This document shows positions 1-64,000 of a DNA stretch of 64,000 nt, piece by piece (the first letter of the stretch is position 1; every line of letters starts with the position of its first letter). This DNA comes from Promethearchaeota archaeon (lineage in GTDB: Archaea; Asgardarchaeota; Lokiarchaeia; Sigyniarchaeales; SOKP01), in the NCBI GenBank assembly GCA_019058365.1, contig JAHPZE010000004.1:32001-96000 (forward strand). Direction: 5' to 3'. The notes under the pieces are model-generated. The model was not told where the DNA came from. It was given only the letters and a program-made list of their open reading frames with translations, and searched no databases. The translations under genes and the position numbers were made by a program.

Positions 1-16
1 GAATGCATTCAAATTT

Positions 17-751
17 ATGAAAAAAAAATCTTTTCTACATAATTTAGACCCACGTGCAAAATTATTATTCTCAATTGTATATACAATAAGTGCTCTATTA
101 TTCACACAAATTTTGCCTTTATTCTTCATTTTTTTGAGTTTAATTCCCTTAATCCTTTTAGGAAAAATATTTAGACAATGGGTTAAAAGCATACGTGGTC
201 TGTCATTCTTGGTCCTCTTCATAATTATTCTAAATACGTTGTTCATTTCATTATCATTTGCGCTAGCAATGATATTGAGAATTTATATTATGGTATCTGC
301 TTTTTCAATCTTTTTCTTAACTGTTGATCCTAATGATTTAGCACTGTCTTTGATTTCAATGAAATTACCATATGAATTTGCTTTCTCATTCTCATTAGCT
401 TTTAGATTTGTCCCTACTATCGCAAATGAAGCTCAAAACATATTAGATGCTCAACAGAGTAGAGGATATGAAATGCAAAAAAAAGGTCTTATTAATCAAA
501 TAAAAAATCTTTTTCCACTCTTAGTTCCTTTAATAATTAGTTCAATCAAAAGAGCCTTTAATGTTGCGGAAGCTCTTGAATCAAGAGCTTTTGGTAGTAG
601 AAAAGACCGTACGTATTATTACACTATAAAATATTCTTTTAAAGATTTTGTATTTACTCTTTATTTATTAGTGTTTTTAGCATTTGTAATTTTTATTAGA
701 GTTCAATTTAATTCGATGCCTGATTTTCTAATGTGGAGTTTACCGGTTTGA
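17..751 (+). CDS. ecfT: Energy-coupling factor transporter transmembrane component T (EcfT/CbiQ); frame is open to the window edge, so the start may lie upstream
   Basis: SFLHNLDPRAKL N-terminus, hydrophobic helices, LAFRFVPTI..EA..I.DAQ.SRG and AEALESRAF motifs. Confidence 0.92.
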   Translation: MKKKSFLHNLDPRAKLLFSIVYTISALLFTQILPLFFIFLSLIPLILLGKIFRQWVKSIRGLSFLVLFIIILNTLFISLSFALAMILRIYIMVSAFSIFFLTVDPNDLALSLISMKLPYEFAFSFSLAFRFVPTIANEAQNILDAQQSRGYEMQKKGLINQIKNLFPLLVPLIISSIKRAFNVAEALESRAFGSRKDRTYYYTIKYSFKDFVFTLYLLVFLAFVIFIRVQFNSMPDFLMWSLPV

Positions 752-1434
752 TCAAAAAAGAATTTAATATTGAAGATTTAAATTTACACTTTTTTGTTGG
801 GATCAATCAAATTAAAATAAATTTAGACAAGATTTTAGATTTTAATAAAATTAATGATGAAAAAAATGCTTTAAATCAATTTTTTAAAAGAGTTGCAGAC
901 CTCCAAAATAAAAATGAAAATTCTATGCTACAATTTGTTAAGAATGAATATATCTTAAACTGTAATCATATTTTTATGGCATGCTACAATTTGCAAAAAG
1001 CATTTCAACAAAATATTAACATTTCGAGCAAAAAAAAGATCGAGTTGTTATTATATTTAGCAACTAATAAGCAAATTAACAAGAGTATTGAAGCTTTTGG
1101 AATTGATTATTCTGATTTAAATAAAGAGAATTGCACTTATTGTATCATCTCTCCGATTGATAATTTAAATAGAATTAATGATGAATTATTGCAAATGCTC
1201 GGGGCAGAAGAGACATTATTAACTCTAAATAATCAAACGCTAAAAAAATTCAATAAAATTAAAGAATTTTTTAAAATATCTGAAGACCAAATCAAAATAA
1301 TATTAAATTCTTATGGGATAGAAATCAACAAAACAGAAATTAATTTAACTTCTAAGTATTCTGCTTTAAATGACTTAATTTGTGAAAAAATGGCTTTATT
1401 GGGTTTGGAACAAGTTAAATTCAAGAGAGACTAG
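748..1434 (+). CDS. cgi121: KEOPS complex subunit Cgi121-like; TTG start at 748 overlaps the ecfT stop (ORF track starts at 733)
   Basis: HI..A......AF....NIS....IELLLYLATNKQI.KSIEAFGI motif and C-terminal LICEKMALL; lies near the TsaC gene. Confidence 0.75.
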   Translation: MIKKEFNIEDLNLHFFVGINQIKINLDKILDFNKINDEKNALNQFFKRVADLQNKNENSMLQFVKNEYILNCNHIFMACYNLQKAFQQNINISSKKKIELLLYLATNKQINKSIEAFGIDYSDLNKENCTYCIISPIDNLNRINDELLQMLGAEETLLTLNNQTLKKFNKIKEFFKISEDQIKIILNSYGIEINKTEINLTSKYSALNDLICEKMALLGLEQVKFKRD

Positions 1435-1972
1435 TTTTTTCATTTTTTACCTTAATTATCTCACTTTCTTTCAAAAAAGATATTCCAGTAATATTTCCTA
1501 AAATTTCAACCCTAATTATTTTATCTGGATTTTCAAGATCGACTTTGTAATCAATAGCACTAGCTATAGCTTCAATAAAATGCTCCCTTTCAATTTTTGC
1601 ATGATGTCTTCGTTTTAATATTATTTTAAAAGATTCTCCTTCATTAAGAAAATCTTTATGATGTTCTTGTATAAGGTATTTTATTGTTTTTGTATCTGTT
1701 TCGCACGTAAAATCAATTGGTACAATTTTTAGAATAAATTGGAAATAATTAAGATTTTTTTTCTGAAATTTTTTTATTTTAGAAAGAACTTGTTTTGAAT
1801 TCAAATTGGTTAAAGCGGTAATTAATCCAGGAAACTGAATTCCTGAGATGATTGGGTAAGTATCACCACACATTAATAAAATGAACCATAATTCCGATTT
1901 CGCATTTGTTTCGTTGTATCGAGAAGTTGAGACTAATAGATTAAAATTTTTCATCCATATCACTCCTTTCAT
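1421..1972 (-). CDS. THUMP domain RNA-binding protein (Tan1-like)
   Basis: FNLLVST, ILKIVPID, ESFKIILKRR and KVDLENPDKIIRVEILG motifs. Confidence 0.85.
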   Translation of the reverse strand: MKGVIWMKNFNLLVSTSRYNETNAKSELWFILLMCGDTYPIISGIQFPGLITALTNLNSKQVLSKIKKFQKKNLNYFQFILKIVPIDFTCETDTKTIKYLIQEHHKDFLNEGESFKIILKRRHHAKIEREHFIEAIASAIDYKVDLENPDKIIRVEILGNITGISFLKESEIIKVKNEKTSLS

Positions 1973-2628
1973 TCTGATAAATAATCTGCTATCTCTTCCT
2001 CAGAAATCTCCCCAATACGCAAAAATTTTATCTTTTGAGAGGTACAATCAATGATAGTAGTAGGGAGTTTCGATTTTGACTTACCTCCATCAACAATATA
2101 GTCTATAGGACTTAATATTTTTTTTGTTACTTCTTCTCCACTAATTGAGGGCGGTTCTCCAGAATAATTAGCAGAAGTCCCTATAATTCCACCGAAATGT
2201 CCTTCTTCCTTTAGTAAATTTAAAATGCTTAAAATTATTTCATTTTTAGGGACTCGTAAACCTATTGTATTTTGAAAGGCTGTAACTTCTGGAGGAATAA
2301 TACAAGGCTCTTTTTTTTTTAATATCATTGTTAATTGACCTGGCCAATATTTGATTGCGAGTTTTCTTGCGATATTATTAAATTCAGCAATTCTAGTAGC
2401 TTCTTCATAATCTGAAACCAATAATAATAATCCTTTTGATCTATCTCGAAATTTAATGTCATAAATTTTATTTATAACTTCTAAATTTTGAGGGTCTCCT
2501 CCAATTCCATAAACACTGTCGGTAGGAAAACTAATTATTTTTCCTTGAACTATAAAATCAACTGCAGTTTTTAAGTAGACTTCAATATCTTTTAATTTTT
2601 TTCCTGCTAATTTAACTAAAAATCCCAT
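1969..2628 (-). CDS. tsaC: Threonylcarbamoyl-AMP synthase, short TsaC/YrdC form without the SUA5 C-terminal domain
   Basis: FPTDSVYG, KxR, WPGQLT, GLRVP, TSANYSG, PTTIID and RIG motifs; 219 aa. Confidence 0.92.
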   Translation of the reverse strand: MGFLVKLAGKKLKDIEVYLKTAVDFIVQGKIISFPTDSVYGIGGDPQNLEVINKIYDIKFRDRSKGLLLLVSDYEEATRIAEFNNIARKLAIKYWPGQLTMILKKKEPCIIPPEVTAFQNTIGLRVPKNEIILSILNLLKEEGHFGGIIGTSANYSGEPPSISGEEVTKKILSPIDYIVDGGKSKSKLPTTIIDCTSQKIKFLRIGEISEEEIADYLSE

Positions 2629-2660
2629 AAATGTTAGTTATTTTTTTTTCCTTATACTAA
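2596..2660 (-). repeat. Intact copy of the tsaC 5' end plus upstream motif, duplicated at 8236-8301
   Basis: 2596-2628 vs 8236-8268 match at 28/33 nt; CTTATACTAA lies 22 nt (2651-2660) vs 23 nt (8292-8301) from the start codon. Confidence 0.8.
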
Positions 2661-2689
2661 TATAAATTTTTCTTTCAATATTATTTCAT

Positions 2690-4141
2690 TTAGAAATCAA
2701 ATGAATTAGAAAAAGAATCCAATTTTTTATACTTACTTGAAATTTTAATTATATTTGATCGTTTTTTTGTACTTTTGTATCTTTTTATTGGAAGTATAAT
2801 GCCTTCCTGTGAAGCTAATTCCCTCCACCGTACTTTCCAACTAGTGGGAATTGTATTTTGCTTTAAAGATTTTATATTTTTTTGTAAAATTCTGGTAAAG
2901 AAATCAAATAATTGTATGAAATGCTGCTTAGAGCTTGTAATGAAATTATGATAATCTTTGAATAAAAATACTAAATTATCTGGTCTTATATCAACTTTTT
3001 TAAAATTAATGTGATGCAATCCTATTTCACCATTTAAATAATCCTGCAACGTAAAAACTTCACCAGTTAAGATATCAACAAAATTCCATTGGTAATATTT
3101 TTTTAAATAATTAAAAAAACTTTGAAAACTTGAAAATGTTTTCGGTGGATCAATTATTATTAGATTATTCTGGCCCATTATCATGACAGTTTGAAACAAT
3201 GCATTAGAGATCCTAAATTTTTGCGATTTAAATTTAGGAGGATAACCATGCGAAGTAAGTTCGACCCCTAATTGCTGATATGTAGGTTCAAATTCCTCAA
3301 TTAATTGAGTCATTGATTTTCCTATTCTTTCAATGAACCACTCATATCTTATTTTATTTAAATTAATATAAGAATCTATATCAATACCAATTTGATCTGT
3401 TTCTTTTCTAAGATTCTTTATAGTAGGGTAATAATTTCCATTTTTAATTTCAAGATATTTAGAATCCAAAAAATCCTTTAAACACCGCCCATCACTCATT
3501 ATACCAACGTCATATAGGTATTCTGTTAAATTATTTGCTATCCTATTAGCACACAACCATCGGGAAATGTAATCTGTTAAATAATTAAGATTGACAAATT
3601 CATCAGTAATAATATTGATATTCTCAGCTGTAGGGATAAAAACATGATTTTTTATGTCCATTATTCGAGGATCAAGAATTTTCTTTAATTGGTTGTAGTA
3701 TAATCCCAGTTTCGCCTGATCTTTTAGTTCACTAAGAGAGGTACCATTTTGCTTTAACCAATCATAGGTTATTTTGCTTATTTCTTCATTAGTTAATCCT
3801 TCAATTTCAGCAAAATCTGGTCTTTCTTGAAGCAAATTATCAATAGTCGGAAGAAATTCAAGTTTCTCAATTTTTTTTCTCATTTTATTCAAGAATTCGA
3901 TCATTTTCGCATTTTTAATTGAACCCGCTTCTAATTTTAATTTAATTAAACTCTCAAATCTTATCTCCTCTTTTTCATATCTAGATTTAAACCAAAATAT
4001 AATATAATGTGGATCGAATTTTTCCACACCAGAATCTTGAAGAACTCTGTTGTAAGTGGGTATATATTTTAAGTTATTAATTTCATTTATTTTAGAATCT
4101 AAAAAACGGTAAATCCTTTCTAATATTGATATATTATTCAT
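2690..4141 (-). CDS. HNH endonuclease with four N-terminal 'PT...W' repeats (putative DNA-binding)
   Basis: C-terminal LHHINFKKVDIRPDNLVFLFKDYH fits an HNH motif; repeats begin YIPTYN, FLPTID, FIPTAE, YYPTIK. Confidence 0.6.
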   Translation of the reverse strand: MNNISILERIYRFLDSKINEINNLKYIPTYNRVLQDSGVEKFDPHYIIFWFKSRYEKEEIRFESLIKLKLEAGSIKNAKMIEFLNKMRKKIEKLEFLPTIDNLLQERPDFAEIEGLTNEEISKITYDWLKQNGTSLSELKDQAKLGLYYNQLKKILDPRIMDIKNHVFIPTAENINIITDEFVNLNYLTDYISRWLCANRIANNLTEYLYDVGIMSDGRCLKDFLDSKYLEIKNGNYYPTIKNLRKETDQIGIDIDSYINLNKIRYEWFIERIGKSMTQLIEEFEPTYQQLGVELTSHGYPPKFKSQKFRISNALFQTVMIMGQNNLIIIDPPKTFSSFQSFFNYLKKYYQWNFVDILTGEVFTLQDYLNGEIGLHHINFKKVDIRPDNLVFLFKDYHNFITSSKQHFIQLFDFFTRILQKNIKSLKQNTIPTSWKVRWRELASQEGIILPIKRYKSTKKRSNIIKISSKYKKLDSFSNSFDF

Positions 4142-4426
4142 TTTTCATCCAATTTCTTCTAACTTTTTCTAATAACATTAAATTACTCTTGATTATTCTA
4201 TTTAAATTCATAATTAATCCCAAAAATATCCGGAGTTAAGTAATTTAGGATACTATCAAGGGCTTAATAATATATAATAAATTTTTATTTAAAAATCTTA
4301 TTATATTCTTAGTCTCTTTATATTATCTTTATATAATTTTCAGCTGATATTTTTACTAAATAAATTTATATGCGTTTTTTACTATTTTTTTATTAAAAAC
4401 TAACTAAAAATGAAAAAGAATTAATT

Positions 4427-4753
4427 ATGGAAGATAAATATACACTGAAAATCCCAATGGAAATAAAAGATCTAATCCAGAAATATATTGAAAGAAATCC
4501 TTCACTTGGATTTAAGAAAGTTTCAAAATATATATTACATTTATTACAAATTGAAGCTAAAAGAATATTAGATAATAATCCCGAATTAGATGATATCGTT
4601 AAAGTAGATAAAAATACTTATGTAAAAAGGTCTGCTTTATCAAAATATAAAAAAGGAGAATTAAAAGATAATTGGCAATCGTTTAAAATAAATTTTGAAA
4701 CCGGAGAGATCACTAAAATTGAAGATGAGATTAATAATAATAAAAAGAAGTAA
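4427..4753 (+). CDS. Ribbon-helix-helix (CopG-like) DNA-binding protein
   Basis: YTLKIP beta-strand followed by two helices (IKDLIQKYIE, LGFKKVSKYILHLL). Confidence 0.55.
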   Translation: MEDKYTLKIPMEIKDLIQKYIERNPSLGFKKVSKYILHLLQIEAKRILDNNPELDDIVKVDKNTYVKRSALSKYKKGELKDNWQSFKINFETGEITKIEDEINNNKKK

Positions 4754-4849
4754 AAATCTATATTCCATTCATTAATAGTAATTTCTTTTCAGATTTCAGG
4801 AGTTAATATAATAAATTCTAGTCCAAATTCTTGACTAACTTTTAAAAAA

Positions 4850-6625
4850 TTAAAATTCATTTTTGAAAAACATTTTTTCTTGTATATCACCTAGTCTACA
4901 AATAACATAGTCATCCGGTAAAAAATTATAGCCTAGTTCATCCTTCATTTTTTCTTCTATTAGTAAATCATTCGATTTGAGGGTTGTAATGTATTGAAAA
5001 TTTCTTACCTTAGATTCTTGAAAAATGTAATTTAAAACATTTACTTTAGTTAGAGTATCCATTTCTGTAAAAATACCATCATGTATAATAAATTTTGGAA
5101 CATATCTATTCTCAATTATGTTTCTTATAAAAATAGTAAAATCATAAACAAATAATTTATATCTTGTTTTTCCAAGCGAATCTTCTCTTGGAACTTGAAC
5201 TTCAATCTTTAAAGGGATCTCATTAGATCTAGTTGCTTCAAAAAATTCAATGTTTAAAAATGCTTCTGTTATTTTTTCTTGTAAATTAATTGTCTTTTTT
5301 ACAATATTTAAAAAGGTGGAGGAAATCTTCTCTCTTTCTTGTTTTAAATCACTTATCTCCTTCTTTAAAATTTTTTCTGATTTAGACTTATTTACTTTTT
5401 CTTCGGTTATTTTCAATTCAACACTATCAATTTTTTTAAAATAAGTGTTAATTTCCTCATATTTTTCTTTTTCTTTTATTAGTTTTTCGTATATGTTCTT
5501 AATACTATCTAATGCATCTTTTTCATCTAATTTTTGATATAATTTGCTCCTTCTTGAATCTAAATCAATCAATTTTTCTTGGATTTCTTTTCGTTGCTTA
5601 TTTAAATTATCTATCTCTGAATTCAAAAAGTTTTTTCGGTTTAATGATAATTTCTCTCGAAATTCAAGGACTTGTTGAAGTTTATCTTTAATTATAGGAG
5701 TTATCTTTTTATTAACCTCATTATATATTCTAATAACTTGATCTTTATCAAATTCTGGTAGTTTCAATTCAAAACTTTTTTTAAGATTTTTTAATCTTAT
5801 TTCTATTTCATGTTTTTTTTTTAAAAGAGAAGATACATCATTTGATAAATTTAATATTTCTTCTTCTAAATCTTCATATAACTTATTTATTCGAAAGAAA
5901 TCTATCTGTTCTTCATATTGTTTTATTCTTTCTTCGAGGAGTATCTTTTCAGATTTTATTTCATTATAATTATTACCGTTTTGTTCCATTGATTCAATTA
6001 AATTGGTCTTTTGATCTTCAAAAACTGAAATAGTTTCATTTATTTTAACCGCATTTGAAAAATTATAATTAGGGAGATTCATTAAAATCAGATTTATATT
6101 CAAATAATCTCCCTTCTTTTTTGATGTGTGAATAAAATTTACAGGATTTGTAATTGATGAAATTTTACTATCGTCTTTAATAAAAAATATTATTAGATCT
6201 CTAAAATATTTAGAATAAATATCTCCTTCATAATCTAAATGACCAAAAATATTGTCAAATAAAATTGTTTTTGCTTCCTTTATACTATATTCTATTAATT
6301 TTGAAAAATTCATACCAAGTTTAACTTTACTTAACTTGTTGAACTCTTTTTTTATGAAGAAACTTTCTCCTTTTATTTCAAGTTCTAATGTTGCCGTATG
6401 ATTTCTAAGAAATGTGAATTTTTTTTGCTGAAAAAGATTCCGAGAAGCACTAGAAAGAAACATTAAGTCTATTAAATTGACTATTAGTGTTTTTCCAATA
6501 CCATTTAATTCTCCTCTTCTTCCCTTTTCAGTTTCATATTCCCCAATAATTATATTTAATCCATCTTTAAATCTAATCTCATCAAATGCTTTTGTCTCAG
6601 AAAAGAGCCTTTTTAGAAATGTCAT
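4850..6625 (-). CDS. lmuB: SMC-like ABC ATPase of an ABC-three-component/Lamassu system (DUF2326, LmuB-like)
   Basis: IRFKDGLNIIIG, Walker A NGIGKT, long central coiled coil, Walker B FIIHDG, FQYITT, C-terminal FFKNEF. Confidence 0.82.
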   Translation of the reverse strand: MTFLKRLFSETKAFDEIRFKDGLNIIIGEYETEKGRRGELNGIGKTLIVNLIDLMFLSSASRNLFQQKKFTFLRNHTATLELEIKGESFFIKKEFNKLSKVKLGMNFSKLIEYSIKEAKTILFDNIFGHLDYEGDIYSKYFRDLIIFFIKDDSKISSITNPVNFIHTSKKKGDYLNINLILMNLPNYNFSNAVKINETISVFEDQKTNLIESMEQNGNNYNEIKSEKILLEERIKQYEEQIDFFRINKLYEDLEEEILNLSNDVSSLLKKKHEIEIRLKNLKKSFELKLPEFDKDQVIRIYNEVNKKITPIIKDKLQQVLEFREKLSLNRKNFLNSEIDNLNKQRKEIQEKLIDLDSRRSKLYQKLDEKDALDSIKNIYEKLIKEKEKYEEINTYFKKIDSVELKITEEKVNKSKSEKILKKEISDLKQEREKISSTFLNIVKKTINLQEKITEAFLNIEFFEATRSNEIPLKIEVQVPREDSLGKTRYKLFVYDFTIFIRNIIENRYVPKFIIHDGIFTEMDTLTKVNVLNYIFQESKVRNFQYITTLKSNDLLIEEKMKDELGYNFLPDDYVICRLGDIQEKMFFKNEF

Positions 6626-6637
6626 ATTTATTTTTTT

Positions 6638-6913
6638 TTATTTTAGAAATTTATCCATTTTAGATTGGGAAGATCCTCTCATTACTATTCTATAATCTTT
6701 AAAATATATAACATCTATGAAATATAGAAATGTTATTGCATCAAGTAATAGATTGATTGTTCTCCTTGAATCTTCTTCAATAAATGTTTTAAGTATATCA
6801 TCTAAAATAACGTATTTTTTTTTTTTTAAACGTTCTTTAATTAATTGAATTACTTCCGCACTTATTATTAGTAAGTTAAGTGACAGATCTGATTCAGGTT
6901 CTGGGATAATCAT
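6638..6913 (-). CDS. lmuC: ABC-three-component middle component (LmuC-like); start at 6913 overlaps the upstream stop (ATGA)
   Basis: ~91 aa, MIIP....L...L..I.AE.I and LLDAITFLYFID pattern; sits between effector and ATPase genes. Confidence 0.7.
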   Translation of the reverse strand: MIIPEPESDLSLNLLIISAEVIQLIKERLKKKKYVILDDILKTFIEEDSRRTINLLLDAITFLYFIDVIYFKDYRIVMRGSSQSKMDKFLK

Positions 6914-7800
6914 TTTGTTGGATCTCTTCCAATTATACAAATTTCAAACATATAATGTATTATTATCTTTAACCAATACATATAGTAATCATCATTTAAA
7001 TGACTTTGACCAAGCAAATTTAGTATATTTCTGATTAAAGTATCGAAATTTGGATTCTTGATATATTTTTCGTATGTACTTTGAAATTTGGATTTTAGAA
7101 CTCTTTGGTCATTACTATTTAGTTTTTCGAAATAATCTTTAAAAATATAGATACTATTGAAATACTCTTGTTTAAAATACTTAGTTTTTGCTTCCCAATA
7201 AGTTTCCTCAAAATTTTCTTTTATCTTATCCATTAATTTAGGAGGTATTTGATTAAAATCATCATTTGAAATATTTATTTTAAATGAAATAATATCACTA
7301 ATAATTATATCAAGAACGTTATAATCAACAAATTTACTATCTATATCTAAGTATTTCGTTAATTTTATAATTTGTGAATAATCAAAAGTCTCAAATATCA
7401 AATCTTTAATTTTTTTGATATCATATATTTCTCTAGGATGCGCCAGATTAGTTAAGAATTGAAATGCTTCACCTGTTATTTTTCTATTACAAACTGGTAC
7501 CCATTGTATTTCATGAGATCCCCATTTTTTTTTAAATGTATTATAATCATCTGTAAATTTTGTTTTAAAAAGAGATAAGTTATATTTAGTACTTTCAGGA
7601 GCATATACAGCATAAATTTTCTCTACTGAACCATCATTTCTTTTTAAAATACAATCAGCTCCTAAATCGGAACTATCAGCTAATGTTTGTATTAAATTTC
7701 CATATTTTTGTTTAAGAACAAACTGGAATAAATGTTGAAAATCAGTCCCAAATTTTCCAATAATTTTTGCATCAATAACAGCTTTTAGAGTATTATTCAT
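6910..7800 (-). CDS. lmuA: Lamassu/ABC-3C effector: restriction-endonuclease-fold N-terminus plus C-terminal ABC-3C domain (LmuA-like)
   Basis: G.DFQ.LF, DLGAD, YAVYAPE, KF.DD pattern; C-terminal IIIHYMFEICIIG; first gene of the operon. Confidence 0.7.
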   Translation of the reverse strand: MNNTLKAVIDAKIIGKFGTDFQHLFQFVLKQKYGNLIQTLADSSDLGADCILKRNDGSVEKIYAVYAPESTKYNLSLFKTKFTDDYNTFKKKWGSHEIQWVPVCNRKITGEAFQFLTNLAHPREIYDIKKIKDLIFETFDYSQIIKLTKYLDIDSKFVDYNVLDIIISDIISFKINISNDDFNQIPPKLMDKIKENFEETYWEAKTKYFKQEYFNSIYIFKDYFEKLNSNDQRVLKSKFQSTYEKYIKNPNFDTLIRNILNLLGQSHLNDDYYMYWLKIIIHYMFEICIIGRDPTK

Positions 7801-8235
7801 CTTTTCTTATTTTATGTTTAATCACTAGTAATTTTCTATTATGGAGAAGAGCTTTATTTATCTTTACGAGTCTTTAGAGTAATAAATCTAACGCTTTCAA
7901 TTTTTATATATTTTTGACTTTTATGAATACTAATGATAAATTTATATCTACAACTTTATATAAAATTTGTTTACTAATGAGAAATTAAATAATCAAATTT
8001 TATGGATTTCAGGAATTTATAGTAAATTATAATTATTCAATCATTCTTGAATGAATTGAATAATGTTTTTTCAATATTCAAATAATTTATCCAAAAATAA
8101 CTTTTCTAAGATAAATTTAAATACATGCAAAATTTGCCTTCAAACCAACTTTAAAAATTCAGAAAGCATATAGACCAATAATTCTATCTATAACATTATA
8201 ACCATTTTTTCTTACAGAAATTTAAATTTTAAGAT

Positions 8236-8301
8236 TTTTTTCCCAGCTAGTTTTATTAAAAATCCCATGTGAGTCCTTTAAAAATTTAAAACTTATACTA
8301 A
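8236..8301 (-). pseudogene. Displaced 5' fragment of tsaC (MGFLIKLAGKK) with upstream motif
   Basis: ATG at 8268 reads MGFLIKLAGKK vs intact MGFLVKLAGKK; three of four changed codons are synonymous; similarity stops after codon 11. Confidence 0.8.
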
Positions 8302-8328
8302 CAAAGTAGATAATAAAAAATATAAAGA

Positions 8329-9270
8329 TTATTTTGGATATTGTTCTTGACAACTTAAATCAGCTTCTAACCGTTTCCAAGTATGATCTAAATATTCTTG
8401 GAGTTCTATTAAATCTTTTTCTGAAATATTTGCAAATCTTTTTTGCTTAGAAAGATAATCTATTAGTGGAGTTCTCTTAGAAGGATCCAGTAATGGCCTA
8501 CTTGCTTTTGATAATGTCATGATTCCATTTTCTACTTCATATAAAATCCATGAACCAGTTTTTACAGCTAGTCGAGCAATTTCTATAGTCTCTTCAGAAT
8601 TAAATCCCCATCCAGTACAACAAGGAGCCATAATATGGATATATCTACAGCCTTTAATCGATTTAGCTTTTTGAAATTTATCATATAAATCAAGTGGTTC
8701 GCTTATAGAACAAGTAGCTACATAAGGCATATCATGAGCTGCCATAATTGCGGGAAGATTCTTTTTGAACCTATCCTTTCCTTTGGTGGTTGTACTTGTC
8801 CATGCACCATGTGGTGTACTTGAAGATCTTTGAATGCCTGTGTTCATATATGCTTCATTGTCGTAACATACATAAATTTGATCTGAATTTCTTTCTGCTG
8901 CTCCACTCAGACCTTGAATTCCTATATCTGCAGTACCACCATCTCCCGCAAATGTAATTGTCGTTATTTCATCCCAAATTTTACCGGGGAATCTATAAGC
9001 TTTCGCTTTAAAGGCAGCAGACATACCTGTTGCTGCTGCTGCTCCCGCTGCAAAAGCCATATTAGTAAATGGAAAATTTGGTGCAGTTTTAGGCCACAAT
9101 CCTACAACTACATTTAAGCAGGAAGCAGGAGTTACAAGAGCCGTATTGGGTCCTAATGCCTTAATTGCCCATCTAAGTGCGATTTCTAGACCACATCCCG
9201 CACAACAAGAATTGCCTGGAAGGAAATATTCTTCTTGGCAAGATTGTAAAGCTTCTTTTAGTTTAACCAT
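8329..9270 (-). CDS. porB: Pyruvate/2-oxoacid:ferredoxin oxidoreductase beta subunit; probable ATG at 9270
   Basis: CAGCG, GDGG, YDNEAYMNTGIQRS TPP-binding motifs; GGAGG upstream of 9270. Confidence 0.92.
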   Translation of the reverse strand: MVKLKEALQSCQEEYFLPGNSCCAGCGLEIALRWAIKALGPNTALVTPASCLNVVVGLWPKTAPNFPFTNMAFAAGAAAATGMSAAFKAKAYRFPGKIWDEITTITFAGDGGTADIGIQGLSGAAERNSDQIYVCYDNEAYMNTGIQRSSSTPHGAWTSTTTKGKDRFKKNLPAIMAAHDMPYVATCSISEPLDLYDKFQKAKSIKGCRYIHIMAPCCTGWGFNSEETIEIARLAVKTGSWILYEVENGIMTLSKASRPLLDPSKRTPLIDYLSKQKRFANISEKDLIELQEYLDHTWKRLEADLSCQEQYPK

Positions 9271-9274
9271 TCCT

Positions 9275-10531
9275 TTATTCAACCTCCAATAAGCCATCCC
9301 AGAGAGTTCCATGTATCATATCTTTTGGAAGTTCTCCAGTTTCATTATATTTAACTAACTTTATTAATTGGTTTTTCTGTTGTTCAAGTGAAACTTCTCT
9401 TCCTCCCAATCCATTAATTATTGGTAATACTGTTGCAGTTCCTTTCGTTTCATGTAGAGCAGCTTTCACTTCACAACTTACAGGACCTCCAGTTTGGCAT
9501 CCAAACGCTGTAGCTCTATCTATCACTCCTAGTACTTTCACCTTTTTTGCAGCTTCAATAATATCTTCAGTTGGAAAAGGTCTAAAATGACGAAGCTTTA
9601 CCATCCCAACTTTATAACCCTCATCTCTCAAATCATCTACAGCTTGTTCCATTTGTAAAGCCAAATCTCCATATATAATTACTCCTATATCAGCATTATT
9701 CATCTTATATTCTTGAATTAATCCATTACCATAATTTCTTCCAAAAATTTTCTCAAATTCTTTAGCAACATTTTTAATTTTCTCTTTAGCTCTAATATTT
9801 GCATCATGAATTTTTAGTCTAAATTCGTAATAAAAACTGGAGGGCATGATAAGATTGCCAAACATCATTGGTCTTTTTGGATCCATCCAGATATGTGGCC
9901 AACCCTCTTCACTTGGTAACGGTGGTAAGAATTTATCTACAAGATCTTGATCTTCAAGAATAACTGGTTTTGATGTATGTGATAGAATAAACCCTCCATA
10001 AGATACAAACTTTGGTAAAAGAATATCGTAATCTTCACAAACCTTATATGACATTAAAATTTCATCATATATTTCTTGATGTTCTGCACAAAAACAACTC
10101 ATCCATCCTGTATCACGCTGACTTATTACATCGGTAAAATCAGCCCAAATATTCCATGGTGGAGCGGGACCACGAGATGCTATAGCAACTACAATGGGAA
10201 GTCTAGCTCCAGCAGCCCAATGAATCATTTCATGGGCATAAAATATTCCTTGGCCCGATGTTGCTGTAAAGGTTCTAGTTCCCGCTTTGCTTGCACCAAC
10301 TACAGCAGCGAAAACACTATGTTCTGACTCCATTTTTATATATTGAGTTCCTGGCATTAACCCATTATCTACAAATTCAGATAATTTTTCAACTACTGTA
10401 GTTTGCGGAGTTATAGGATAAGCGCTAATTACTTGAACTCGTGCTGATTTTGCAGCATACGCAGCAGCTACATTTCCTTTTATAATGATAGTTTCTCTCT
10501 TTTGGACAAAATCTTTCTGAGCTTCAGTCAT
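9275..10531 (-). CDS. porA: 2-oxoacid:ferredoxin oxidoreductase alpha subunit
   Basis: AYPITPQT, ESEHS, TATSGQG, FRPFP and GLGGR motifs. Confidence 0.95.
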   Translation of the reverse strand: MTEAQKDFVQKRETIIIKGNVAAAYAAKSARVQVISAYPITPQTTVVEKLSEFVDNGLMPGTQYIKMESEHSVFAAVVGASKAGTRTFTATSGQGIFYAHEMIHWAAGARLPIVVAIASRGPAPPWNIWADFTDVISQRDTGWMSCFCAEHQEIYDEILMSYKVCEDYDILLPKFVSYGGFILSHTSKPVILEDQDLVDKFLPPLPSEEGWPHIWMDPKRPMMFGNLIMPSSFYYEFRLKIHDANIRAKEKIKNVAKEFEKIFGRNYGNGLIQEYKMNNADIGVIIYGDLALQMEQAVDDLRDEGYKVGMVKLRHFRPFPTEDIIEAAKKVKVLGVIDRATAFGCQTGGPVSCEVKAALHETKGTATVLPIINGLGGREVSLEQQKNQLIKLVKYNETGELPKDMIHGTLWDGLLEVE

Positions 10532-10871
10532 CTTTTATATCACTCTCTCTGATCATTTCTATATTTTTTGTTGGGCATTCTTTAGCACATATACCACAAC
10601 CTTTACAGTAACGCAAATCAATTTCAAATGAACCGTCTTCTTTCCTTTTAATTACACCCTCTGGGCAATACATCCAGCATATTCCGCATTTATTACAACC
10701 TTCTTTAATAACTGGTCTAAAAGTTCTCCAATCACCAGTTGTACCTATATTTCCATCTATTGGTAATGAAATTGGAATTGGGGATAATTCTTTCCAATTT
10801 TTATATTCTTGGACCTTAGGCCGTTCTTTTACTGATTTATTAATTTTCTTCCATTTTTCAGATTCTGACAT
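10524..10871 (-). CDS. porD: 2-oxoacid:ferredoxin oxidoreductase delta subunit
   Basis: TGDWRTFRP and two CxxCxxCxxxCP motifs. Confidence 0.93.
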   Translation of the reverse strand: MSESEKWKKINKSVKERPKVQEYKNWKELSPIPISLPIDGNIGTTGDWRTFRPVIKEGCNKCGICWMYCPEGVIKRKEDGSFEIDLRYCKGCGICAKECPTKNIEMIRESDIKDD

Positions 10872-10873
10872 AT

Positions 10874-11461
10874 TTACATCTCTCTTACTGATTCGTAAGC
10901 GTCTTTTGCAACACTCATATTTTTTTCTGATCTACTTTCTCCAAACTCCTTTTTAATTACTTTTTCCATTGTTTCAAGATTATAATACCCAGTAATCTTT
11001 CCAAAAGCCCCTAACATAGGAATATTTAGAATTGGGCCACTAGCATGCATGAAACTATGTTTAATACAAATACCTGTAGCATCTACTATAAAAATCCTTA
11101 GATTATTAGGGAGATTACTTATATCTATAGGATCTGGACTGTTAATTATTAAATTTACTCCTTCCTTTATACTCGCTTTTATCTTTGGTATCTCTAATAA
11201 TGATGTATCGAACATGAATATATAATCTGGATTTACTACACTGTCATATGTTTTAATTGACTTACTTTTAGAAATTTTTGTAAATGCCTGTATTGGAGCA
11301 CCCCTTCGCTCTGCTCCTATTATTGGAATTGCGATAGTATCTTTAAAACCCTCCTCAAATGCCATTTCGGCTAACAACTGACTTGCGGTTATACAAGTCT
11401 GACCACCTCTACAATGCATTGATATTTCTACAATTTTTTCTTTGTCTGACAATTCATTCAA
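10874..11461 (-). CDS. porC: 2-oxoacid:ferredoxin oxidoreductase gamma subunit
   Basis: RGGQ, GAERRGAP and NIPMLGA motifs. Confidence 0.92.
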   Translation of the reverse strand: MNELSDKEKIVEISMHCRGGQTCITASQLLAEMAFEEGFKDTIAIPIIGAERRGAPIQAFTKISKSKSIKTYDSVVNPDYIFMFDTSLLEIPKIKASIKEGVNLIINSPDPIDISNLPNNLRIFIVDATGICIKHSFMHASGPILNIPMLGAFGKITGYYNLETMEKVIKKEFGESRSEKNMSVAKDAYESVREM

Positions 11462-11692
11462 CTGACTTTTATATTTCTATTGAGTGCAATATGTCCAATA
11501 AAGGCACAATGAATAAAAGTTCTATTGATTTTACTTATATAACTGCAATATGAAACAATAATATAGAATTTATAATTATAATTGTTATAATTATTAATTT
11601 ATTTTGAAAAAGGTACCTTCGGATATCGATCTTACGAAGCAATGTAAAATATTCATCCAAATTTAAAAAAATTTAATCAAAGAAATCAATAT

Positions 11693-12262
11693 ATGAGTAA
11701 TAAGAAAAGAAGCAACGAGATTATATATTCCTTCAAGTGTCCTTCATGCCAAGAAGGCTTAATCGATATAGTTAAGAGTATTTATAATCTTCCTGATGGC
11801 GACAAAATGCTTATATTAAAATTTGAATGTAATACATGCAATTTTCATAAAAATGATGTTATCCCTCTAACCACGAATATTGAACCTGGAATTATAACTT
11901 TACAAATTTTAGACGAAAATGACCTTAAATCTAAGATTTACCGTTCACCAGCAGGTAAATTGGAGATTCCTGAACTAGAATTAATAGTAGAACCAGGTCC
12001 AAGAGCTGATTTCTATTATACTAACATACAAGGGATCTTATTCAGATTTGAAAATGCAGTTTCAATTTATAGAAATAATCTTGAAGAAAACGATCCAGAA
12101 AGAAGCAAAATTGACGCACTTATGTTTAATTTAAGACAAGCTATAGATGGGAAATTCAAGTTTACTTTAAAAATCACCGACCTACAAGGGGGAAGTTATA
12201 TTATTCCCCAAGATAAATCAAAATACAGTTTTGAAAAAATTGAGAAAAAAGATTTAGAATAA
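11693..12262 (+). CDS. ZPR1 zinc-finger domain protein
   Basis: CPSC...CNTC, IYRS..G.LEIPEL.L..EPG, TNIQGIL, DxxGGSYI. Confidence 0.88.
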   Translation: MSNKKRSNEIIYSFKCPSCQEGLIDIVKSIYNLPDGDKMLILKFECNTCNFHKNDVIPLTTNIEPGIITLQILDENDLKSKIYRSPAGKLEIPELELIVEPGPRADFYYTNIQGILFRFENAVSIYRNNLEENDPERSKIDALMFNLRQAIDGKFKFTLKITDLQGGSYIIPQDKSKYSFEKIEKKDLE

Positions 12263-12339
12263 ATCTAAAATATGAAATATTCATAATTTTTTATTATAAT
12301 TATTTTTATAACCTCATGTAATTAGAAGTGTGAAACAAA

Positions 12340-13494
12340 ATGGGAACTCAAATTAAAAAAGTCGGAATTTTAACTGGAGGAGGAGATTGTCCTGGTTTAA
12401 ATTCTGTAATCTATGGAATAATGTTAAAAGCATATGATGCGGGTATTGAGTGTGTGGGAATTCTTAAAGGGTGGAAAGGATTTTTAGAAAACACAACAAT
12501 TCCGCTTGATATTGCAGAACATGATGATTTACATACTGTTGGTGGAACCATCCTATACACAAGCAGGACTAATCCATTTAAAGGAGTAAGTTCAAAAGAA
12601 GAAAGAGCGAAAGAATTAGCTAAAAAATTCGAAGAATTAGGAATTGATGCTTTAATTGCAATAGGAGGAGATGACACATTAGGTGTTGCAGATAAAATGT
12701 ATAAATTCGGTAATGCTAGAGTAGTTGGGTGTCCAAAAACTATAGATAATGATATAGCAGGAACTCATTATACGTTCGGATTTTGGAGTGCTGTACAATT
12801 GGCTTCAAACACCTTGGATAATTTAACAACGACAGCACATTCACATCAAAGAGTATTTGTAGTTGAAATAATGGGAAGAGATGCGGGTTTTTTAACAATG
12901 TATAGCGGAATTTCCGCGGGAGCAGATATTATATTAATCCCAGAAACCCCTTTTGATTTAGAGAATGATATAGTTGATGTATTAAAGAAAAGAGTTAATT
13001 CAGGTTATAAACATCATATAATTGTTATATCAGAGGGAGCCTATCCTCATTCAGATTCATTAAAACGAGATTTTAAGACAATATCAGAAGGAACAATAGA
13101 TAAATTGCCAAAAGATACATTTGGTAATCCCTTATTATCTCAATTAAACATATCGCATATTATTGTGAAGGAACTAGATTTAAGAGATGATCTAAAAGAA
13201 GAGTTTCAAAAAAATGGAGTAGATTTTGAATGTAGAAGCGTTGTTCTGGGTCATACTATGCGTGCTGGAACACCTAATTCATTTGATAGGATATTAGGAT
13301 TAAGATTTGGTTTAGCAGCAATGAAACTTGTTTTGGAAGGTAAATTTGGAAATATGGTTTCACTCCAAGGAAATAAAATAACAACAGTTCCTTTATCAGA
13401 AGGAGTTAAAAAGAAATATATTACTCCTGAGAATGATAAAATGGAATTACGTGACTTACTTGTAAAAATTCGATATCTATCAAAACAAAAATGA
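12340..13494 (+). CDS. pfp: 6-phosphofructokinase (PfkA family), predicted PPi-dependent
   Basis: TGGGDCPGLN, GGDDT (Asp at the donor-specificity position), PKTIDND, MGR motifs. Confidence 0.88.
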   Translation: MGTQIKKVGILTGGGDCPGLNSVIYGIMLKAYDAGIECVGILKGWKGFLENTTIPLDIAEHDDLHTVGGTILYTSRTNPFKGVSSKEERAKELAKKFEELGIDALIAIGGDDTLGVADKMYKFGNARVVGCPKTIDNDIAGTHYTFGFWSAVQLASNTLDNLTTTAHSHQRVFVVEIMGRDAGFLTMYSGISAGADIILIPETPFDLENDIVDVLKKRVNSGYKHHIIVISEGAYPHSDSLKRDFKTISEGTIDKLPKDTFGNPLLSQLNISHIIVKELDLRDDLKEEFQKNGVDFECRSVVLGHTMRAGTPNSFDRILGLRFGLAAMKLVLEGKFGNMVSLQGNKITTVPLSEGVKKKYITPENDKMELRDLLVKIRYLSKQK

Positions 13495-13609
13495 TGTGAA
13501 TAAAACCACATTTATTCAGCATTAATAATTTTTCTTTTAGTCCTTTTTTGACTCAATCTTTACTTTACATCAGTAATCATATTCATATTTAAATTCAGGA
13601 TTCATAGTA

Positions 13610-13700
13610 TTATCCATAATGCTTCTGTTCTTCTTGTTCTTCATCAATAGTCTCATTTGAAATCTCTTCCAAACCACTTATCGCTAAGGAATTCTTTGTA
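13610..13700 (-). pseudogene. Displaced, frameshifted 3' end of the acyl-CoA dehydrogenase gene at 19479-20723
   Basis: Reads YKEFLSDKWFGRD / ISNETIDEEQEEQKHYG* across one frameshift vs intact [30 protein letters not shown]; 20/30 aa identical. Confidence 0.85.
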
Positions 13701-13947
13701 CCAATTATGTTAAATAATTAAGGACATTATTTCAATGGTTTCAGTAAAAAAAAACAAGCCAAATAAATAATCTGATGATGTTCAAAATTACATTATTTTT
13801 TTCTCAATTAGAAAGATTAATTATTCTTTAGTTAGATAGAATATTAATTTTTAAAAAAAAGAATCTAATCAGTTTTCAATCCTAATTTAGATCTCTCTTT
13901 AAAGTATCATAATAAAAATGTTTAGTTAGCCGAGGGGAAACTTAGAA

Positions 13948-15615
13948 TCAGCGTCTGCCAGGAGGACCTCCACCACCTCCACCCACCGAACCTACCGTCG
14001 TTACCATACTCGTTATCGTAAAGGTATAGGCTTTTGTTCCTGGCGAATATATTCCTCCACTATATAATGAATCTTTAACTGTTCCTGTTGAGCTACCACC
14101 TGTATATATATAATAAGTGGTACCCAATTCGAACTCTGAAGAGCAAACTGCAATGGATTGATATTTCTTTGTAGGTGCAAATGTCACAATTTCATTTCCT
14201 TCTACATCTTGAATATTCACGAGAGTTCCTACAGATAGAGTGCTTGTAAATCCGACCAGCACAGAATATTGTGTTGAGGTGATACTCGGTGCCTGTGCCA
14301 TTCCTGAGCTTCCTACAGCGACTAAGAATCCTCCTGTCATAAGGAATGATCCATCATAATCTAATGGTCCATTGTAATCCATAGTTGGTCCATTTATTAG
14401 AAGTGTCCCCGCACTCATAGAGACACCCCCATTAATATCAATTCCATCCCCTATAGAATCAATCGATATATATCCTCCTGTAATGGTAAGAGAACTTCCT
14501 CCCTTAGTAGAACTTACAGCATTTATTCCATCATCACTGGAATCTATGTGGATCGATCCTCCAGTTATTGATATTTCTTTACTCTCAAGACCTTCATAGC
14601 ATTCTACAATATTGATATCTCCACCGTTGATTTCCAATGATGTTTCAGCATGAATGCCGTCATCATCGGTATATATAGTAATATCCCCTCCATTTATGGA
14701 AATTTTATTATCTGAATGGATTGCATCATCCTTCGAATAGACCATAATACTCCCGCTTTCTATAGTTATATCTTCTGTAGATTTAATTCCTTTCCCCTCC
14801 CCTGCGTCCACATCTATTGAAATTGTACTATTTATAATAAGAACTAATGTTTCTGCTTGTATGCCATCATCTTGTGAAGTGATGTCTATTATGCTTGATC
14901 CTATAGCGATATATCCTTTATCTGGATCCCCTTCATAATCCGATTGTAATCCATCGTTTCCTGCTATAATCTCAATATCTGCATCGATGATGGTTAGAGA
15001 GTCTTTTCCTTTTAGTGCATCATTTTGTGAGTTTATTTGGAGTGTTCCTTTCTTTATGCAAAGATCGTCATCACTTTGAATCCCATTATTATAGTTTGCA
15101 TTAATAATTAAATTCCCAGTCCCTGTAATATTGAGATCATCATTGCTGAAAATCGCGGCTTTGGGTTCATCTTCATCTTGGATTTCAAAAATATATGTTT
15201 CTGCATCAGTCAAAACATTTGTTGTCCCTGAGGCTAAAATTATTTCAACATCATCAGCATTTCTAATGAAGATTGGGGCACTACTTAAAGATGTAATGGA
15301 TGTTCCGTTAAGAATTAATTTAACTACACCCTTCTCGTCTGTGTCTACAATTATTTGACCATCATCTAATGATCCTTTTATAACATAAGTACTAGCGGAC
15401 CAAATTGTCATCTTATTCTTTTCAATAGTAGCTCCTCCTCCATCCAATAATATATCTGTATTGTTAAAAGTAACATAAGATATAATTGAATTATCCCAAG
15501 TAGGAGTAATATCTCCCGTTTCTTCCGTTGTATTGTGGTCGCTAAAAACAGCTCCACTTAAAAGCACAAACAAAAGGATTGAAGCTAAAATTAAAGGGGC
15601 TCCTATCTTTTTCAT
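13948..15615 (-). CDS. Secreted beta-helix carbohydrate-binding protein (Cthe_2159/DUF4353 family)
   Basis: Signal peptide; GSLDDGQIIV, SSAPI, AAIFSNDDL.I.GTG, repeated DGI/DDAIH, GPLDYDG, AVGSSGMAQ; Gly/Pro tail. Confidence 0.85.
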   Translation of the reverse strand: MKKIGAPLILASILLFVLLSGAVFSDHNTTEETGDITPTWDNSIISYVTFNNTDILLDGGGATIEKNKMTIWSASTYVIKGSLDDGQIIVDTDEKGVVKLILNGTSITSLSSAPIFIRNADDVEIILASGTTNVLTDAETYIFEIQDEDEPKAAIFSNDDLNITGTGNLIINANYNNGIQSDDDLCIKKGTLQINSQNDALKGKDSLTIIDADIEIIAGNDGLQSDYEGDPDKGYIAIGSSIIDITSQDDGIQAETLVLIINSTISIDVDAGEGKGIKSTEDITIESGSIMVYSKDDAIHSDNKISINGGDITIYTDDDGIHAETSLEINGGDINIVECYEGLESKEISITGGSIHIDSSDDGINAVSSTKGGSSLTITGGYISIDSIGDGIDINGGVSMSAGTLLINGPTMDYNGPLDYDGSFLMTGGFLVAVGSSGMAQAPSITSTQYSVLVGFTSTLSVGTLVNIQDVEGNEIVTFAPTKKYQSIAVCSSEFELGTTYYIYTGGSSTGTVKDSLYSGGIYSPGTKAYTFTITSMVTTVGSVGGGGGGPPGRR

Positions 15616-16277
15616 GATGCATAATCTCCATTATAGCTAACAAGTGCAGCATCTTTTACGCCTGGAATCTTAAGAAGGTGATCTACAGAATCAGTATGGT
15701 CCCTTTTCATACTGACTTCAAGCATTATTTCAATCCCCGATGCATTTACCGTTCTTGATCTGAGTTTATGCCGAGGAAGAACACTTTTTACTTTCTCGTC
15801 TACTTCTTTTTCATAATGAACTACAAGTAAATAAGGTTCCCTTCCAAGAACATCCATTTTACACATTACATATACAATTGCTCCAATAATGGGTGTTGCA
15901 ACCAGAGCTACTATATAAAGTGCTGCACCACAGGTTATTCCTACGGCAATTGCCCAGAATGTAAAAATAACGTCTGTAGGATCCTTAATCGCAGCTCGAA
16001 ATCTGACAATACTCAAAGCACCTACCATTCCTAATGATAAGGAAATACTGCTACTTATTGGGATAATAATCATTGCAGTTATAAGCGATGTCAGAACTAG
16101 CCCGACATTGAAATTTTTATTATATAATACACCCTTAAAGGTATTCTTATAGATGTAGTAAATAAACAATGATATCACAAATGTAAAAAACATTGAAAAG
16201 ATTATTCTCTCCACAGTAATATCTTGAAATGTGTTGGAAGTGTTAAATAAAGCATCAATCAGTTCTTCAATACTCAT
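15612..16277 (-). CDS. DUF4956 family membrane protein
   Basis: SLGMVGALSIVRFRAAIKDP.D..F.FWAIA.GI..GA signature. Confidence 0.9.
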   Translation of the reverse strand: MSIEELIDALFNTSNTFQDITVERIIFSMFFTFVISLFIYYIYKNTFKGVLYNKNFNVGLVLTSLITAMIIIPISSSISLSLGMVGALSIVRFRAAIKDPTDVIFTFWAIAVGITCGAALYIVALVATPIIGAIVYVMCKMDVLGREPYLLVVHYEKEVDEKVKSVLPRHKLRSRTVNASGIEIMLEVSMKRDHTDSVDHLLKIPGVKDAALVSYNGDYAS

Positions 16278-16388
16278 TTTTTTATCACTTATTTTTCATT
16301 TTTCTAATTTTAAATTTTTGAGTTTAATTTTTTCTTTTTTATAATTTTTTTTACATCTTACTAAATTTACACAATATTTTGGAGGTTT

Positions 16389-17105
16389 TTATTGATCCTC
16401 CCAACTATTAAACGTGGAAAAACGTTTACAATTCACAAACTTACTTATCGATGATTGGGGCGAGATAATACATGAAATAAGTCCATGAATTACTTGGGGT
16501 AGTACACTATCATATTTAACTTCCAAGATAACAGGATAATCGGAGATTCCCATCATAAAACTCTCTTTATTAAATAAGTCTGTTGCATTGAGGCCCGTAT
16601 GTAGACCTATATCAAAAGATATCCTTACATTTCCAACAGGATAGACGTAGACCTCTCGATAATAGTCTGTAATTACATTAGGTTTGAGTAAATTACGCTT
16701 GCATTCTAAATAGAATGCTCTTAAAACCTTATGTTGTGACTCTGCTAAAAAATCTATATCACCCTGAAGAATCCGATCTACATCCCTCCGATTTAGAGAC
16801 ACAGATTCTTTGCCAATTAGATTATCTATTTTGGATTTTTTTTCAAGCTTGATACATTCTTGATTATGATTATATATTCTCAAACGATATTTCTTTCGGC
16901 AATAAACTCCGGCTAATTTATCAGAAAGTGCTCCATTTCGACAGTCATCAAAATAAAGACTCCGTACATGATAAAGTCCATCTAAACCACAATGAGGATC
17001 AAGATTAAGAACTTCTTTTAACCTACTCTTTAAGAGTCGATACTCCATATAGTTTATCATATATTTCAACTCATGTCGTAAATTTAAAGATCCACGTTTA
17101 ATCAT
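16389..17105 (-). CDS. VTC-domain (polyphosphate polymerase-like, TTM fold) protein
   Basis: RHELKY, Y.VRSLYFDD, RKKYRLRIY, KLEKK, Y.RE.Y, VRISFD, ILEVKY, SISKF. Confidence 0.9.
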   Translation of the reverse strand: MIKRGSLNLRHELKYMINYMEYRLLKSRLKEVLNLDPHCGLDGLYHVRSLYFDDCRNGALSDKLAGVYCRKKYRLRIYNHNQECIKLEKKSKIDNLIGKESVSLNRRDVDRILQGDIDFLAESQHKVLRAFYLECKRNLLKPNVITDYYREVYVYPVGNVRISFDIGLHTGLNATDLFNKESFMMGISDYPVILEVKYDSVLPQVIHGLISCIISPQSSISKFVNCKRFSTFNSWEDQ

Positions 17106-17108
17106 TCT

Positions 17109-17891
17109 CTATTTCATCACTCTTTCTTTAATTTTTAATTTATTGGAGAATATAATTCCTAATAGCAGGATCGCTGTAAATACAATGAGAGTCACCATTA
17201 TCCATGGGGCTAAATTATACTCTGTTTTTTCAATATTATTAGTTGAGCCTGGTGAGGGGGAACTCAAATAATCCCACTTTTCACCTCCATCAGATGTACG
17301 TCCATAGGAGATATCCCGTAATTGCTTCTGAAAAGACACAGAATCAATAATAGTTTTTCCATCGGCTGCTATTATTGCTATGAAGTCCCCATTTGCATCA
17401 AGTTTAAACGGTAAATGTAAAATATCTTCTGCTACACTTCCGTCTGCCCAGATCAATAAATAATCTCCTGGATTGATAACTGTCGTATTTGGAAATTGCC
17501 AAAGCATTGGAGTATCTAAATCATCGGTTAAATACAAATCCGATAAATTTAACGCAATACTCCCTGCATTGTATAACTCAATCCAATCCTCATAAGTTCC
17601 ATTAGGACTGGTAATAGTTACATCATTATCTGCCATCAACTCATTGATATACAATTGATTAGAGATTAGATTTATATCATTTACAATTTCATCCTCATCA
17701 GTTAGAATTTCTCCTGCATCTTCTGCTTTGATTTTCATAATTGTGTATTGATTAACAATTGTGTTCCCTTCGGATAAATCCAAGCTCTCATTATCAATTC
17801 CAATACTAAAATTGCAGTGAAACATTGTTATCTGTAAAATAATAAAACCAATTAGTATACCACATTGTAGTTTCCGTTTTTGCATCACCAC
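17109..17891 (-). CDS. Membrane-anchored lamin-tail-domain (LTD) protein
   Basis: INELMADN, DWIELYN, LYLTDD, YLLIWAD, HLPFKL, SYGR..DG, PSPG..N; N-terminal signal-like and C-terminal TM segments. Confidence 0.85.
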   Translation of the reverse strand: MVMQKRKLQCGILIGFIILQITMFHCNFSIGIDNESLDLSEGNTIVNQYTIMKIKAEDAGEILTDEDEIVNDINLISNQLYINELMADNDVTITSPNGTYEDWIELYNAGSIALNLSDLYLTDDLDTPMLWQFPNTTVINPGDYLLIWADGSVAEDILHLPFKLDANGDFIAIIAADGKTIIDSVSFQKQLRDISYGRTSDGGEKWDYLSSPSPGSTNNIEKTEYNLAPWIMVTLIVFTAILLLGIIFSNKLKIKERVMK

Positions 17892-18187
17892 TATTGTTCA
17901 ACATATATTTTTTTCAAATTTGAGCGGTTCTATTATTTTAAAACAAATTTGAACGTCTCATAAATGGGAAATTGTATTATTATATTTAAACATTAAAGGA
18001 CCATTGTTCCATCATGTTACTCATAAAAAATAGAGTAAATTCAGGATATAAATATCATATAACGAGCTAGAAATAAGGTTATAGAAGCAATATGCAAAAA
18101 AGGTAAGAAAAGGCTATAGAATATTGGCTATCGGATTCAAACATATTCAATAGATCATTTTATGATGAAAGAAAAAAATTAAGTTAT

Positions 18188-19399
18188 TTAATCCTTTTGT
18201 CTAAGATCAGGTGCTTTAAGGAGAATTAACCCCGTTAAAAGCATTATACAAGCAGCTACCGCGAAAGGTGGCCATCCTACTAATTCTATTAGAGATTCTC
18301 CCCTTATAGCAGTGACACTAGTAAGATCTACAACAAATCCCATTAATAATGGGCCACATACAAAACCTATATCTCCAATCGTCCTATACACACCCATATA
18401 AATCTCAAGCTTATCTTTAGGAGCAATATCTGTAACATAAGCAGCAATTGGTCCTGATAATCCAATTATTGCGCCATAAATAAATATAACTAATGAAATA
18501 TAAATTATATTTGTTGTAATAGCAATCCATAGGGTTATTGGAGCAGAAATGATAAGAGATAATAACAGCGGTGTACGTCGTCCTATTTTATCTGAAATTA
18601 AACCTATAGGAACCATAGTAATAGCGGTTGCAATACCTGCTATAGTTAATAGTATGCCAATATCAAACTCATTTAAACCAAGATCATTTCCCGAAAAAAG
18701 AGGTACAAGCGTATTTCTTACTCCCGTTCTTATAAAGAACAACGAAAAAATTGATGGAAGAACAGGAATAAATTTTGGATCTTTTAAACTATACCATGCT
18801 TGGTGATAAAGTTCCTGTATCTTGAAATGTTCTTCATCATTAGTATTATTTACATGTGGCAAAATGAGAGTGGGAATAATCCCACTAGCAGATATAATAG
18901 CATAAGCAAAAAATGGGGCAGTGATACCATAAGAATTCGCTATAAAACCACCAAAACTCGGTCCAAAAATTGCTCCTAATAATAATAATCCGGAATAAAT
19001 ACTCATTAAAAATCCCCTTCTCTCTGGGCTAGCTACCAATGCAATATATATAGTTGCAATTGTTACATAAATTGCAGAACCAAATCCTTCAATGATTCGA
19101 GCAAATAGTAAGATCCAATAATTTTGGGCTAATCCTGCCATGATTGAGGAAGATGATACAAGTATCAATCCCACTAGCATTAAGCTCTTTTTATTATACC
19201 TTTGAGCTAAGAAACCTGCAGGTAAATCAATAAACATACGAGCTATACCGAAAGCCGCCACAACAAGTCCAACAAGTGTATAATTCACATTAAAAGATTC
19301 GGCATAATAAGGTAAAATCGGAGCGATAATACTCAATCCCAACAACACAAGAAACGTGACAACCGAAAGATTTAATGTTGTTATAATATCTTTTTTTAT
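18188..19399 (-). CDS. MFS transporter; probable ATA start at 19399 (ORF track starts at GTG 19348)
   Basis: Multi-TM MFS pattern, SDKIGRR motif A; in-frame extension IKKDIITTLNLSVVTFL completes TM1; AAGGGAGA 5 nt upstream. Confidence 0.85.
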   Translation of the reverse strand: MKKDIITTLNLSVVTFLVLLGLSIIAPILPYYAESFNVNYTLVGLVVAAFGIARMFIDLPAGFLAQRYNKKSLMLVGLILVSSSSIMAGLAQNYWILLFARIIEGFGSAIYVTIATIYIALVASPERRGFLMSIYSGLLLLGAIFGPSFGGFIANSYGITAPFFAYAIISASGIIPTLILPHVNNTNDEEHFKIQELYHQAWYSLKDPKFIPVLPSIFSLFFIRTGVRNTLVPLFSGNDLGLNEFDIGILLTIAGIATAITMVPIGLISDKIGRRTPLLLSLIISAPITLWIAITTNIIYISLVIFIYGAIIGLSGPIAAYVTDIAPKDKLEIYMGVYRTIGDIGFVCGPLLMGFVVDLTSVTAIRGESLIELVGWPPFAVAACIMLLTGLILLKAPDLRQKD

Positions 19400-19478
19400 T
19401 AATATCTCCCTTTATCGTGAATATATCTTAAATAACCTTTTATTAAAAAAATTTTTTCTTTAATATCAGTTTGAAAAT

Positions 19479-20723
19479 TCAACCATAATGTTTTTCTTCC
19501 TCTGCTTCACTATCAATAGCATCTTTTTCAATATCTCGACCTTGCCATTTTTCACTTAAAATTTCCTTATAATATTCATGTTGGATAATAAGATTCATAA
19601 TTTCTGTTGTTCCCGTCCATATCTCACCTATTCTAGCATCTCGTAATAATCTTTCCATTGGATAGACAGTTGTATAACCTATTCCTCCTAAAATTTGCAT
19701 TGAATTATTTATAACTTTCCAACACGATTTTGTTGAAAACTTCTTTGATTCGGATACTAATCTTCTTTGAAGTGCGGGTGGTGCTCCAGCATCAATACTT
19801 TTAGCTGTATTATAAACAATAGCTCTTACTGCGTCTAAAAGTGTGATACAATCAGCAATTAAAAAGCTAACTGCTTGAAAATTTCTAATAGGTTGTCCAA
19901 ATGCTTTTCTTTTAGTACTATATTTTGTAGCAATTCTTAAACAAGCGCGAGCCAGACCTATGAAACCCGATGCAGTAGTCAATCGCTCTGGAACCATCAT
20001 TTGATAAAATATTTTTCCACCAGCACCCTCCTCTAAAATAATATTTGCTTTTGGCACTTTAACATTATTAAATTTTATTCTGCCTGCACCACCACCTCTA
20101 GTTCCAAGTATACCATAAATATATTCAGTATTAACACCTTCAGTTCTATCCACTATGAATAAACTTAACGTTTTATGAGGATCTGCTTTTGGATCTATAT
20201 TTGTTTTTGCATAAACTAAAAAGAAATCAGCCCCTTCAGCACCTACAACAAATCGTTTTTCTCCATTCAAATTATAATAATCCCCTTCTTTAACAGCAGT
20301 ACATGTCGCTCCAAAGAAGTCTGAACCTCCTCTTGGTTCAGTTAACGCTTCAGCAGTGAACTTTTTCCCCTCACACATGGGTTTAAGATATTTTTGTTTT
20401 TGTTCCTCTGTCCCAAAAATATTTAATGCTTCACCACATATACTGGGCAAAGAAAATAAACATGCAAGTGAACTTCCTAATACCCCGATTTCTTCTTGAG
20501 CAATTATTTCACTCTCCCAATTCAATCCCCGTCCTCCATATTTTTTTGGGAATCTTATTCCTATTAGATTTTGGTTAGCCAAAGCATTTAACCATTCAGA
20601 GGGATACTGGATTTCATCCTTATCCATTTTTTTTAATAATGAAGGAGGAACGGCAGTTTTTACGAATGTTCGAACTTCTTCTCTAAGCTTTTTGTTCTCT
20701 TCAGTTAATAAATAATCATACAT
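19479..20723 (-). CDS. Acyl-CoA dehydrogenase
   Basis: [60 protein letters not shown]. Confidence 0.93.
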
Positions 20724-20966
20724 TTTTAATACTCACTTATTGATTTATAATGCGTTCAATTAATGATAGGTTCAATAAAAATAATGATTTAATCCTACTT
20801 ATATTGGTTTACTTTTTTAGGTTAAATTCAAAGTTCCATTGTAGTTCAACATTTTAAACTATATATATTTTAAATTACTTATTATGCACACTGTATAGCA
20901 ATTTATAGCATTCTAAAATTATAAATCTATACTTTAATATCTTAAACTCTTAATAGAGGACTTCCT

Positions 20967-22235
20967 ATGTTCACTAAAATTAAAACTACGTACAGAGAAT
21001 ATCCCAACGCATTTAAAGTGCTGACTCTCGCCACTTTTATTGACATGTTAGGAAGTTTCTTATTATATCCTTTTTATGCACTTTATGTAACCGAACATTT
21101 TGGAGTGGGGATGACTCAAGTTGGATTCCTATTTTCTATTTTCTCAGCGGGAAATATATTCGGTGGAATCCTCGGAGGTGCATTAGCCGATAAATATGGC
21201 CGTCGTGCAATGGTCCTGATTGGATTGGTTGTAAGTGGAACAGGAAGTATTTTTTTGGGATTAGTTAATGATCTGAGGGTATTTTACATTCTCGCGGGTT
21301 TTTTAGGGTTAGTAGGCAATTTTGGAGGCCCAGCACGACAAGCAATGGTAGCAGATTTACTTCCAAAGGAAAAACAAGCAGAAGGATTTGGAATTCTACG
21401 AGTATCTTTTAATCTTTCCGCAACAATCGGGCCTATCCTTGGTGGATTTTTAGCAACCAAATCTTATATGTTATTATTTATTGCGGATGCTGTGAGTAGT
21501 TTAATTACCGCTGTTATTGTATATATGGTTATTCCAGAGACAAAACCCCAAAAACAAGATGATAAACCAGAAGAAACTGTAATGAAAACTATTATAGGAT
21601 ACAAACATGTGTTAAAGGATTGGGTGTTTGTTTTGTTTCTTTCTGTTTCTGCTATAACGGTATTAGTATATATGCAAATGAATAGCACTCTTTCGGTATT
21701 TTTACGGGATGTTCATGGATTCCCTGCACAGAGTTTTGGGTTTTTGTTAAGTATGAATGCCCTTATGGTTGTTTTATTTCAATTCTGGATAACTAGGAAG
21801 ATATCAAAATATGCTCCCATGAAGATAATGGCTTTTGGAACATTGTTTCTTATGATTGGTTTTGGAATGTATGGTTTTATTTCTGAGCCATATCTTTTTT
21901 TCATTGCTATGGCAATAATTACGATAGGAGAAATGATAGTATTCCCAACCGGGCAAAGTGCAGCTGCCTCTTTTGCTCCGGAAGATAAACGAGGACGATA
22001 TATGGCAGTTTATGGTTTCCAATGGATGATCCCGAACCTATTTGGAGTTTTAGCCGCTGGATTGATTATGGACTCTATTGGACCAAATTGGGTGTGGTAT
22101 TTAGCTGGGATTCTCTCTCTATTCTCCATGATAGGATTTTGGTTAATTCATGGGGTCACTAAAGAACGTTTATCAAAAGAAAAAAAACCTAAGAAAGGAG
22201 AATTGCTTGAGTTTAGCGTTCCTTCAATCGAATGA
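20967..22235 (+). CDS. MFS transporter (MdtH-like multidrug family)
   Basis: GGALADKYGRR motif A, PARQAMVADL, APEDKRGRY. Confidence 0.88.
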   Translation: MFTKIKTTYREYPNAFKVLTLATFIDMLGSFLLYPFYALYVTEHFGVGMTQVGFLFSIFSAGNIFGGILGGALADKYGRRAMVLIGLVVSGTGSIFLGLVNDLRVFYILAGFLGLVGNFGGPARQAMVADLLPKEKQAEGFGILRVSFNLSATIGPILGGFLATKSYMLLFIADAVSSLITAVIVYMVIPETKPQKQDDKPEETVMKTIIGYKHVLKDWVFVLFLSVSAITVLVYMQMNSTLSVFLRDVHGFPAQSFGFLLSMNALMVVLFQFWITRKISKYAPMKIMAFGTLFLMIGFGMYGFISEPYLFFIAMAIITIGEMIVFPTGQSAAASFAPEDKRGRYMAVYGFQWMIPNLFGVLAAGLIMDSIGPNWVWYLAGILSLFSMIGFWLIHGVTKERLSKEKKPKKGELLEFSVPSIE

Positions 22236-22307
22236 GAGATTTATATTTTTTTTTAAAATATTGAAGCATTTAATTTTAAGTCAAGAGTTAAAATTAATAA
22301 TTAGTGT

Positions 22308-22329
22308 TCGTGAAACGCATCTTTCACGA
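22308..22329. terminator. Perfect 8-bp inverted repeat between convergent genes (terminator hairpin or protein-binding site)
   Basis: TCGTGAAA-cgcatc-TTTCACGA. Confidence 0.4.
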
Positions 22330-22338
22330 TGAATTTCT

Positions 22339-23493
22339 TTAATTATTTTCAATCTCAAATATAATCTTGAGATATTCATATTTAGAATTAAGCAATTTAA
22401 GAACCCTATCAGCAAAAACTCTAAGGTTTTTTGCATGAATTAGTTTTTCGTCTTTCTGTTCAAGTAAAAACTCATATATCATATTTCTAGTATTATCAGG
22501 ACCGTTTTCTTCTAAGTAATTCATCCAATGAATTGACATCCTACATATTTTTTTTAATTTTTCGGTTGGATACTCCTCTTTATCAAGAATTTTCTTATGA
22601 TATTTATTTATAGCATTACTAACCCTCTCTAAATAATCAGCAGTACCCAATGAATATCGACATAAACTAATAAGATTTGAAGTAATTCTAGAATTTCTTG
22701 TATTAGTTGCTGCTTCGAAAGAAACCCACGCTTCATCCCATTCATCCTTATTTCTACCTACTAGACCATCATTATATAAAGCTACGTTCATTATATCGCT
22801 GAGATCGACATCATGCCCTCTTTTTAATTTTTTATTAAAAATCTCTCCAAGCTTAGTTCCTTCAAGATAACTTCCTGCTCCAAAATCGAGTAATTGATTT
22901 AAATTATTTGCGGCGCAAAGTGCTTCATATCTTATTTCACCTGTGTCTGGGTTAGTCCACTGAACAGTTTTTTCAAATTCTCCCGTTTCCTTATTTTTTA
23001 TCCAACCCATTTCTCTTAATACATGTTCTAATAAATGAATTTTAAATACCCAGAAATCCAAATCATCTGTGAAGCGTTTTCTCCTCCAATCTCTTGATGT
23101 GTACTTACCTAAATATAGTTTTAACGTTCCTCGAATTAGAGAAAATTTACCATCTTTAATTGCATCACATGCATCCTTAAAATAAGTATGCTTAGGATCT
23201 TTTGATATTTCGACAATTCTATTTATTATTTCTCTAGCTTCTCCAGCAACTACATCACATGGTATCCGTCCATCAGAAGGATATGCCCTTGATCCTCCAT
23301 TTAGAAACTTTTTAAATAAATCCAATTCATCTTCAGGAATTTTATACCATGGATTATTAAACATAATCTTAGAGAATATGTAATGAGTGAACCCGTTTTC
23401 ATCTATTGTAGTTTTTTTTATTAAAGGAGAGACATCTCTTAGATTATCTCCTTTATGTACAGCATCTGCTCTAGTATCCCAAACTGAAGTCAT
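22339..23493 (-). CDS. Uncharacterised protein with a Pol-beta-superfamily nucleotidyltransferase-like core
   Basis: LIRGTLKLYL...RFTDDLDF resembles the GG..L...R.T.DLDF motif; KLKRGHDVDLSDI resembles KL..R.KD..D. Confidence 0.5.
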   Translation of the reverse strand: MTSVWDTRADAVHKGDNLRDVSPLIKKTTIDENGFTHYIFSKIMFNNPWYKIPEDELDLFKKFLNGGSRAYPSDGRIPCDVVAGEAREIINRIVEISKDPKHTYFKDACDAIKDGKFSLIRGTLKLYLGKYTSRDWRRKRFTDDLDFWVFKIHLLEHVLREMGWIKNKETGEFEKTVQWTNPDTGEIRYEALCAANNLNQLLDFGAGSYLEGTKLGEIFNKKLKRGHDVDLSDIMNVALYNDGLVGRNKDEWDEAWVSFEAATNTRNSRITSNLISLCRYSLGTADYLERVSNAINKYHKKILDKEEYPTEKLKKICRMSIHWMNYLEENGPDNTRNMIYEFLLEQKDEKLIHAKNLRVFADRVLKLLNSKYEYLKIIFEIENN

Positions 23494-23610
23494 ACGAGAT
23501 ATTATATTGAATGTAATTTTTAAAAATTGCTAATTTAAAATATAAAATTAATTTTTAAACATAGAATCTATTGGTAATATATCATGTAATATAAAAAAAC
23601 ATAAAAGAAA

Positions 23611-24291
23611 ATGAATTTATTTAAAGTTTTTACATTAACTCCTTGGGATTCGCTCAATTCAGATACTTTAACAGAAATTAAATTATATTCATTGAAAAAT
23701 ATATTTAAGACGTTTCCTGTAATTGAACCCGAGTTTTTTGATGATTTACTCTCACATTTGTATAAATTCAAACACTATTCATGGGTTGAGAGCATTAAAA
23801 GAATTGTTGGACCTAGTGATGAAGATTATGATATAAAGCCTTGGAATCTAATGTGGGGTATGGATAATGAAAGACGAATATTCCAATTCTTATTTCAAAA
23901 AGTAAAAGATGAACTTAAAGATTCACAAGCAACACTGGTAGCATTAGCACCACCAGAATTAGGGAAATTATTTACTCAATATAAAGAAGAAGCGATCTTA
24001 AGAACTTTATCTTTACTCAATACTCCTAAGAAAATGAAATTCTTGATGATCTTAGCACCTAAAGGAAAATCTATTGCCGAAGAACAACAACTACTCCATA
24101 TAAATAAGGAAGATTTAGAAAACCTCAAGTTTAATAAAATACTCAAACAAATGCCAAATATTAAAGGGGAGTGGATCTTAACTCATTCCCCATGTTGTTC
24201 CAACTGTAAAAGAGAGATTACAGAGATAAAGGGCTTGAATGTGGAGTTTCTTAAATTTAAATGTCCTTATTGTGGGCATCAGAATGATTGA
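23611..24291 (+). CDS. Hypothetical protein with C-terminal zinc ribbon
   Basis: 226 aa ORF; CSNC...CPYCG at the C-terminus. Confidence 0.7.
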   Translation: MNLFKVFTLTPWDSLNSDTLTEIKLYSLKNIFKTFPVIEPEFFDDLLSHLYKFKHYSWVESIKRIVGPSDEDYDIKPWNLMWGMDNERRIFQFLFQKVKDELKDSQATLVALAPPELGKLFTQYKEEAILRTLSLLNTPKKMKFLMILAPKGKSIAEEQQLLHINKEDLENLKFNKILKQMPNIKGEWILTHSPCCSNCKREITEIKGLNVEFLKFKCPYCGHQND

Positions 24292-24346
24292 CTTATTTTC
24301 ACTTTCGTATAATACTACAAAGATACAAAGGGATTTTCGCGACACG

Positions 24347-24796
24347 TTAACGAGATTTCGTGATACGTTTTCTTTCTTTATAAATTCCTATTATTGAGAG
24401 AATTATACTTATGGAATACCCAAATAAGGAAATAGGTATGACAATAAAAGATATAAGGCTATATATAAAAACTGAAGCGAGTAATACTAAAGTAGCTGTA
24501 ATAACCAGCTCACTATGATAAAAATTTTTACGTTTTAGGTATATTCCTTCAAAAAGCATCATTATGGTAAAAACTACTGCGGAACCAGTTAAAAATACGG
24601 TATAGAAAGAGCTATCGAAAAAAAGGGTTGTAATATATTCATGAGTACGGGGGATAAAAATGTAGAATCCAAAAGACCAATGAATGAAATCACCAACATC
24701 AAATCCTATAGCTTGGCTTACATGGGTTGGAAAGATTAATGCTAGTGTTGTACACAATGAAGCCATATAGAAATAGCCACAAGGCTTTTCTTTCAT
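24347..24796 (-). CDS. Hypothetical membrane protein (about 4 TM helices)
   Basis: 149 aa, mostly hydrophobic segments. Confidence 0.6.
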   Translation of the reverse strand: MKEKPCGYFYMASLCTTLALIFPTHVSQAIGFDVGDFIHWSFGFYIFIPRTHEYITTLFFDSSFYTVFLTGSAVVFTIMMLFEGIYLKRKNFYHSELVITATLVLLASVFIYSLISFIVIPISLFGYSISIILSIIGIYKERKRITKSR

Positions 24797-25007
24797 TGAA
24801 GATCTCTAGTTTTGCATATATTATTCTTTGCTTTATACTTATCAAACCTATCTTTATATATGTTTCTGTTGTCAGGGTACACTATTCAGATTAATGTGAT
24901 ACGTTATTTTTAAGGAATTTGGAATAATTAGAAGTTTAAAAATTTGAGTTTTAAGATAATTTTATACACATTCCTTTAAAGAGAATGTTAAAAAAAGGAG
25001 TGAATTG

Positions 25008-25250
25008 ATGGGGAGGAAGAAGAAATTCGGGGAAGAGTCGGATTTTGTGAGCGTTCGAGTTCCAAAGAGCAAGAGATAAGAATATAGAACTTCAATTAAC
25101 CATTTTGTAGAGAAAAAATTTGCGAGTGACTCGGATACTACTAGTTCTAATTCCACTATCAATCTTAATAAAAAAAGTTTAGATTGGTTTCGGAAATTTG
25201 AGGAATTTATACAAGAGCTCAAGAAAGAAGTGACAGAAAAGAGAAAATAA
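25008..25250 (+). pseudogene. RHH-like DNA-binding protein with an internal stop
   Basis: AGGAGTGA upstream; MGRKKKFGEESDFVSVRVPKSKR* (TAA 25077-25079); frame continues to TAA ending at 25250. Confidence 0.6.
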
Positions 25251-25258
25251 AAGAAATA

Positions 25259-25426
25259 AATTTTAAACCCTTTGAGGCAGTTTTAAGAATAATTTCTCAA
25301 GTTCGATGTAATCTTTTTCATGGGGAAAAGTTAATTTCAGAAGGAATCCAAATTAAAAGGGATAAAACATTAATTAAAGCAAGTATTTCAATTTTAGAAA
25401 TGCTTCTTAAGCAAATAATAAGTTAA
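25259..25426 (+). pseudogene. C-terminal fragment of a HEPN-domain protein
   Basis: LRIISQVRCNLFHGEK carries the R-x4-H HEPN motif; followed by KRDKTLIKASISILEMLL; no evident start. Confidence 0.62.
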
Positions 25427-25500
25427 ATTTTAAAATAATAGAAGATAGCTAAATTCTCCTTATAATTCTCTAAAATAAAATTTTATCCTAAAACAATCTT

Positions 25501-25614
25501 GAATATTCACCGCGTTGTCTAAACTGCTATGAAATGATTATAGAGATAAAGGGTTTGAATGTTGGGTTTCTTAAATTTAAATATCCTTATTGTGGGTCCC
25601 AGAAATTAAAGTAA
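25501..25614 (+). pseudogene. Displaced 3' end of the 23611-24291 gene
   Basis: EYSPRCLNCYEMIIEIKGLNVGFLKFKYPYCGSQKLK* vs THSPCCSNCKREITEIKGLNVEFLKFKCPYCGHQND*; one Zn ligand changed C to Y. Confidence 0.88.
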
Positions 25615-25713
25615 AGAAGTTTTTACTAATAAAATCCTTTATAATGATTTTTATAAGATAATCTGATATATATCTTATTAATAAAACTAATATTAATATA
25701 AAAAATTTCAATT

Positions 25714-27237
25714 ATGTTTGTTGCTGCGTTAGATTTAGGAACAACTGGATGTAGAACATTTATTTTTGATTTAGCAGGTACGATAATTGCGAGTGATTAT
25801 CAAGAATGGCAAAGTTACTATCCTTCTCCATCATTTGTAGAACAGGATGCAAATACTTGGTGGGAATCAATTAAAAAAACCACAGAACGAGCAATTAAAA
25901 AAAGTGGTATTGATAAAACGGATATTGTAAGTCTTTCTGTTACCAATCAGCGTGAAACCATTGTACCTGTTGACAAAGAGGGCACACCTCTTCATAATGC
26001 TTTAGTTTGGCAGGACAGAAGAACAATAGATCAAGTAGAATACATAAAATTAAAAATTGGTATAGACAAAATTTATGAAACTACAGGATTAACTATTGAT
26101 CCTTATTTTTCTGCGACAAAAATTCTATGGTTTAAAGATAAAAAGCCAGAGATATATAAAAAAACTCATAAATTTTTGCTTGTTTCGGATTTTATCATTC
26201 ACAAATTAACAGGAAGTTATTATACAGATTTTTCAAATGCTTCACGAACAATGTTATTCGATATCAATAAATTAGCATATTCAGAAGAAATTGCATCTGA
26301 ATTGGAAATAGATTTAGATAAAATGCCAGATGCTTTAGAATGTGGAGTTGATATAGGTGAAATTGTTACTGAGGAAACTCTATTTGATAAAAAGACATTA
26401 GTCGTAACTGGTGCTGGAGATCAGCAATCTGCCGCCCTAGGTGTGGGAGTTGTTTCTCCTGGAGAAATTAAATGCACTACGGGAACGGGAAGTTTTATTT
26501 TAGCCTTTCTATCTCAACCTAAATTCGATCCAGAAAAACGAGTCTTATGTAGTTGTCATGCAGTTCCAGGCACTTGGGTACAAGAAGCAAGTATTTTTAC
26601 CACTGGAGCTGTATTGAGGTGGTTTAGAGATAAAGTAGGATATGCAGAATGTGTAGCGGCTCAAGAGGGTCAAGATCCTTATGATTTAATCACCGCAGAA
26701 GCAGAGACATCACCTATTGGGGCAAATGGATTAATTCTTATTCCCCATTTTGTCGGTGCTGGAGCACCTCATTGGAATCCGCTTGCGAAGGGGATAATTT
26801 TTGGATTAGCATTAGGACATGAACGTAAGGATCTTTATAGAGCTGTACTTGAGGGCGTAGCCTTCGAAATACGAAAAAATATTGAAGTATTTAAACAATT
26901 GGGAATTGAGCCGAAAGAATTAATGTTAACTGGAGGAGGCTCTCGCTCTGATTTTTGGAACCAGATTTATGCTGATGTATTAGGAATCACATGTGTTAGG
27001 AATATTATTGAAGAATCTACGTCACTAGGAGCTGCAATATTAGCCGCTTCAGGAGCAGGAATTTTTCCGGATATTTCAAAAGCAGCCGAAAATTTATGCA
27101 AAGTTGATAAAAAATGGCTTCCCAATGATGAACGACATATATTTTATGAAAAATTATATAATTTTTCATATGATCTATACGAACTTATTAACAGCAAAAA
27201 TTTATATCAAAAATTCAATGATATAAATTTAAAATAA
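25714..27237 (+). CDS. FGGY-family carbohydrate kinase (xylulokinase/glycerol kinase-like)
   Basis: DLGTTG, TNQRET, WQDRRT, SNASRTM, GDQQ, TTGTGSF, LEGVAF, GGG. Confidence 0.9.
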   Translation: MFVAALDLGTTGCRTFIFDLAGTIIASDYQEWQSYYPSPSFVEQDANTWWESIKKTTERAIKKSGIDKTDIVSLSVTNQRETIVPVDKEGTPLHNALVWQDRRTIDQVEYIKLKIGIDKIYETTGLTIDPYFSATKILWFKDKKPEIYKKTHKFLLVSDFIIHKLTGSYYTDFSNASRTMLFDINKLAYSEEIASELEIDLDKMPDALECGVDIGEIVTEETLFDKKTLVVTGAGDQQSAALGVGVVSPGEIKCTTGTGSFILAFLSQPKFDPEKRVLCSCHAVPGTWVQEASIFTTGAVLRWFRDKVGYAECVAAQEGQDPYDLITAEAETSPIGANGLILIPHFVGAGAPHWNPLAKGIIFGLALGHERKDLYRAVLEGVAFEIRKNIEVFKQLGIEPKELMLTGGGSRSDFWNQIYADVLGITCVRNIIEESTSLGAAILAASGAGIFPDISKAAENLCKVDKKWLPNDERHIFYEKLYNFSYDLYELINSKNLYQKFNDINLK

Positions 27238-27387
27238 AGATTTTGAATGAGAACAAGACTTTCCTCATAATAATCAATTTTATATATGTTAAATGTTATG
27301 TTTTAGATAATCAAAATTTCTTAGTATTATATGGAGTAAAAGTTCTTCTATAATACAGAAAGAATTAATGAGGAAAGAATATATAGT

Positions 27388-28005
27388 GTGAAAAAAATGG
27401 AATATAATTCTTCAAGTATAGTGAAAGAATTTTCAAAGAATCAAAAAACAGTAGCTTTAATATTTTACATATTAATTGTTGGTGCGAGTTTAGTTACTAT
27501 AGGTGGTGTAGTATGGACCTTTGCAGATATCTTTATCGGAACAACTGGAAAATGGTACTTATTTTCAACACTTAATTTAGGATATCAGATAGCCATTATT
27601 GGAGGACTTTTAGCAGGCTTATTTTTCCTTTTGATTTTCTTTTTTGGTTTATTTAAGAAGACTTCAAAATCATTGATAAACTTTATTTATAGAAAGAGGG
27701 AACTTGAGCAAAAATATAAAGATCGTATTGACGTAAAAATTGCAGCTGGTGGATTAATAATTAGTTTACTAGCTATTATTATTGGGGTAATTTTTGCAGT
27801 CATCTTAGATATAATTAATGTTTATGAAGGAGGGTCCTCTTCTCTGCTGACTTTATTAGGAAGTACGGGGCCATGGGTTTTATTTATTGGAATTGCACTT
27901 TTTTCAATTGTAGGTGTTTCACTGTTTATGGTCTATTTCTGGAAGAACGGATTTTACCTTATTTTAAGACTTATTGGCGTTATTGAAAAAGAGCAAAAGA
28001 AATAA
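27388..28005 (+). CDS. Hypothetical 4-TM membrane protein
   Basis: Two similar pairs of hydrophobic helices, ending in FKK and FWKN respectively. Confidence 0.7.
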   Translation: MKKMEYNSSSIVKEFSKNQKTVALIFYILIVGASLVTIGGVVWTFADIFIGTTGKWYLFSTLNLGYQIAIIGGLLAGLFFLLIFFFGLFKKTSKSLINFIYRKRELEQKYKDRIDVKIAAGGLIISLLAIIIGVIFAVILDIINVYEGGSSSLLTLLGSTGPWVLFIGIALFSIVGVSLFMVYFWKNGFYLILRLIGVIEKEQKK

Positions 28006-28126
28006 TAAGCTTTACAATCTTGGTTAAATCAGAAATTTTGTGCTCTTATATTTTTTTTATTTGATTGTATTATCTAATAATGTCAAACCATTATTTTAAT
28101 CGATTTTATAACGTCTTCTTGATAAT

Positions 28127-29653
28127 ATGGCAATTAAAGTTGGTACTGTATTTAATTACTTACAATTACCCAATGTATCTAAATTCCCTTTTGTGATAAA
28201 TAAAAGGCAAGATGGAATATTTATTCAAAAGGGACTATTTGTGAATACAAAATCTAATGAAGGATTTTTAATTGGCGTTATTGAAGAAATTGTCTTACTA
28301 AATGAATACTTTACTGATGCTTTAACAATTAAAGCCTATAACAATAATAACAATCCTAACTTCATTAAAGGGCTTTTTCCAAGTAAAGATTTTGAATTTG
28401 CGATTGCAATTGTAAATTGTTTAGGTTTAATTAAGTTTAAAGATGAAAGCATAAAAGAAATCGAGAGAGTTCAACGCATGACTTACCCTGCTAGTCCTGG
28501 AGAAGGAGTTTATATTGTAGAAGAAGAAATTCTTCATAAATTTCTTGGATTTGATACTAAGTATGGTTTAAATTTAGGATTTGTAAAAGTAACAAATTCT
28601 AATGCGAAAGTTAACATGAATAGATTATTAAATAAACATTTTGCTATTCTCTCAATTTCAGGAGGAGGAAAAAGTTATCTGACATCAGTCCTTATCGAAG
28701 AATTATTATCTAGAAAAGAGGATTATGGTACTCCCGCTATCATATTATTTGATGTCCATGGTGAATATATATATTTAAAAGATATCCCTGAATTAAAAGA
28801 TAAAATTAAAATCCAAGATATTTCTTATTTTCAAATCGGAATGTCTAACTTATCAGTATATTCCTTAAAGAAATATCAAGAGCAAATTTCACATGTTCAA
28901 GTTAGAGAACTCTCAAAATATATAAAAACATTAAATAAAGATAAAGATAAAAAAAATAAATATACAATAAATGACATAATCGAACAGATTGAAAAAGAAT
29001 CTGATGGAAATCGAAGTACAAAACAAGCATTAGTGGGCTGGTTATCAGAATTAGAAAGATTACATCTATTTGGTCCTCAAGAAAATCCAATATTAGACAA
29101 GGTTGTGAATAACCAAGAAATTACAATATTTAACTTTCAAAAAGAAATAAGCATTAGAAAAAAACAAATTATTGTTGATTATATTTGTAATAGGCTCTTT
29201 CACTTACGTAGAATGAGCAATATTCCCCCATTTCTATTAATTGTAGAAGAAGCTCATCAATTTTGCCCTGAAGCTGCCCATGCAAAAGCAATCTCAAAAC
29301 CCATCATTGAGATGATTGCTAGAGAAGGAAGAAAATTCATGGCTTGTTTATGTCTAATTAGTCAGAGACCAAAAAAATTAAGTACTACCGCTTTATCACA
29401 ATGTAATTCTAAATTAGTTTTAAGTTTAAAAAATCCATATGATTTAAAACATCTTATGGACAGTTCAGAAGCAATTACAAAAGAATATGCAAGTATGATA
29501 TCTAGTTTAGGTGTAGGAGAAATGGTAATAATGGGAAACGCCGTTAACTATCCAGTATTCGTTGATGTGAGGCAGAGAAAATTTAAATCAAGAAACGAGG
29601 AGATTTCTTTAGCTCAATTTTGTTTAAATTGGCAAAAAAAAGAATTAAACTAA
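28127..29653 (+). CDS. herA: HerA/FtsK-family ATPase (DUF87)
   Basis: KHFAILSISGGGKS, DVHGEY, VEEAHQFCPE, IAREGRKF, SQRP. Confidence 0.85.
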   Translation: MAIKVGTVFNYLQLPNVSKFPFVINKRQDGIFIQKGLFVNTKSNEGFLIGVIEEIVLLNEYFTDALTIKAYNNNNNPNFIKGLFPSKDFEFAIAIVNCLGLIKFKDESIKEIERVQRMTYPASPGEGVYIVEEEILHKFLGFDTKYGLNLGFVKVTNSNAKVNMNRLLNKHFAILSISGGGKSYLTSVLIEELLSRKEDYGTPAIILFDVHGEYIYLKDIPELKDKIKIQDISYFQIGMSNLSVYSLKKYQEQISHVQVRELSKYIKTLNKDKDKKNKYTINDIIEQIEKESDGNRSTKQALVGWLSELERLHLFGPQENPILDKVVNNQEITIFNFQKEISIRKKQIIVDYICNRLFHLRRMSNIPPFLLIVEEAHQFCPEAAHAKAISKPIIEMIAREGRKFMACLCLISQRPKKLSTTALSQCNSKLVLSLKNPYDLKHLMDSSEAITKEYASMISSLGVGEMVIMGNAVNYPVFVDVRQRKFKSRNEEISLAQFCLNWQKKELN

Positions 29654-29728
29654 ACCAGAATATAATCCTTTTAATAATTACAAATTAAAATTATTAAAAA
29701 TGACGTATAGATCTCGATACTCTTCAAA

Positions 29729-30001
29729 TTAAAGTTGATCAAGAATCTCTTCTCTTATAGCTTTGCCTCTTTTATTTAAAACAATCATTTTTTTATTCTT
29801 GGAGACGCGGAACACATTTATTATAGCCATACTCTCCAACTTCAAAAAAATTTCTTCTAAATTCAATGAATTCACAAAAGGAAATTCCTTTTTTAGAAGT
29901 TCTTCAAGTCTTTTATCTAAAATTTCTCCCTTATTTTTAATTAATATATCAATGATTGAATTAATTACTGGTTTTTGGTTCCAACGAAATGAGTCTTGCA
30001 T
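29729..30001 (-). CDS. Small winged-helix-like protein downstream of cdc48
   Basis: 90 aa; helical pattern ending LKLES.AII.V followed by a beta-hairpin. Confidence 0.55.
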   Translation of the reverse strand: MQDSFRWNQKPVINSIIDILIKNKGEILDKRLEELLKKEFPFVNSLNLEEIFLKLESMAIINVFRVSKNKKMIVLNKRGKAIREEILDQL

Positions 30002-30080
30002 AATTGTCTGATTAAATATTTCTATCTTAATTAAATATTTATAGTTTAAAATGAATATTCTCTAATTAATTTTATTAGTT

Positions 30081-32324
30081 CTAAACAAATAATCGATCTT
30101 CTTTGGATTCTTCTATACTTCTACTTTTTAATTTTTCACCGAATTTTTCATACCATGCTAATGTTTCTTTAGTTAATGTAGGATTAGTAAATTCTCTTGC
30201 TTCTTTAAAATGTTCTAATGAAACTTTTCTTGCTCTAATATTCTCTCTTAAGGCAATCATAGCAGCTTCGCGACACCATGTTTCAATATCTGCTCCAGAA
30301 AAGCCATTAATTAAACTATTCAAATCTTCTACTTTTACATTGCTAGTTAAAGGCATATCTTTAGTAAATATTTTTAAAATTTCCAATCTTCCCTTTTCAT
30401 CCGGAACAGGAACGAGCAATATTCTATCAATTCTTCCGGGGCGAATTAATGCTGGATCTAAAATATCAGGACGATTAGTAGCGGCAATTACAACTATATC
30501 TTTCATTACTTCCAAACCATCTAACTCTGTTAAAAATTGAGATAATACTTTTTCTGTTACACCAGAATCTGATGTATGTCTTCCTCTACTTGGAGCTATC
30601 GAATCAAACTCATCAAAAAAGATAATACATGGAGATGCCATTTTTGCTATACGAAAAACTTCTCTTATTGCCTTCTCAGATTCACCGACCCATTTTGATA
30701 AGAGTTCTGGACCCTTTATTGATATGAAATTTGCTTTACTTTCGGTTGCTACTGCTCTTGCTAACAAAGTTTTACCACAACCTGGTGGGCCATAAAGCAG
30801 AATTCCTTTAGGAGGTGTAATTCCCATACGAGTGAATATATTAGGATGTGATAATGGCCAGTCTACAGCTTCAATTAATTTTTGCTTTAAACTCTCTAAT
30901 CCTCCAACTTGATCCCATGGAACGTTTGGGACTTCTACAAATACCTCTCTTATTCCAGATGGAAGAATTTCTTTTAATGCTTCTTCAAAATCTTCTTTGG
31001 TAACTTCTATTTGTTCTAATAATTCTGGATCAATTACTTCTGATTCCAAATCAATTTTAGGTAAATATCGACGTAATGCAGACATAGCAGCTTCTCGACA
31101 AACAGCAGAAATATCTGCTCCTACGAATCCATGCGTTATTTGTGAAAATTCCTTTAATGAAATCTTTTTATCAAGGGGCATATTTCTAGTATGTATTTGA
31201 AATACTTCTCTCCTGCCTTTCTCATTAGGTACTTTTATCTCAATTTCACGATCAAATCGTCCTGGGCGCCTTAATGCAGAATCTAAACTATTCGGTCTAT
31301 TAGTTGCTCCTATAACAATAACTTTACCTCTTCCATGCAGTCCATCCATCAAGGCAAGTAATTGTGCTACAACTCTACGTTCTACTTCTCCTGTAACAGT
31401 TTCTCGTTTTGGAGCAATAGCATCAATTTCATCTATAAAAATAATAGACGGGCTCTTTTCTTCTGCTTCAATAAAGAGTTTTCGCAATTTTTTTTCAGAT
31501 TCTCCATAAAATTTACTCATAATTTCTGGACCATTTATTGAAATGAAATGTGCTTCACTTTCATTAGCCACGGCTCTAGCTAATAAAGTCTTTCCACACC
31601 CAGGTGGACCTCTTAGAAGAACTCCCTTAGGAGGATCAATTCCTAAACGTTTAAACAACGATGGATGTCGTAATGGCAATTCTACCATTTCTCTAACTCT
31701 CTGAATCTCTTTATCTAAACCTCCAACATCTTCATACGTTATGTAGTGAAGCCCTCTTTCTGCCTCTTCAGTAATTTTATCACTAATATTAAGTATAGTA
31801 TCTTGTTTAATAATGCAAACTCCACTAGGTCGCACGCTTAAAACTTTAAATGTGATCTCTCTACTAATACCAATAGAGATAAATATATAATCATCTACTG
31901 TTATTGGGTAATTGTTTAATTTTCTTTTTACAAAGCTTTCAAATCTAGGATTATTTTTTATCGGGAAATTTGATGGAGCCAATACAACATTTTGAGCAAT
32001 TTCAGCTTTCACTTTTCGAATTTCAACGGTATCATCAATTCTAGTTCCTGTATTTTTTTGAAGCCTAGAATCTACACGCACAATTCCTAATCCATTATCT
32101 TGTGGATAACTTGGCCATGCAATTCCAGCACTTTCTTTCTTTCCATTAACAGATATAACATCACCAGTTTGAATTTTCAACTTTTCCATTGTTTTTGGAT
32201 CAATTCTTATAATATTGCGCCCTATATCTCTTTTTTTAGCCTTCTGAACCCGTAAAGACACATTAGGTATATCTCCATCTTTTTCATCATCTTCCTCTTT
32301 ACCATTATTGCCACTTGATGACAT
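30081..32324 (-). CDS. cdc48: CDC48/VCP AAA+ ATPase
   Basis: N-domain plus two AAA modules (GPPGCGKT twice, [20 protein letters not shown]). Confidence 0.96.
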
Positions 32325-32423
32325 GATATATCAACATTAATAAAGTTTTATTTAGATAATTTAAAGAAATCTTAATTTCGTAAAAATTTTTGTATTTATA
32401 TTTTAAAATAAAAATTTAATTTC

Positions 32424-33473
32424 TCATTGAATAAAATCATCTAGGGAGGCTTGCACTTTAGCGTCATTTAATTTTCTTAGCCTATCAAGTGCATTCTCAA
32501 CTCTTTGTTTTGAAAAATTATGTTGTTCAATAAGTAAATCTTCTAATTTTTCAAAATCGATCTTCTTTGGTTTTGGAATCTTATAATCTTTTTTTATATC
32601 AGGATTCAGAAATATTTTTCTAATTTGAGTAACTAATTCCAGATCTAAAAAAATCTCTTTTCCTCCTATCATAACATTATTTTTCAGAATGTACTCTATC
32701 GTATCGTATTTTTTAATCAAGTCTAATGCTGTTTTCTGACCAATACCTTTAATTCCCGGGAAGAAATCTGTACCAATCAAGATTCCCATATCAATCAATT
32801 GTTCTCTAGTGATTCCAAGATTATTTAAGAATTTATTTAATGAGACATATTCTATATCTAAAGTAACTGTTGTATCTCTTACTTTTTTAGTTCGACTTAT
32901 AGCAAAATTTCGAATTAATCGTTCCCCTCCAAATAATAAAGTATCATAATCTTGGGAAGCACATGCCCATGCATCATTATTTTCAACTAGATATGCAGAT
33001 TGAGCTTCTCCCTCAGAACTGGCTTGCACTATCGGAATTCCCATATACTCAATTAATTTTTTACTCTCTTCGATCATCTCAGAATCAAGTTTAGAAGTTA
33101 ATTGAGCAAATTTTTTAGCTTCTTTAAAATCCTCATCATCTTGTGCTTTAATCATTTTCTCCTTAGCTTCTTCTTTAATTTTTTTCCTCTCTCTTACAGT
33201 CTCTATTTTCAATTCAGAAGGAATACCATCAAAAACATAAATTGGTTTAATATTATGCTCTAAAAAGTTAATTGATCTATAAAAAAGTCCTGAAAGATGC
33301 GATGTTACACTTCCCTGAAAATCTTTTAAAGGAGTTCCATCTCTCTGACGTATTATAGCTAAAAATTGATAAATGGTATTAAATGCATCAATAGCTATAC
33401 TTTTTTTAAAGAGGTTTTCAAATGTAATTGTTCTTTTAACTTCATTTACTAATTCATTTATTTTTACGCCCAT
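32424..33473 (-). CDS. fen: Flap endonuclease 1
   Basis: MGV, IDAFN.IYQFL, EGEAQ, SQDYD, GTDF; C-terminal PIP box QASLDDF. Confidence 0.96.
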   Translation of the reverse strand: MGVKINELVNEVKRTITFENLFKKSIAIDAFNTIYQFLAIIRQRDGTPLKDFQGSVTSHLSGLFYRSINFLEHNIKPIYVFDGIPSELKIETVRERKKIKEEAKEKMIKAQDDEDFKEAKKFAQLTSKLDSEMIEESKKLIEYMGIPIVQASSEGEAQSAYLVENNDAWACASQDYDTLLFGGERLIRNFAISRTKKVRDTTVTLDIEYVSLNKFLNNLGITREQLIDMGILIGTDFFPGIKGIGQKTALDLIKKYDTIEYILKNNVMIGGKEIFLDLELVTQIRKIFLNPDIKKDYKIPKPKKIDFEKLEDLLIEQHNFSKQRVENALDRLRKLNDAKVQASLDDFIQ

Positions 33474-33539
33474 ATTTAATTTATTCCCTATTTTCTACAT
33501 CTTCGATAAATATTTATAATACAATTTATATAATCTCTA

Positions 33540-34088
33540 CTAATATATTATATTACTTTTTGGACGCCTTTTCAATTTTGATCCACAAATTTCACATGTT
33601 TTATTTAAGTCTTCAGCTTCATGAATACTTTTGCAATGTGGACAAAATACTTCCCAGTTTATTTTAGATTCAATTCCATCTTTATATAAAGAAGAAAAAG
33701 GAATATTTAACTCAGAACATACATTTTCAATGGAATAATCATTAGAGTACATCTTCACATTTTTATTTGAGTTTTCCGTCAATTCTAAAGTCAATGCTAT
33801 TAATTCCTTATCTACATCTGATAAAGCTTTGAAATCTCCTGTTTTTTTTGATATTTCCCTTACCTTTTCAATGAATTTACTTTCAGGATTTTTTACCATT
33901 AATTTTTTAGTTTCAATTGCAGCATTTATCTTATTTAAAATATTTCTATTTTTTTCAATATATCTATGATCTTTTATTTCCTCAATTATAGAAGGAGTTG
34001 TATAAATCTCAAGGTCAATTAGATTAATATCAATTCCTGTAAGGAAAATATTAGTATCAAAAATATAAATTGAAGCTTTTTTTTTCAT
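33540..34088 (-). CDS. nob1: Nob1 rRNA-processing endonuclease (PIN + Zn ribbon)
   Basis: FDTN, TGD...LS.VD, NDYSIENV, CPHC...CEICGS. Confidence 0.9.
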   Translation of the reverse strand: MKKKASIYIFDTNIFLTGIDINLIDLEIYTTPSIIEEIKDHRYIEKNRNILNKINAAIETKKLMVKNPESKFIEKVREISKKTGDFKALSDVDKELIALTLELTENSNKNVKMYSNDYSIENVCSELNIPFSSLYKDGIESKINWEVFCPHCKSIHEAEDLNKTCEICGSKLKRRPKSNIIY

Positions 34089-34148
34089 AGTACTTATCTT
34101 CAGTAATGAATCATGAAAAATAATCTTTATTCATATTATTTTATGAAG

Positions 34149-35048
34149 TTATTCTTCAGGAGAATCATCAATAGGGACTCTTCTTATAGTACCAATGATT
34201 TTCTTTCTCAAGCGAGTATAATAACTTCCTTTAAACCGAATAAATTTATTTTGAGAATTTGCTTTACGAATCCTAATCTTTGTATTAGGTGCAATTCTTT
34301 TAATGATTTGCTGTCCATCTATTACAATTTTAGCATCTAATCGAGGTCTTAAAAGTTGAATTTCAATTTCAGAATCAATAGGTACAATTAAAGGTTTTAA
34401 ACCAGATCTAGCAAAGCTGTTTAACGGAGTTATCTGCATAATTGTCATATTAGGATTTACTATTGCTCCACCTGCGCTTAAATTATAAGCAGTAGATCCT
34501 GTAGAGGTTGATATTATAACTCCGTCTAAATAACTACGATTCAGAAAAATATTATCAATTTTGATAGATATCTGTAAAACTTTTGAACTTTTAGAAGATA
34601 TTATTAAAACTTCATTTAAAGCATTACTCAACTTAATTTCTCCTGAATTTTTCGCAATATATGCCGTTATTTTGGAACAAACTTCTAAAGTGAATTGACC
34701 ATTTAAAACCTTGGATAAATCTTTGAAAATTATTCTTTCATTAGACTCATCTAAAAAACCTATAGAACCTACATTTACTCCCAGAATGGGAGGTGGATCT
34801 TTTTGAGATAATCCATTAGCAACTCTTAATATTGAGCCATCTCCACCAATAATTATTATGAATTTAATATTCTCTTCACTCATTTCACCAAGATCCATAC
34901 CATTATGCGGAAAAATTTTTGGCGCTATTCTTGTCTCTAAATATACAATTTCACCTTTTTGAACTAAGAAATCGAAAATTCTTCTTGATAATTTAATTGC
35001 TCTCTCGGAATCCAATCTACATGCTAATGCAATCGGTTTTTTTTCCAT
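34149..35048 (-). CDS. nadK: NAD(+) kinase
   Basis: GGDGS, GSIGFL, LNE, DG.IIST.TGSTAYNLSAGG. Confidence 0.93.
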   Translation of the reverse strand: MEKKPIALACRLDSERAIKLSRRIFDFLVQKGEIVYLETRIAPKIFPHNGMDLGEMSEENIKFIIIIGGDGSILRVANGLSQKDPPPILGVNVGSIGFLDESNERIIFKDLSKVLNGQFTLEVCSKITAYIAKNSGEIKLSNALNEVLIISSKSSKVLQISIKIDNIFLNRSYLDGVIISTSTGSTAYNLSAGGAIVNPNMTIMQITPLNSFARSGLKPLIVPIDSEIEIQLLRPRLDAKIVIDGQQIIKRIAPNTKIRIRKANSQNKFIRFKGSYYTRLRKKIIGTIRRVPIDDSPEE

Positions 35049-35124
35049 GACCCTCGGATTTTCTATTCAAATGCTCAAAAAAATTATGGATAATAAAAAT
35101 ATTAATTGGTTTTTTTTTATTTAA

Positions 35125-35553
35125 TTAGTTAGTGAATACCCTATTTATAAGTGTTTTACCTGCTAATTGCCAATACTCTACTTGAGTAGTTGATATTTTG
35201 CTAGGATTTGTTTGAAGCTCCTTTAATTTATTCTTTAGTTCTTCATCCTGAGGCCAATTAACATCAAATGATTCATAAGACTCTAAATTCATAATATTAA
35301 TTGAGAGATCCTCTATAAAATTAATTTGAGCATTTCCTTTAATAATTTCTGGAACTTCGACCATGTGGCCACTTGGGATGGTGAAAGATCGTTTATTATT
35401 ATCAAACATACCAACACACACAACTCTAACTTTAGCATGACCATGTTTCCCGCTTTTTGATCGCTCTATTCCTTTGATCAAACAAGGTTCTTGATCAGAC
35501 ATAATGTACTGCCCTGTTTTTAATTTTTGTATCTCTGTTCTTCTAATAGACAA
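35125..35553 (-). CDS. eif5a: Translation factor aIF-5A
   Basis: Hypusine site SKSGKHGHAK. Confidence 0.95.
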   Translation of the reverse strand: MSIRRTEIQKLKTGQYIMSDQEPCLIKGIERSKSGKHGHAKVRVVCVGMFDNNKRSFTIPSGHMVEVPEIIKGNAQINFIEDLSINIMNLESYESFDVNWPQDEELKNKLKELQTNPSKISTTQVEYWQLAGKTLINRVFTN

Positions 35554-35705
35554 CTATTTTTACACCTTTCTTTAATTATTTTTATCCAAAATATTTTTAA
35601 TTTTGACATTTCTTTTAATTTATAATATAATATATTTTTTCAAAAAAAAATATTAGTTTTTAAGAATAAATTCAAGTACAAAAAAAAAATTAAAATAGAG
35701 ATTTA

Positions 35706-37079
35706 ATGGTATTAGAGAAATTAGGAAGATCCCTAGACACTGCCATCAGAAAGATAAGACGACTTCCATCAATAGATAAAGATGCAATTAATGCCCTTAT
35801 CCAGGAATTACAGAGAGCCTTGCTAAGTGCTGATGTAAAAGTAGAGTTAGTATTTGAAATGACTGAAAATATCAGAAAAGAGGCCATGAACACCAAACTC
35901 CAGAAGGCAAGACGGAGGGATTTCGTGATTAAATTAGTACATGATGAACTTATTAAACTTTTAGGTGGAAAGCCCGCTCCAATACGAATAAAACCTGGAA
36001 AAAAGAATGTGATATTGCTTGTTGGTATCCAAGGTTCAGGAAAAACCACTACCATAGCCAAATTAGCAAAATTTTATAAAAGTAAAGGTTATAAGGTTGG
36101 AGCATTAACAACGGATACTTGGCGCCCAGGAGCTTATGAACAATTAGTACAATTGTCAGATCAGGTGGGCATAAAATGTTACGGAAACCCAAATGAAAAA
36201 AATGCTATTAAAGTTGCTATTCAAGAGACAAAAAGAGCAATGAATGATGGAAATGATATAATAATCGCAGATACTGCTGGTAGACATAAAGAAGAAAAAG
36301 AATTGATGAAAGAAATGGCAATTCTTGAACAAAAGTTAAAACCAAATGAGATAATTTTAGTGATTGATGGTACTCTGGGTCAACAAGCATTTAACCAAGC
36401 CAAGGCATTTGCACAAACAACTAATTTGGGATCAATTATAGTCACAAAATTAGATGGGACCGCTAAAGGGGGTGGAGCTTTGTCAGCGTGCACCGCATCA
36501 AATGTGGGTATTCGTTTCATTGGAGTAGGTGAAAAAATCGATGATTTTGAAGAATTTGATCCATCTAAATTTGTAGGAACTTTACTTGGTATTCCAGATA
36601 TCGAATCTTTAGTTCAAAAAGTACAAGAAGCTGAAGTAGATATTGAACCAGAAATGGTTAAAAGAATGGTTCACGGAAAATTTACTCTTGATGATTTATA
36701 CCTACAATTAAAAAGTATAAAGAAAGTTGGTAAATTTAAACAAATATTGGCCATGATGGGTGGTGGAAATATTCCAGATGCTTTGAAGGAAGATGCCGAA
36801 GCAAACCTTGCAAAATGGGAAGTTGTTCTTAATTCTATGACACAAGAAGAAAAAGAGAACCCAAAAGTCATTAAAAAAACTAGAAAAAGACGAATTGCCA
36901 TAGGGAGTGGTACTAATTACTCAATAATTAATAAAATGTTGGATCAATTTTCACAGATGAAAAAATTCATGAAAAAATTTCTTCAAATGCAAAAAAAAGG
37001 GAAAGGGATGCCCGGGATGCCTGGTTTTCCAGGTGGAAAAGCTGCAACTGATTTTATGAAGAAATTAGGTAAATTTTAA
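35706..37079 (+). CDS. srp54: Signal recognition particle protein SRP54
   Basis: GIQGSGKTT, DTAGR, TKLDGTAKGGG, Met-rich M domain. Confidence 0.96.
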   Translation: MVLEKLGRSLDTAIRKIRRLPSIDKDAINALIQELQRALLSADVKVELVFEMTENIRKEAMNTKLQKARRRDFVIKLVHDELIKLLGGKPAPIRIKPGKKNVILLVGIQGSGKTTTIAKLAKFYKSKGYKVGALTTDTWRPGAYEQLVQLSDQVGIKCYGNPNEKNAIKVAIQETKRAMNDGNDIIIADTAGRHKEEKELMKEMAILEQKLKPNEIILVIDGTLGQQAFNQAKAFAQTTNLGSIIVTKLDGTAKGGGALSACTASNVGIRFIGVGEKIDDFEEFDPSKFVGTLLGIPDIESLVQKVQEAEVDIEPEMVKRMVHGKFTLDDLYLQLKSIKKVGKFKQILAMMGGGNIPDALKEDAEANLAKWEVVLNSMTQEEKENPKVIKKTRKRRIAIGSGTNYSIINKMLDQFSQMKKFMKKFLQMQKKGKGMPGMPGFPGGKAATDFMKKLGKF

Positions 37080-37101
37080 AATTTGATAATAACCCTCATA
37101 T

Positions 37102-37770
37102 TTGATTAATTTGGTTAATTTCTTATTACTAATAGAAAGTATTTCAGACTATTCTAAAAAAGATATTGATATAGGAAGAACCCCACTTGATATATATAGA
37201 CTCAGTTCTTGTATAAGAGAAACATTCTGTTTATCATATAATCTTAGAAAAGAGAATAATCTCTTTTTATACATCCAAAAAAACCATCATCTAATTGAAT
37301 TTAAAGGAAAAAAATTAAAATATTTAGGTCCAGATGAAAGATCTGAAACATTACTTTTAGAGAAAGTGTTAGGCAAAATAAAACAATCTATTATTTATGA
37401 GGATGGGTGGAGAAAATCAACTCCAGGAATTTTTATAAGATGTTTTTCTGATACTATTTCGTTCATTAATTATTATGGATTAATTGCAAACCATCTGAGC
37501 TTTCTTATCATAGATACTATATATGAGGTTAATAAAAAAGTAGAATTTTTCAAATTAAATCAAGATCCCATAGAAATTAAGGATAACGACTTCTTTATAA
37601 TTCCAACTTATACTCTGCAATGTGAGAGCTCCAGCTTTATTGAAATATTCAAAGAACTGAAAAACACAAAACTTATCTCTCTTTCAAAAATTAAATGTGT
37701 AGAAAATAAAATTTTATATATTAATTTTATAAAAGATCAACAAAGAACTCATAAAAACCTAGTTAAATGA
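37102..37770 (+). CDS. Divergent TrmY-like (SPOUT, m1Psi54 tRNA methyltransferase) protein
   Basis: F.LS..LR, LKYLGPDERS, STPGI motifs; follows srp54; C-terminal knot motif degenerate. Confidence 0.55.
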   Translation: MINLVNFLLLIESISDYSKKDIDIGRTPLDIYRLSSCIRETFCLSYNLRKENNLFLYIQKNHHLIEFKGKKLKYLGPDERSETLLLEKVLGKIKQSIIYEDGWRKSTPGIFIRCFSDTISFINYYGLIANHLSFLIIDTIYEVNKKVEFFKLNQDPIEIKDNDFFIIPTYTLQCESSSFIEIFKELKNTKLISLSKIKCVENKILYINFIKDQQRTHKNLVK

Positions 37771-39161
37771 TATTAAAAAATGCTAAGATTTATAATGACG
37801 GTTTGATACATAAGGGAGTTATATATATCAATAACGGAGTAATTAAAAATGTAATATTTGAGCCAAAAGGCCAAGAATTTAAGAAATTAGTCAAAAAGAA
37901 TCAAGATGGTAAAGAAATTGATTGCCAAAATAAATTAATTCTACCAGGAATAATTGATATTCATTCCCATTTACGAGATTTAGGTCAGAGCGAAAAAGAA
38001 ACATTTTTAACTGGAACTAAAGCGGCGGCATTCTCTGGAATAACAACTGTTTTCAATATGCCGAATACAAAACCTCCTGCTATTTCTTCAGAACAAATTA
38101 AGATTTGGATGAAAAAAGCAGAGAACAATATTTATGTGGATGTAGGATTTATAGCTGGAATCCCAAAAGGAATAGATGAAGATGAGATAAAACGTATCAT
38201 TAATTTAGGAGTTATAGGATTTAAGATTTATTCTCTTACTTCTCTTAATGAAATTGATTGGAAAGATTCAAATAACATTCAAATTATTCTTGATATCTCA
38301 TCTAGATACCAAATTCCCTTTTTTATACATGCATCTTATCCTTTATCTGAGGCTGAAAAAGAGCTTATCACACAAGAATATAATATAAGTAATCAAAGTA
38401 TTTTAAGATACCATAATAGCTTGGATCCAGTTAAAGCAGAAGAGAAATATGTTAAATTTGTTATTGAAAATTATAAAAAATACATTAATGTTAATTATTT
38501 AAATCCTAAAAATTATCCAATAATTCACTTTTGTCATATAAGTTGTATTGAAAGTTATCTAATAATTAAGAAAGCACAGAATTCAAATAAAGATTTAAAA
38601 ATAACTTTTGAGGTTACGCCGCATCATCTACTTTTGTCTAATAAGATCACGTTAGTCAATGAGAATTTTGGAAAAGTCCTACCTCCCTTAAGAGAAGAGA
38701 AACATTCTAAATTTTTATTTAATGAACTAAAAAAAGGGGCAATAAAATTAATAGGAACAGATCATGCTCCACACACATTAGAAGAAAAATCTGAAAATTA
38801 TTTTAATGCACCTTCTGGATTCCCAGGGTTTGAAACATATCCCTTATTAATTATCAATAAGATATTTAATTATCAACTTTCTTTAGAGAAATTTGTTAAA
38901 GCAGCTTCAGAAAATCCAGCAAAAATCTTCAATTTAAACAATAAAGGTTTTATTAAAGAAGGATATTGTGCTGATTTATTAATTGTTGATAAAATTCCAG
39001 AATACACGATTAATTCTCAACATTTTAAAACCAAAGCAAAATTTTCGCCATATGAGAACTTTATTACAAATGTTCAAATTTGGAAAGTCTTTTTACGGGG
39101 GATAGAAATCAATATTGAAAATAATATTCCAAGTGGAAAAATTATTAAACGTATGCTATAA
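37767..39161 (+). CDS. pyrC: Dihydroorotase (amidohydrolase family)
   Basis: PG.IDIHSHLR, MPNT.P, EVTPHHL, KV.PPLR, GTDHAPH. Confidence 0.85.
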   Translation: MILKNAKIYNDGLIHKGVIYINNGVIKNVIFEPKGQEFKKLVKKNQDGKEIDCQNKLILPGIIDIHSHLRDLGQSEKETFLTGTKAAAFSGITTVFNMPNTKPPAISSEQIKIWMKKAENNIYVDVGFIAGIPKGIDEDEIKRIINLGVIGFKIYSLTSLNEIDWKDSNNIQIILDISSRYQIPFFIHASYPLSEAEKELITQEYNISNQSILRYHNSLDPVKAEEKYVKFVIENYKKYINVNYLNPKNYPIIHFCHISCIESYLIIKKAQNSNKDLKITFEVTPHHLLLSNKITLVNENFGKVLPPLREEKHSKFLFNELKKGAIKLIGTDHAPHTLEEKSENYFNAPSGFPGFETYPLLIINKIFNYQLSLEKFVKAASENPAKIFNLNNKGFIKEGYCADLLIVDKIPEYTINSQHFKTKAKFSPYENFITNVQIWKVFLRGIEINIENNIPSGKIIKRML

Positions 39162-39220
39162 AATATATATGTCTGAACTGTATAATTATACTTAAATTAA
39201 ATGATTATGGAAACACTAAA

Positions 39221-39853
39221 ATGCTGGATAATGATGAATTTAGCCAAGAAGATGGTAAAATGTTAATACAATTTGCTAGAGATAACATTGAATTTTTTTT
39301 AAAAAATAATAGAAAGATTCCCATTCCAGATGTAATAAAAGAGAAATTTTCTGATAAATATGGTGCATTTGTGACATTAAATAAATATAACGTAATTGGT
39401 AATCCTCTAAGAGGATGTATCGGTTATATTGAACCTACTTATTCTTTATATGATGTAATCCACCGTGTGTCAATAAGTTCAGCAATTGAAGATCCAAGAT
39501 TTCCTTCTGTATCTCTGGATGAGATGGATGAAATAGTAATTGAATTATCAATTTTAACTCCGCCAAAATTGCTTAAAGTAAATGATCCAAAAGAATACAT
39601 CGATAAAATTGTTATTGGAAGAGATGGGCTTATTGTAGAGAAAGGGATGAGAAGAGGTCTACTTCTTCCTCAAGTTCCTATTGATCATGGAAGAAATTGG
39701 GATGTTGAAACTTTTATTTCTCAAACATGTTCAAAAGCTTGGCTTGAAAGTAATGCATGGAAAAATAAAAGCACTAATATATACTCTTTTCAAGCTATTC
39801 TTTTTGAGGAGAAAGAACCACGTGGTGAAGTAATAAGAAAATATCTTAACTAG
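39221..39853 (+). CDS. AMMECR1 domain protein
   Basis: GAFVTL, LRGCIG, DPRF, GRDGL, GLLLPQV. Confidence 0.92.
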   Translation: MLDNDEFSQEDGKMLIQFARDNIEFFLKNNRKIPIPDVIKEKFSDKYGAFVTLNKYNVIGNPLRGCIGYIEPTYSLYDVIHRVSISSAIEDPRFPSVSLDEMDEIVIELSILTPPKLLKVNDPKEYIDKIVIGRDGLIVEKGMRRGLLLPQVPIDHGRNWDVETFISQTCSKAWLESNAWKNKSTNIYSFQAILFEEKEPRGEVIRKYLN

Positions 39854-39928
39854 TATACTATTTTTACTTAAATATCATACATATCTTTTTTATGAAAAAT
39901 GAAGCTTAAAAATGTTATATTGAGATAA

Positions 39929-41440
39929 ATGCTTATGAAAAATTCAGATAAAATAATTTCAGTTGATATTTCTTCTAAGAAAGTTAAGATTGGTATAATT
40001 TCTGATAAATTGGAGTTAGAAACTGTTTCAGTTCAAGAATATGAGACCATCGATGAGGATATTAATGGTTTTGCTAAGAGATTTGATATGAAGGATATTT
40101 GGAATAAAGTTAAATTAGGTATAAAAAATGTTATAAAAGAAAATAAACCTAAAAAAATAATTGGTATATCTTCATGTGGACAAAGGATGGCTACAGTTTT
40201 TTTAGATAAAAAAGGAAATGAGATTTATGGAGGTCCTAACACTGACATGAGAGGTATTGATTCGGCCTATCTCATCGAAGATGAATTCTCAGAGGAAGAA
40301 TTATTCAGCATAACGGCACATAGTCCATTCTTTATGTTCACCCTAGCTCGCTTGTTATGGTTTAAAGAAGAGAAAGGAGTAGAATATGAAAAAATTAGCA
40401 AAATTTTAATGTTAGATGATTGGATTGCCTATAAACTTACTGGAGAGTTTTACACAGATTATACTTCTCTCGGAGAATCTCTCCTTTTTGATATTACTAA
40501 AAAAAGATGGAGTTCGGAAATTATTGAAGCCTTTGACATAAATCCTGGAATACTTCCAGAAATTGTTGAATCCAGCACAGTTATTGGAGACATAAAATTA
40601 GACTTAATAAAGGAATTCGGCATAAATCAAAAAATACTCCCTGTTATAAAAGGATGTGGAGATACGCAGGCTAATTTATTAGGTATGGGCGTAATTGAGG
40701 ATGGAAATATCGGAATTAGCCTAGGGACAACCGCGCCAATACATTTAGTTATTGATAAACCAATCATTGATCCCAACTTAAATTTTTGGACAAACTGCCA
40801 TATAATAAAAGATAAATGGTTGATTGAAGCTAGTACTGGAGGTACGGGTAGGGTGTATGATTGGTTCAAAAATGCGTTTATTTCAGATTCTAAGAGAGAC
40901 GCAAATGAAATTATGGATGAATTTTTAAGTAAAATTAAACCTGGAGCAGGTTCTACTTATGCATTTCTGGGGCCAGAGCTCATGGCAATTAAAAATCAAA
41001 CATCGATCAAGCGAGGGGTATTTATTTTTCCGCCACCTAGCATGATTGGTGAGGAATTGCCAAAATTAGAAAACTTTGCTCAAAGTGCTATTGAAGGTAT
41101 TTGTTTTGGGATTCTTGAAAATTTTCAAGCTTTACTTCAATTTGCCCAATCAGAAATAAAAACATTTTGTTCTGGGGGAATGGCTAAATCTTATGAATTT
41201 TGTAAGATCCTAGTAAATATTCTCAATCAAGAGATTTATGTTCCTAAATTTAAAGATTCTGCGTTTCTTGGTTGTGCAATAAATACCTTAATTGGTTTAA
41301 AATTATATCAAGATTATAGCACTATTGTTAATAATTTGATAAAACTCGAAAAATTCTCAGTTGAAACGCAGATATCAATTAAATATAAAAATATCTTCAA
41401 GGAATGGAAGAATTTAAAGAGACAGATGTCCAAATTATAG
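39929..41440 (+). CDS. FGGY-family carbohydrate kinase (LsrK-like)
   Basis: CGQR, PNTDMRG, RLLWFKE, GDTQ, GTTAP, SGG. Confidence 0.8.
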   Translation: MLMKNSDKIISVDISSKKVKIGIISDKLELETVSVQEYETIDEDINGFAKRFDMKDIWNKVKLGIKNVIKENKPKKIIGISSCGQRMATVFLDKKGNEIYGGPNTDMRGIDSAYLIEDEFSEEELFSITAHSPFFMFTLARLLWFKEEKGVEYEKISKILMLDDWIAYKLTGEFYTDYTSLGESLLFDITKKRWSSEIIEAFDINPGILPEIVESSTVIGDIKLDLIKEFGINQKILPVIKGCGDTQANLLGMGVIEDGNIGISLGTTAPIHLVIDKPIIDPNLNFWTNCHIIKDKWLIEASTGGTGRVYDWFKNAFISDSKRDANEIMDEFLSKIKPGAGSTYAFLGPELMAIKNQTSIKRGVFIFPPPSMIGEELPKLENFAQSAIEGICFGILENFQALLQFAQSEIKTFCSGGMAKSYEFCKILVNILNQEIYVPKFKDSAFLGCAINTLIGLKLYQDYSTIVNNLIKLEKFSVETQISIKYKNIFKEWKNLKRQMSKL

Positions 41441-41457
41441 ATATCTAACCTAAAATC

Positions 41458-42246
41458 TTATGAAATTCTCTTCTTTATAACTGATTCAATATTTACACCT
41501 TCTTTCCAATACCAATCAAATAAATCTATAGACCATTTTATAAAGACCTCATTATCATCATATAAACATTCACTATAATCAATTTTTCCTTCTCTACTTA
41601 AAAATAGTACCGCACTTTTATCAGAAACTAAAAGGCAGAAAAAAATTTTTTTTAACATACGAATATTCTGTGAAATGTTTATCTTTTGATAAAATGCATG
41701 GTGATCTTCCAGTTTTTCATATCCTTTTGATTCTAATACATTTTTATCAACTAGAGCTTTTATCTTAATGGACATATTATTAATTTTCCGTTCAACTGCG
41801 GGTAGTATTGAATCCTGAAATTGATCTGAGATTGCATAAATAAAATTTTCTGATTCTTTAATCATTTCCGACCATAACTCTATATTATGCATTGTCCCAA
41901 ATTTAATCTTTATTGTTTTTAATTTTCCTAACTGTAGGATTAAATTTAGGGGGAAATTGTTAATATCGTGATTATTAAAAAAAGTCTCATATTTTAAAGA
42001 TATTTCAAAAAGTTCTAATATATCTAAGAATATTTTACCAATGTTAGTAATAGTATATCTATTATCCATCGTCTTTTTAACTAGGTTTTTTTCAATAAGT
42101 CTTTTTAAGTGCCGAGAAATTTCTGATCCTCTAATATTTAAATCTTTTTCTAATTGGTTGTGCTTTTTTTTTCCCATATATAAACTCTTGAAAACCGCAA
42201 ATCGACCTTCATTTGAAAATTCAAAAAATAAATCATTAATTCTCAA
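41458..42246 (-). CDS. Archaeal winged-helix transcriptional regulator with a C-terminal ligand-binding-type domain
   Basis: LFFEFSNEGR, SEISRHLKRL...LV.K....Y.IT..G; W..DLFDWYW at the C-terminus. Confidence 0.8.
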   Translation of the reverse strand: MRINDLFFEFSNEGRFAVFKSLYMGKKKHNQLEKDLNIRGSEISRHLKRLIEKNLVKKTMDNRYTITNIGKIFLDILELFEISLKYETFFNNHDINNFPLNLILQLGKLKTIKIKFGTMHNIELWSEMIKESENFIYAISDQFQDSILPAVERKINNMSIKIKALVDKNVLESKGYEKLEDHHAFYQKINISQNIRMLKKIFFCLLVSDKSAVLFLSREGKIDYSECLYDDNEVFIKWSIDLFDWYWKEGVNIESVIKKRIS

Positions 42247-42463
42247 GATAAAACAGAAGATTTTCTAATTTTAAAACTATTATTCAAATGCTTTAATACT
42301 ATATGAATTTAGATCAATTAAAAATTGTTTTTATCTTTCAAAATTTTTTTTATTTGATACAAATGGATTTAAAGGTTTTATATGGATAATTTATTACATT
42401 TTATAATCTTTTTATAAATACTAAAATAGCAATTAATTTTATTCTAATATAATTAATTAAAAC

Positions 42464-42823
42464 GTGAAAAAGATGGCAGAGTTCAAGAAAATTGAAGAAT
42501 GTTTGGAAGAAATAAAGAATAGATATAATAATAATGAAAAAGTTAGAAATAAATTAGCTAAATTTAAAGATTCTATCCAAATAAAATTCTCTGATACTGA
42601 CAGAAAAGTATTACTCTTGATTAATAAAGATGAGGGAATTGAAATAAAAGATAAGAGTGGGGATGATACAGCATCAGTAAAAATTGAATTTTCAGAAGAA
42701 CAAGCAATAATAGATTTATTTAACAAAGAATTAGGTGCTGTTAAAGCATATTCTGATGGGAAAATAAAAATAGTAGAAGGAAATATAAGAAATTTGATGA
42801 AACTTCGAAGTTTAATGTTTTAA
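42464..42823 (+). CDS. SCP2 sterol/lipid-binding domain protein
   Basis: AVKAYSDGKIKIVEGN...LMKL is typical of the SCP2 C-terminus. Confidence 0.78.
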   Translation: MKKMAEFKKIEECLEEIKNRYNNNEKVRNKLAKFKDSIQIKFSDTDRKVLLLINKDEGIEIKDKSGDDTASVKIEFSEEQAIIDLFNKELGAVKAYSDGKIKIVEGNIRNLMKLRSLMF

Positions 42824-42902
42824 CTAAGGTTTTTTTATTTAATATTTATTTTTAATATATTGCAAATAAATGTAAATTTATTTATAGAAAAAAGTGTTAA
42901 TA

Positions 42903-44585
42903 ATGAAAGCTTTAATAACAGCAAAAATCACAAACGATTGTTTAAATGAATTAGAAAAGTTAATAGAAATAACGTATGAACCATGGAGAGAAACAGGGAT
43001 AATATATTTTGATGTAAAAGAACTTGTTGAGAAACTTAAAGATTATGATATTTTTATAACTGAAGCTGATGATTTAAAGAAAGAAGCTTTATTTGAGAAA
43101 ACTAACCTAAAACTTATCATATCATGTAGAGGCGATCCGTTTAATGTTAATTTAAAAGCTGCGACTAAAAATAATATTCTTGTTCTTTTTACTCCACTAA
43201 GAAATGTTGATGCTGTAGCAGAATTAACAATCAGTTTAATGTTGATGCTAGCTCGAAAATTACATAACGTTGATCGAGTAATTCATTCTGATGACTTTGA
43301 AATAGTTGAATTTGAAGACTATGTTGAATATTTAAATAAATTTCAAGGTATTGAATTAAAAAGTAAAATAATTGGAATTATTGGTTTAGGGCAAATTGGT
43401 AGAAGAGTAGCAAATAGGCTTAAACCCTTTGGAGTAGAATTTTTAATATATGATCCATATGTAGACGACGAAATTATTAAACTATATGGTAAAAGAGTTG
43501 AAATTGATTATTTAATGAAAACAGCTGATTTCATTACAATCCATTCAATAGCAACTGAAGAAAATGAGAGACTCATCAATAAAGAGCGAATTCTTATGAT
43601 GAAAAAAACAGCTTTTTTAGTTAATACTTCAAAAGGGAGTATTGTTGATTATGATGCTTTACGAAATGTTCTAGAAGAGGAAAAAATAGGCGGTGCCGCT
43701 CTGGATGTTTTTCCTCTTGAACCTATTGATGAGGATAATGAATTCATTGGATTAAAAAATGCTATAATCACCCCCCATATTGGAGGAGATACTGAGGAAG
43801 TAATAAAGAGACAATCAGAACTTTTGTTAAACGATTTGAAGAAGTGGTTAAACAAAGAAAGACCTCAATATGTTATGAATCCTGAAGTATTCAAAGAAGG
43901 AGAAAAAAACAGGTCTCCATATAGTAATAAATTTGACAGAATAAAAAAGGAAATTGTGGATTTATGTAAACAATTATTAAATGAAAAACATGTGATAGGC
44001 TCCGCTGGTAATGTAAGTGTAAGAATAAAAGATAAAGATAAAGAATTTGTATTAATAACTCCTAGTAATGTTCGTTATGACGAAATGGCACCTGAAGATA
44101 TTCTTATAATTGATATGGAAGGGAAAGTTGTAGAAGGTAAAAGAAATCCTTCTGTTGAGAAAAAAATGCACTTAAGTATATACAAAGAAAGAGATGATGT
44201 AAATGCAATTATTCATGCTCATAGTATTTATTCTACCGTTCTTAGTGCGTTAAAACTAACAATTCCACCAATTTTCGAAGAATTTGTTCCCTATATAGGT
44301 GGTGAAGTTTTATGTGCTGAATATGGGGAAGCAGGTACGGAAGAATTAGCAGATGGTGTATTAGCAGTATTAGAAGAGAGAAATGCTGTCTTACTTGCAA
44401 ATCATGGAAATCTATGTTGTGGTAGTCATTTAGATGGAGCTTATACCGTATTACAATATCTTGAGAGAGGAGCAAAGATATATTATCTAGCTAAACTTGT
44501 AGGAGATCCAAATTTGCTACCAGAAGACACTATAGACTATGAAATGGAAATATTTGATGTTTTTAAAGATTCCAAGAAAATTTAA
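42903..44585 (+). CDS. Fusion: D-2-hydroxyacid dehydrogenase + class II aldolase/adducin domain
   Basis: GIIGLGQIG, YDPY, AALDVF..EP, TPHIGG; then GNVSVR, ITPS, PSVE..MH..IY, HAHS, LLANHG; ATG at 42903. Confidence 0.88.
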   Translation: MKALITAKITNDCLNELEKLIEITYEPWRETGIIYFDVKELVEKLKDYDIFITEADDLKKEALFEKTNLKLIISCRGDPFNVNLKAATKNNILVLFTPLRNVDAVAELTISLMLMLARKLHNVDRVIHSDDFEIVEFEDYVEYLNKFQGIELKSKIIGIIGLGQIGRRVANRLKPFGVEFLIYDPYVDDEIIKLYGKRVEIDYLMKTADFITIHSIATEENERLINKERILMMKKTAFLVNTSKGSIVDYDALRNVLEEEKIGGAALDVFPLEPIDEDNEFIGLKNAIITPHIGGDTEEVIKRQSELLLNDLKKWLNKERPQYVMNPEVFKEGEKNRSPYSNKFDRIKKEIVDLCKQLLNEKHVIGSAGNVSVRIKDKDKEFVLITPSNVRYDEMAPEDILIIDMEGKVVEGKRNPSVEKKMHLSIYKERDDVNAIIHAHSIYSTVLSALKLTIPPIFEEFVPYIGGEVLCAEYGEAGTEELADGVLAVLEERNAVLLANHGNLCCGSHLDGAYTVLQYLERGAKIYYLAKLVGDPNLLPEDTIDYEMEIFDVFKDSKKI

Positions 44586-44616
44586 GATATAATAAGCTAA
44601 TATGTGGCTATTATTT

Positions 44617-45336
44617 TTATTTCCTATTTAATGATTTTAAAGCAGTTTTAGTTGATTCCTCTGCTTGTTCCTTTGTAACCATTCCAATGGTCACAGCACA
44701 TATATTATGCTTGGAAATATATTTAAATGCAATATCTGGTTTTATTTCTCCAGCTGCGAGAGTTTTCATGCCAATAAAATGAAAAGCTTTAGTATTATCA
44801 ACAATTTCTTCTAACCTTTCCAAGTTTCCCATTAAAAATCCATTTAGATTAAATGGTATCAAAATTACTCTTACATTTAATGAATTTTCTAAGCAATATT
44901 GAATTGTTGGAATTGGATCATGAGTTGCGATACCTGGAATAATACCATAACTAGAGATATCATCTAAAAGTCTCAATAAAGTTAATCCTTTTTTATCAGA
45001 AATCATTCCATGTACAAAAATCAGCTTTGCTCCAATTTTAATTAATGCATCAATTCTTGGATCTTTACCTGGATATGTAGATCCCATTATCACATAATCA
45101 CTATGTATTTCACTCATCATATATGCTGCTTCTAAAATTTTTCCACTTGGTATCACTTCAATGCCACGTGCCCCTTTTGCATAACTGCTTTCTAAAATCT
45201 CTAACATTGCATCTGGATTGTTCAAAAATTTCCTACGCCATTCAATTGCTTTAAATCCGAATTGTCCAGCACCTATAAATGGAGAAGTTCCAGTGGAAAC
45301 TAGTGGTATATCTATATCATCTATTTTACAAAAAAT
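44617..45336 (-). CDS. Conserved archaeal TIM-barrel/aldo-keto-reductase-like protein; coding region extends upstream of the ORF-track start
   Basis: In-frame extension IPLVSTGTSPFIGAGQFG.KA..WR; PGIATH, PFN..GFLM, IGMKTLAAG.I.P. Confidence 0.65.
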   Translation of the reverse strand: MFCKIDDIDIPLVSTGTSPFIGAGQFGFKAIEWRRKFLNNPDAMLEILESSYAKGARGIEVIPSGKILEAAYMMSEIHSDYVIMGSTYPGKDPRIDALIKIGAKLIFVHGMISDKKGLTLLRLLDDISSYGIIPGIATHDPIPTIQYCLENSLNVRVILIPFNLNGFLMGNLERLEEIVDNTKAFHFIGMKTLAAGEIKPDIAFKYISKHNICAVTIGMVTKEQAEESTKTALKSLNRK

Positions 45337-45531
45337 TTTAAACCCTTCATCACGTTAAAAGTAAAATTTATCTTAATTTGATATGTGATTATTATGAAAA
45401 TAATTATAAAATTTTAAGGCTATTCTTATTGAAATAAATCTACAAAAATCATATTAAATCATAAAAATTATTATTCATTAAACGCAAATGAAATGCAATT
45501 TTGTTTCTGATTTATAAAAGAGGAGACTAGA

Positions 45532-47610
45532 ATTTCACAAATTAATGGTGTTATATGCAATACTTTAACGTTTTATAATGAAGATCTTGAAATAATCGAA
45601 AGTTTAAATTCTCTTCTTCTTCGACATATTCTTACAAACGATGCAAATTGTCTGCTTCTTTTTGGAAACACTGGTGATGGTGAGTTATTTTCAATAACCG
45701 AGAAAATAAAACTTATCGAAATTGCAAAAGAGATAACAGAGAAAAAAGTACCCATACTTGTTGGAATTTATGGTAATCAAGTAGACGACATTATTGATCA
45801 GATTGAAAATATAGGTAAAAAATTCGAAGATCTAAATTTTATGCTCTCTCCTCCTATTTCAGAAAAAAAGACTACAGATACTATAAAATCTTATTTTGAA
45901 AATATTTTAGGTTCAGTCAACCCTAAAAATCAGATTTATTTGATAAATAATCCCCTTCGATTTGCTGGAAATGAGATCGAACCAGATTTGTTGCAAAATT
46001 TAATGGAATTCACTAATCTGAAAGGATTAAATGATTCATTTTATAATATTAAAAAATGTAAATCTTATATTCAACTTTTAAACAAAAATTTTTCTGTTAT
46101 TTGTGGATTAGAAGAAAATTTTCAAAGTTTTTTTCAATTAATACCACTAAATCAGAGAATATATAGTGGAATTGTTTCTAGTATAAGTAATCTAGGTAAT
46201 ATGTGTTCAAAATTATATAAATATGCATTAGAAGATAATATCTTAGAACTTTTAAAAATCCAAGAACATATAAATGATATTAGACATAAAATTTACGAAG
46301 TTAAAAGCAATGAAATTAGGGAACAAATTGGTTTGAAGTACGCTTTTTTACATTTATATAAAGATTTAATATCAAGCATTAAGAATGATAGATATTATAT
46401 TGATGAAATATTGGAAACTCAAGTTGATCCAATAAGTAAAGAAAGAATTGAAGCCACTGTGAATTATTTATTAAATCAGAAACAAATTTATAAATTATAT
46501 TTTATAAGTAAAAAAGATCTTTACCGATTTGATGAGATCATAGATATATTTTCAAAAATAGATGTTTTAGTTGAACAAGGTAAGGTTAAAAAAATTAAAG
46601 GTCCTTATATTGTTGATATTAATACACTCTATAGAGTAAAATTTGAAAATAGTCAATTAGTCTTCAGATTTTGCACAAATCAATCTTTCCAATTTGAAAA
46701 TTCAATTAAAGAAAAGCTCTTATATCCCTTTTTAGATAAAAAACTAAATCCAAATGATATTGAATTAAGACAGAAAGTAAAAGAGATTTTAAATACAAGA
46801 TCAGGTACTTATCTCTTCACTAAAGAAAATCCTCCTATAATCCCAGTAAGTAATCTAATTTATTATGATGAAACTAAGGAGATTATTCCTTACATATTCT
46901 CAGTACAAGATTATATTCGAGGAAAACCTCTATTTCAGCTCATAAACCAATACATAAATGAGGGAAAAAATTTATCTATAAAAAAATTTCTTGATTTATT
47001 TAGTAATTTAGGCGATCATTTAGGACATCTTCATGAAGTAAAATTTAATTGTTTTTATAAAAATATTAATAATATTGGAGAAAATATGAAGATCTCCTAT
47101 ATAGATGTCCTCGAAAATGAATTTGAAGAAAAAATTGAGGCGGCAAAGAAAAATAAAATTGATTTTGCTGACGAAATTAGAGCTTTCTTTAGAGATAACA
47201 GGGTATTAATTGAAGATGAAACAGAATATGTTCTTTTACATAATGATTTTAAAAGTCAGAATATTATTGTTAAGGATGAACTAGGCAGTATTAAAATTAA
47301 TGGTATTGTAGATTTTGATAAATGGTGTATTGGCAGTAGAGCTCAAGACTTCATTAAAATTGATTATTGGATTTTAAAACCTTTAAATAATCCTTTATTT
47401 TATAGCTCATTTTATGATACATATTCTAAATTTTATACTATAGATAGTGATTTTAAAAAAAAAATTGAATTATATAAATTATTTTGGCTTTTGGATGAAT
47501 ACAATTTTGAATCAGAATTAATAAGAAAGTCAGATCAAATGAATATTACAAGAATGCCATCAACACTATTAGAAAATTATTTATTTGAAATCAAAACGAT
47601 AATTCGATGA
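45532..47610 (+). CDS. Fusion: DapA-like barrel lacking the catalytic Lys + APH/choline-kinase-like phosphotransferase; probable ATT start
   Basis: Upstream in-frame GVICNTLTFY...FGNTGDG..FS..EK...VPILVG; GLNDS in place of GIKDS; kinase motifs LLHNDFKSQNI and GIVDFD; GAGGAG 6 nt before ATT. Confidence 0.78.
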   Translation: MSQINGVICNTLTFYNEDLEIIESLNSLLLRHILTNDANCLLLFGNTGDGELFSITEKIKLIEIAKEITEKKVPILVGIYGNQVDDIIDQIENIGKKFEDLNFMLSPPISEKKTTDTIKSYFENILGSVNPKNQIYLINNPLRFAGNEIEPDLLQNLMEFTNLKGLNDSFYNIKKCKSYIQLLNKNFSVICGLEENFQSFFQLIPLNQRIYSGIVSSISNLGNMCSKLYKYALEDNILELLKIQEHINDIRHKIYEVKSNEIREQIGLKYAFLHLYKDLISSIKNDRYYIDEILETQVDPISKERIEATVNYLLNQKQIYKLYFISKKDLYRFDEIIDIFSKIDVLVEQGKVKKIKGPYIVDINTLYRVKFENSQLVFRFCTNQSFQFENSIKEKLLYPFLDKKLNPNDIELRQKVKEILNTRSGTYLFTKENPPIIPVSNLIYYDETKEIIPYIFSVQDYIRGKPLFQLINQYINEGKNLSIKKFLDLFSNLGDHLGHLHEVKFNCFYKNINNIGENMKISYIDVLENEFEEKIEAAKKNKIDFADEIRAFFRDNRVLIEDETEYVLLHNDFKSQNIIVKDELGSIKINGIVDFDKWCIGSRAQDFIKIDYWILKPLNNPLFYSSFYDTYSKFYTIDSDFKKKIELYKLFWLLDEYNFESELIRKSDQMNITRMPSTLLENYLFEIKTIIR

Positions 47611-47711
47611 TTTTTTCCTATAAAATTCATAAAGCTATTTAGAAATTCTGATTTATTATATTTGTTTATACTTATTATAAAAGAGATTTTATGAAAAAAA
47701 TAAAGTAAAGC

Positions 47712-48629
47712 ATGTCGAGATTTAAAAAAGAATTAAAGTTTGCGGTTAAATTGGTTCGTAAAGCAACAGAGATTACAGAATGGTTTAGAAAACACGGATT
47801 TGAATCATTCTTAAAGTCAGATCAATCACCTGTTACATTAGCTGATTTTGCATCTCAACTATATATTATATCAAAGTTAAAGCAACACTTCCCAAATGAT
47901 GAAATAATAGCAGAAGAAGAAAATTTCGAATTTATAGATTTAAAGGCAGAAAATCTTATAAAAAGATGTTTTAATGAATTAAGTTTCGAAAGATTAAAGA
48001 TCATAAAAGAAATTATTGGATTTAAAGGCAAATCTTCAGAACGACAATGGACAATAGATCCCATTGATGGCACAAAGGGATATCAAAAGGGCTTATCTTA
48101 TGCTATAGGTATTGGATTTATGGTAAAATCTACCCCTAGAGTATGTGCTATTGCAGTACCAAATTATAATGAAAAATTCTTAGCTATTTTTTCGGCTGAA
48201 GAAAATCAAGGTGCTCAAGCTTCATATGATGACAAGGATTTTAAACTGATTAGAGTCAATCAAAATGAAGTGATACAGAATATTCGTTTATGCCACTCAT
48301 TACATTATGATCAACCTTGGGTTCTTAATTTCGCAAAGAAAATTGGTATAAAACACTTCATTCAAATTGATAGTATGGCAAAATTTTGCATGGTAGCGGA
48401 AGGAACTGCTGACCTTTATATTAAACCATTAGATGAGAATCATTCATTTACTTGGGATTTCATGCCAGGAGATTTAATTGTAAGAGAAGCAGGAGGAGAT
48501 GTCACAGATTTAAACGGTGAGTATTTAAAATTTAAAAAAGAAAAATGTATATGGACTGCACCTGGTATTATTGCTTCAAATGGTAATATCCAAAAAAAAA
48601 TTTTAGAGTTATATCATAAAAATCAATAA
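47712..48629 (+). CDS. 3'(2'),5'-bisphosphate nucleotidase/inositol monophosphatase family (HAL2/SAL1-like)
   Basis: K.D.SPVTLADFASQ, AEE, DPIDGTKG, DSMAKF, WD...G.LIV.EAGG.VTD. Confidence 0.88.
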   Translation: MSRFKKELKFAVKLVRKATEITEWFRKHGFESFLKSDQSPVTLADFASQLYIISKLKQHFPNDEIIAEEENFEFIDLKAENLIKRCFNELSFERLKIIKEIIGFKGKSSERQWTIDPIDGTKGYQKGLSYAIGIGFMVKSTPRVCAIAVPNYNEKFLAIFSAEENQGAQASYDDKDFKLIRVNQNEVIQNIRLCHSLHYDQPWVLNFAKKIGIKHFIQIDSMAKFCMVAEGTADLYIKPLDENHSFTWDFMPGDLIVREAGGDVTDLNGEYLKFKKEKCIWTAPGIIASNGNIQKKILELYHKNQ

Positions 48630-48739
48630 ATTTATTTATTAAACCAAATCGTATGATGGTATAATTCACCAAATTTGTTTATCAAATATTAAATTATAGA
48701 TCTATTAAAAAATATACAAATTAATAAAAAATAATAAGA

Positions 48740-48892
48740 ATGGAGATTATTAGTTCTAATTCTCAATATCCAAAGGGATTTAAAATTGAATACATCGGTG
48801 CGATGATGAGATTAAGCGAAGAAAGTTTGAGAAACTTTATCTATTCGTTTAATCTTAGGACGGTTGAAGTTAATCTAAACAAAAAAAAATAA
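48740..48892 (+). CDS. Possible 50-aa small ORF or gene fragment
   Basis: ATG-TAA frame MEIISSNSQYPKGFKIEYIG...; no recognisable motif. Confidence 0.2.
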   Translation: MEIISSNSQYPKGFKIEYIGAMMRLSEESLRNFIYSFNLRTVEVNLNKKK

Positions 48893-48893
48893 T

Positions 48894-49497
48894 TCACTTT
48901 TTAGATTTCTCTAATAAATCATGGAGCCATTTTAAATACCATTCCTCAAAAGTTAGGTTTGTTCTTTTTAATCCACCATAATCAGCTAACTTATCTATCC
49001 ATATTCTCCCTACTTCTGGTCCGGAAATAATCAACCAATTACGATAAGCGCATCCCTGATGACAAATAGGAATTTCGTCATTTATTGCTTTCCAATACTC
49101 TTTTTGAACTGCTAGATAATCTTTTTCGAATTCCTCTTCATTAACATAATCTTCCTCATTAGGAAAATCAAGATCTTTATACCAATCTGAAGTATATGGA
49201 AATGGTTCAGATAGAAATCCTACAAAACCATCATTTTCTTTCCAAACACCTTCATCATATTCCCCTAACGGAAATACCCCATAATAAGGAACGCCACCTC
49301 CATTTCCAAATTCCATCAAAAATGTTGTATAATCTAATGGTAGCTTTATTTTATACCTAGTCTCAAATTTAATTATTTCCTCTTCGGAGAGAACAGGATT
49401 TATTTTATGTTTATGAAAATCAGAGCCAAAAATATTAATAATTAATATCAATTGCACGTAATTTATTTAATTTGGATATTAGTTCCCTTGAATTCAT
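48894..49497 (-). pseudogene. SMI1/KNR4 (SUKH) immunity-family protein, frameshifted near the 5' end
   Basis: ATG 49497 gives MNSRELISKLNKLRAIDINY, then one extra base before NIFGSDFHKH..NPVLSEEEI..FE....I.LP.DY..FL...GNGG..PYYG; GC and F.EWY..WL motifs. Confidence 0.72.
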
Positions 49498-49536
49498 TAA
49501 AAAAGACCAGTCTAGTTTAAATATTATTTAATTTAA

Positions 49537-50046
49537 TTACAGACTATTATTGAAATATCGTTTTTTCAATTTATTAAGTAATTTCTTACTTTCAGTTAGG
49601 TACTGATCCATAAACTCCATATAAGATGTTTCGTTCTCAATGGCTTTGATTAATTGTTGATCCTTTTCTTTAATAGTTGATTCTTTTAATTTTTTTAAGG
49701 ATTTAATTGCTTTCTTATTAATTTTTACAAACGTTTGAATAAATACATCAAAAAACTCCGGATTAGTATTTAAATCATATGTATATCCTTTTTTTGCAGA
49801 TCCCTTTCTAATAACGGAACCATATGGGAGTAGTACTTTAAGTGCTCTATTAATTGATGAAACTGATGTCCCTACTCCTTGATCTTTCATAAAATGTGAT
49901 AATTTATAGGATATTTCTCCTTGACTGAGGTCTATATCTTCTAAACCTAATAATGCTTCTATCCAACCACAAATAGGTGAAAACCCATATTCTTCGTATA
50001 CACTACCTAAAATAATTAAAAAATTTTGTCGATTCTCTTCAAACAT
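49537..50046 (-). CDS. GbsR/MarR-family transcriptional regulator
   Basis: YGFSPICGWI.ALL, LSQ.EI, SVSSINRALK.L; divergent from the next gene. Confidence 0.72.
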   Translation of the reverse strand: MFEENRQNFLIILGSVYEEYGFSPICGWIEALLGLEDIDLSQGEISYKLSHFMKDQGVGTSVSSINRALKVLLPYGSVIRKGSAKKGYTYDLNTNPEFFDVFIQTFVKINKKAIKSLKKLKESTIKEKDQQLIKAIENETSYMEFMDQYLTESKKLLNKLKKRYFNNSL

Positions 50047-50090
50047 TTTTTATGCACCTATATTAATTAGATTAATGTATAATTTAAGTG

Positions 50091-50120
50091 TTTCATATTT
50101 ATGATTCCATAAAAGTGAAA
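50091..50120. promoter_or_regulatory. Candidate operator of the GbsR/MarR regulator
   Basis: TTTCATATTTATG-attc-CATAAAAGTGAAA (11/13 inverted match); related palindrome TTTCATATGAAA at 50159-50170. Confidence 0.5.
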
Positions 50121-50171
50121 TCCTTATATAGATTCAATCACATATCTATTTATTACTTTTTCATATGAAAT

Positions 50172-51071
50172 ATGATCCCAATTTATTACTTTAGTGCTTC
50201 TGGAAATACAAAATATTGTGTTGAATTAGTCCAGCGTGGTTTTCATGATAAGAATATGTTAGTCGAATTAATCAACATAAAATCTGTAAGACACTTACCC
50301 TTCCCGGACCCAAATTCATTATATCCCGCAATAGGTATTGCATTCCCAGTTTATGAATTTATGGTACCTCGTATAATTTTAATTTGGCTTAAAAAATTAC
50401 CAAAAGCTAAAAAAATCACACCATTTCTTATTATTGATACTAGTGGTGGGCTTCCTTGTAATTCAGCGGGAGTTGCAATGGATCTATTGCGTCAGAAAAA
50501 TTATGAACCTTTAGGAGTATTAGAAATCCCAACTCCAACAGCTGAACCATTTTTTAGTAATAAATATTATCCTGTTGGCTGGACTCAAGAGATTCTCGAT
50601 AAATGCTATTTTTTTGGCTCTCTAGTAGCTAATAGATTAAAAAAAGAGAAGAAAGACTTTATTGACTTAAGATTAGGAAGATTAAGGTTTGCAAGATTAA
50701 CTAATTACTTTTATCAATACTTCCTTAAAGGGCAATCTTCATCTGCAGGTATGCTTAAATATAATCCATCTAAATGCAACCAATGTGGTGCTTGTGAAAA
50801 TATATGTCCTATGGCAGCAATAGATATTAAAAAATTACCTAAGCCTTTTAATGATAACCGTTGTATGCTATGTGCAAATTGTGTAAGAATTTGTCCAAAT
50901 CATGCAATAACGATTTCTTATCGCCCAAAAAAAATCCCTCCCTCAGCAAAAGAAACACCAAAGAGTCGACCGGGATACATTGATCCTAAAAAATATCATC
51001 CATCAAGTAAACAAAAGCATAGTACCGGATACTTAAAATTACTTTTTAGGATGATGAAAAAGAAAAGCTAA
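50172..51071 (+). CDS. EFR1-type flavodoxin-ferredoxin protein
   Basis: YYFSASGNT flavodoxin loop, AFPVY, two CxxCxxCxxxCP motifs. Confidence 0.85.
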   Translation: MIPIYYFSASGNTKYCVELVQRGFHDKNMLVELINIKSVRHLPFPDPNSLYPAIGIAFPVYEFMVPRIILIWLKKLPKAKKITPFLIIDTSGGLPCNSAGVAMDLLRQKNYEPLGVLEIPTPTAEPFFSNKYYPVGWTQEILDKCYFFGSLVANRLKKEKKDFIDLRLGRLRFARLTNYFYQYFLKGQSSSAGMLKYNPSKCNQCGACENICPMAAIDIKKLPKPFNDNRCMLCANCVRICPNHAITISYRPKKIPPSAKETPKSRPGYIDPKKYHPSSKQKHSTGYLKLLFRMMKKKS

Positions 51072-51082
51072 ATTAGCTAAGC

Positions 51083-52171
51083 TTAAATTTTAGCAAATTC
51101 TACTAAATTAGTCTGTTTTACTTTATTGTTCCTATTAAAATTAGATAACTTAATTCCTAATAATCTAATCTTTTTTTTATTATCTTTAAAATCTTTATAT
51201 AAATCCAGTACAGTCTTTAAGGCAGTAGATTGATCCTGAATTGGAAGATCATATGATTTTGAGCGAGTGTAAGTTTCAAATCCAGTAAGTCGAATTTTTA
51301 AAGTTATTGTTCTATAAGAAATATGATGTTTAATAACAGATTTATGAATTTTATTATTAATATCCTCTAACTTTTTCATGATAACTGAAAAATCATTAGT
51401 ATCCTCATAAAAAGTTCTTTCTGCGCTTATAGATTTTCTTTCTTCAACAAATTCTTTTACTTTCCGATCATCTAAACCATTAGCAACTTTCCAGATCCAT
51501 CTTCCATGCTTTCCAAATAACTCAATCATAATTGGTAATTTTGTATTAATGATGTCACCAATCGTTTTAATGCCCTTTTTATAGAAATATACTTTTGTTT
51601 TCTTACCTATGCCTGGGATACGTGTAATATCCATGTCTTTTACAAAATCATGTATATTTTGAGGTTTTACTACAGTGATGCCATTAGGTTTATTTTCATC
51701 AGATGCAATTTTTGCTAAAGATTTTATAGGTGCAATGCCTATTGAGATAGTAATTCCAATTTTAGCTAAAATTTCTTTTTGAATTTCTTTTGCAATTTTT
51801 TCTGCTTCTACATAATCATTTGTGATATTTGTCAATTCTAGATATGCTTCATCTGTCCCTACTTTCTGGAATTCATCACTATAAGTTTCAAGGATATTCA
51901 TCACTTCCTTAGATACTTTATAATATTTTTCTCCATTTGGTCTTAAATAAATTCCATGAGGACATCTTTTGAAAGCTTGAGATATTGGCATCGCTGAATG
52001 TAAACCATATTCTCGTGCTTCATAATTACATGTTGCTATTACACCCCTTCCTTTACCTTCCTTTGGATCTGCTCCTATAATAACGGGTTTATTTTTATAT
52101 TGCGGGTTGTCTCTTATTTCTACAGCTGCAAAAAAACAATCAAGATCACAGTGCAAAATAATGCGATTCAT
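51083..52171 (-). CDS. dinB: DNA polymerase IV (Y family)
   Basis: HCDLDCFFAAVE, NYEAR.YG..SAM, TDEAY, AKIASD..KPNG, PGIG; C-terminal PIP-like QTNLVEF. Confidence 0.95.
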   Translation of the reverse strand: MNRIILHCDLDCFFAAVEIRDNPQYKNKPVIIGADPKEGKGRGVIATCNYEAREYGLHSAMPISQAFKRCPHGIYLRPNGEKYYKVSKEVMNILETYSDEFQKVGTDEAYLELTNITNDYVEAEKIAKEIQKEILAKIGITISIGIAPIKSLAKIASDENKPNGITVVKPQNIHDFVKDMDITRIPGIGKKTKVYFYKKGIKTIGDIINTKLPIMIELFGKHGRWIWKVANGLDDRKVKEFVEERKSISAERTFYEDTNDFSVIMKKLEDINNKIHKSVIKHHISYRTITLKIRLTGFETYTRSKSYDLPIQDQSTALKTVLDLYKDFKDNKKKIRLLGIKLSNFNRNNKVKQTNLVEFAKI

Positions 52172-52354
52172 TATATATCAAAGGAGGGTTATTTGATATT
52201 ATAAAATGGTTTACAATTTTGATATTCATTAATACTATTTAAAAAAATAGACTTCTAAGAATTATTAGAAATATTTCATTTATTGGATTTATACGGACTT
52301 TAATGAATTATATTTTCAAAATAAATTTTTAATTGAATTTTAATTATTTAATTT

Positions 52355-53029
52355 ATGGCATTGAACAAAGAAGATCAGATTCGTATGGAAGTTGTATGGG
52401 GAGCAAAAGCAATTTTCTCAAAGGGATTAGTGGAAGCTGGAGAAGGCAATGTGAGTGTGAGAAATGGTAAAAAAGAAGAATTATTTATCACCCCTTCATT
52501 TAATCAATACGACAGCCTTAAAAAAGAAGAAATTGTACATCTAAATTTTGAAGGGACTCCTCTAAGTGCTGGAAAATTACCCTCTACTGAAGTAAAGATG
52601 CATATTGCTATTTATAAATCAAGACCAAAAGTTCAAGCAGTAATTCATACTCATTCACCTTTTGCCACAATGCTCTCTGTTGTAAGAAAAGGTATTCCAA
52701 TAATAATGGAAGAGATGTTTATCTTTTTAGGTGGATCGGTTGATGTTTCTGAATTTGGAGAAGCCCATACAATAGAAATTGGTGAAGTAGCTCTAAATGC
52801 ATTAGGTAATAAGAATGCTGCTTTGTTAGCTAATCATGGACTTATTGTTTGTGGAAAATCTTTGGAACATGCTGTTAAGTTTGCTGAATTAGTAGAAAAA
52901 CTTGCAAATGTGTATTGGGGAGCCTTGCAAATAGGAGAACCAAATTTAATATCCAAAGAACATCTTGATCGATTTCAAAAACTCTTCGATAGTCTTTTTG
53001 CTAATTATCCCCGAAGAATGAAGAAATAA
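52355..53029 (+). CDS. Class II aldolase/adducin family protein (FucA-like)
   Basis: EGNVSVR, ITPS, PSTE..MH..IY, HTHS, LLANHG. Confidence 0.88.
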   Translation: MALNKEDQIRMEVVWGAKAIFSKGLVEAGEGNVSVRNGKKEELFITPSFNQYDSLKKEEIVHLNFEGTPLSAGKLPSTEVKMHIAIYKSRPKVQAVIHTHSPFATMLSVVRKGIPIIMEEMFIFLGGSVDVSEFGEAHTIEIGEVALNALGNKNAALLANHGLIVCGKSLEHAVKFAELVEKLANVYWGALQIGEPNLISKEHLDRFQKLFDSLFANYPRRMKK

Positions 53030-53062
53030 ATATAAAAAATTTACATTAATTAAAGGAAAAAT

Positions 53063-53893
53063 ATGGAATTAGGTATTAGTGCTTTAGGGCATGTAATTGA
53101 TTTAGCAGCAACACATAATTTTAAGAATCTTAAGGATTTACAACTTAAAGCTTCAATAGAATGCCTAAATTTTGCCGAGGAAAATGGAATAGAAATTGTT
53201 GAATTAGTAATAGATGTCCCTGATGTTTTTAATGATGAAAACAGGCAGGAATTCATAGAAATTGTGAACTCCTACAAAATAAAAAAACAAGTTCACGGTC
53301 CTTATGTTGATTTGAGTTTATGTTCTTATAATAACCGGATAATAGAAGCATCATTAGAATCATGTAGAGAAACAGGAAAGATATGTTATCAAATTGATGT
53401 TGAGATAATGACAATCCATCCAGGTTATGCAAACTTTATGTCAAACACTATTCGAGAAATTAATAAGAAGCAATTAAAATGGGCTATTCATGCATTATTA
53501 GACTCTATAGACATTCAGAAATTAAAGATTTGCTTAGAAAATATGCCTCAAGATGCTTATATTATGACAAATAGCAATAATATCGAAGAGATATTTAAAA
53601 CAATTAATCGAAATGATCTATTTATCACGTATGATACTAGCCATTTCTACACGTGTGATGGTGATGTGAAACGTTTATGGGCAAAGTTTCAAAAAATAAT
53701 AAAAAATGTCCATATTGTTGATAATTTCACTAAAATTTCTGATACACACCCAACTTTAGGTACTGGGAAGATTGATTTTAAAGAAATTATTGATGTAATG
53801 AAAAACCATTATTATGAAGGAGCATTAATTATTGAATTATCTTCCGCAAAATCATTAACTCAAAGTATTAATTTTATTAACAAGTTTTTATAA
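53063..53893 (+). CDS. Sugar phosphate isomerase/epimerase (AP endonuclease 2/xylose isomerase-like TIM barrel)
   Basis: VHGP, HPG, LENM, DTSH, HIVDN....D.H...G.G.ID, IIE. Confidence 0.82.
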   Translation: MELGISALGHVIDLAATHNFKNLKDLQLKASIECLNFAEENGIEIVELVIDVPDVFNDENRQEFIEIVNSYKIKKQVHGPYVDLSLCSYNNRIIEASLESCRETGKICYQIDVEIMTIHPGYANFMSNTIREINKKQLKWAIHALLDSIDIQKLKICLENMPQDAYIMTNSNNIEEIFKTINRNDLFITYDTSHFYTCDGDVKRLWAKFQKIIKNVHIVDNFTKISDTHPTLGTGKIDFKEIIDVMKNHYYEGALIIELSSAKSLTQSINFINKFL

Positions 53894-53936
53894 GTAATTT
53901 ATAATTTGAAAAAAAATCGAATTTTAAAGATATAAA

Positions 53937-54329
53937 ATGCCAATAATATCCTTGCAAGTTAGTGATGATTTGTTGGAAAGGTTTGAGAAAGTTCGAAATC
54001 TTAGTGGATTTAGTTCTAAAAGTGAAGCTTTAAGGGACTCTATTGTCAGTTTCATTGAAAATTATGAAAAGTTTGAAAATCTGGAAGGATATAAATTAAT
54101 GACTGTAAGTCTAGTGTATCCTTTTAAAGAAGTAATCATAGATCAAATAACCGAGTTATATTCTCGATATCATCAAACTATTAAAACAGTAACAGATTGG
54201 CGTATTGCAGAAAAAAAGATTGAACTGCTCTTGTTAGTGGGTGAATTTGGAATTATTAAAGATCTATATAAAGAATTAGCTAAAATTAAAGATGTAATCT
54301 GTTCCATCCGTGAAATAGTAATTGATTAA
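53937..54329 (+). CDS. NikR-like regulator (RHH + ACT-like domain)
   Basis: IISLQVSDDLL..FE......GF.SKSEALRD; C-terminal ACT-like domain without the His cluster. Confidence 0.75.
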   Translation: MPIISLQVSDDLLERFEKVRNLSGFSSKSEALRDSIVSFIENYEKFENLEGYKLMTVSLVYPFKEVIIDQITELYSRYHQTIKTVTDWRIAEKKIELLLLVGEFGIIKDLYKELAKIKDVICSIREIVID

Positions 54330-54338
54330 GAATAAGTT

Positions 54339-55193
54339 TTAATCAAAACGAAGCGAAAAATCTACTTGTTCAGAAGGAAATTGTGTTATTAAACCAGAAC
54401 TTATCACATCAGGTTCCGAGAGTAAATAATCCACAAAATTTTCTTGAGTTATCCCACCAGAAACTTCAACTATAACATTATCTCTAAGATTATGTTTCTT
54501 TAATAAATTAATTGCATCTTCCACCTGATCTGGGCTCATATTATCTAACATTATAATATCCGCTCCATTCTTTGCAGCTGTTAATACATCATTCACTTTT
54601 TCGATTTCTATCTCGATTTTTTTCGAAAAACTATTCCTCCTCTTGGCTTCTTTTAACAGTTTTTCAATATTTCCGTTGTAGTATCTTAAATGAGTATCTT
54701 TTAACAATACCATGTCATCAAGAGAGAATCTATGTACATCTGCTTGTCCTAGTTCTGCTGCTTTCTTCTCGAAAATACGAAATCCAGGTGTTGTCTTTCG
54801 AGTACAAGCGATTTTAACTTTCTTTCCAGAATTTTTAATTAATTTAACATATCTTCTCGCAGTAGTTGTGATTGCACTCATATGAGTAATCAAGTTTAAT
54901 CCTACTCTTTCTCCAAGCAGTATATCTCTTGTATTTCCTTTCAATTCAACAATAATATCTCCTTTATTAACTTCTGCTCCATCTTCTATTTTAAAAGTTG
55001 TGGAAATGTTTAAAAACTTATAAAGTAATTTTAATTCTTCTAATCCTGAAACATATCCAGCACTTTTTGTCAAAATCTTTGCTGAAGAGTTTGCATTCTC
55101 TGGAATAACTTTAGAACTCACATCAATAAACATGCAATCTTCCTGCAAAAACTCTCTAATTTTTTGCTCAATCACAATCTTATTATAGCTCAT
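54339..55193 (-). CDS. nadC: Nicotinate-nucleotide pyrophosphorylase (quinolinate phosphoribosyltransferase)
   Basis: ER..LN, TRKTTPG, HR..L.D..L.KD.H, IMLDNM, VSGGI. Confidence 0.92.
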   Translation of the reverse strand: MSYNKIVIEQKIREFLQEDCMFIDVSSKVIPENANSSAKILTKSAGYVSGLEELKLLYKFLNISTTFKIEDGAEVNKGDIIVELKGNTRDILLGERVGLNLITHMSAITTTARRYVKLIKNSGKKVKIACTRKTTPGFRIFEKKAAELGQADVHRFSLDDMVLLKDTHLRYYNGNIEKLLKEAKRRNSFSKKIEIEIEKVNDVLTAAKNGADIIMLDNMSPDQVEDAINLLKKHNLRDNVIVEVSGGITQENFVDYLLSEPDVISSGLITQFPSEQVDFSLRFD

Positions 55194-55248
55194 ATTTCGC
55201 ACATTCGTGTATAGTATTATTATTATAGTTTAAAAATTAATTAAAATT

Positions 55249-55887
55249 ATGGTTGAAAAAGAAATATTATTCATTAATAATAATGGATTAATACTTGAAG
55301 CTGAATATTATGAATCAAAATCCAGCCAAAAGAATCCAGTAGTTCTAATTTGTCACCCTCATCCCCAATATGGTGGCAACATGCATAATAATGTCGTGTC
55401 TGGAGTGTTTAATAAATTAGTTAAAAACACAGTTCCTTGTTTACGATTTAACTTTAGAGGTGTTGGAAGATCAACAGGAAAATTCTCTGACGGAACAGGT
55501 GAACTGCATGATGTTAAAGCTTGTATTGATTTTTTAATAAAGGATAAAAATTGTGAGAGATTGATTATATGCGGTTATTCTTACGGCGCTGCAATAGGGT
55601 GTTCAATAATCAATTACTCAGATAAGATTATTGGTTATATTGCTATATCATTTCCTTTTGACTTTATAGGATCTAAATTTAGGGATCTCTCTCAGTCTCG
55701 CAAACCAAAATTATTTATTCAAGGTAACCAAGATACGATTGCCTTTTATAAAAAATTTGAGGAGAATTATAGCTTTTATCATGATCCAAAAAGAAAAAAA
55801 ATTATTTATGGAGCAGATCATTTTTATTGGAATTATGAAGATCAAGTAGCTGATGAAGTATTAAAATTTTATAATGATTTCATTTAA
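55249..55887 (+). CDS. Alpha/beta hydrolase
   Basis: CHPHP.YGG.M.N, RFNFRGVG.S, GYSYG nucleophile elbow, GADHF. Confidence 0.88.
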   Translation: MVEKEILFINNNGLILEAEYYESKSSQKNPVVLICHPHPQYGGNMHNNVVSGVFNKLVKNTVPCLRFNFRGVGRSTGKFSDGTGELHDVKACIDFLIKDKNCERLIICGYSYGAAIGCSIINYSDKIIGYIAISFPFDFIGSKFRDLSQSRKPKLFIQGNQDTIAFYKKFEENYSFYHDPKRKKIIYGADHFYWNYEDQVADEVLKFYNDFI

Positions 55888-55953
55888 GAAATCGCTAACA
55901 GAAAAAATATAAACGCAGATATTAATAAAAAAGAAAAAGCAAGGAAAAAAGAA

Positions 55954-56352
55954 TTATAAACTTGAAAGTTTTTCTAAATCTGCTTGCGAATTTTCAACTG
56001 CCCAATCAAGGAGTTGATCAAGATAACGCTCTACATCATCACTTTCGGGAGATTTTGTTAAAACTGCTAAAAGGAACTGATTTTTATTATCAGGCATGAT
56101 TATATTTCTCATGATAATATAATCATGTTTATATTTAATTTTCATACTTTGAATCTCAGATAATTCTAGTTCCTCTGCCGCTTTATAGGCAGAATCACTC
56201 AATAGTGAACCCATGGCAGCTATTACGCGTTCATCGATCTTCTCCTCTTTTTGGGATGCTAAAACTAATCCTGTTGATGTTGCAAAAAGCGATGCTCGAA
56301 AATTACCATTTTCATTTAGTTCCTTAAGTACTAAATCAAGCCTACTTACCAA
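55954..56352 (-). CDS. Roadblock/LC7 domain protein
   Basis: L..L.......ASL.....GLVLAS.....DE..IAAM...L......A..EL pattern. Confidence 0.78.
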   Translation of the reverse strand: MVSRLDLVLKELNENGNFRASLFATSTGLVLASQKEEKIDERVIAAMGSLLSDSAYKAAEELELSEIQSMKIKYKHDYIIMRNIIMPDNKNQFLLAVLTKSPESDDVERYLDQLLDWAVENSQADLEKLSSL

Positions 56353-56603
56353 ATCTACACACTCTCTCTACAGATTATTTTGATGCTCTCTTAAACAAAA
56401 ACAAATAGTATTATTTTAATTTATTTATATCTAAAACTCATACTTAAAATTTCCTTGTATTATTAATATGAGTTAATTAATATTTAAAATTATTCAATGC
56501 GGATTTTAAATCATTAGTTAATATTTTGCAGATACCCTAAAATGATTATCTAAATATTTAATCCTAATATAATCAATGTAAACTTCAAAATATCCATCAG
56601 AGT

Positions 56604-57122
56604 TTACAGTTTAAGGTTGATAATAAAGGTTGATAAAATATCATTCTCATCAATATTTAACGTAATTACACTTGGTCTTGCAATAGGCTTTATAAAACCA
56701 GGTCTTTCTATAGGAGCTTTAGGCATTGTTGGGGAACCTGGGTTTAAAAGAAGCACATTGAAGTGTGTTCCTTTAATTAGGGGTTGATGAGTATGCCCAA
56801 AAATTAAAATTTGTATATCCTGCTTTTTAACAAAATCTTCAACATTATCAGGTAAAATATGGATTATTCCAATATTATATCGCCCTATAGAAAATTTAGT
56901 AAAAAGATCTAAATTTTTGATATTGTCAAAATTCCCTTTTACACATCTTGTTGGAGCAATCTCCTTGACCATATTTAAAAAAAAATTCTCACATATATCT
57001 CCTGCATGGATAATCTCATCAACATCTTTAAATGCTAGTTTTAACTGATTAATCAAAGCATTAACTTTATCTTTTTCATAATTAATTGTAATATGTGTAT
57101 CAGAGAGAATACCCAACTTCAA
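56604..57122 (-). CDS. Metallophosphoesterase, YfcE/MJ0936/Vps29 family
   Basis: SDTH, HAGD, GN.D, FGHTH, NPGS. Confidence 0.88.
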   Translation of the reverse strand: MKLGILSDTHITINYEKDKVNALINQLKLAFKDVDEIIHAGDICENFFLNMVKEIAPTRCVKGNFDNIKNLDLFTKFSIGRYNIGIIHILPDNVEDFVKKQDIQILIFGHTHQPLIKGTHFNVLLLNPGSPTMPKAPIERPGFIKPIARPSVITLNIDENDILSTFIINLKL

Positions 57123-57136
57123 TACATAACACCTCT

Positions 57137-58210
57137 CTATATCGCGATTATAAAACCCATTATAAAGATAATTAATCCAATGATAATATCAAAAAATATA
57201 CGAAAAATTACATCTCCTTTTGTTTTTTCAATCGGATGGTCTTGTTTAAAATATGTTCCTAACATTTTAAATCCTAATAATAGACTATCTTTAATCAATG
57301 GATAAAACCATACAAATAAACAAAACCCGATAATAAGTAAAGGATAATATACATAAAGGGCTACTAGTGTAAAGCTACTTCCTTGCCAATAACTCCAAAC
57401 TACATGCGCAGAGATTATATTATTTATAGTATGAGCCATTATAACGGGAAAGAGCCATTTTCGTCTTAATACTACTAAGGAAAGTATTATCCCAATTACA
57501 AAAGCTTGTAAAAACCAAATAAATGGATACCAAATTGGATATGATCTACTTAATGGGTCGAGGATATAGGCTAAATGTCCTAATCCCCAATAAAGTGCGG
57601 AAATCATCACTGCAGATAGACTAAAAAAATGTTCACTCCCTCTTTTAGTTAATAGACCTCTAGAGACACTTTCTTCAGCAAAAGCTATTGAAAACTGAAT
57701 TATGATTACAGAAATCAAAAACACAAAATAACTGTTAGATAACAAATATGCATTTGTTGCATTAAAAACAAGCGAAACTGCTTGATATTCGATCATTTTA
57801 GGTATTAGAAGATAAGTAAAAAAATCAATTGGCAAGAAAACTAGAAAGAAAATCAAGATCCCATATAGAATCTGATATTTATAGTTCTTTTTTGTCATTT
57901 TAAATAATTTTAAGTATCCCCTTGCGGGTGAAATATCTTCTGTAATTATAATATTTCTTTTTTGGGATTCGAATACTAAATTAGAAAGAGGAAATATTAG
58001 GGGTATTCCAATAAATACCAATATTGCTCTTATTGAATAGGAAAGTATGCCGTAAAGGGGAGATCCTTTATCTACTATTAAAGGAATTAAGAAAAGTGGT
58101 ATAAGTAAAAATATGAATATTAAAATGAATGCCCATACAATTTCTTGATAAAAAAATCGAAATCTTTTTAGAGCTATTTCTTTCTTTCTACTTTTATCCA
58201 ATCTTACCAT
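57137..58210 (-). CDS. CPBP/Abi family intramembrane metalloprotease
   Basis: EESVSRG, W.L.H and H...N motifs within a multi-TM protein. Confidence 0.82.
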   Translation of the reverse strand: MVRLDKSRKKEIALKRFRFFYQEIVWAFILIFIFLLIPLFLIPLIVDKGSPLYGILSYSIRAILVFIGIPLIFPLSNLVFESQKRNIIITEDISPARGYLKLFKMTKKNYKYQILYGILIFFLVFLPIDFFTYLLIPKMIEYQAVSLVFNATNAYLLSNSYFVFLISVIIIQFSIAFAEESVSRGLLTKRGSEHFFSLSAVMISALYWGLGHLAYILDPLSRSYPIWYPFIWFLQAFVIGIILSLVVLRRKWLFPVIMAHTINNIISAHVVWSYWQGSSFTLVALYVYYPLLIIGFCLFVWFYPLIKDSLLLGFKMLGTYFKQDHPIEKTKGDVIFRIFFDIIIGLIIFIMGFIIAI

Positions 58211-58273
58211 TTATAATAACCTAAATTCTATGGATAAAAAATTATTGAATCCAGAAATTATAAATTTTGTTAT

Positions 58274-59236
58274 TTAACGATTTAATGATTTGATTCTTAA
58301 TTCATCAGCAGTAGGAATACCGTTTCTAGCTCCTAATTCTTGGATACATTTTCCCGCTATAAAATTTCCTATCATTACATCAGATTTGAGATCTTCAAAC
58401 TTAAAACTAGTGTTTCTAATAAATCCATATATGAATCCTGCGGAAAAAGCATCTCCTGCTCCTGTGGTATCAATAACTTGATTGATATGCATTGGTTTAA
58501 TTATTTCAGATTTTTCAGAATTTAGAATTATAGCTCCTTTTTTTCCTCTTGTGACTATTATTACTTTAATTCCTAATTTGAAGAGTAATTTTGCGTTATC
58601 TTCAATTATACGTTCATTTAAATTCCTATCTCCTATATGAAAAAGGCTCTGAAATTCCCTTCTTGAAATTATTAAAATGTCAGTATTGAAAAAAAGTTCT
58701 TTTATTTTATCAAACCCTTGTTCAATTATTAACATTCCAGGATTAAATATAATTGGTATATTATTATTCTTGGCAATTTTAGCCGCTTTTTTAAATGGGT
58801 CTAAGTTTCTTAAACTACTCAAGAAAATTGTTTTTGTTTTAACTAGATCCTCAGGATTTATATCATCCGATGAAAGAGCATTCGCAGCTCCGCTATATGC
58901 ATAAATTCTTCGCTCTCCTTTTTCATTTATAGCCACATATGCTGATCCTGTTATTTTTTCTTTCGAATATTTCATTAAAGTTGTATCCAGTGGCACTTCC
59001 TTAAAATCCTTCATAATTTTATTTCCAAATTCATCATTATATCCTAATTTTCCAATAAATGCTGTTTTTAAGCCCAATTTTGAACAAGCATAAGCAGTAT
59101 TAGCAGCAGCCCCTCCGGATAATAATTGCAAATCTGAAACAAAAACTTCATCATCATCTAAAGGGTGTCTTTCAATTTTAGCGATTATATCAACAAGAGC
59201 GGCACCAATACAAATTACATCTAATTCTTTTATCAT
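58274..59236 (-). CDS. PfkB-family carbohydrate/nucleoside kinase
   Basis: GGAAANTA, DTTGAGDAFSAG. Confidence 0.9.
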   Translation of the reverse strand: MIKELDVICIGAALVDIIAKIERHPLDDDEVFVSDLQLLSGGAAANTAYACSKLGLKTAFIGKLGYNDEFGNKIMKDFKEVPLDTTLMKYSKEKITGSAYVAINEKGERRIYAYSGAANALSSDDINPEDLVKTKTIFLSSLRNLDPFKKAAKIAKNNNIPIIFNPGMLIIEQGFDKIKELFFNTDILIISRREFQSLFHIGDRNLNERIIEDNAKLLFKLGIKVIIVTRGKKGAIILNSEKSEIIKPMHINQVIDTTGAGDAFSAGFIYGFIRNTSFKFEDLKSDVMIGNFIAGKCIQELGARNGIPTADELRIKSLNR

Positions 59237-59248
59237 TTACTTAGACTC

Positions 59249-60436
59249 CTAATCGTAAGTAAAAGAACCGAATTCTGATTTAATTTCTAGTATGTTTTTA
59301 TCTTGTATTGGAGATTTCTCACAATATCCAATTATTTTGGAATCTATTTTATATTTTTTCGCGATATTAATTATTTCTGGTGCTAGATCTTTTTTACATA
59401 ATAATTCCATTCTGTGACCCATATTGAAAACACTGAACATCTCTTTCCATTGAGTTTCAGATGATCTTTTAATTAATTCAAATATTTTAGGAATTGTAAA
59501 AAAATTATTTTTAATATATTTAATATTTTTACCAAATTTTAGAATTTTAGTTTGTCCTCCACCAGTATTATGTATGATTCCATGAATTTCTTTCCTATAT
59601 TTTTTTAAAATATTTATCACAACTGGAGCATATGTTCTCGTTGGAGATAATAGGGCTTTACCAATATTCAAATTAAACTCATCCATCATATCTGTTAATT
59701 TATAATTACCGAAGAATACAAATTTCTCATCAGTATTTTGATCATAACATTCGGGATATTTTTTATAATATTCATGCAAAAGAATGCCATGTCTGGCTAA
59801 TGTTAACCCATTACTTCCAATTCCACTATTATATTCTTCTTCGTAAGAAGCTCTTCCATAGCTAGCCAAACCTATGATAACATCATCAGGTTTAATATTA
59901 CTTGCATCAATAATATCTTCTCTTTTCATAGTTGTGAAAGCAGAAGCGTCAACTGCTAATGTTTTAACAATATCACCTATATCAGCAGTTTCACCGCCAC
60001 ACATTTTAACATTTAAGCCCAGGGACCTCAATTTTTCACTATAATCGTAATATTCCTTAATAATAGTCTCGATGACGTTTGCTTTTATAAATTGACTATT
60101 CCTTCCAAGATTATTAGAAAAGAAAATATTACCTGTTGCTCCTACACATAAAAAATCATCAAGATTCATAACCATAGCATCCCTTACAATACCTCTAAAA
60201 ACTGAAATATCCCCTGTTTCTCTATAATACATATAAGCTAAACTTGCTTTTGTACCCGCTCCATCAGAATGAAAAATTGAGCAGTATTTTTCTCGATTAT
60301 CTATATCCTCTATGATTTTACAAAATGCTCCTGGATATAAACCTTTATCTATTGATTTTAAAGCCTTATGAACATCTTCTTTTTTAGATGAAACTCCTAA
60401 CTTTTTATATAAATTGTTATTTTCAGCCATTTTCAA
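59249..60436 (-). CDS. purM: Phosphoribosylaminoimidazole (AIR) synthase
   Basis: Y..LGVS..KEDVH, DGAGTK, MN.DD, GGETAD, SNGLTLARH, L.PTRTY, H.TGGG, FNMGHR. Confidence 0.9.
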   Translation of the reverse strand: MKMAENNNLYKKLGVSSKKEDVHKALKSIDKGLYPGAFCKIIEDIDNREKYCSIFHSDGAGTKASLAYMYYRETGDISVFRGIVRDAMVMNLDDFLCVGATGNIFFSNNLGRNSQFIKANVIETIIKEYYDYSEKLRSLGLNVKMCGGETADIGDIVKTLAVDASAFTTMKREDIIDASNIKPDDVIIGLASYGRASYEEEYNSGIGSNGLTLARHGILLHEYYKKYPECYDQNTDEKFVFFGNYKLTDMMDEFNLNIGKALLSPTRTYAPVVINILKKYRKEIHGIIHNTGGGQTKILKFGKNIKYIKNNFFTIPKIFELIKRSSETQWKEMFSVFNMGHRMELLCKKDLAPEIINIAKKYKIDSKIIGYCEKSPIQDKNILEIKSEFGSFTYD

Positions 60437-60439
60437 AAT

Positions 60440-61798
60440 TTAAAACTTATACTTTCTTTTTAGAGTTTTTATTAAATTATCGATTTGATCAACAGCTTTA
60501 CCAATATATTTGTGAGGATCAAACAAATCATCTAATTCTTCTTTTGAGAACTTTTCTTTAATTTTTTGGTTTTTAATTAACATATCTTTCATGTATAATT
60601 CTTCTTTCCGGGCTTTTATCGAGGCTTGTCTTAATATTTCATGACCTTCTTGTCTTCCTATACCTCGCTTAACTAATTGAACCATAACTTTTTCAGTAAG
60701 ACAAGCACCCTTCGTAAGGTTAAGGTTTTCCTCAATTTTTATTTCATTAAATTCTAGTCCTTTTAAATTTTGACTTAATTGACTTATCATATAATCTAAA
60801 AGTATGAAATTTTCAGCGAAAATTACTCTCTCAGATGCAGAATTCGTCATATCTCTTTCATCTTCTAAGATTATGTTATCTAATGCGACATTAACATTAG
60901 ATTTTAGAATTCTCGCCAAACTGCAAATTCTTTCGGATTTATGTGGGTTTCTTTTATGTGGCATAGTCGAACTTCCAACTTGTGTTTTCTTAAATGGTTC
61001 AAACATCTCTGAAATTTCAGTTTTTTGTAGAATTCTGTTTTCTGTTGCGATTTTAGCTAATGTTTGCCCAATTAAAGCTGTTAAAAAGATGACTTCTGCA
61101 TGCCTATCTCTTTGTATGACTTGATTTGCTATAAGCACGGGATTTAAATCAATCTTGTTCATTAAATTTTTTTGAATAATTATACCTTTTTCATTAAAAC
61201 TAGCCATTGTTCCAACAGCACCTGACATTTTCCCGAAAGATATTCGATTTCGGATTTCAGAAACCCTATCAAGATGTCTACTTATTTCATATGCCCATAC
61301 ACCAAATCTCATGCCATAAGTGGTAGGGATTGCGTGTTGACCATGTGTTCTACCTATGCAAATCAGATTTTTTTTTTCTTCTGTTATTCTTAGTAAAATT
61401 TTTAATAAATCTAATAGAGAATCATAAAGATAATTCAATGCTTCTCTTAATTGTAGCGCAGTAGCGGTATCCTCAATATCATAGCTTGTAGCACCAAGAT
61501 GAACATATTTACCAGCATTATCTTCACACTGTTCTGCCAAACTCTTAACCATTGCCATCAAATCATGATGAATTTCTTTATCAATTTCTTTAACTCTTTT
61601 TAATTTTACATAATCTAAATTTGCTTTTTTGGTAATTTCATCTGCGGCATTTTGTGGAATGGTCCCTAATTCAGCATGAACTTGTGCTAATGCGGCTTCA
61701 ACCTTTAACCAATTTTCTAATTTTTTTTCTTCTGTAAAAATATTAGCCATTTCAGTTCGATATCGCGTTTCTATTGGATGAATAAATTTATGATCCAT
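60440..61798 (-). CDS. purB: Adenylosuccinate lyase
   Basis: HLGATSYD, GRTHGQHA, SGAVG, GSSTMPHKRNP. Confidence 0.95.
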   Translation of the reverse strand: MDHKFIHPIETRYRTEMANIFTEEKKLENWLKVEAALAQVHAELGTIPQNAADEITKKANLDYVKLKRVKEIDKEIHHDLMAMVKSLAEQCEDNAGKYVHLGATSYDIEDTATALQLREALNYLYDSLLDLLKILLRITEEKKNLICIGRTHGQHAIPTTYGMRFGVWAYEISRHLDRVSEIRNRISFGKMSGAVGTMASFNEKGIIIQKNLMNKIDLNPVLIANQVIQRDRHAEVIFLTALIGQTLAKIATENRILQKTEISEMFEPFKKTQVGSSTMPHKRNPHKSERICSLARILKSNVNVALDNIILEDERDMTNSASERVIFAENFILLDYMISQLSQNLKGLEFNEIKIEENLNLTKGACLTEKVMVQLVKRGIGRQEGHEILRQASIKARKEELYMKDMLIKNQKIKEKFSKEELDDLFDPHKYIGKAVDQIDNLIKTLKRKYKF

Positions 61799-61945
61799 GA
61801 TTCTTTCTCTTTTTTATTTAGTCTTAATTAAAATAATGAAACATCAGAAAATATATCTTATTTAATTGAAGATATTAATCTTAAAATATCACAATCTAAA
61901 AATCAGAAATCTTTATCGCCATAATATGTTAAATTTTAATTTACT

Positions 61946-62158
61946 ATGATTAACATCAATATGTATTGTGGGAAAAAATACTATTTTTTTCAATGTTATA
62001 ACTGTGGGGAATGGTATTACACAAAAAGAATAATAAAATCTAAGAAATGTTGGAAATGCAACCATTCATTTACTTTTAAAAATTCAACAAAATTTACGAA
62101 AATATGCACAATTAGAGATGCAATCTCAATTGTTAAGAAATTAAAGGATAAGACCTAA
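61946..62158 (+). CDS. Small zinc-ribbon protein (DUF1922-like)
   Basis: CYNCG...KKCWKC. Confidence 0.6.
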   Translation: MININMYCGKKYYFFQCYNCGEWYYTKRIIKSKKCWKCNHSFTFKNSTKFTKICTIRDAISIVKKLKDKT

Positions 62159-62307
62159 ATTAGAGTCGAATTAATTCATCTTGTTCTTCTAAGATTAAGA
62201 TAAAAAAGAAAGGTATTTAAGCTATTCTTCTCTTTTTTTGATGATAAACTGATTTTCACTAAACTATCATTAATATATTTATATTTTAAATCCCTCCTAT
62301 AAGAAAG

Positions 62308-63759
62308 ATGGAAATTTCGGATGAATTAAAAGAAATTGATGAAAATTTAATCAATCAATTAGATCAAATAGCAAACGATAAAGCTGAATATTGGGATATT
62401 AGGGCTGAAGTAAATAACGGAACTAGTTTAGATTTTACCAATCAAAAAAGTAAGGAAATTTCATCTTTTGAAATTATTAATTGTGGTATCAGGGCATTTA
62501 AAAATGGTGGTTGGGGTTTTTCTGTTTTAAAAGACCTAAAAAGAGATTCTATTAAAATAGGCTTACAGAAAGCTATAAAATTAGCTATACTTTCTGAATC
62601 ATTAACAAAAATTAAATTTAAAATTGATCAAAACAATTCATTAATTCATAACTATGAGAGCAATAGAAAAAAGAATTTAGAAGATATAGATATTGATTAT
62701 AAAATTAACCTAGTTAAAAATCATGAAAAAATTGCCTTAGATTATTCATCCTATGTAAAAAATACACATACTCTATATATGGACGGACATTCTCAAACCT
62801 TATTTTTAAATTCCTTTGGAAGTAATATTATTCAAGATTTATCATTTTTAAGATTATTTTGTATGGTTTTTACTAATAAAAATGGAGCTACACAGAGTTC
62901 TGTAAACTCAGTTGCGGGCATTGGTGGTTATGAAATTGCTGAAACTGAAAAAGCCATGAATTTAAGTAAAAAAACAGCTAAAGAAGCAGTAGAATTATTG
63001 AATGCTAAATCTCCAGTCGGAGGCAAATTAACAGTTATCGCAGACTCTAAATTGACCGGAACAATTATTCATGAAGCATTTGGTCACAGTTGTGAAGCGG
63101 ATTTAGTGCTTAACAATGAAAGTATATTAGCGGGGATGATAGGTAAAAAAGTTGCTTCAGAAAAAGTAACAATAATAGATAATCCTTCGATGGGTCAATC
63201 TAAACGATTTAATTTGCCTTATGAGTTATTTGGTAGTTATTTTGTAGATGACGAGGGAATTCCTTCACAAAAAACTATAATTATTGAGAACGGCATTCTC
63301 AAAAATTATTTACATAATTTAGAGACTTCTTCAAGAATGAATGTTCCCCCAAATGGTCATGGTAGGGCATCCGTAAGTTCTGAGAGACCTCAAGTACGAA
63401 TGGGATTTACATATATAGAACCCAAAGATTGGAATCTAGAAGAAATAATTGAAGATACCAAAAATGGAATTTTATGTGAGGATTTTCAGTATGGATACAC
63501 TGATCCAACCACTGGAAATTTTCAATTCAAATGCAGAATTTCATTTAAGATTAAAGATGGAGAAAGAAAAGAAATCATGAGAGATGTTTCTCTTAGTGGT
63601 ATGATTCTTGAAGCTTTAAATAAAATTTCTGCAATCGGTAATGAAAAAACATTTAATTATTCAGTTGGAATGTGTGGAAAAGGTGGTCAGCATGTTAGAG
63701 TATGTGATGGAGCACCCTATATACGAATCGAGGATGTTACTGTGGGGGGTTTGAATTAA
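62308..63759 (+). CDS. tldD: TldD/PmbA family metalloprotease, TldD subunit
   Basis: HEAFGH..EAD, DDEG, GHGR, CGKGGQ. Confidence 0.92.
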   Translation: MEISDELKEIDENLINQLDQIANDKAEYWDIRAEVNNGTSLDFTNQKSKEISSFEIINCGIRAFKNGGWGFSVLKDLKRDSIKIGLQKAIKLAILSESLTKIKFKIDQNNSLIHNYESNRKKNLEDIDIDYKINLVKNHEKIALDYSSYVKNTHTLYMDGHSQTLFLNSFGSNIIQDLSFLRLFCMVFTNKNGATQSSVNSVAGIGGYEIAETEKAMNLSKKTAKEAVELLNAKSPVGGKLTVIADSKLTGTIIHEAFGHSCEADLVLNNESILAGMIGKKVASEKVTIIDNPSMGQSKRFNLPYELFGSYFVDDEGIPSQKTIIIENGILKNYLHNLETSSRMNVPPNGHGRASVSSERPQVRMGFTYIEPKDWNLEEIIEDTKNGILCEDFQYGYTDPTTGNFQFKCRISFKIKDGERKEIMRDVSLSGMILEALNKISAIGNEKTFNYSVGMCGKGGQHVRVCDGAPYIRIEDVTVGGLN

Positions 63760-64000
63760 ATGGATAATTCAGACGTTCATTCATTAGCTGAATTCTGTTT
63801 GAAATTAATTGAAAAAGAGAGTCAAGAGATAAAATGTTCAGATATTTTCTTTGAGAAAAGTAATTATATTAATATTGAAATAGAAGAAAATTCAATTAAA
63901 AATAGTGAAACTGGAGAGGATAATGGGTTTTCAATCAGAGTTATTAATAAGAATGGGTCTTTAGGTTTTGCATATTCAAATAAATTAGATAAAACGACTA
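63760..64000 (+). CDS. pmbA: PmbA/TldE subunit, truncated by the window end
   Basis: Starts directly after tldD; DIFFE...IEIEENSIK...GFSIRVI...GSLGFAYSN. Confidence 0.75.
   Translation, partial: MDNSDVHSLAEFCLKLIEKESQEIKCSDIFFEKSNYINIEIEENSIKNSETGEDNGFSIRVINKNGSLGFAYSNKLDKTT

Follow-up and report, generated by a model that had tools for sequence, protein, structure and literature searches.

The window, a 64,000-nt stretch of a Lokiarchaeia (Promethearchaeota) genome, holds three islands, each lying between an intact host gene and a diverged copy of the end of that gene. A sequence-only reading had taken them as signs that cargo is repeatedly gained by gene-end replacement, either through elements mobilised in trans or through uptake of related DNA anchored by one homologous gene. 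The features are listed below by window position, strand and, where applicable, basis.

1969..2628, minus: intact tsaC (Sua5/YrdC), chimaera of foreign nt 1-113 and native body (sequence comparison)
2515..2517, minus: Ser38 codon AGT, candidate part of a recoded target site (allele comparison)
2516..2628, minus: replacement 5' end of tsaC, nt 1-113, brought with the HNH gene (5'-end tree)
2690..4141, minus: candidate free-standing HNH homing endonuclease, 483 aa (helical N-terminal region and HNH motif)
4427..4753, plus: small protein, 108 aa, possibly ribbon-helix-helix-like as judged by eye (no Pfam or PHROG match)
4850..7800, minus: three-gene defence cargo, PDC-M68A/B, Lamassu/ABC-three-component-like (profile matches)
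8234..8268, minus: native tsaC 5' remnant, 35 nt, still behind porB and the native spacer (profile search)
13610..13745, minus: old acyl-CoA dehydrogenase (ACAD) 3' remnant, nt 1108-1244, with stop and frameshift (profile search)
13948..17891, minus: cargo cluster of LTD, VTC, DUF4956 and Cthe_2159
18011..18062, plus: fourth scar, consisting of PFK codons 211-227 fused to the spacer downstream of MFS
18188..19348, minus: MFS transporter cargo
19479..20723, minus: intact ACAD, foreign tip at ~nt 1173-1245, window 19479-19551 (sequence comparison)
23611..24291, plus: intact Zn-ribbon gene, foreign allele from ~24168 (sequence comparison)
24347..24796, minus: membrane-protein cargo, 149 aa (no Pfam match)
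25202..25426, plus: tail of a decayed gene, HEPN-like solely on account of an R-x4-H motif
25498..25611, plus: Zn-ribbon 3' remnant, hybrid (profile search)

Architecture of the three islands

On comparison with relatives, all three intact genes join a native body to a foreign end. The pairs proposed in the sequence-only reading are present, with two corrections to their spans: the parts upstream of tsaC align only loosely, and the ACAD match is longer. A profile search places the three remnants at 8234-8268, 13611-13745 and 25498-25606. At island 1, tsaC differs densely from the empty-site relative G046 at nt 13-113 and is identical to it at nt 114-149; the foreign segment is three times the length of the remnant. 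The pair itself (2596-2628 and 8236-8268) is 85% identical, and the remnant as a whole is 83% identical to its own intact copy; the porB end, spacer and tsaC remnant together reach 93.7% identity to G046. Trees of gene end and gene body, built for tsaC, disagree: the 5' ends of G000, G005, ENA301, G062 and G002 form a single clade (99/99), and the bodies of HNH-linked tsaC alleles form no single clade (AU p=3e-59).

The islands had all been described as lacking a mobility gene, which fails at island 1, where the 483-aa ORF sits between the chimaeric intact tsaC and the displaced native end. Its assignment as a nuclease is based on the motif HH-x11-N-x8-H (at ~2948-3019) and on the HNH_3 matches of its homologues (E 6e-5 to 6e-3), the protein itself falling below the Pfam HNH cut-off. 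The predicted fold over the motif has beta-beta-alpha topology, and the weak structural hits are often HNH proteins (Cas9, McrA, Cap5), none of them significant; fold searches with the full protein and the domain, as well as a PDB sequence search, returned no significant match, and a search for related loci with the HNH alignment returned no match. The layout of nuclease, chimaera and remnant also occurs in L301 and L307. Wherever the neighbour is visible, full-length homologues lie directly upstream of tsaC or ubiA. Ser38 of tsaC is encoded by AGT in 7/9 HNH-linked alleles versus 0/38 unlinked ones, not all of them independent, and by TCN in all nuclease-free alleles and also in two HNH-linked alleles. 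In ubiA, a 30-nt BHB intron is present in 5/5 HNH-linked copies versus 0/24 others (alleles again not all independent), which makes it a candidate for target protection against the nuclease family found at tsaC. Judging from these sequences, a selfish DNA-cutting enzyme probably drove the swap at island 1. The defence cargo matches PDC-M68B (4e-56), LmuB (1e-8) and PDC-M68A (0.004), together with DUF2326; a sigma-70 promoter scan, with a model unsuited to archaea, stayed at chance level.

At island 2, the ACAD body is 96% identical to G066, and the tip, which differs densely from G066 and G046, is 93% identical to G054 and 90% to G057. The ACAD pair (19483-19616 and 13614-13745) is 65% identical, and the remnant falls, with weak placement, on a long branch inside the group of G046/G066 ends. 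Instead of the single island first described, island 2 is nested and holds the PFK scar (18011-18062 versus 12983-13021, 87%). The MFS transporter also occurs in G005 (96%) and in the distant G062 (90%), and among 53 congeners no close VTC homologue was found (best 31% identity). A fixed remnant boundary at ACAD was considered and rejected as a local-alignment artefact; the G062 remnant extends further in.

At island 3, the Zn-ribbon gene switches to the foreign allele between nt 534 and 558. In its hybrid remnant, the inner 95 nt are 78% identical to native G005 and the outer tip plus spacer to FGGY is 95% identical; the pair (24185-24284 and 25505-25604) is 79% identical.

Relatives without the cargo have empty sites: most congeners have porB directly next to tsaC, and none of the three window sites is occupied in G003, G046 or G041. 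The Zn-ribbon site of G005 is read as empty because its two contigs overlap by exactly 55 nt. Apparent contig-end remnants in G066, and the Zn-ribbon one in G005, were set aside as indistinguishable from strain variants.

Gene-end copies across the genome

Scanning the whole genome with end fragments of its genes yielded 67 gene-end copies at 63 genes. These are the matches with scar-type side and orientation among 87 local ones (67/87; binomial p=4e-24), and the same local scan of three shuffles of the DNA gave 0 matches, so that repeated gene-end replacement is borne out for this genome. The proposal that it is a general route in Asgard archaea fared less well: scar density is 11 per Mb here versus 2 scars in 400 kb of a complete (single-contig) congener, and 400 kb surveyed in another family contained 0. 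Between the scars lie ~190 kb of the genome (50 scored islands, some overlapping). As judged by eye, the cargo consists mostly of ordinary Loki-type genes, and mosaicism among congeners runs gene by gene (for example, ZPR1 79% and ACAD 99% to G005).

Mismatches between copy and intact gene are concentrated at codon position 3 (32% versus 18% and 14%), which supports divergence of the paired copies as working alleles, and 27/50 remnants are broken. The differences had been called largely synonymous, which holds genome-wide and for ACAD (mismatches at position 3 versus the others, 24/12/9) but not for the Zn-ribbon pair (9/6/8).

Origin of the scars

At four sites, the switch to the foreign allele is found deeper in the gene than the inner limit of the remnant: tsaC (crossover nt 114-149 versus remnants ending at or before nt 87), Sir2 on contig C12 (~nt 400 versus 216), C7 (~nt 400-480 versus 1284) and C35 (~nt 790 versus ~1415). 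Because of this order, we favour one-sided homologous recombination with an illegitimate join (homology-facilitated illegitimate recombination, HFIR), followed by two-arm spread; the one-sided crossover, with recipient DNA lost to a non-homologous join, is seen at all four. At the Zn-ribbon gene, the crossover is marginally deeper than the remnant (534-558 versus 568), and rfcS shows the opposite order, not the one-sided HFIR pattern; that order would require secondary transfer, and the rfcS island has moved laterally. The tally leaves out C48, C2 and C16. The C54 remnant measures 248 nt in G005 and 105 nt here; remnants erode from inside, hence a gap between crossover and remnant is in itself no proof of HFIR. 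In the one readable join, at C12, an imperfect microhomology (7 of 9 nt) links the native remnant to a core gene that is the neighbour in the donor, at the 3' tip of that gene. The cargo of C12 Sir2 is present without a scar in G050 and G041, a donor-type arrangement. For the window's own joins, no donors were found. Homology-anchored uptake from relatives, the second of the two routes first proposed, is the best general reading.

We consider it fairly probable that the scars come from host recombination with DNA of related species, first seeded and then spread, with a free-standing HNH nuclease driving the process at tsaC and, probably, at a small number of further genes. In the seeding step, a donor fragment that has entered the cell would carry the donor allele of a gene end plus adjacent genes, and a homologous, presumably RadA-dependent crossover would take place inside the shared gene. 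The far end would be joined illegitimately near the recipient's own gene end, and only joins sparing the next gene would survive, leaving the recipient with a functional chimaera, the cargo and a 30-300 nt stretch of its old end. That old end would then serve as a second homology arm, so that the island could move between strains and species by double crossover, its cargo being swapped, stacked or eroded en route. For islands 2 and 3, the sequence of steps is one that we infer. At tsaC, the free-standing HNH nuclease adjoining the replaced end would supply both break and drive, cutting naive alleles near nt 90-115 and sparing its own recoded end, as WHO does at FBA1. Many scars are secondary transfers. 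In bacteria, HFIR occurs at frequencies orders of magnitude below those of homologous recombination (PMC5361080); ~60 scars therefore call for a high rate or long retention.

A larger role for nucleases, with nearly all scars seeded by free-standing homing endonucleases that later decayed or lost their place to cargo and nuclease-free HFIR a minor contributor, seems unlikely to us. An HNH tail does persist as a remnant beside tsaC amid changing cargo in G005, G050, G062 and G002, and nucleases adjoin intact scar ends at NOG1 on C30 (double HNH_3, 8e-12), C49 (LAGLIDADG_3, E=0.002) and C29 (motif only), yet a candidate is found at only 3-4 of ~63 scarred genes. No endonuclease gene adjoins the replaced ends of islands 2 and 3 in searches with this HNH family and Pfam, and the family has no member near the ACAD or Zn-ribbon ends in ~35 and ~21 loci, respectively. 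Some remnant boundaries cluster (Zn-ribbon 568, 570, 570; ACAD 1108, 1109), while others scatter (538-592 and 1061-1189), and the C12 insert is simply a piece of chromosome whose donor arrangement contains no nuclease.

Decidedly less probable is a Campbell-type route, in which a circle, formed from a donor fragment or by excision of an island between its repeats, enters the chromosome through one crossover. It would explain the C48 repeats, which span two gene starts (~770 nt), the rfcS order and the hybrid Zn-ribbon remnant; it also requires the crossover to fall within the remnant span and the intact gene to be native past that point, and the reverse is found at C12, C7, C35 and tsaC. Depth is flat over islands 1 and 2, and a search of contigs gave no well-supported joint of an excised circle.

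The trans mobilisation suggested earlier, with a relaxed site-specific recombinase inserting non-autonomous elements, is very improbable. The geometry equals that of attL/attR in icd, in a few scars the longest stretch of exact identity is close to the inner boundary, and two tyrosine recombinases are present (a XerA-like protein on C7 and an integrase on C46), neither within the window's islands. Searches of the genome gave no serine recombinase match and a single, broken DDE transposase (one transposase family searched). Against this stand 63 different targets without shared element ends or, by inspection by eye, a common motif at the inner remnant boundaries; crossovers are separated from the remnant boundary by tens to hundreds of nt instead of lying, as an integrase would have it, at the remnant's inner end within an identical core, a signature open to blurring by subsequent erosion or recombination.

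It is extremely improbable that the scars are local tandem duplicates that then decayed, or products of co-occurring strains assembled wrongly, even for a metagenome-assembled genome whose relatives G005 and G066 have contigs breaking at these gene ends: third-position bias extends to the 16 youngest scars (131 mismatches versus 73 and 56), remnants are broken, relatives lack the cargo at the site, scars also occur in the single-contig congener, and there is no sign of a chimeric strain join at islands 1 and 2, with an independent contig (probable source run) spanning 1400-9872 and thus island 1 with 0 differences at a flat depth of ~87, and a second sample of the same study bridging 1696-2700, 7430-8769, 12571-13713 and 17621-18261.

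Recombination with related-species DNA would make gene-end scars a quantifiable path of gene gain, one invisible to island finders that rely on integrases. A scar shows where an insertion took place and roughly how old it is, and in some cases points to the donor lineage; therefore, the growth of Asgard genomes becomes testable by comparative genomics. Core genes that carry, or are likely to carry, foreign ends (tsaC, rfcS, NOG1, acs) can mislead phylogenetic work on the group. In the tsaC element, archaea have a candidate for a free-standing homing endonuclease, whose target region is predicted, and the link between nuclease and protein-gene intron bears on intron invasion of coding sequence. 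Possible, if doubtful, is the wider view that Loki-type Asgard archaea owe much of their accessory genome to core-gene end replacement, with a large pool of free-standing homing endonucleases opening sites and carrying cargo between species; one nuclease family, protecting its target by tsaC recoding or by the ubiA BHB micro-intron, would then also spread introns into protein genes in the lineage closest to eukaryotes.

Comparison with known systems

The gene-end-swap architecture has close precedents in the yeast WHO elements, the fungal mORFs and HFIR displacement at Vibrio T6SS and Rhs loci. A replacement gene end is also supplied by SXT/R391 at prfC and by e14 and phage 21 at icd, where the old end becomes a pseudogene; such elements depend on a cognate integrase, use a single target and cross over within an identical core, and here none of the three holds.

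Displacement of T6SS effectors in V. cholerae and of Rhs C-termini (PMC5361080, PMC2884548) likewise combines one homologous anchor with one illegitimate join, shifts the old end back, forms arrays and is followed by later spread through ordinary recombination. HFIR was shown in competent bacteria and proposed for toxin loci, whereas we infer it at dozens of archaeal housekeeping genes in a genome in which DprA was not found.

The free-standing seg/mob endonucleases of T4-like phages, which use intronless homing (PMC2988022), resemble island 1 in that an intergenic HNH gene adjoins a conserved gene and flanking DNA is co-converted; they belong to phage genomes and are not known to leave a displaced gene-end remnant. 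Collaborative homing (PMC2988022) pairs nuclease and intron much as at ubiA, where the intron is a BHB micro-intron and not group I. The mORFs (mobile endonuclease ORFs; PMC3630166), found in the mitochondria of Allomyces and Glomus, put a related species' gene terminus in place of the native one, and the native terminus is left beyond the nuclease and matches empty-site relatives; these elements are organellar, affect 3' ends, use LAGLIDADG or GIY-YIG nucleases and carry little cargo.

Another close likeness, limited to island 1, is to WHO at FBA1 of Torulaspora/Lachancea (Coughlan et al. 2020, PMC7282813), where the nuclease gene is likewise flanked by a resistant, full-length chimaera on one side and a displaced piece of the old end on the other. 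That piece provides the second homology arm, trees of the gene end conflict, and such pieces can accumulate in stacks. WHO proteins are LAGLIDADG, intein-like with a zinc finger, and sit at the 3' end of FBA1, in contrast to the archaeal HNH protein at the 5' end of tsaC, where defence cargo also rides along. By analogy, island 1 is a WHO/mORF-like homing element with putative cleavage activity, placed at a 5' end.

Scars in the window and across the genome

The host genome (G000; G, C and L numbers denote congener genomes, contigs and related loci) comprises 4.74 Mb at 29.5% GC in 54 contigs, with the window at C39:32001-96000. The three gene-end pairs claimed by the sequence-only reading were all found again in the window, each combining an intact gene (native body, foreign end) with a scar, the remnant of the old gene end beyond the inserted cargo.

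Islands and nested scar in the window
2596-8301: island 1, at the 5' end of tsaC
13610-19571: island 2, at the 3' end of the acyl-CoA dehydrogenase (ACAD) gene
18011-18062: fourth scar, PFK codons 211-227, within island 2
24181-25614: island 3, at the 3' end of a Zn-ribbon gene

The probable source run, assembled independently, covers 1400-9872 with 0 differences and even depth, and a second sample bridges four of the junctions in islands 1 and 2. As the proposed comparison with relatives revealed, each of the three sites is empty in G003, G046 and G041; porB immediately precedes tsaC in most congeners. The same insertion places hold other cargo in other congeners, sometimes with remnants of their own: ACAD-end remnants also occur in G005, G062, G024 and G011, Zn-ribbon-end remnants in G045, G050 and G049, and FGGY-start remnants in G050 and L340. 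At the Zn-ribbon/FGGY junction of G050 (L118, L120, L121), Zn-ribbon 3' and FGGY 5' remnants alternate, with differing cargo.

The PFK scar indicates that island 2 is nested. The ACAD tip and MFS gene are common to the window, G005 and the distant G062, and in the order of events that we infer, the VTC cluster and the old ACAD remnant form a separate layer, probably inserted through PFK. This VTC/DUF4956/Cthe_2159 cluster (13948-17891), possibly polyphosphate-related and of bacterial origin, has a close homologue in 0/53 congeners.

Further observations concern individual genes and short sequences. A second MFS gene (20967-22235) occurs once here, but many congeners, e.g. G008, G045 and G062, have it twice in tandem as diverged copies (75-78%). 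A 151-nt segment from inside the Zn-ribbon gene also occurs on a different host contig (C24:32755-32905; 90% identical to window 23677-23827), and an ACAD 3' end lies far from ACAD amid unrelated genes in G041 (C3; L123:11965-12094; 94% to the G041/G050/G018 alleles). Short non-coding stretches at 16272-16349 and 24295-24450 recur at unrelated loci of several congeners (75-89%).

The scars are real and genome-wide. Searching 50-residue segments from the start, middle and end of 3748 proteins against intergenic DNA up to 40 kb away bore out the claim that gene-end replacement is repeated: 67 of 87 local matches, from 63 genes, show scar geometry (same strand; 5' copies upstream, 3' copies downstream; binomial p = 4e-24 vs an expected quarter), 52 of them at identity of at least 50%, and three sequence shuffles gave 0 local matches. 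Median remnant length is 48 residues and median island length ~2.5 kb. The mainly synonymous divergence noted for the window holds genome-wide, with mismatches at 32% of third codon positions vs 18% and 14% at the others. This bias persists among the 16 youngest pairs, and 27/50 remnants carry stops or frameshifts, which together indicate that both copies functioned as alleles, each with its own origin, until one decayed. Scar density is 11 per Mb here and 2 in 400 kb of the single-contig congener G006, with none in 400 kb of G032 (another family), samples of insufficient size to give the range. The cargo, classed by eye, consists chiefly of ordinary metabolic, transport and regulatory genes. 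Separately, a ~770-nt repeat at host locus L150 (C48:16900-22700) takes in the starts of a divergent gene pair together with the promoter; each gene is intact and has remnants as well, which differ in apparent age.

A candidate homing endonuclease at tsaC and ubiA

Island 1 had been read as lacking a mobility gene, a claim that does not stand, as its ORF 2690-4141 is a candidate HNH homing endonuclease. An HH-x11-N-x8-H motif is invariant over 15 homologous domains, weak Pfam HNH_3 matches occur in 5/12 close and three more distant homologues, and NUMOD3 repeats are present in one of the distant homologues. The Atlas (0.87 only) points to HNH proteins that bear homing-endonuclease repeats; the predicted domain model has a beta-beta-alpha arrangement and no significant fold match. 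Wherever the downstream gene could be read, which excludes G074 and two contigs that end early, full-length homologues lie 40-90 bp upstream of tsaC or ubiA, co-directionally. An imperfect inverted repeat (~70% over 136 nt) spans 4222-4354, between the HNH gene and a small divergent ORF.

In the trees proposed for ends and bodies, five tsaC 5' ends linked to this HNH family group as a single clade, on gene bodies of three unrelated kinds. The codon for tsaC Ser38, part of the conserved FPT[DN]SVYG motif, is AGT in 7/9 HNH-linked alleles, two deeply diverged among them, vs TCN in 38/38 others, and the return to native sequence follows directly after it. In G066, 77 nt of the element are left, with a crossover near nt 39 and the codon TCT. 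At ubiA (DGGGP synthase), an insert of 30 nt that contains an in-frame stop is present in 5/5 HNH-linked copies vs 0/24 nuclease-free ones, at position D-K/I-N; it is a bulge-helix-bulge intron whose central helix shows a compensatory change. Next to one nuclease family, a conserved site is altered in two different ways, by recoding in tsaC and by an insert in ubiA, as homing predicts. From these sequence comparisons, we consider HNH nuclease-driven homing at tsaC likely.

Candidate nucleases adjoin three further intact scar ends in the host genome.

ubiA inserts and further candidate nucleases
L304:5104-6009, L306, L393, L396, L294/L399: ubiA copies with insert, other Lokiarchaeia
C30:38440-98664 (L309-L311): defence island, with a double-HNH gene beside the intact NOG1 end
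L156:2426-3535: LAGLIDADG-like ORF (E=0.002) abutting a scarred gene at its intact end
L308:2957-3316: 119-aa HNH-like ORF abutting a scarred gene at its intact end

On C30, NOG1 and a duplicate of its 3' end bracket a defence island of 59 kb, whose genes look BREX-like and nurA-herA-mre11-rad50 by eye. This island includes one more scar, at nurA. No candidate nuclease of the HNH family was found beside ACAD or Zn-ribbon ends (about 35 and 21 loci).

Crossover positions and recombination routes

An integrase would place the native/foreign switch where the remnant ends on its inner side, circle integration would place it inside the remnant span, and one-sided recombination deeper within the gene. 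The evidence is against the scars being integrase products: the reported lack of integrases in the islands holds, searches of the host genome yielded two tyrosine recombinases, no match to resolvases or large serine recombinases and a single broken DDE transposase copy (one family searched), and no common motif is visible at scar boundaries. DprA was not found in the host genome.

A switch within the remnant span, as for circle integration, occurs at rfcS, where the remnant and the DNA upstream of it derive from a different lineage; this reads as double-crossover transfer of a pre-existing island. Deeper switches occur elsewhere. At tsaC, the remnant with its spacer matches empty-site G046 at 94% identity; in the intact gene, foreign sequence runs through nt 113 and gives way to identity with G046 over nt 114-149; independent tsaC remnants stop at nt 35, 85 and 87. 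The C12 Sir2 remnant is native over 216 nt and the intact gene foreign to ~nt 400; the join leads, via an imperfect 7/9 match, into the 3' tip of the MFS gene that lies upstream in the donor, and in G050 and G041 the same cargo is flanked by MFS and Sir2 and a scar is absent. At C7 and C35, remnants are native, with switches ~800 and ~600 nt deeper. The Zn-ribbon switch lies at nt 534-558, and the remnant begins at nt 568, its inner part foreign and its outer part native. This comparison is blunted by remnant erosion (C54), and donor sequence directly abuts the remnant only at the C12 join. In G050, the C35 gene end occurs several times, on different contigs.

Congeners are mosaic gene by gene: across window 1400-27300, identity to the three closest shifts over 79-99%, which shows heavy interspecies recombination in core genes. 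The probable common route is host recombination with congener DNA, with homing endonucleases as probable drivers at some genes.

Relation to known systems

Term searches in two papers on Asgard mobile elements (PMC8813620, PMC11529989) and a wider literature search that covered few subscription papers turned up no account of gene-end replacement. The general pattern of the scars matches the displacement by homology-facilitated illegitimate recombination that has been put forward for T6SS arrays in Vibrio and for Rhs loci (PMC5361080; PMC2884548 summarizes the mechanism). Island 1 appears to work like a WHO element, the yeast homing element at FBA1 (PMC7282813), and like a mORF, the mobile endonuclease ORF of fungal mitochondria (PMC3630166), but falls outside both families in its HNH nuclease, its 5' gene end, its archaeal chromosomal setting and its defence cargo.
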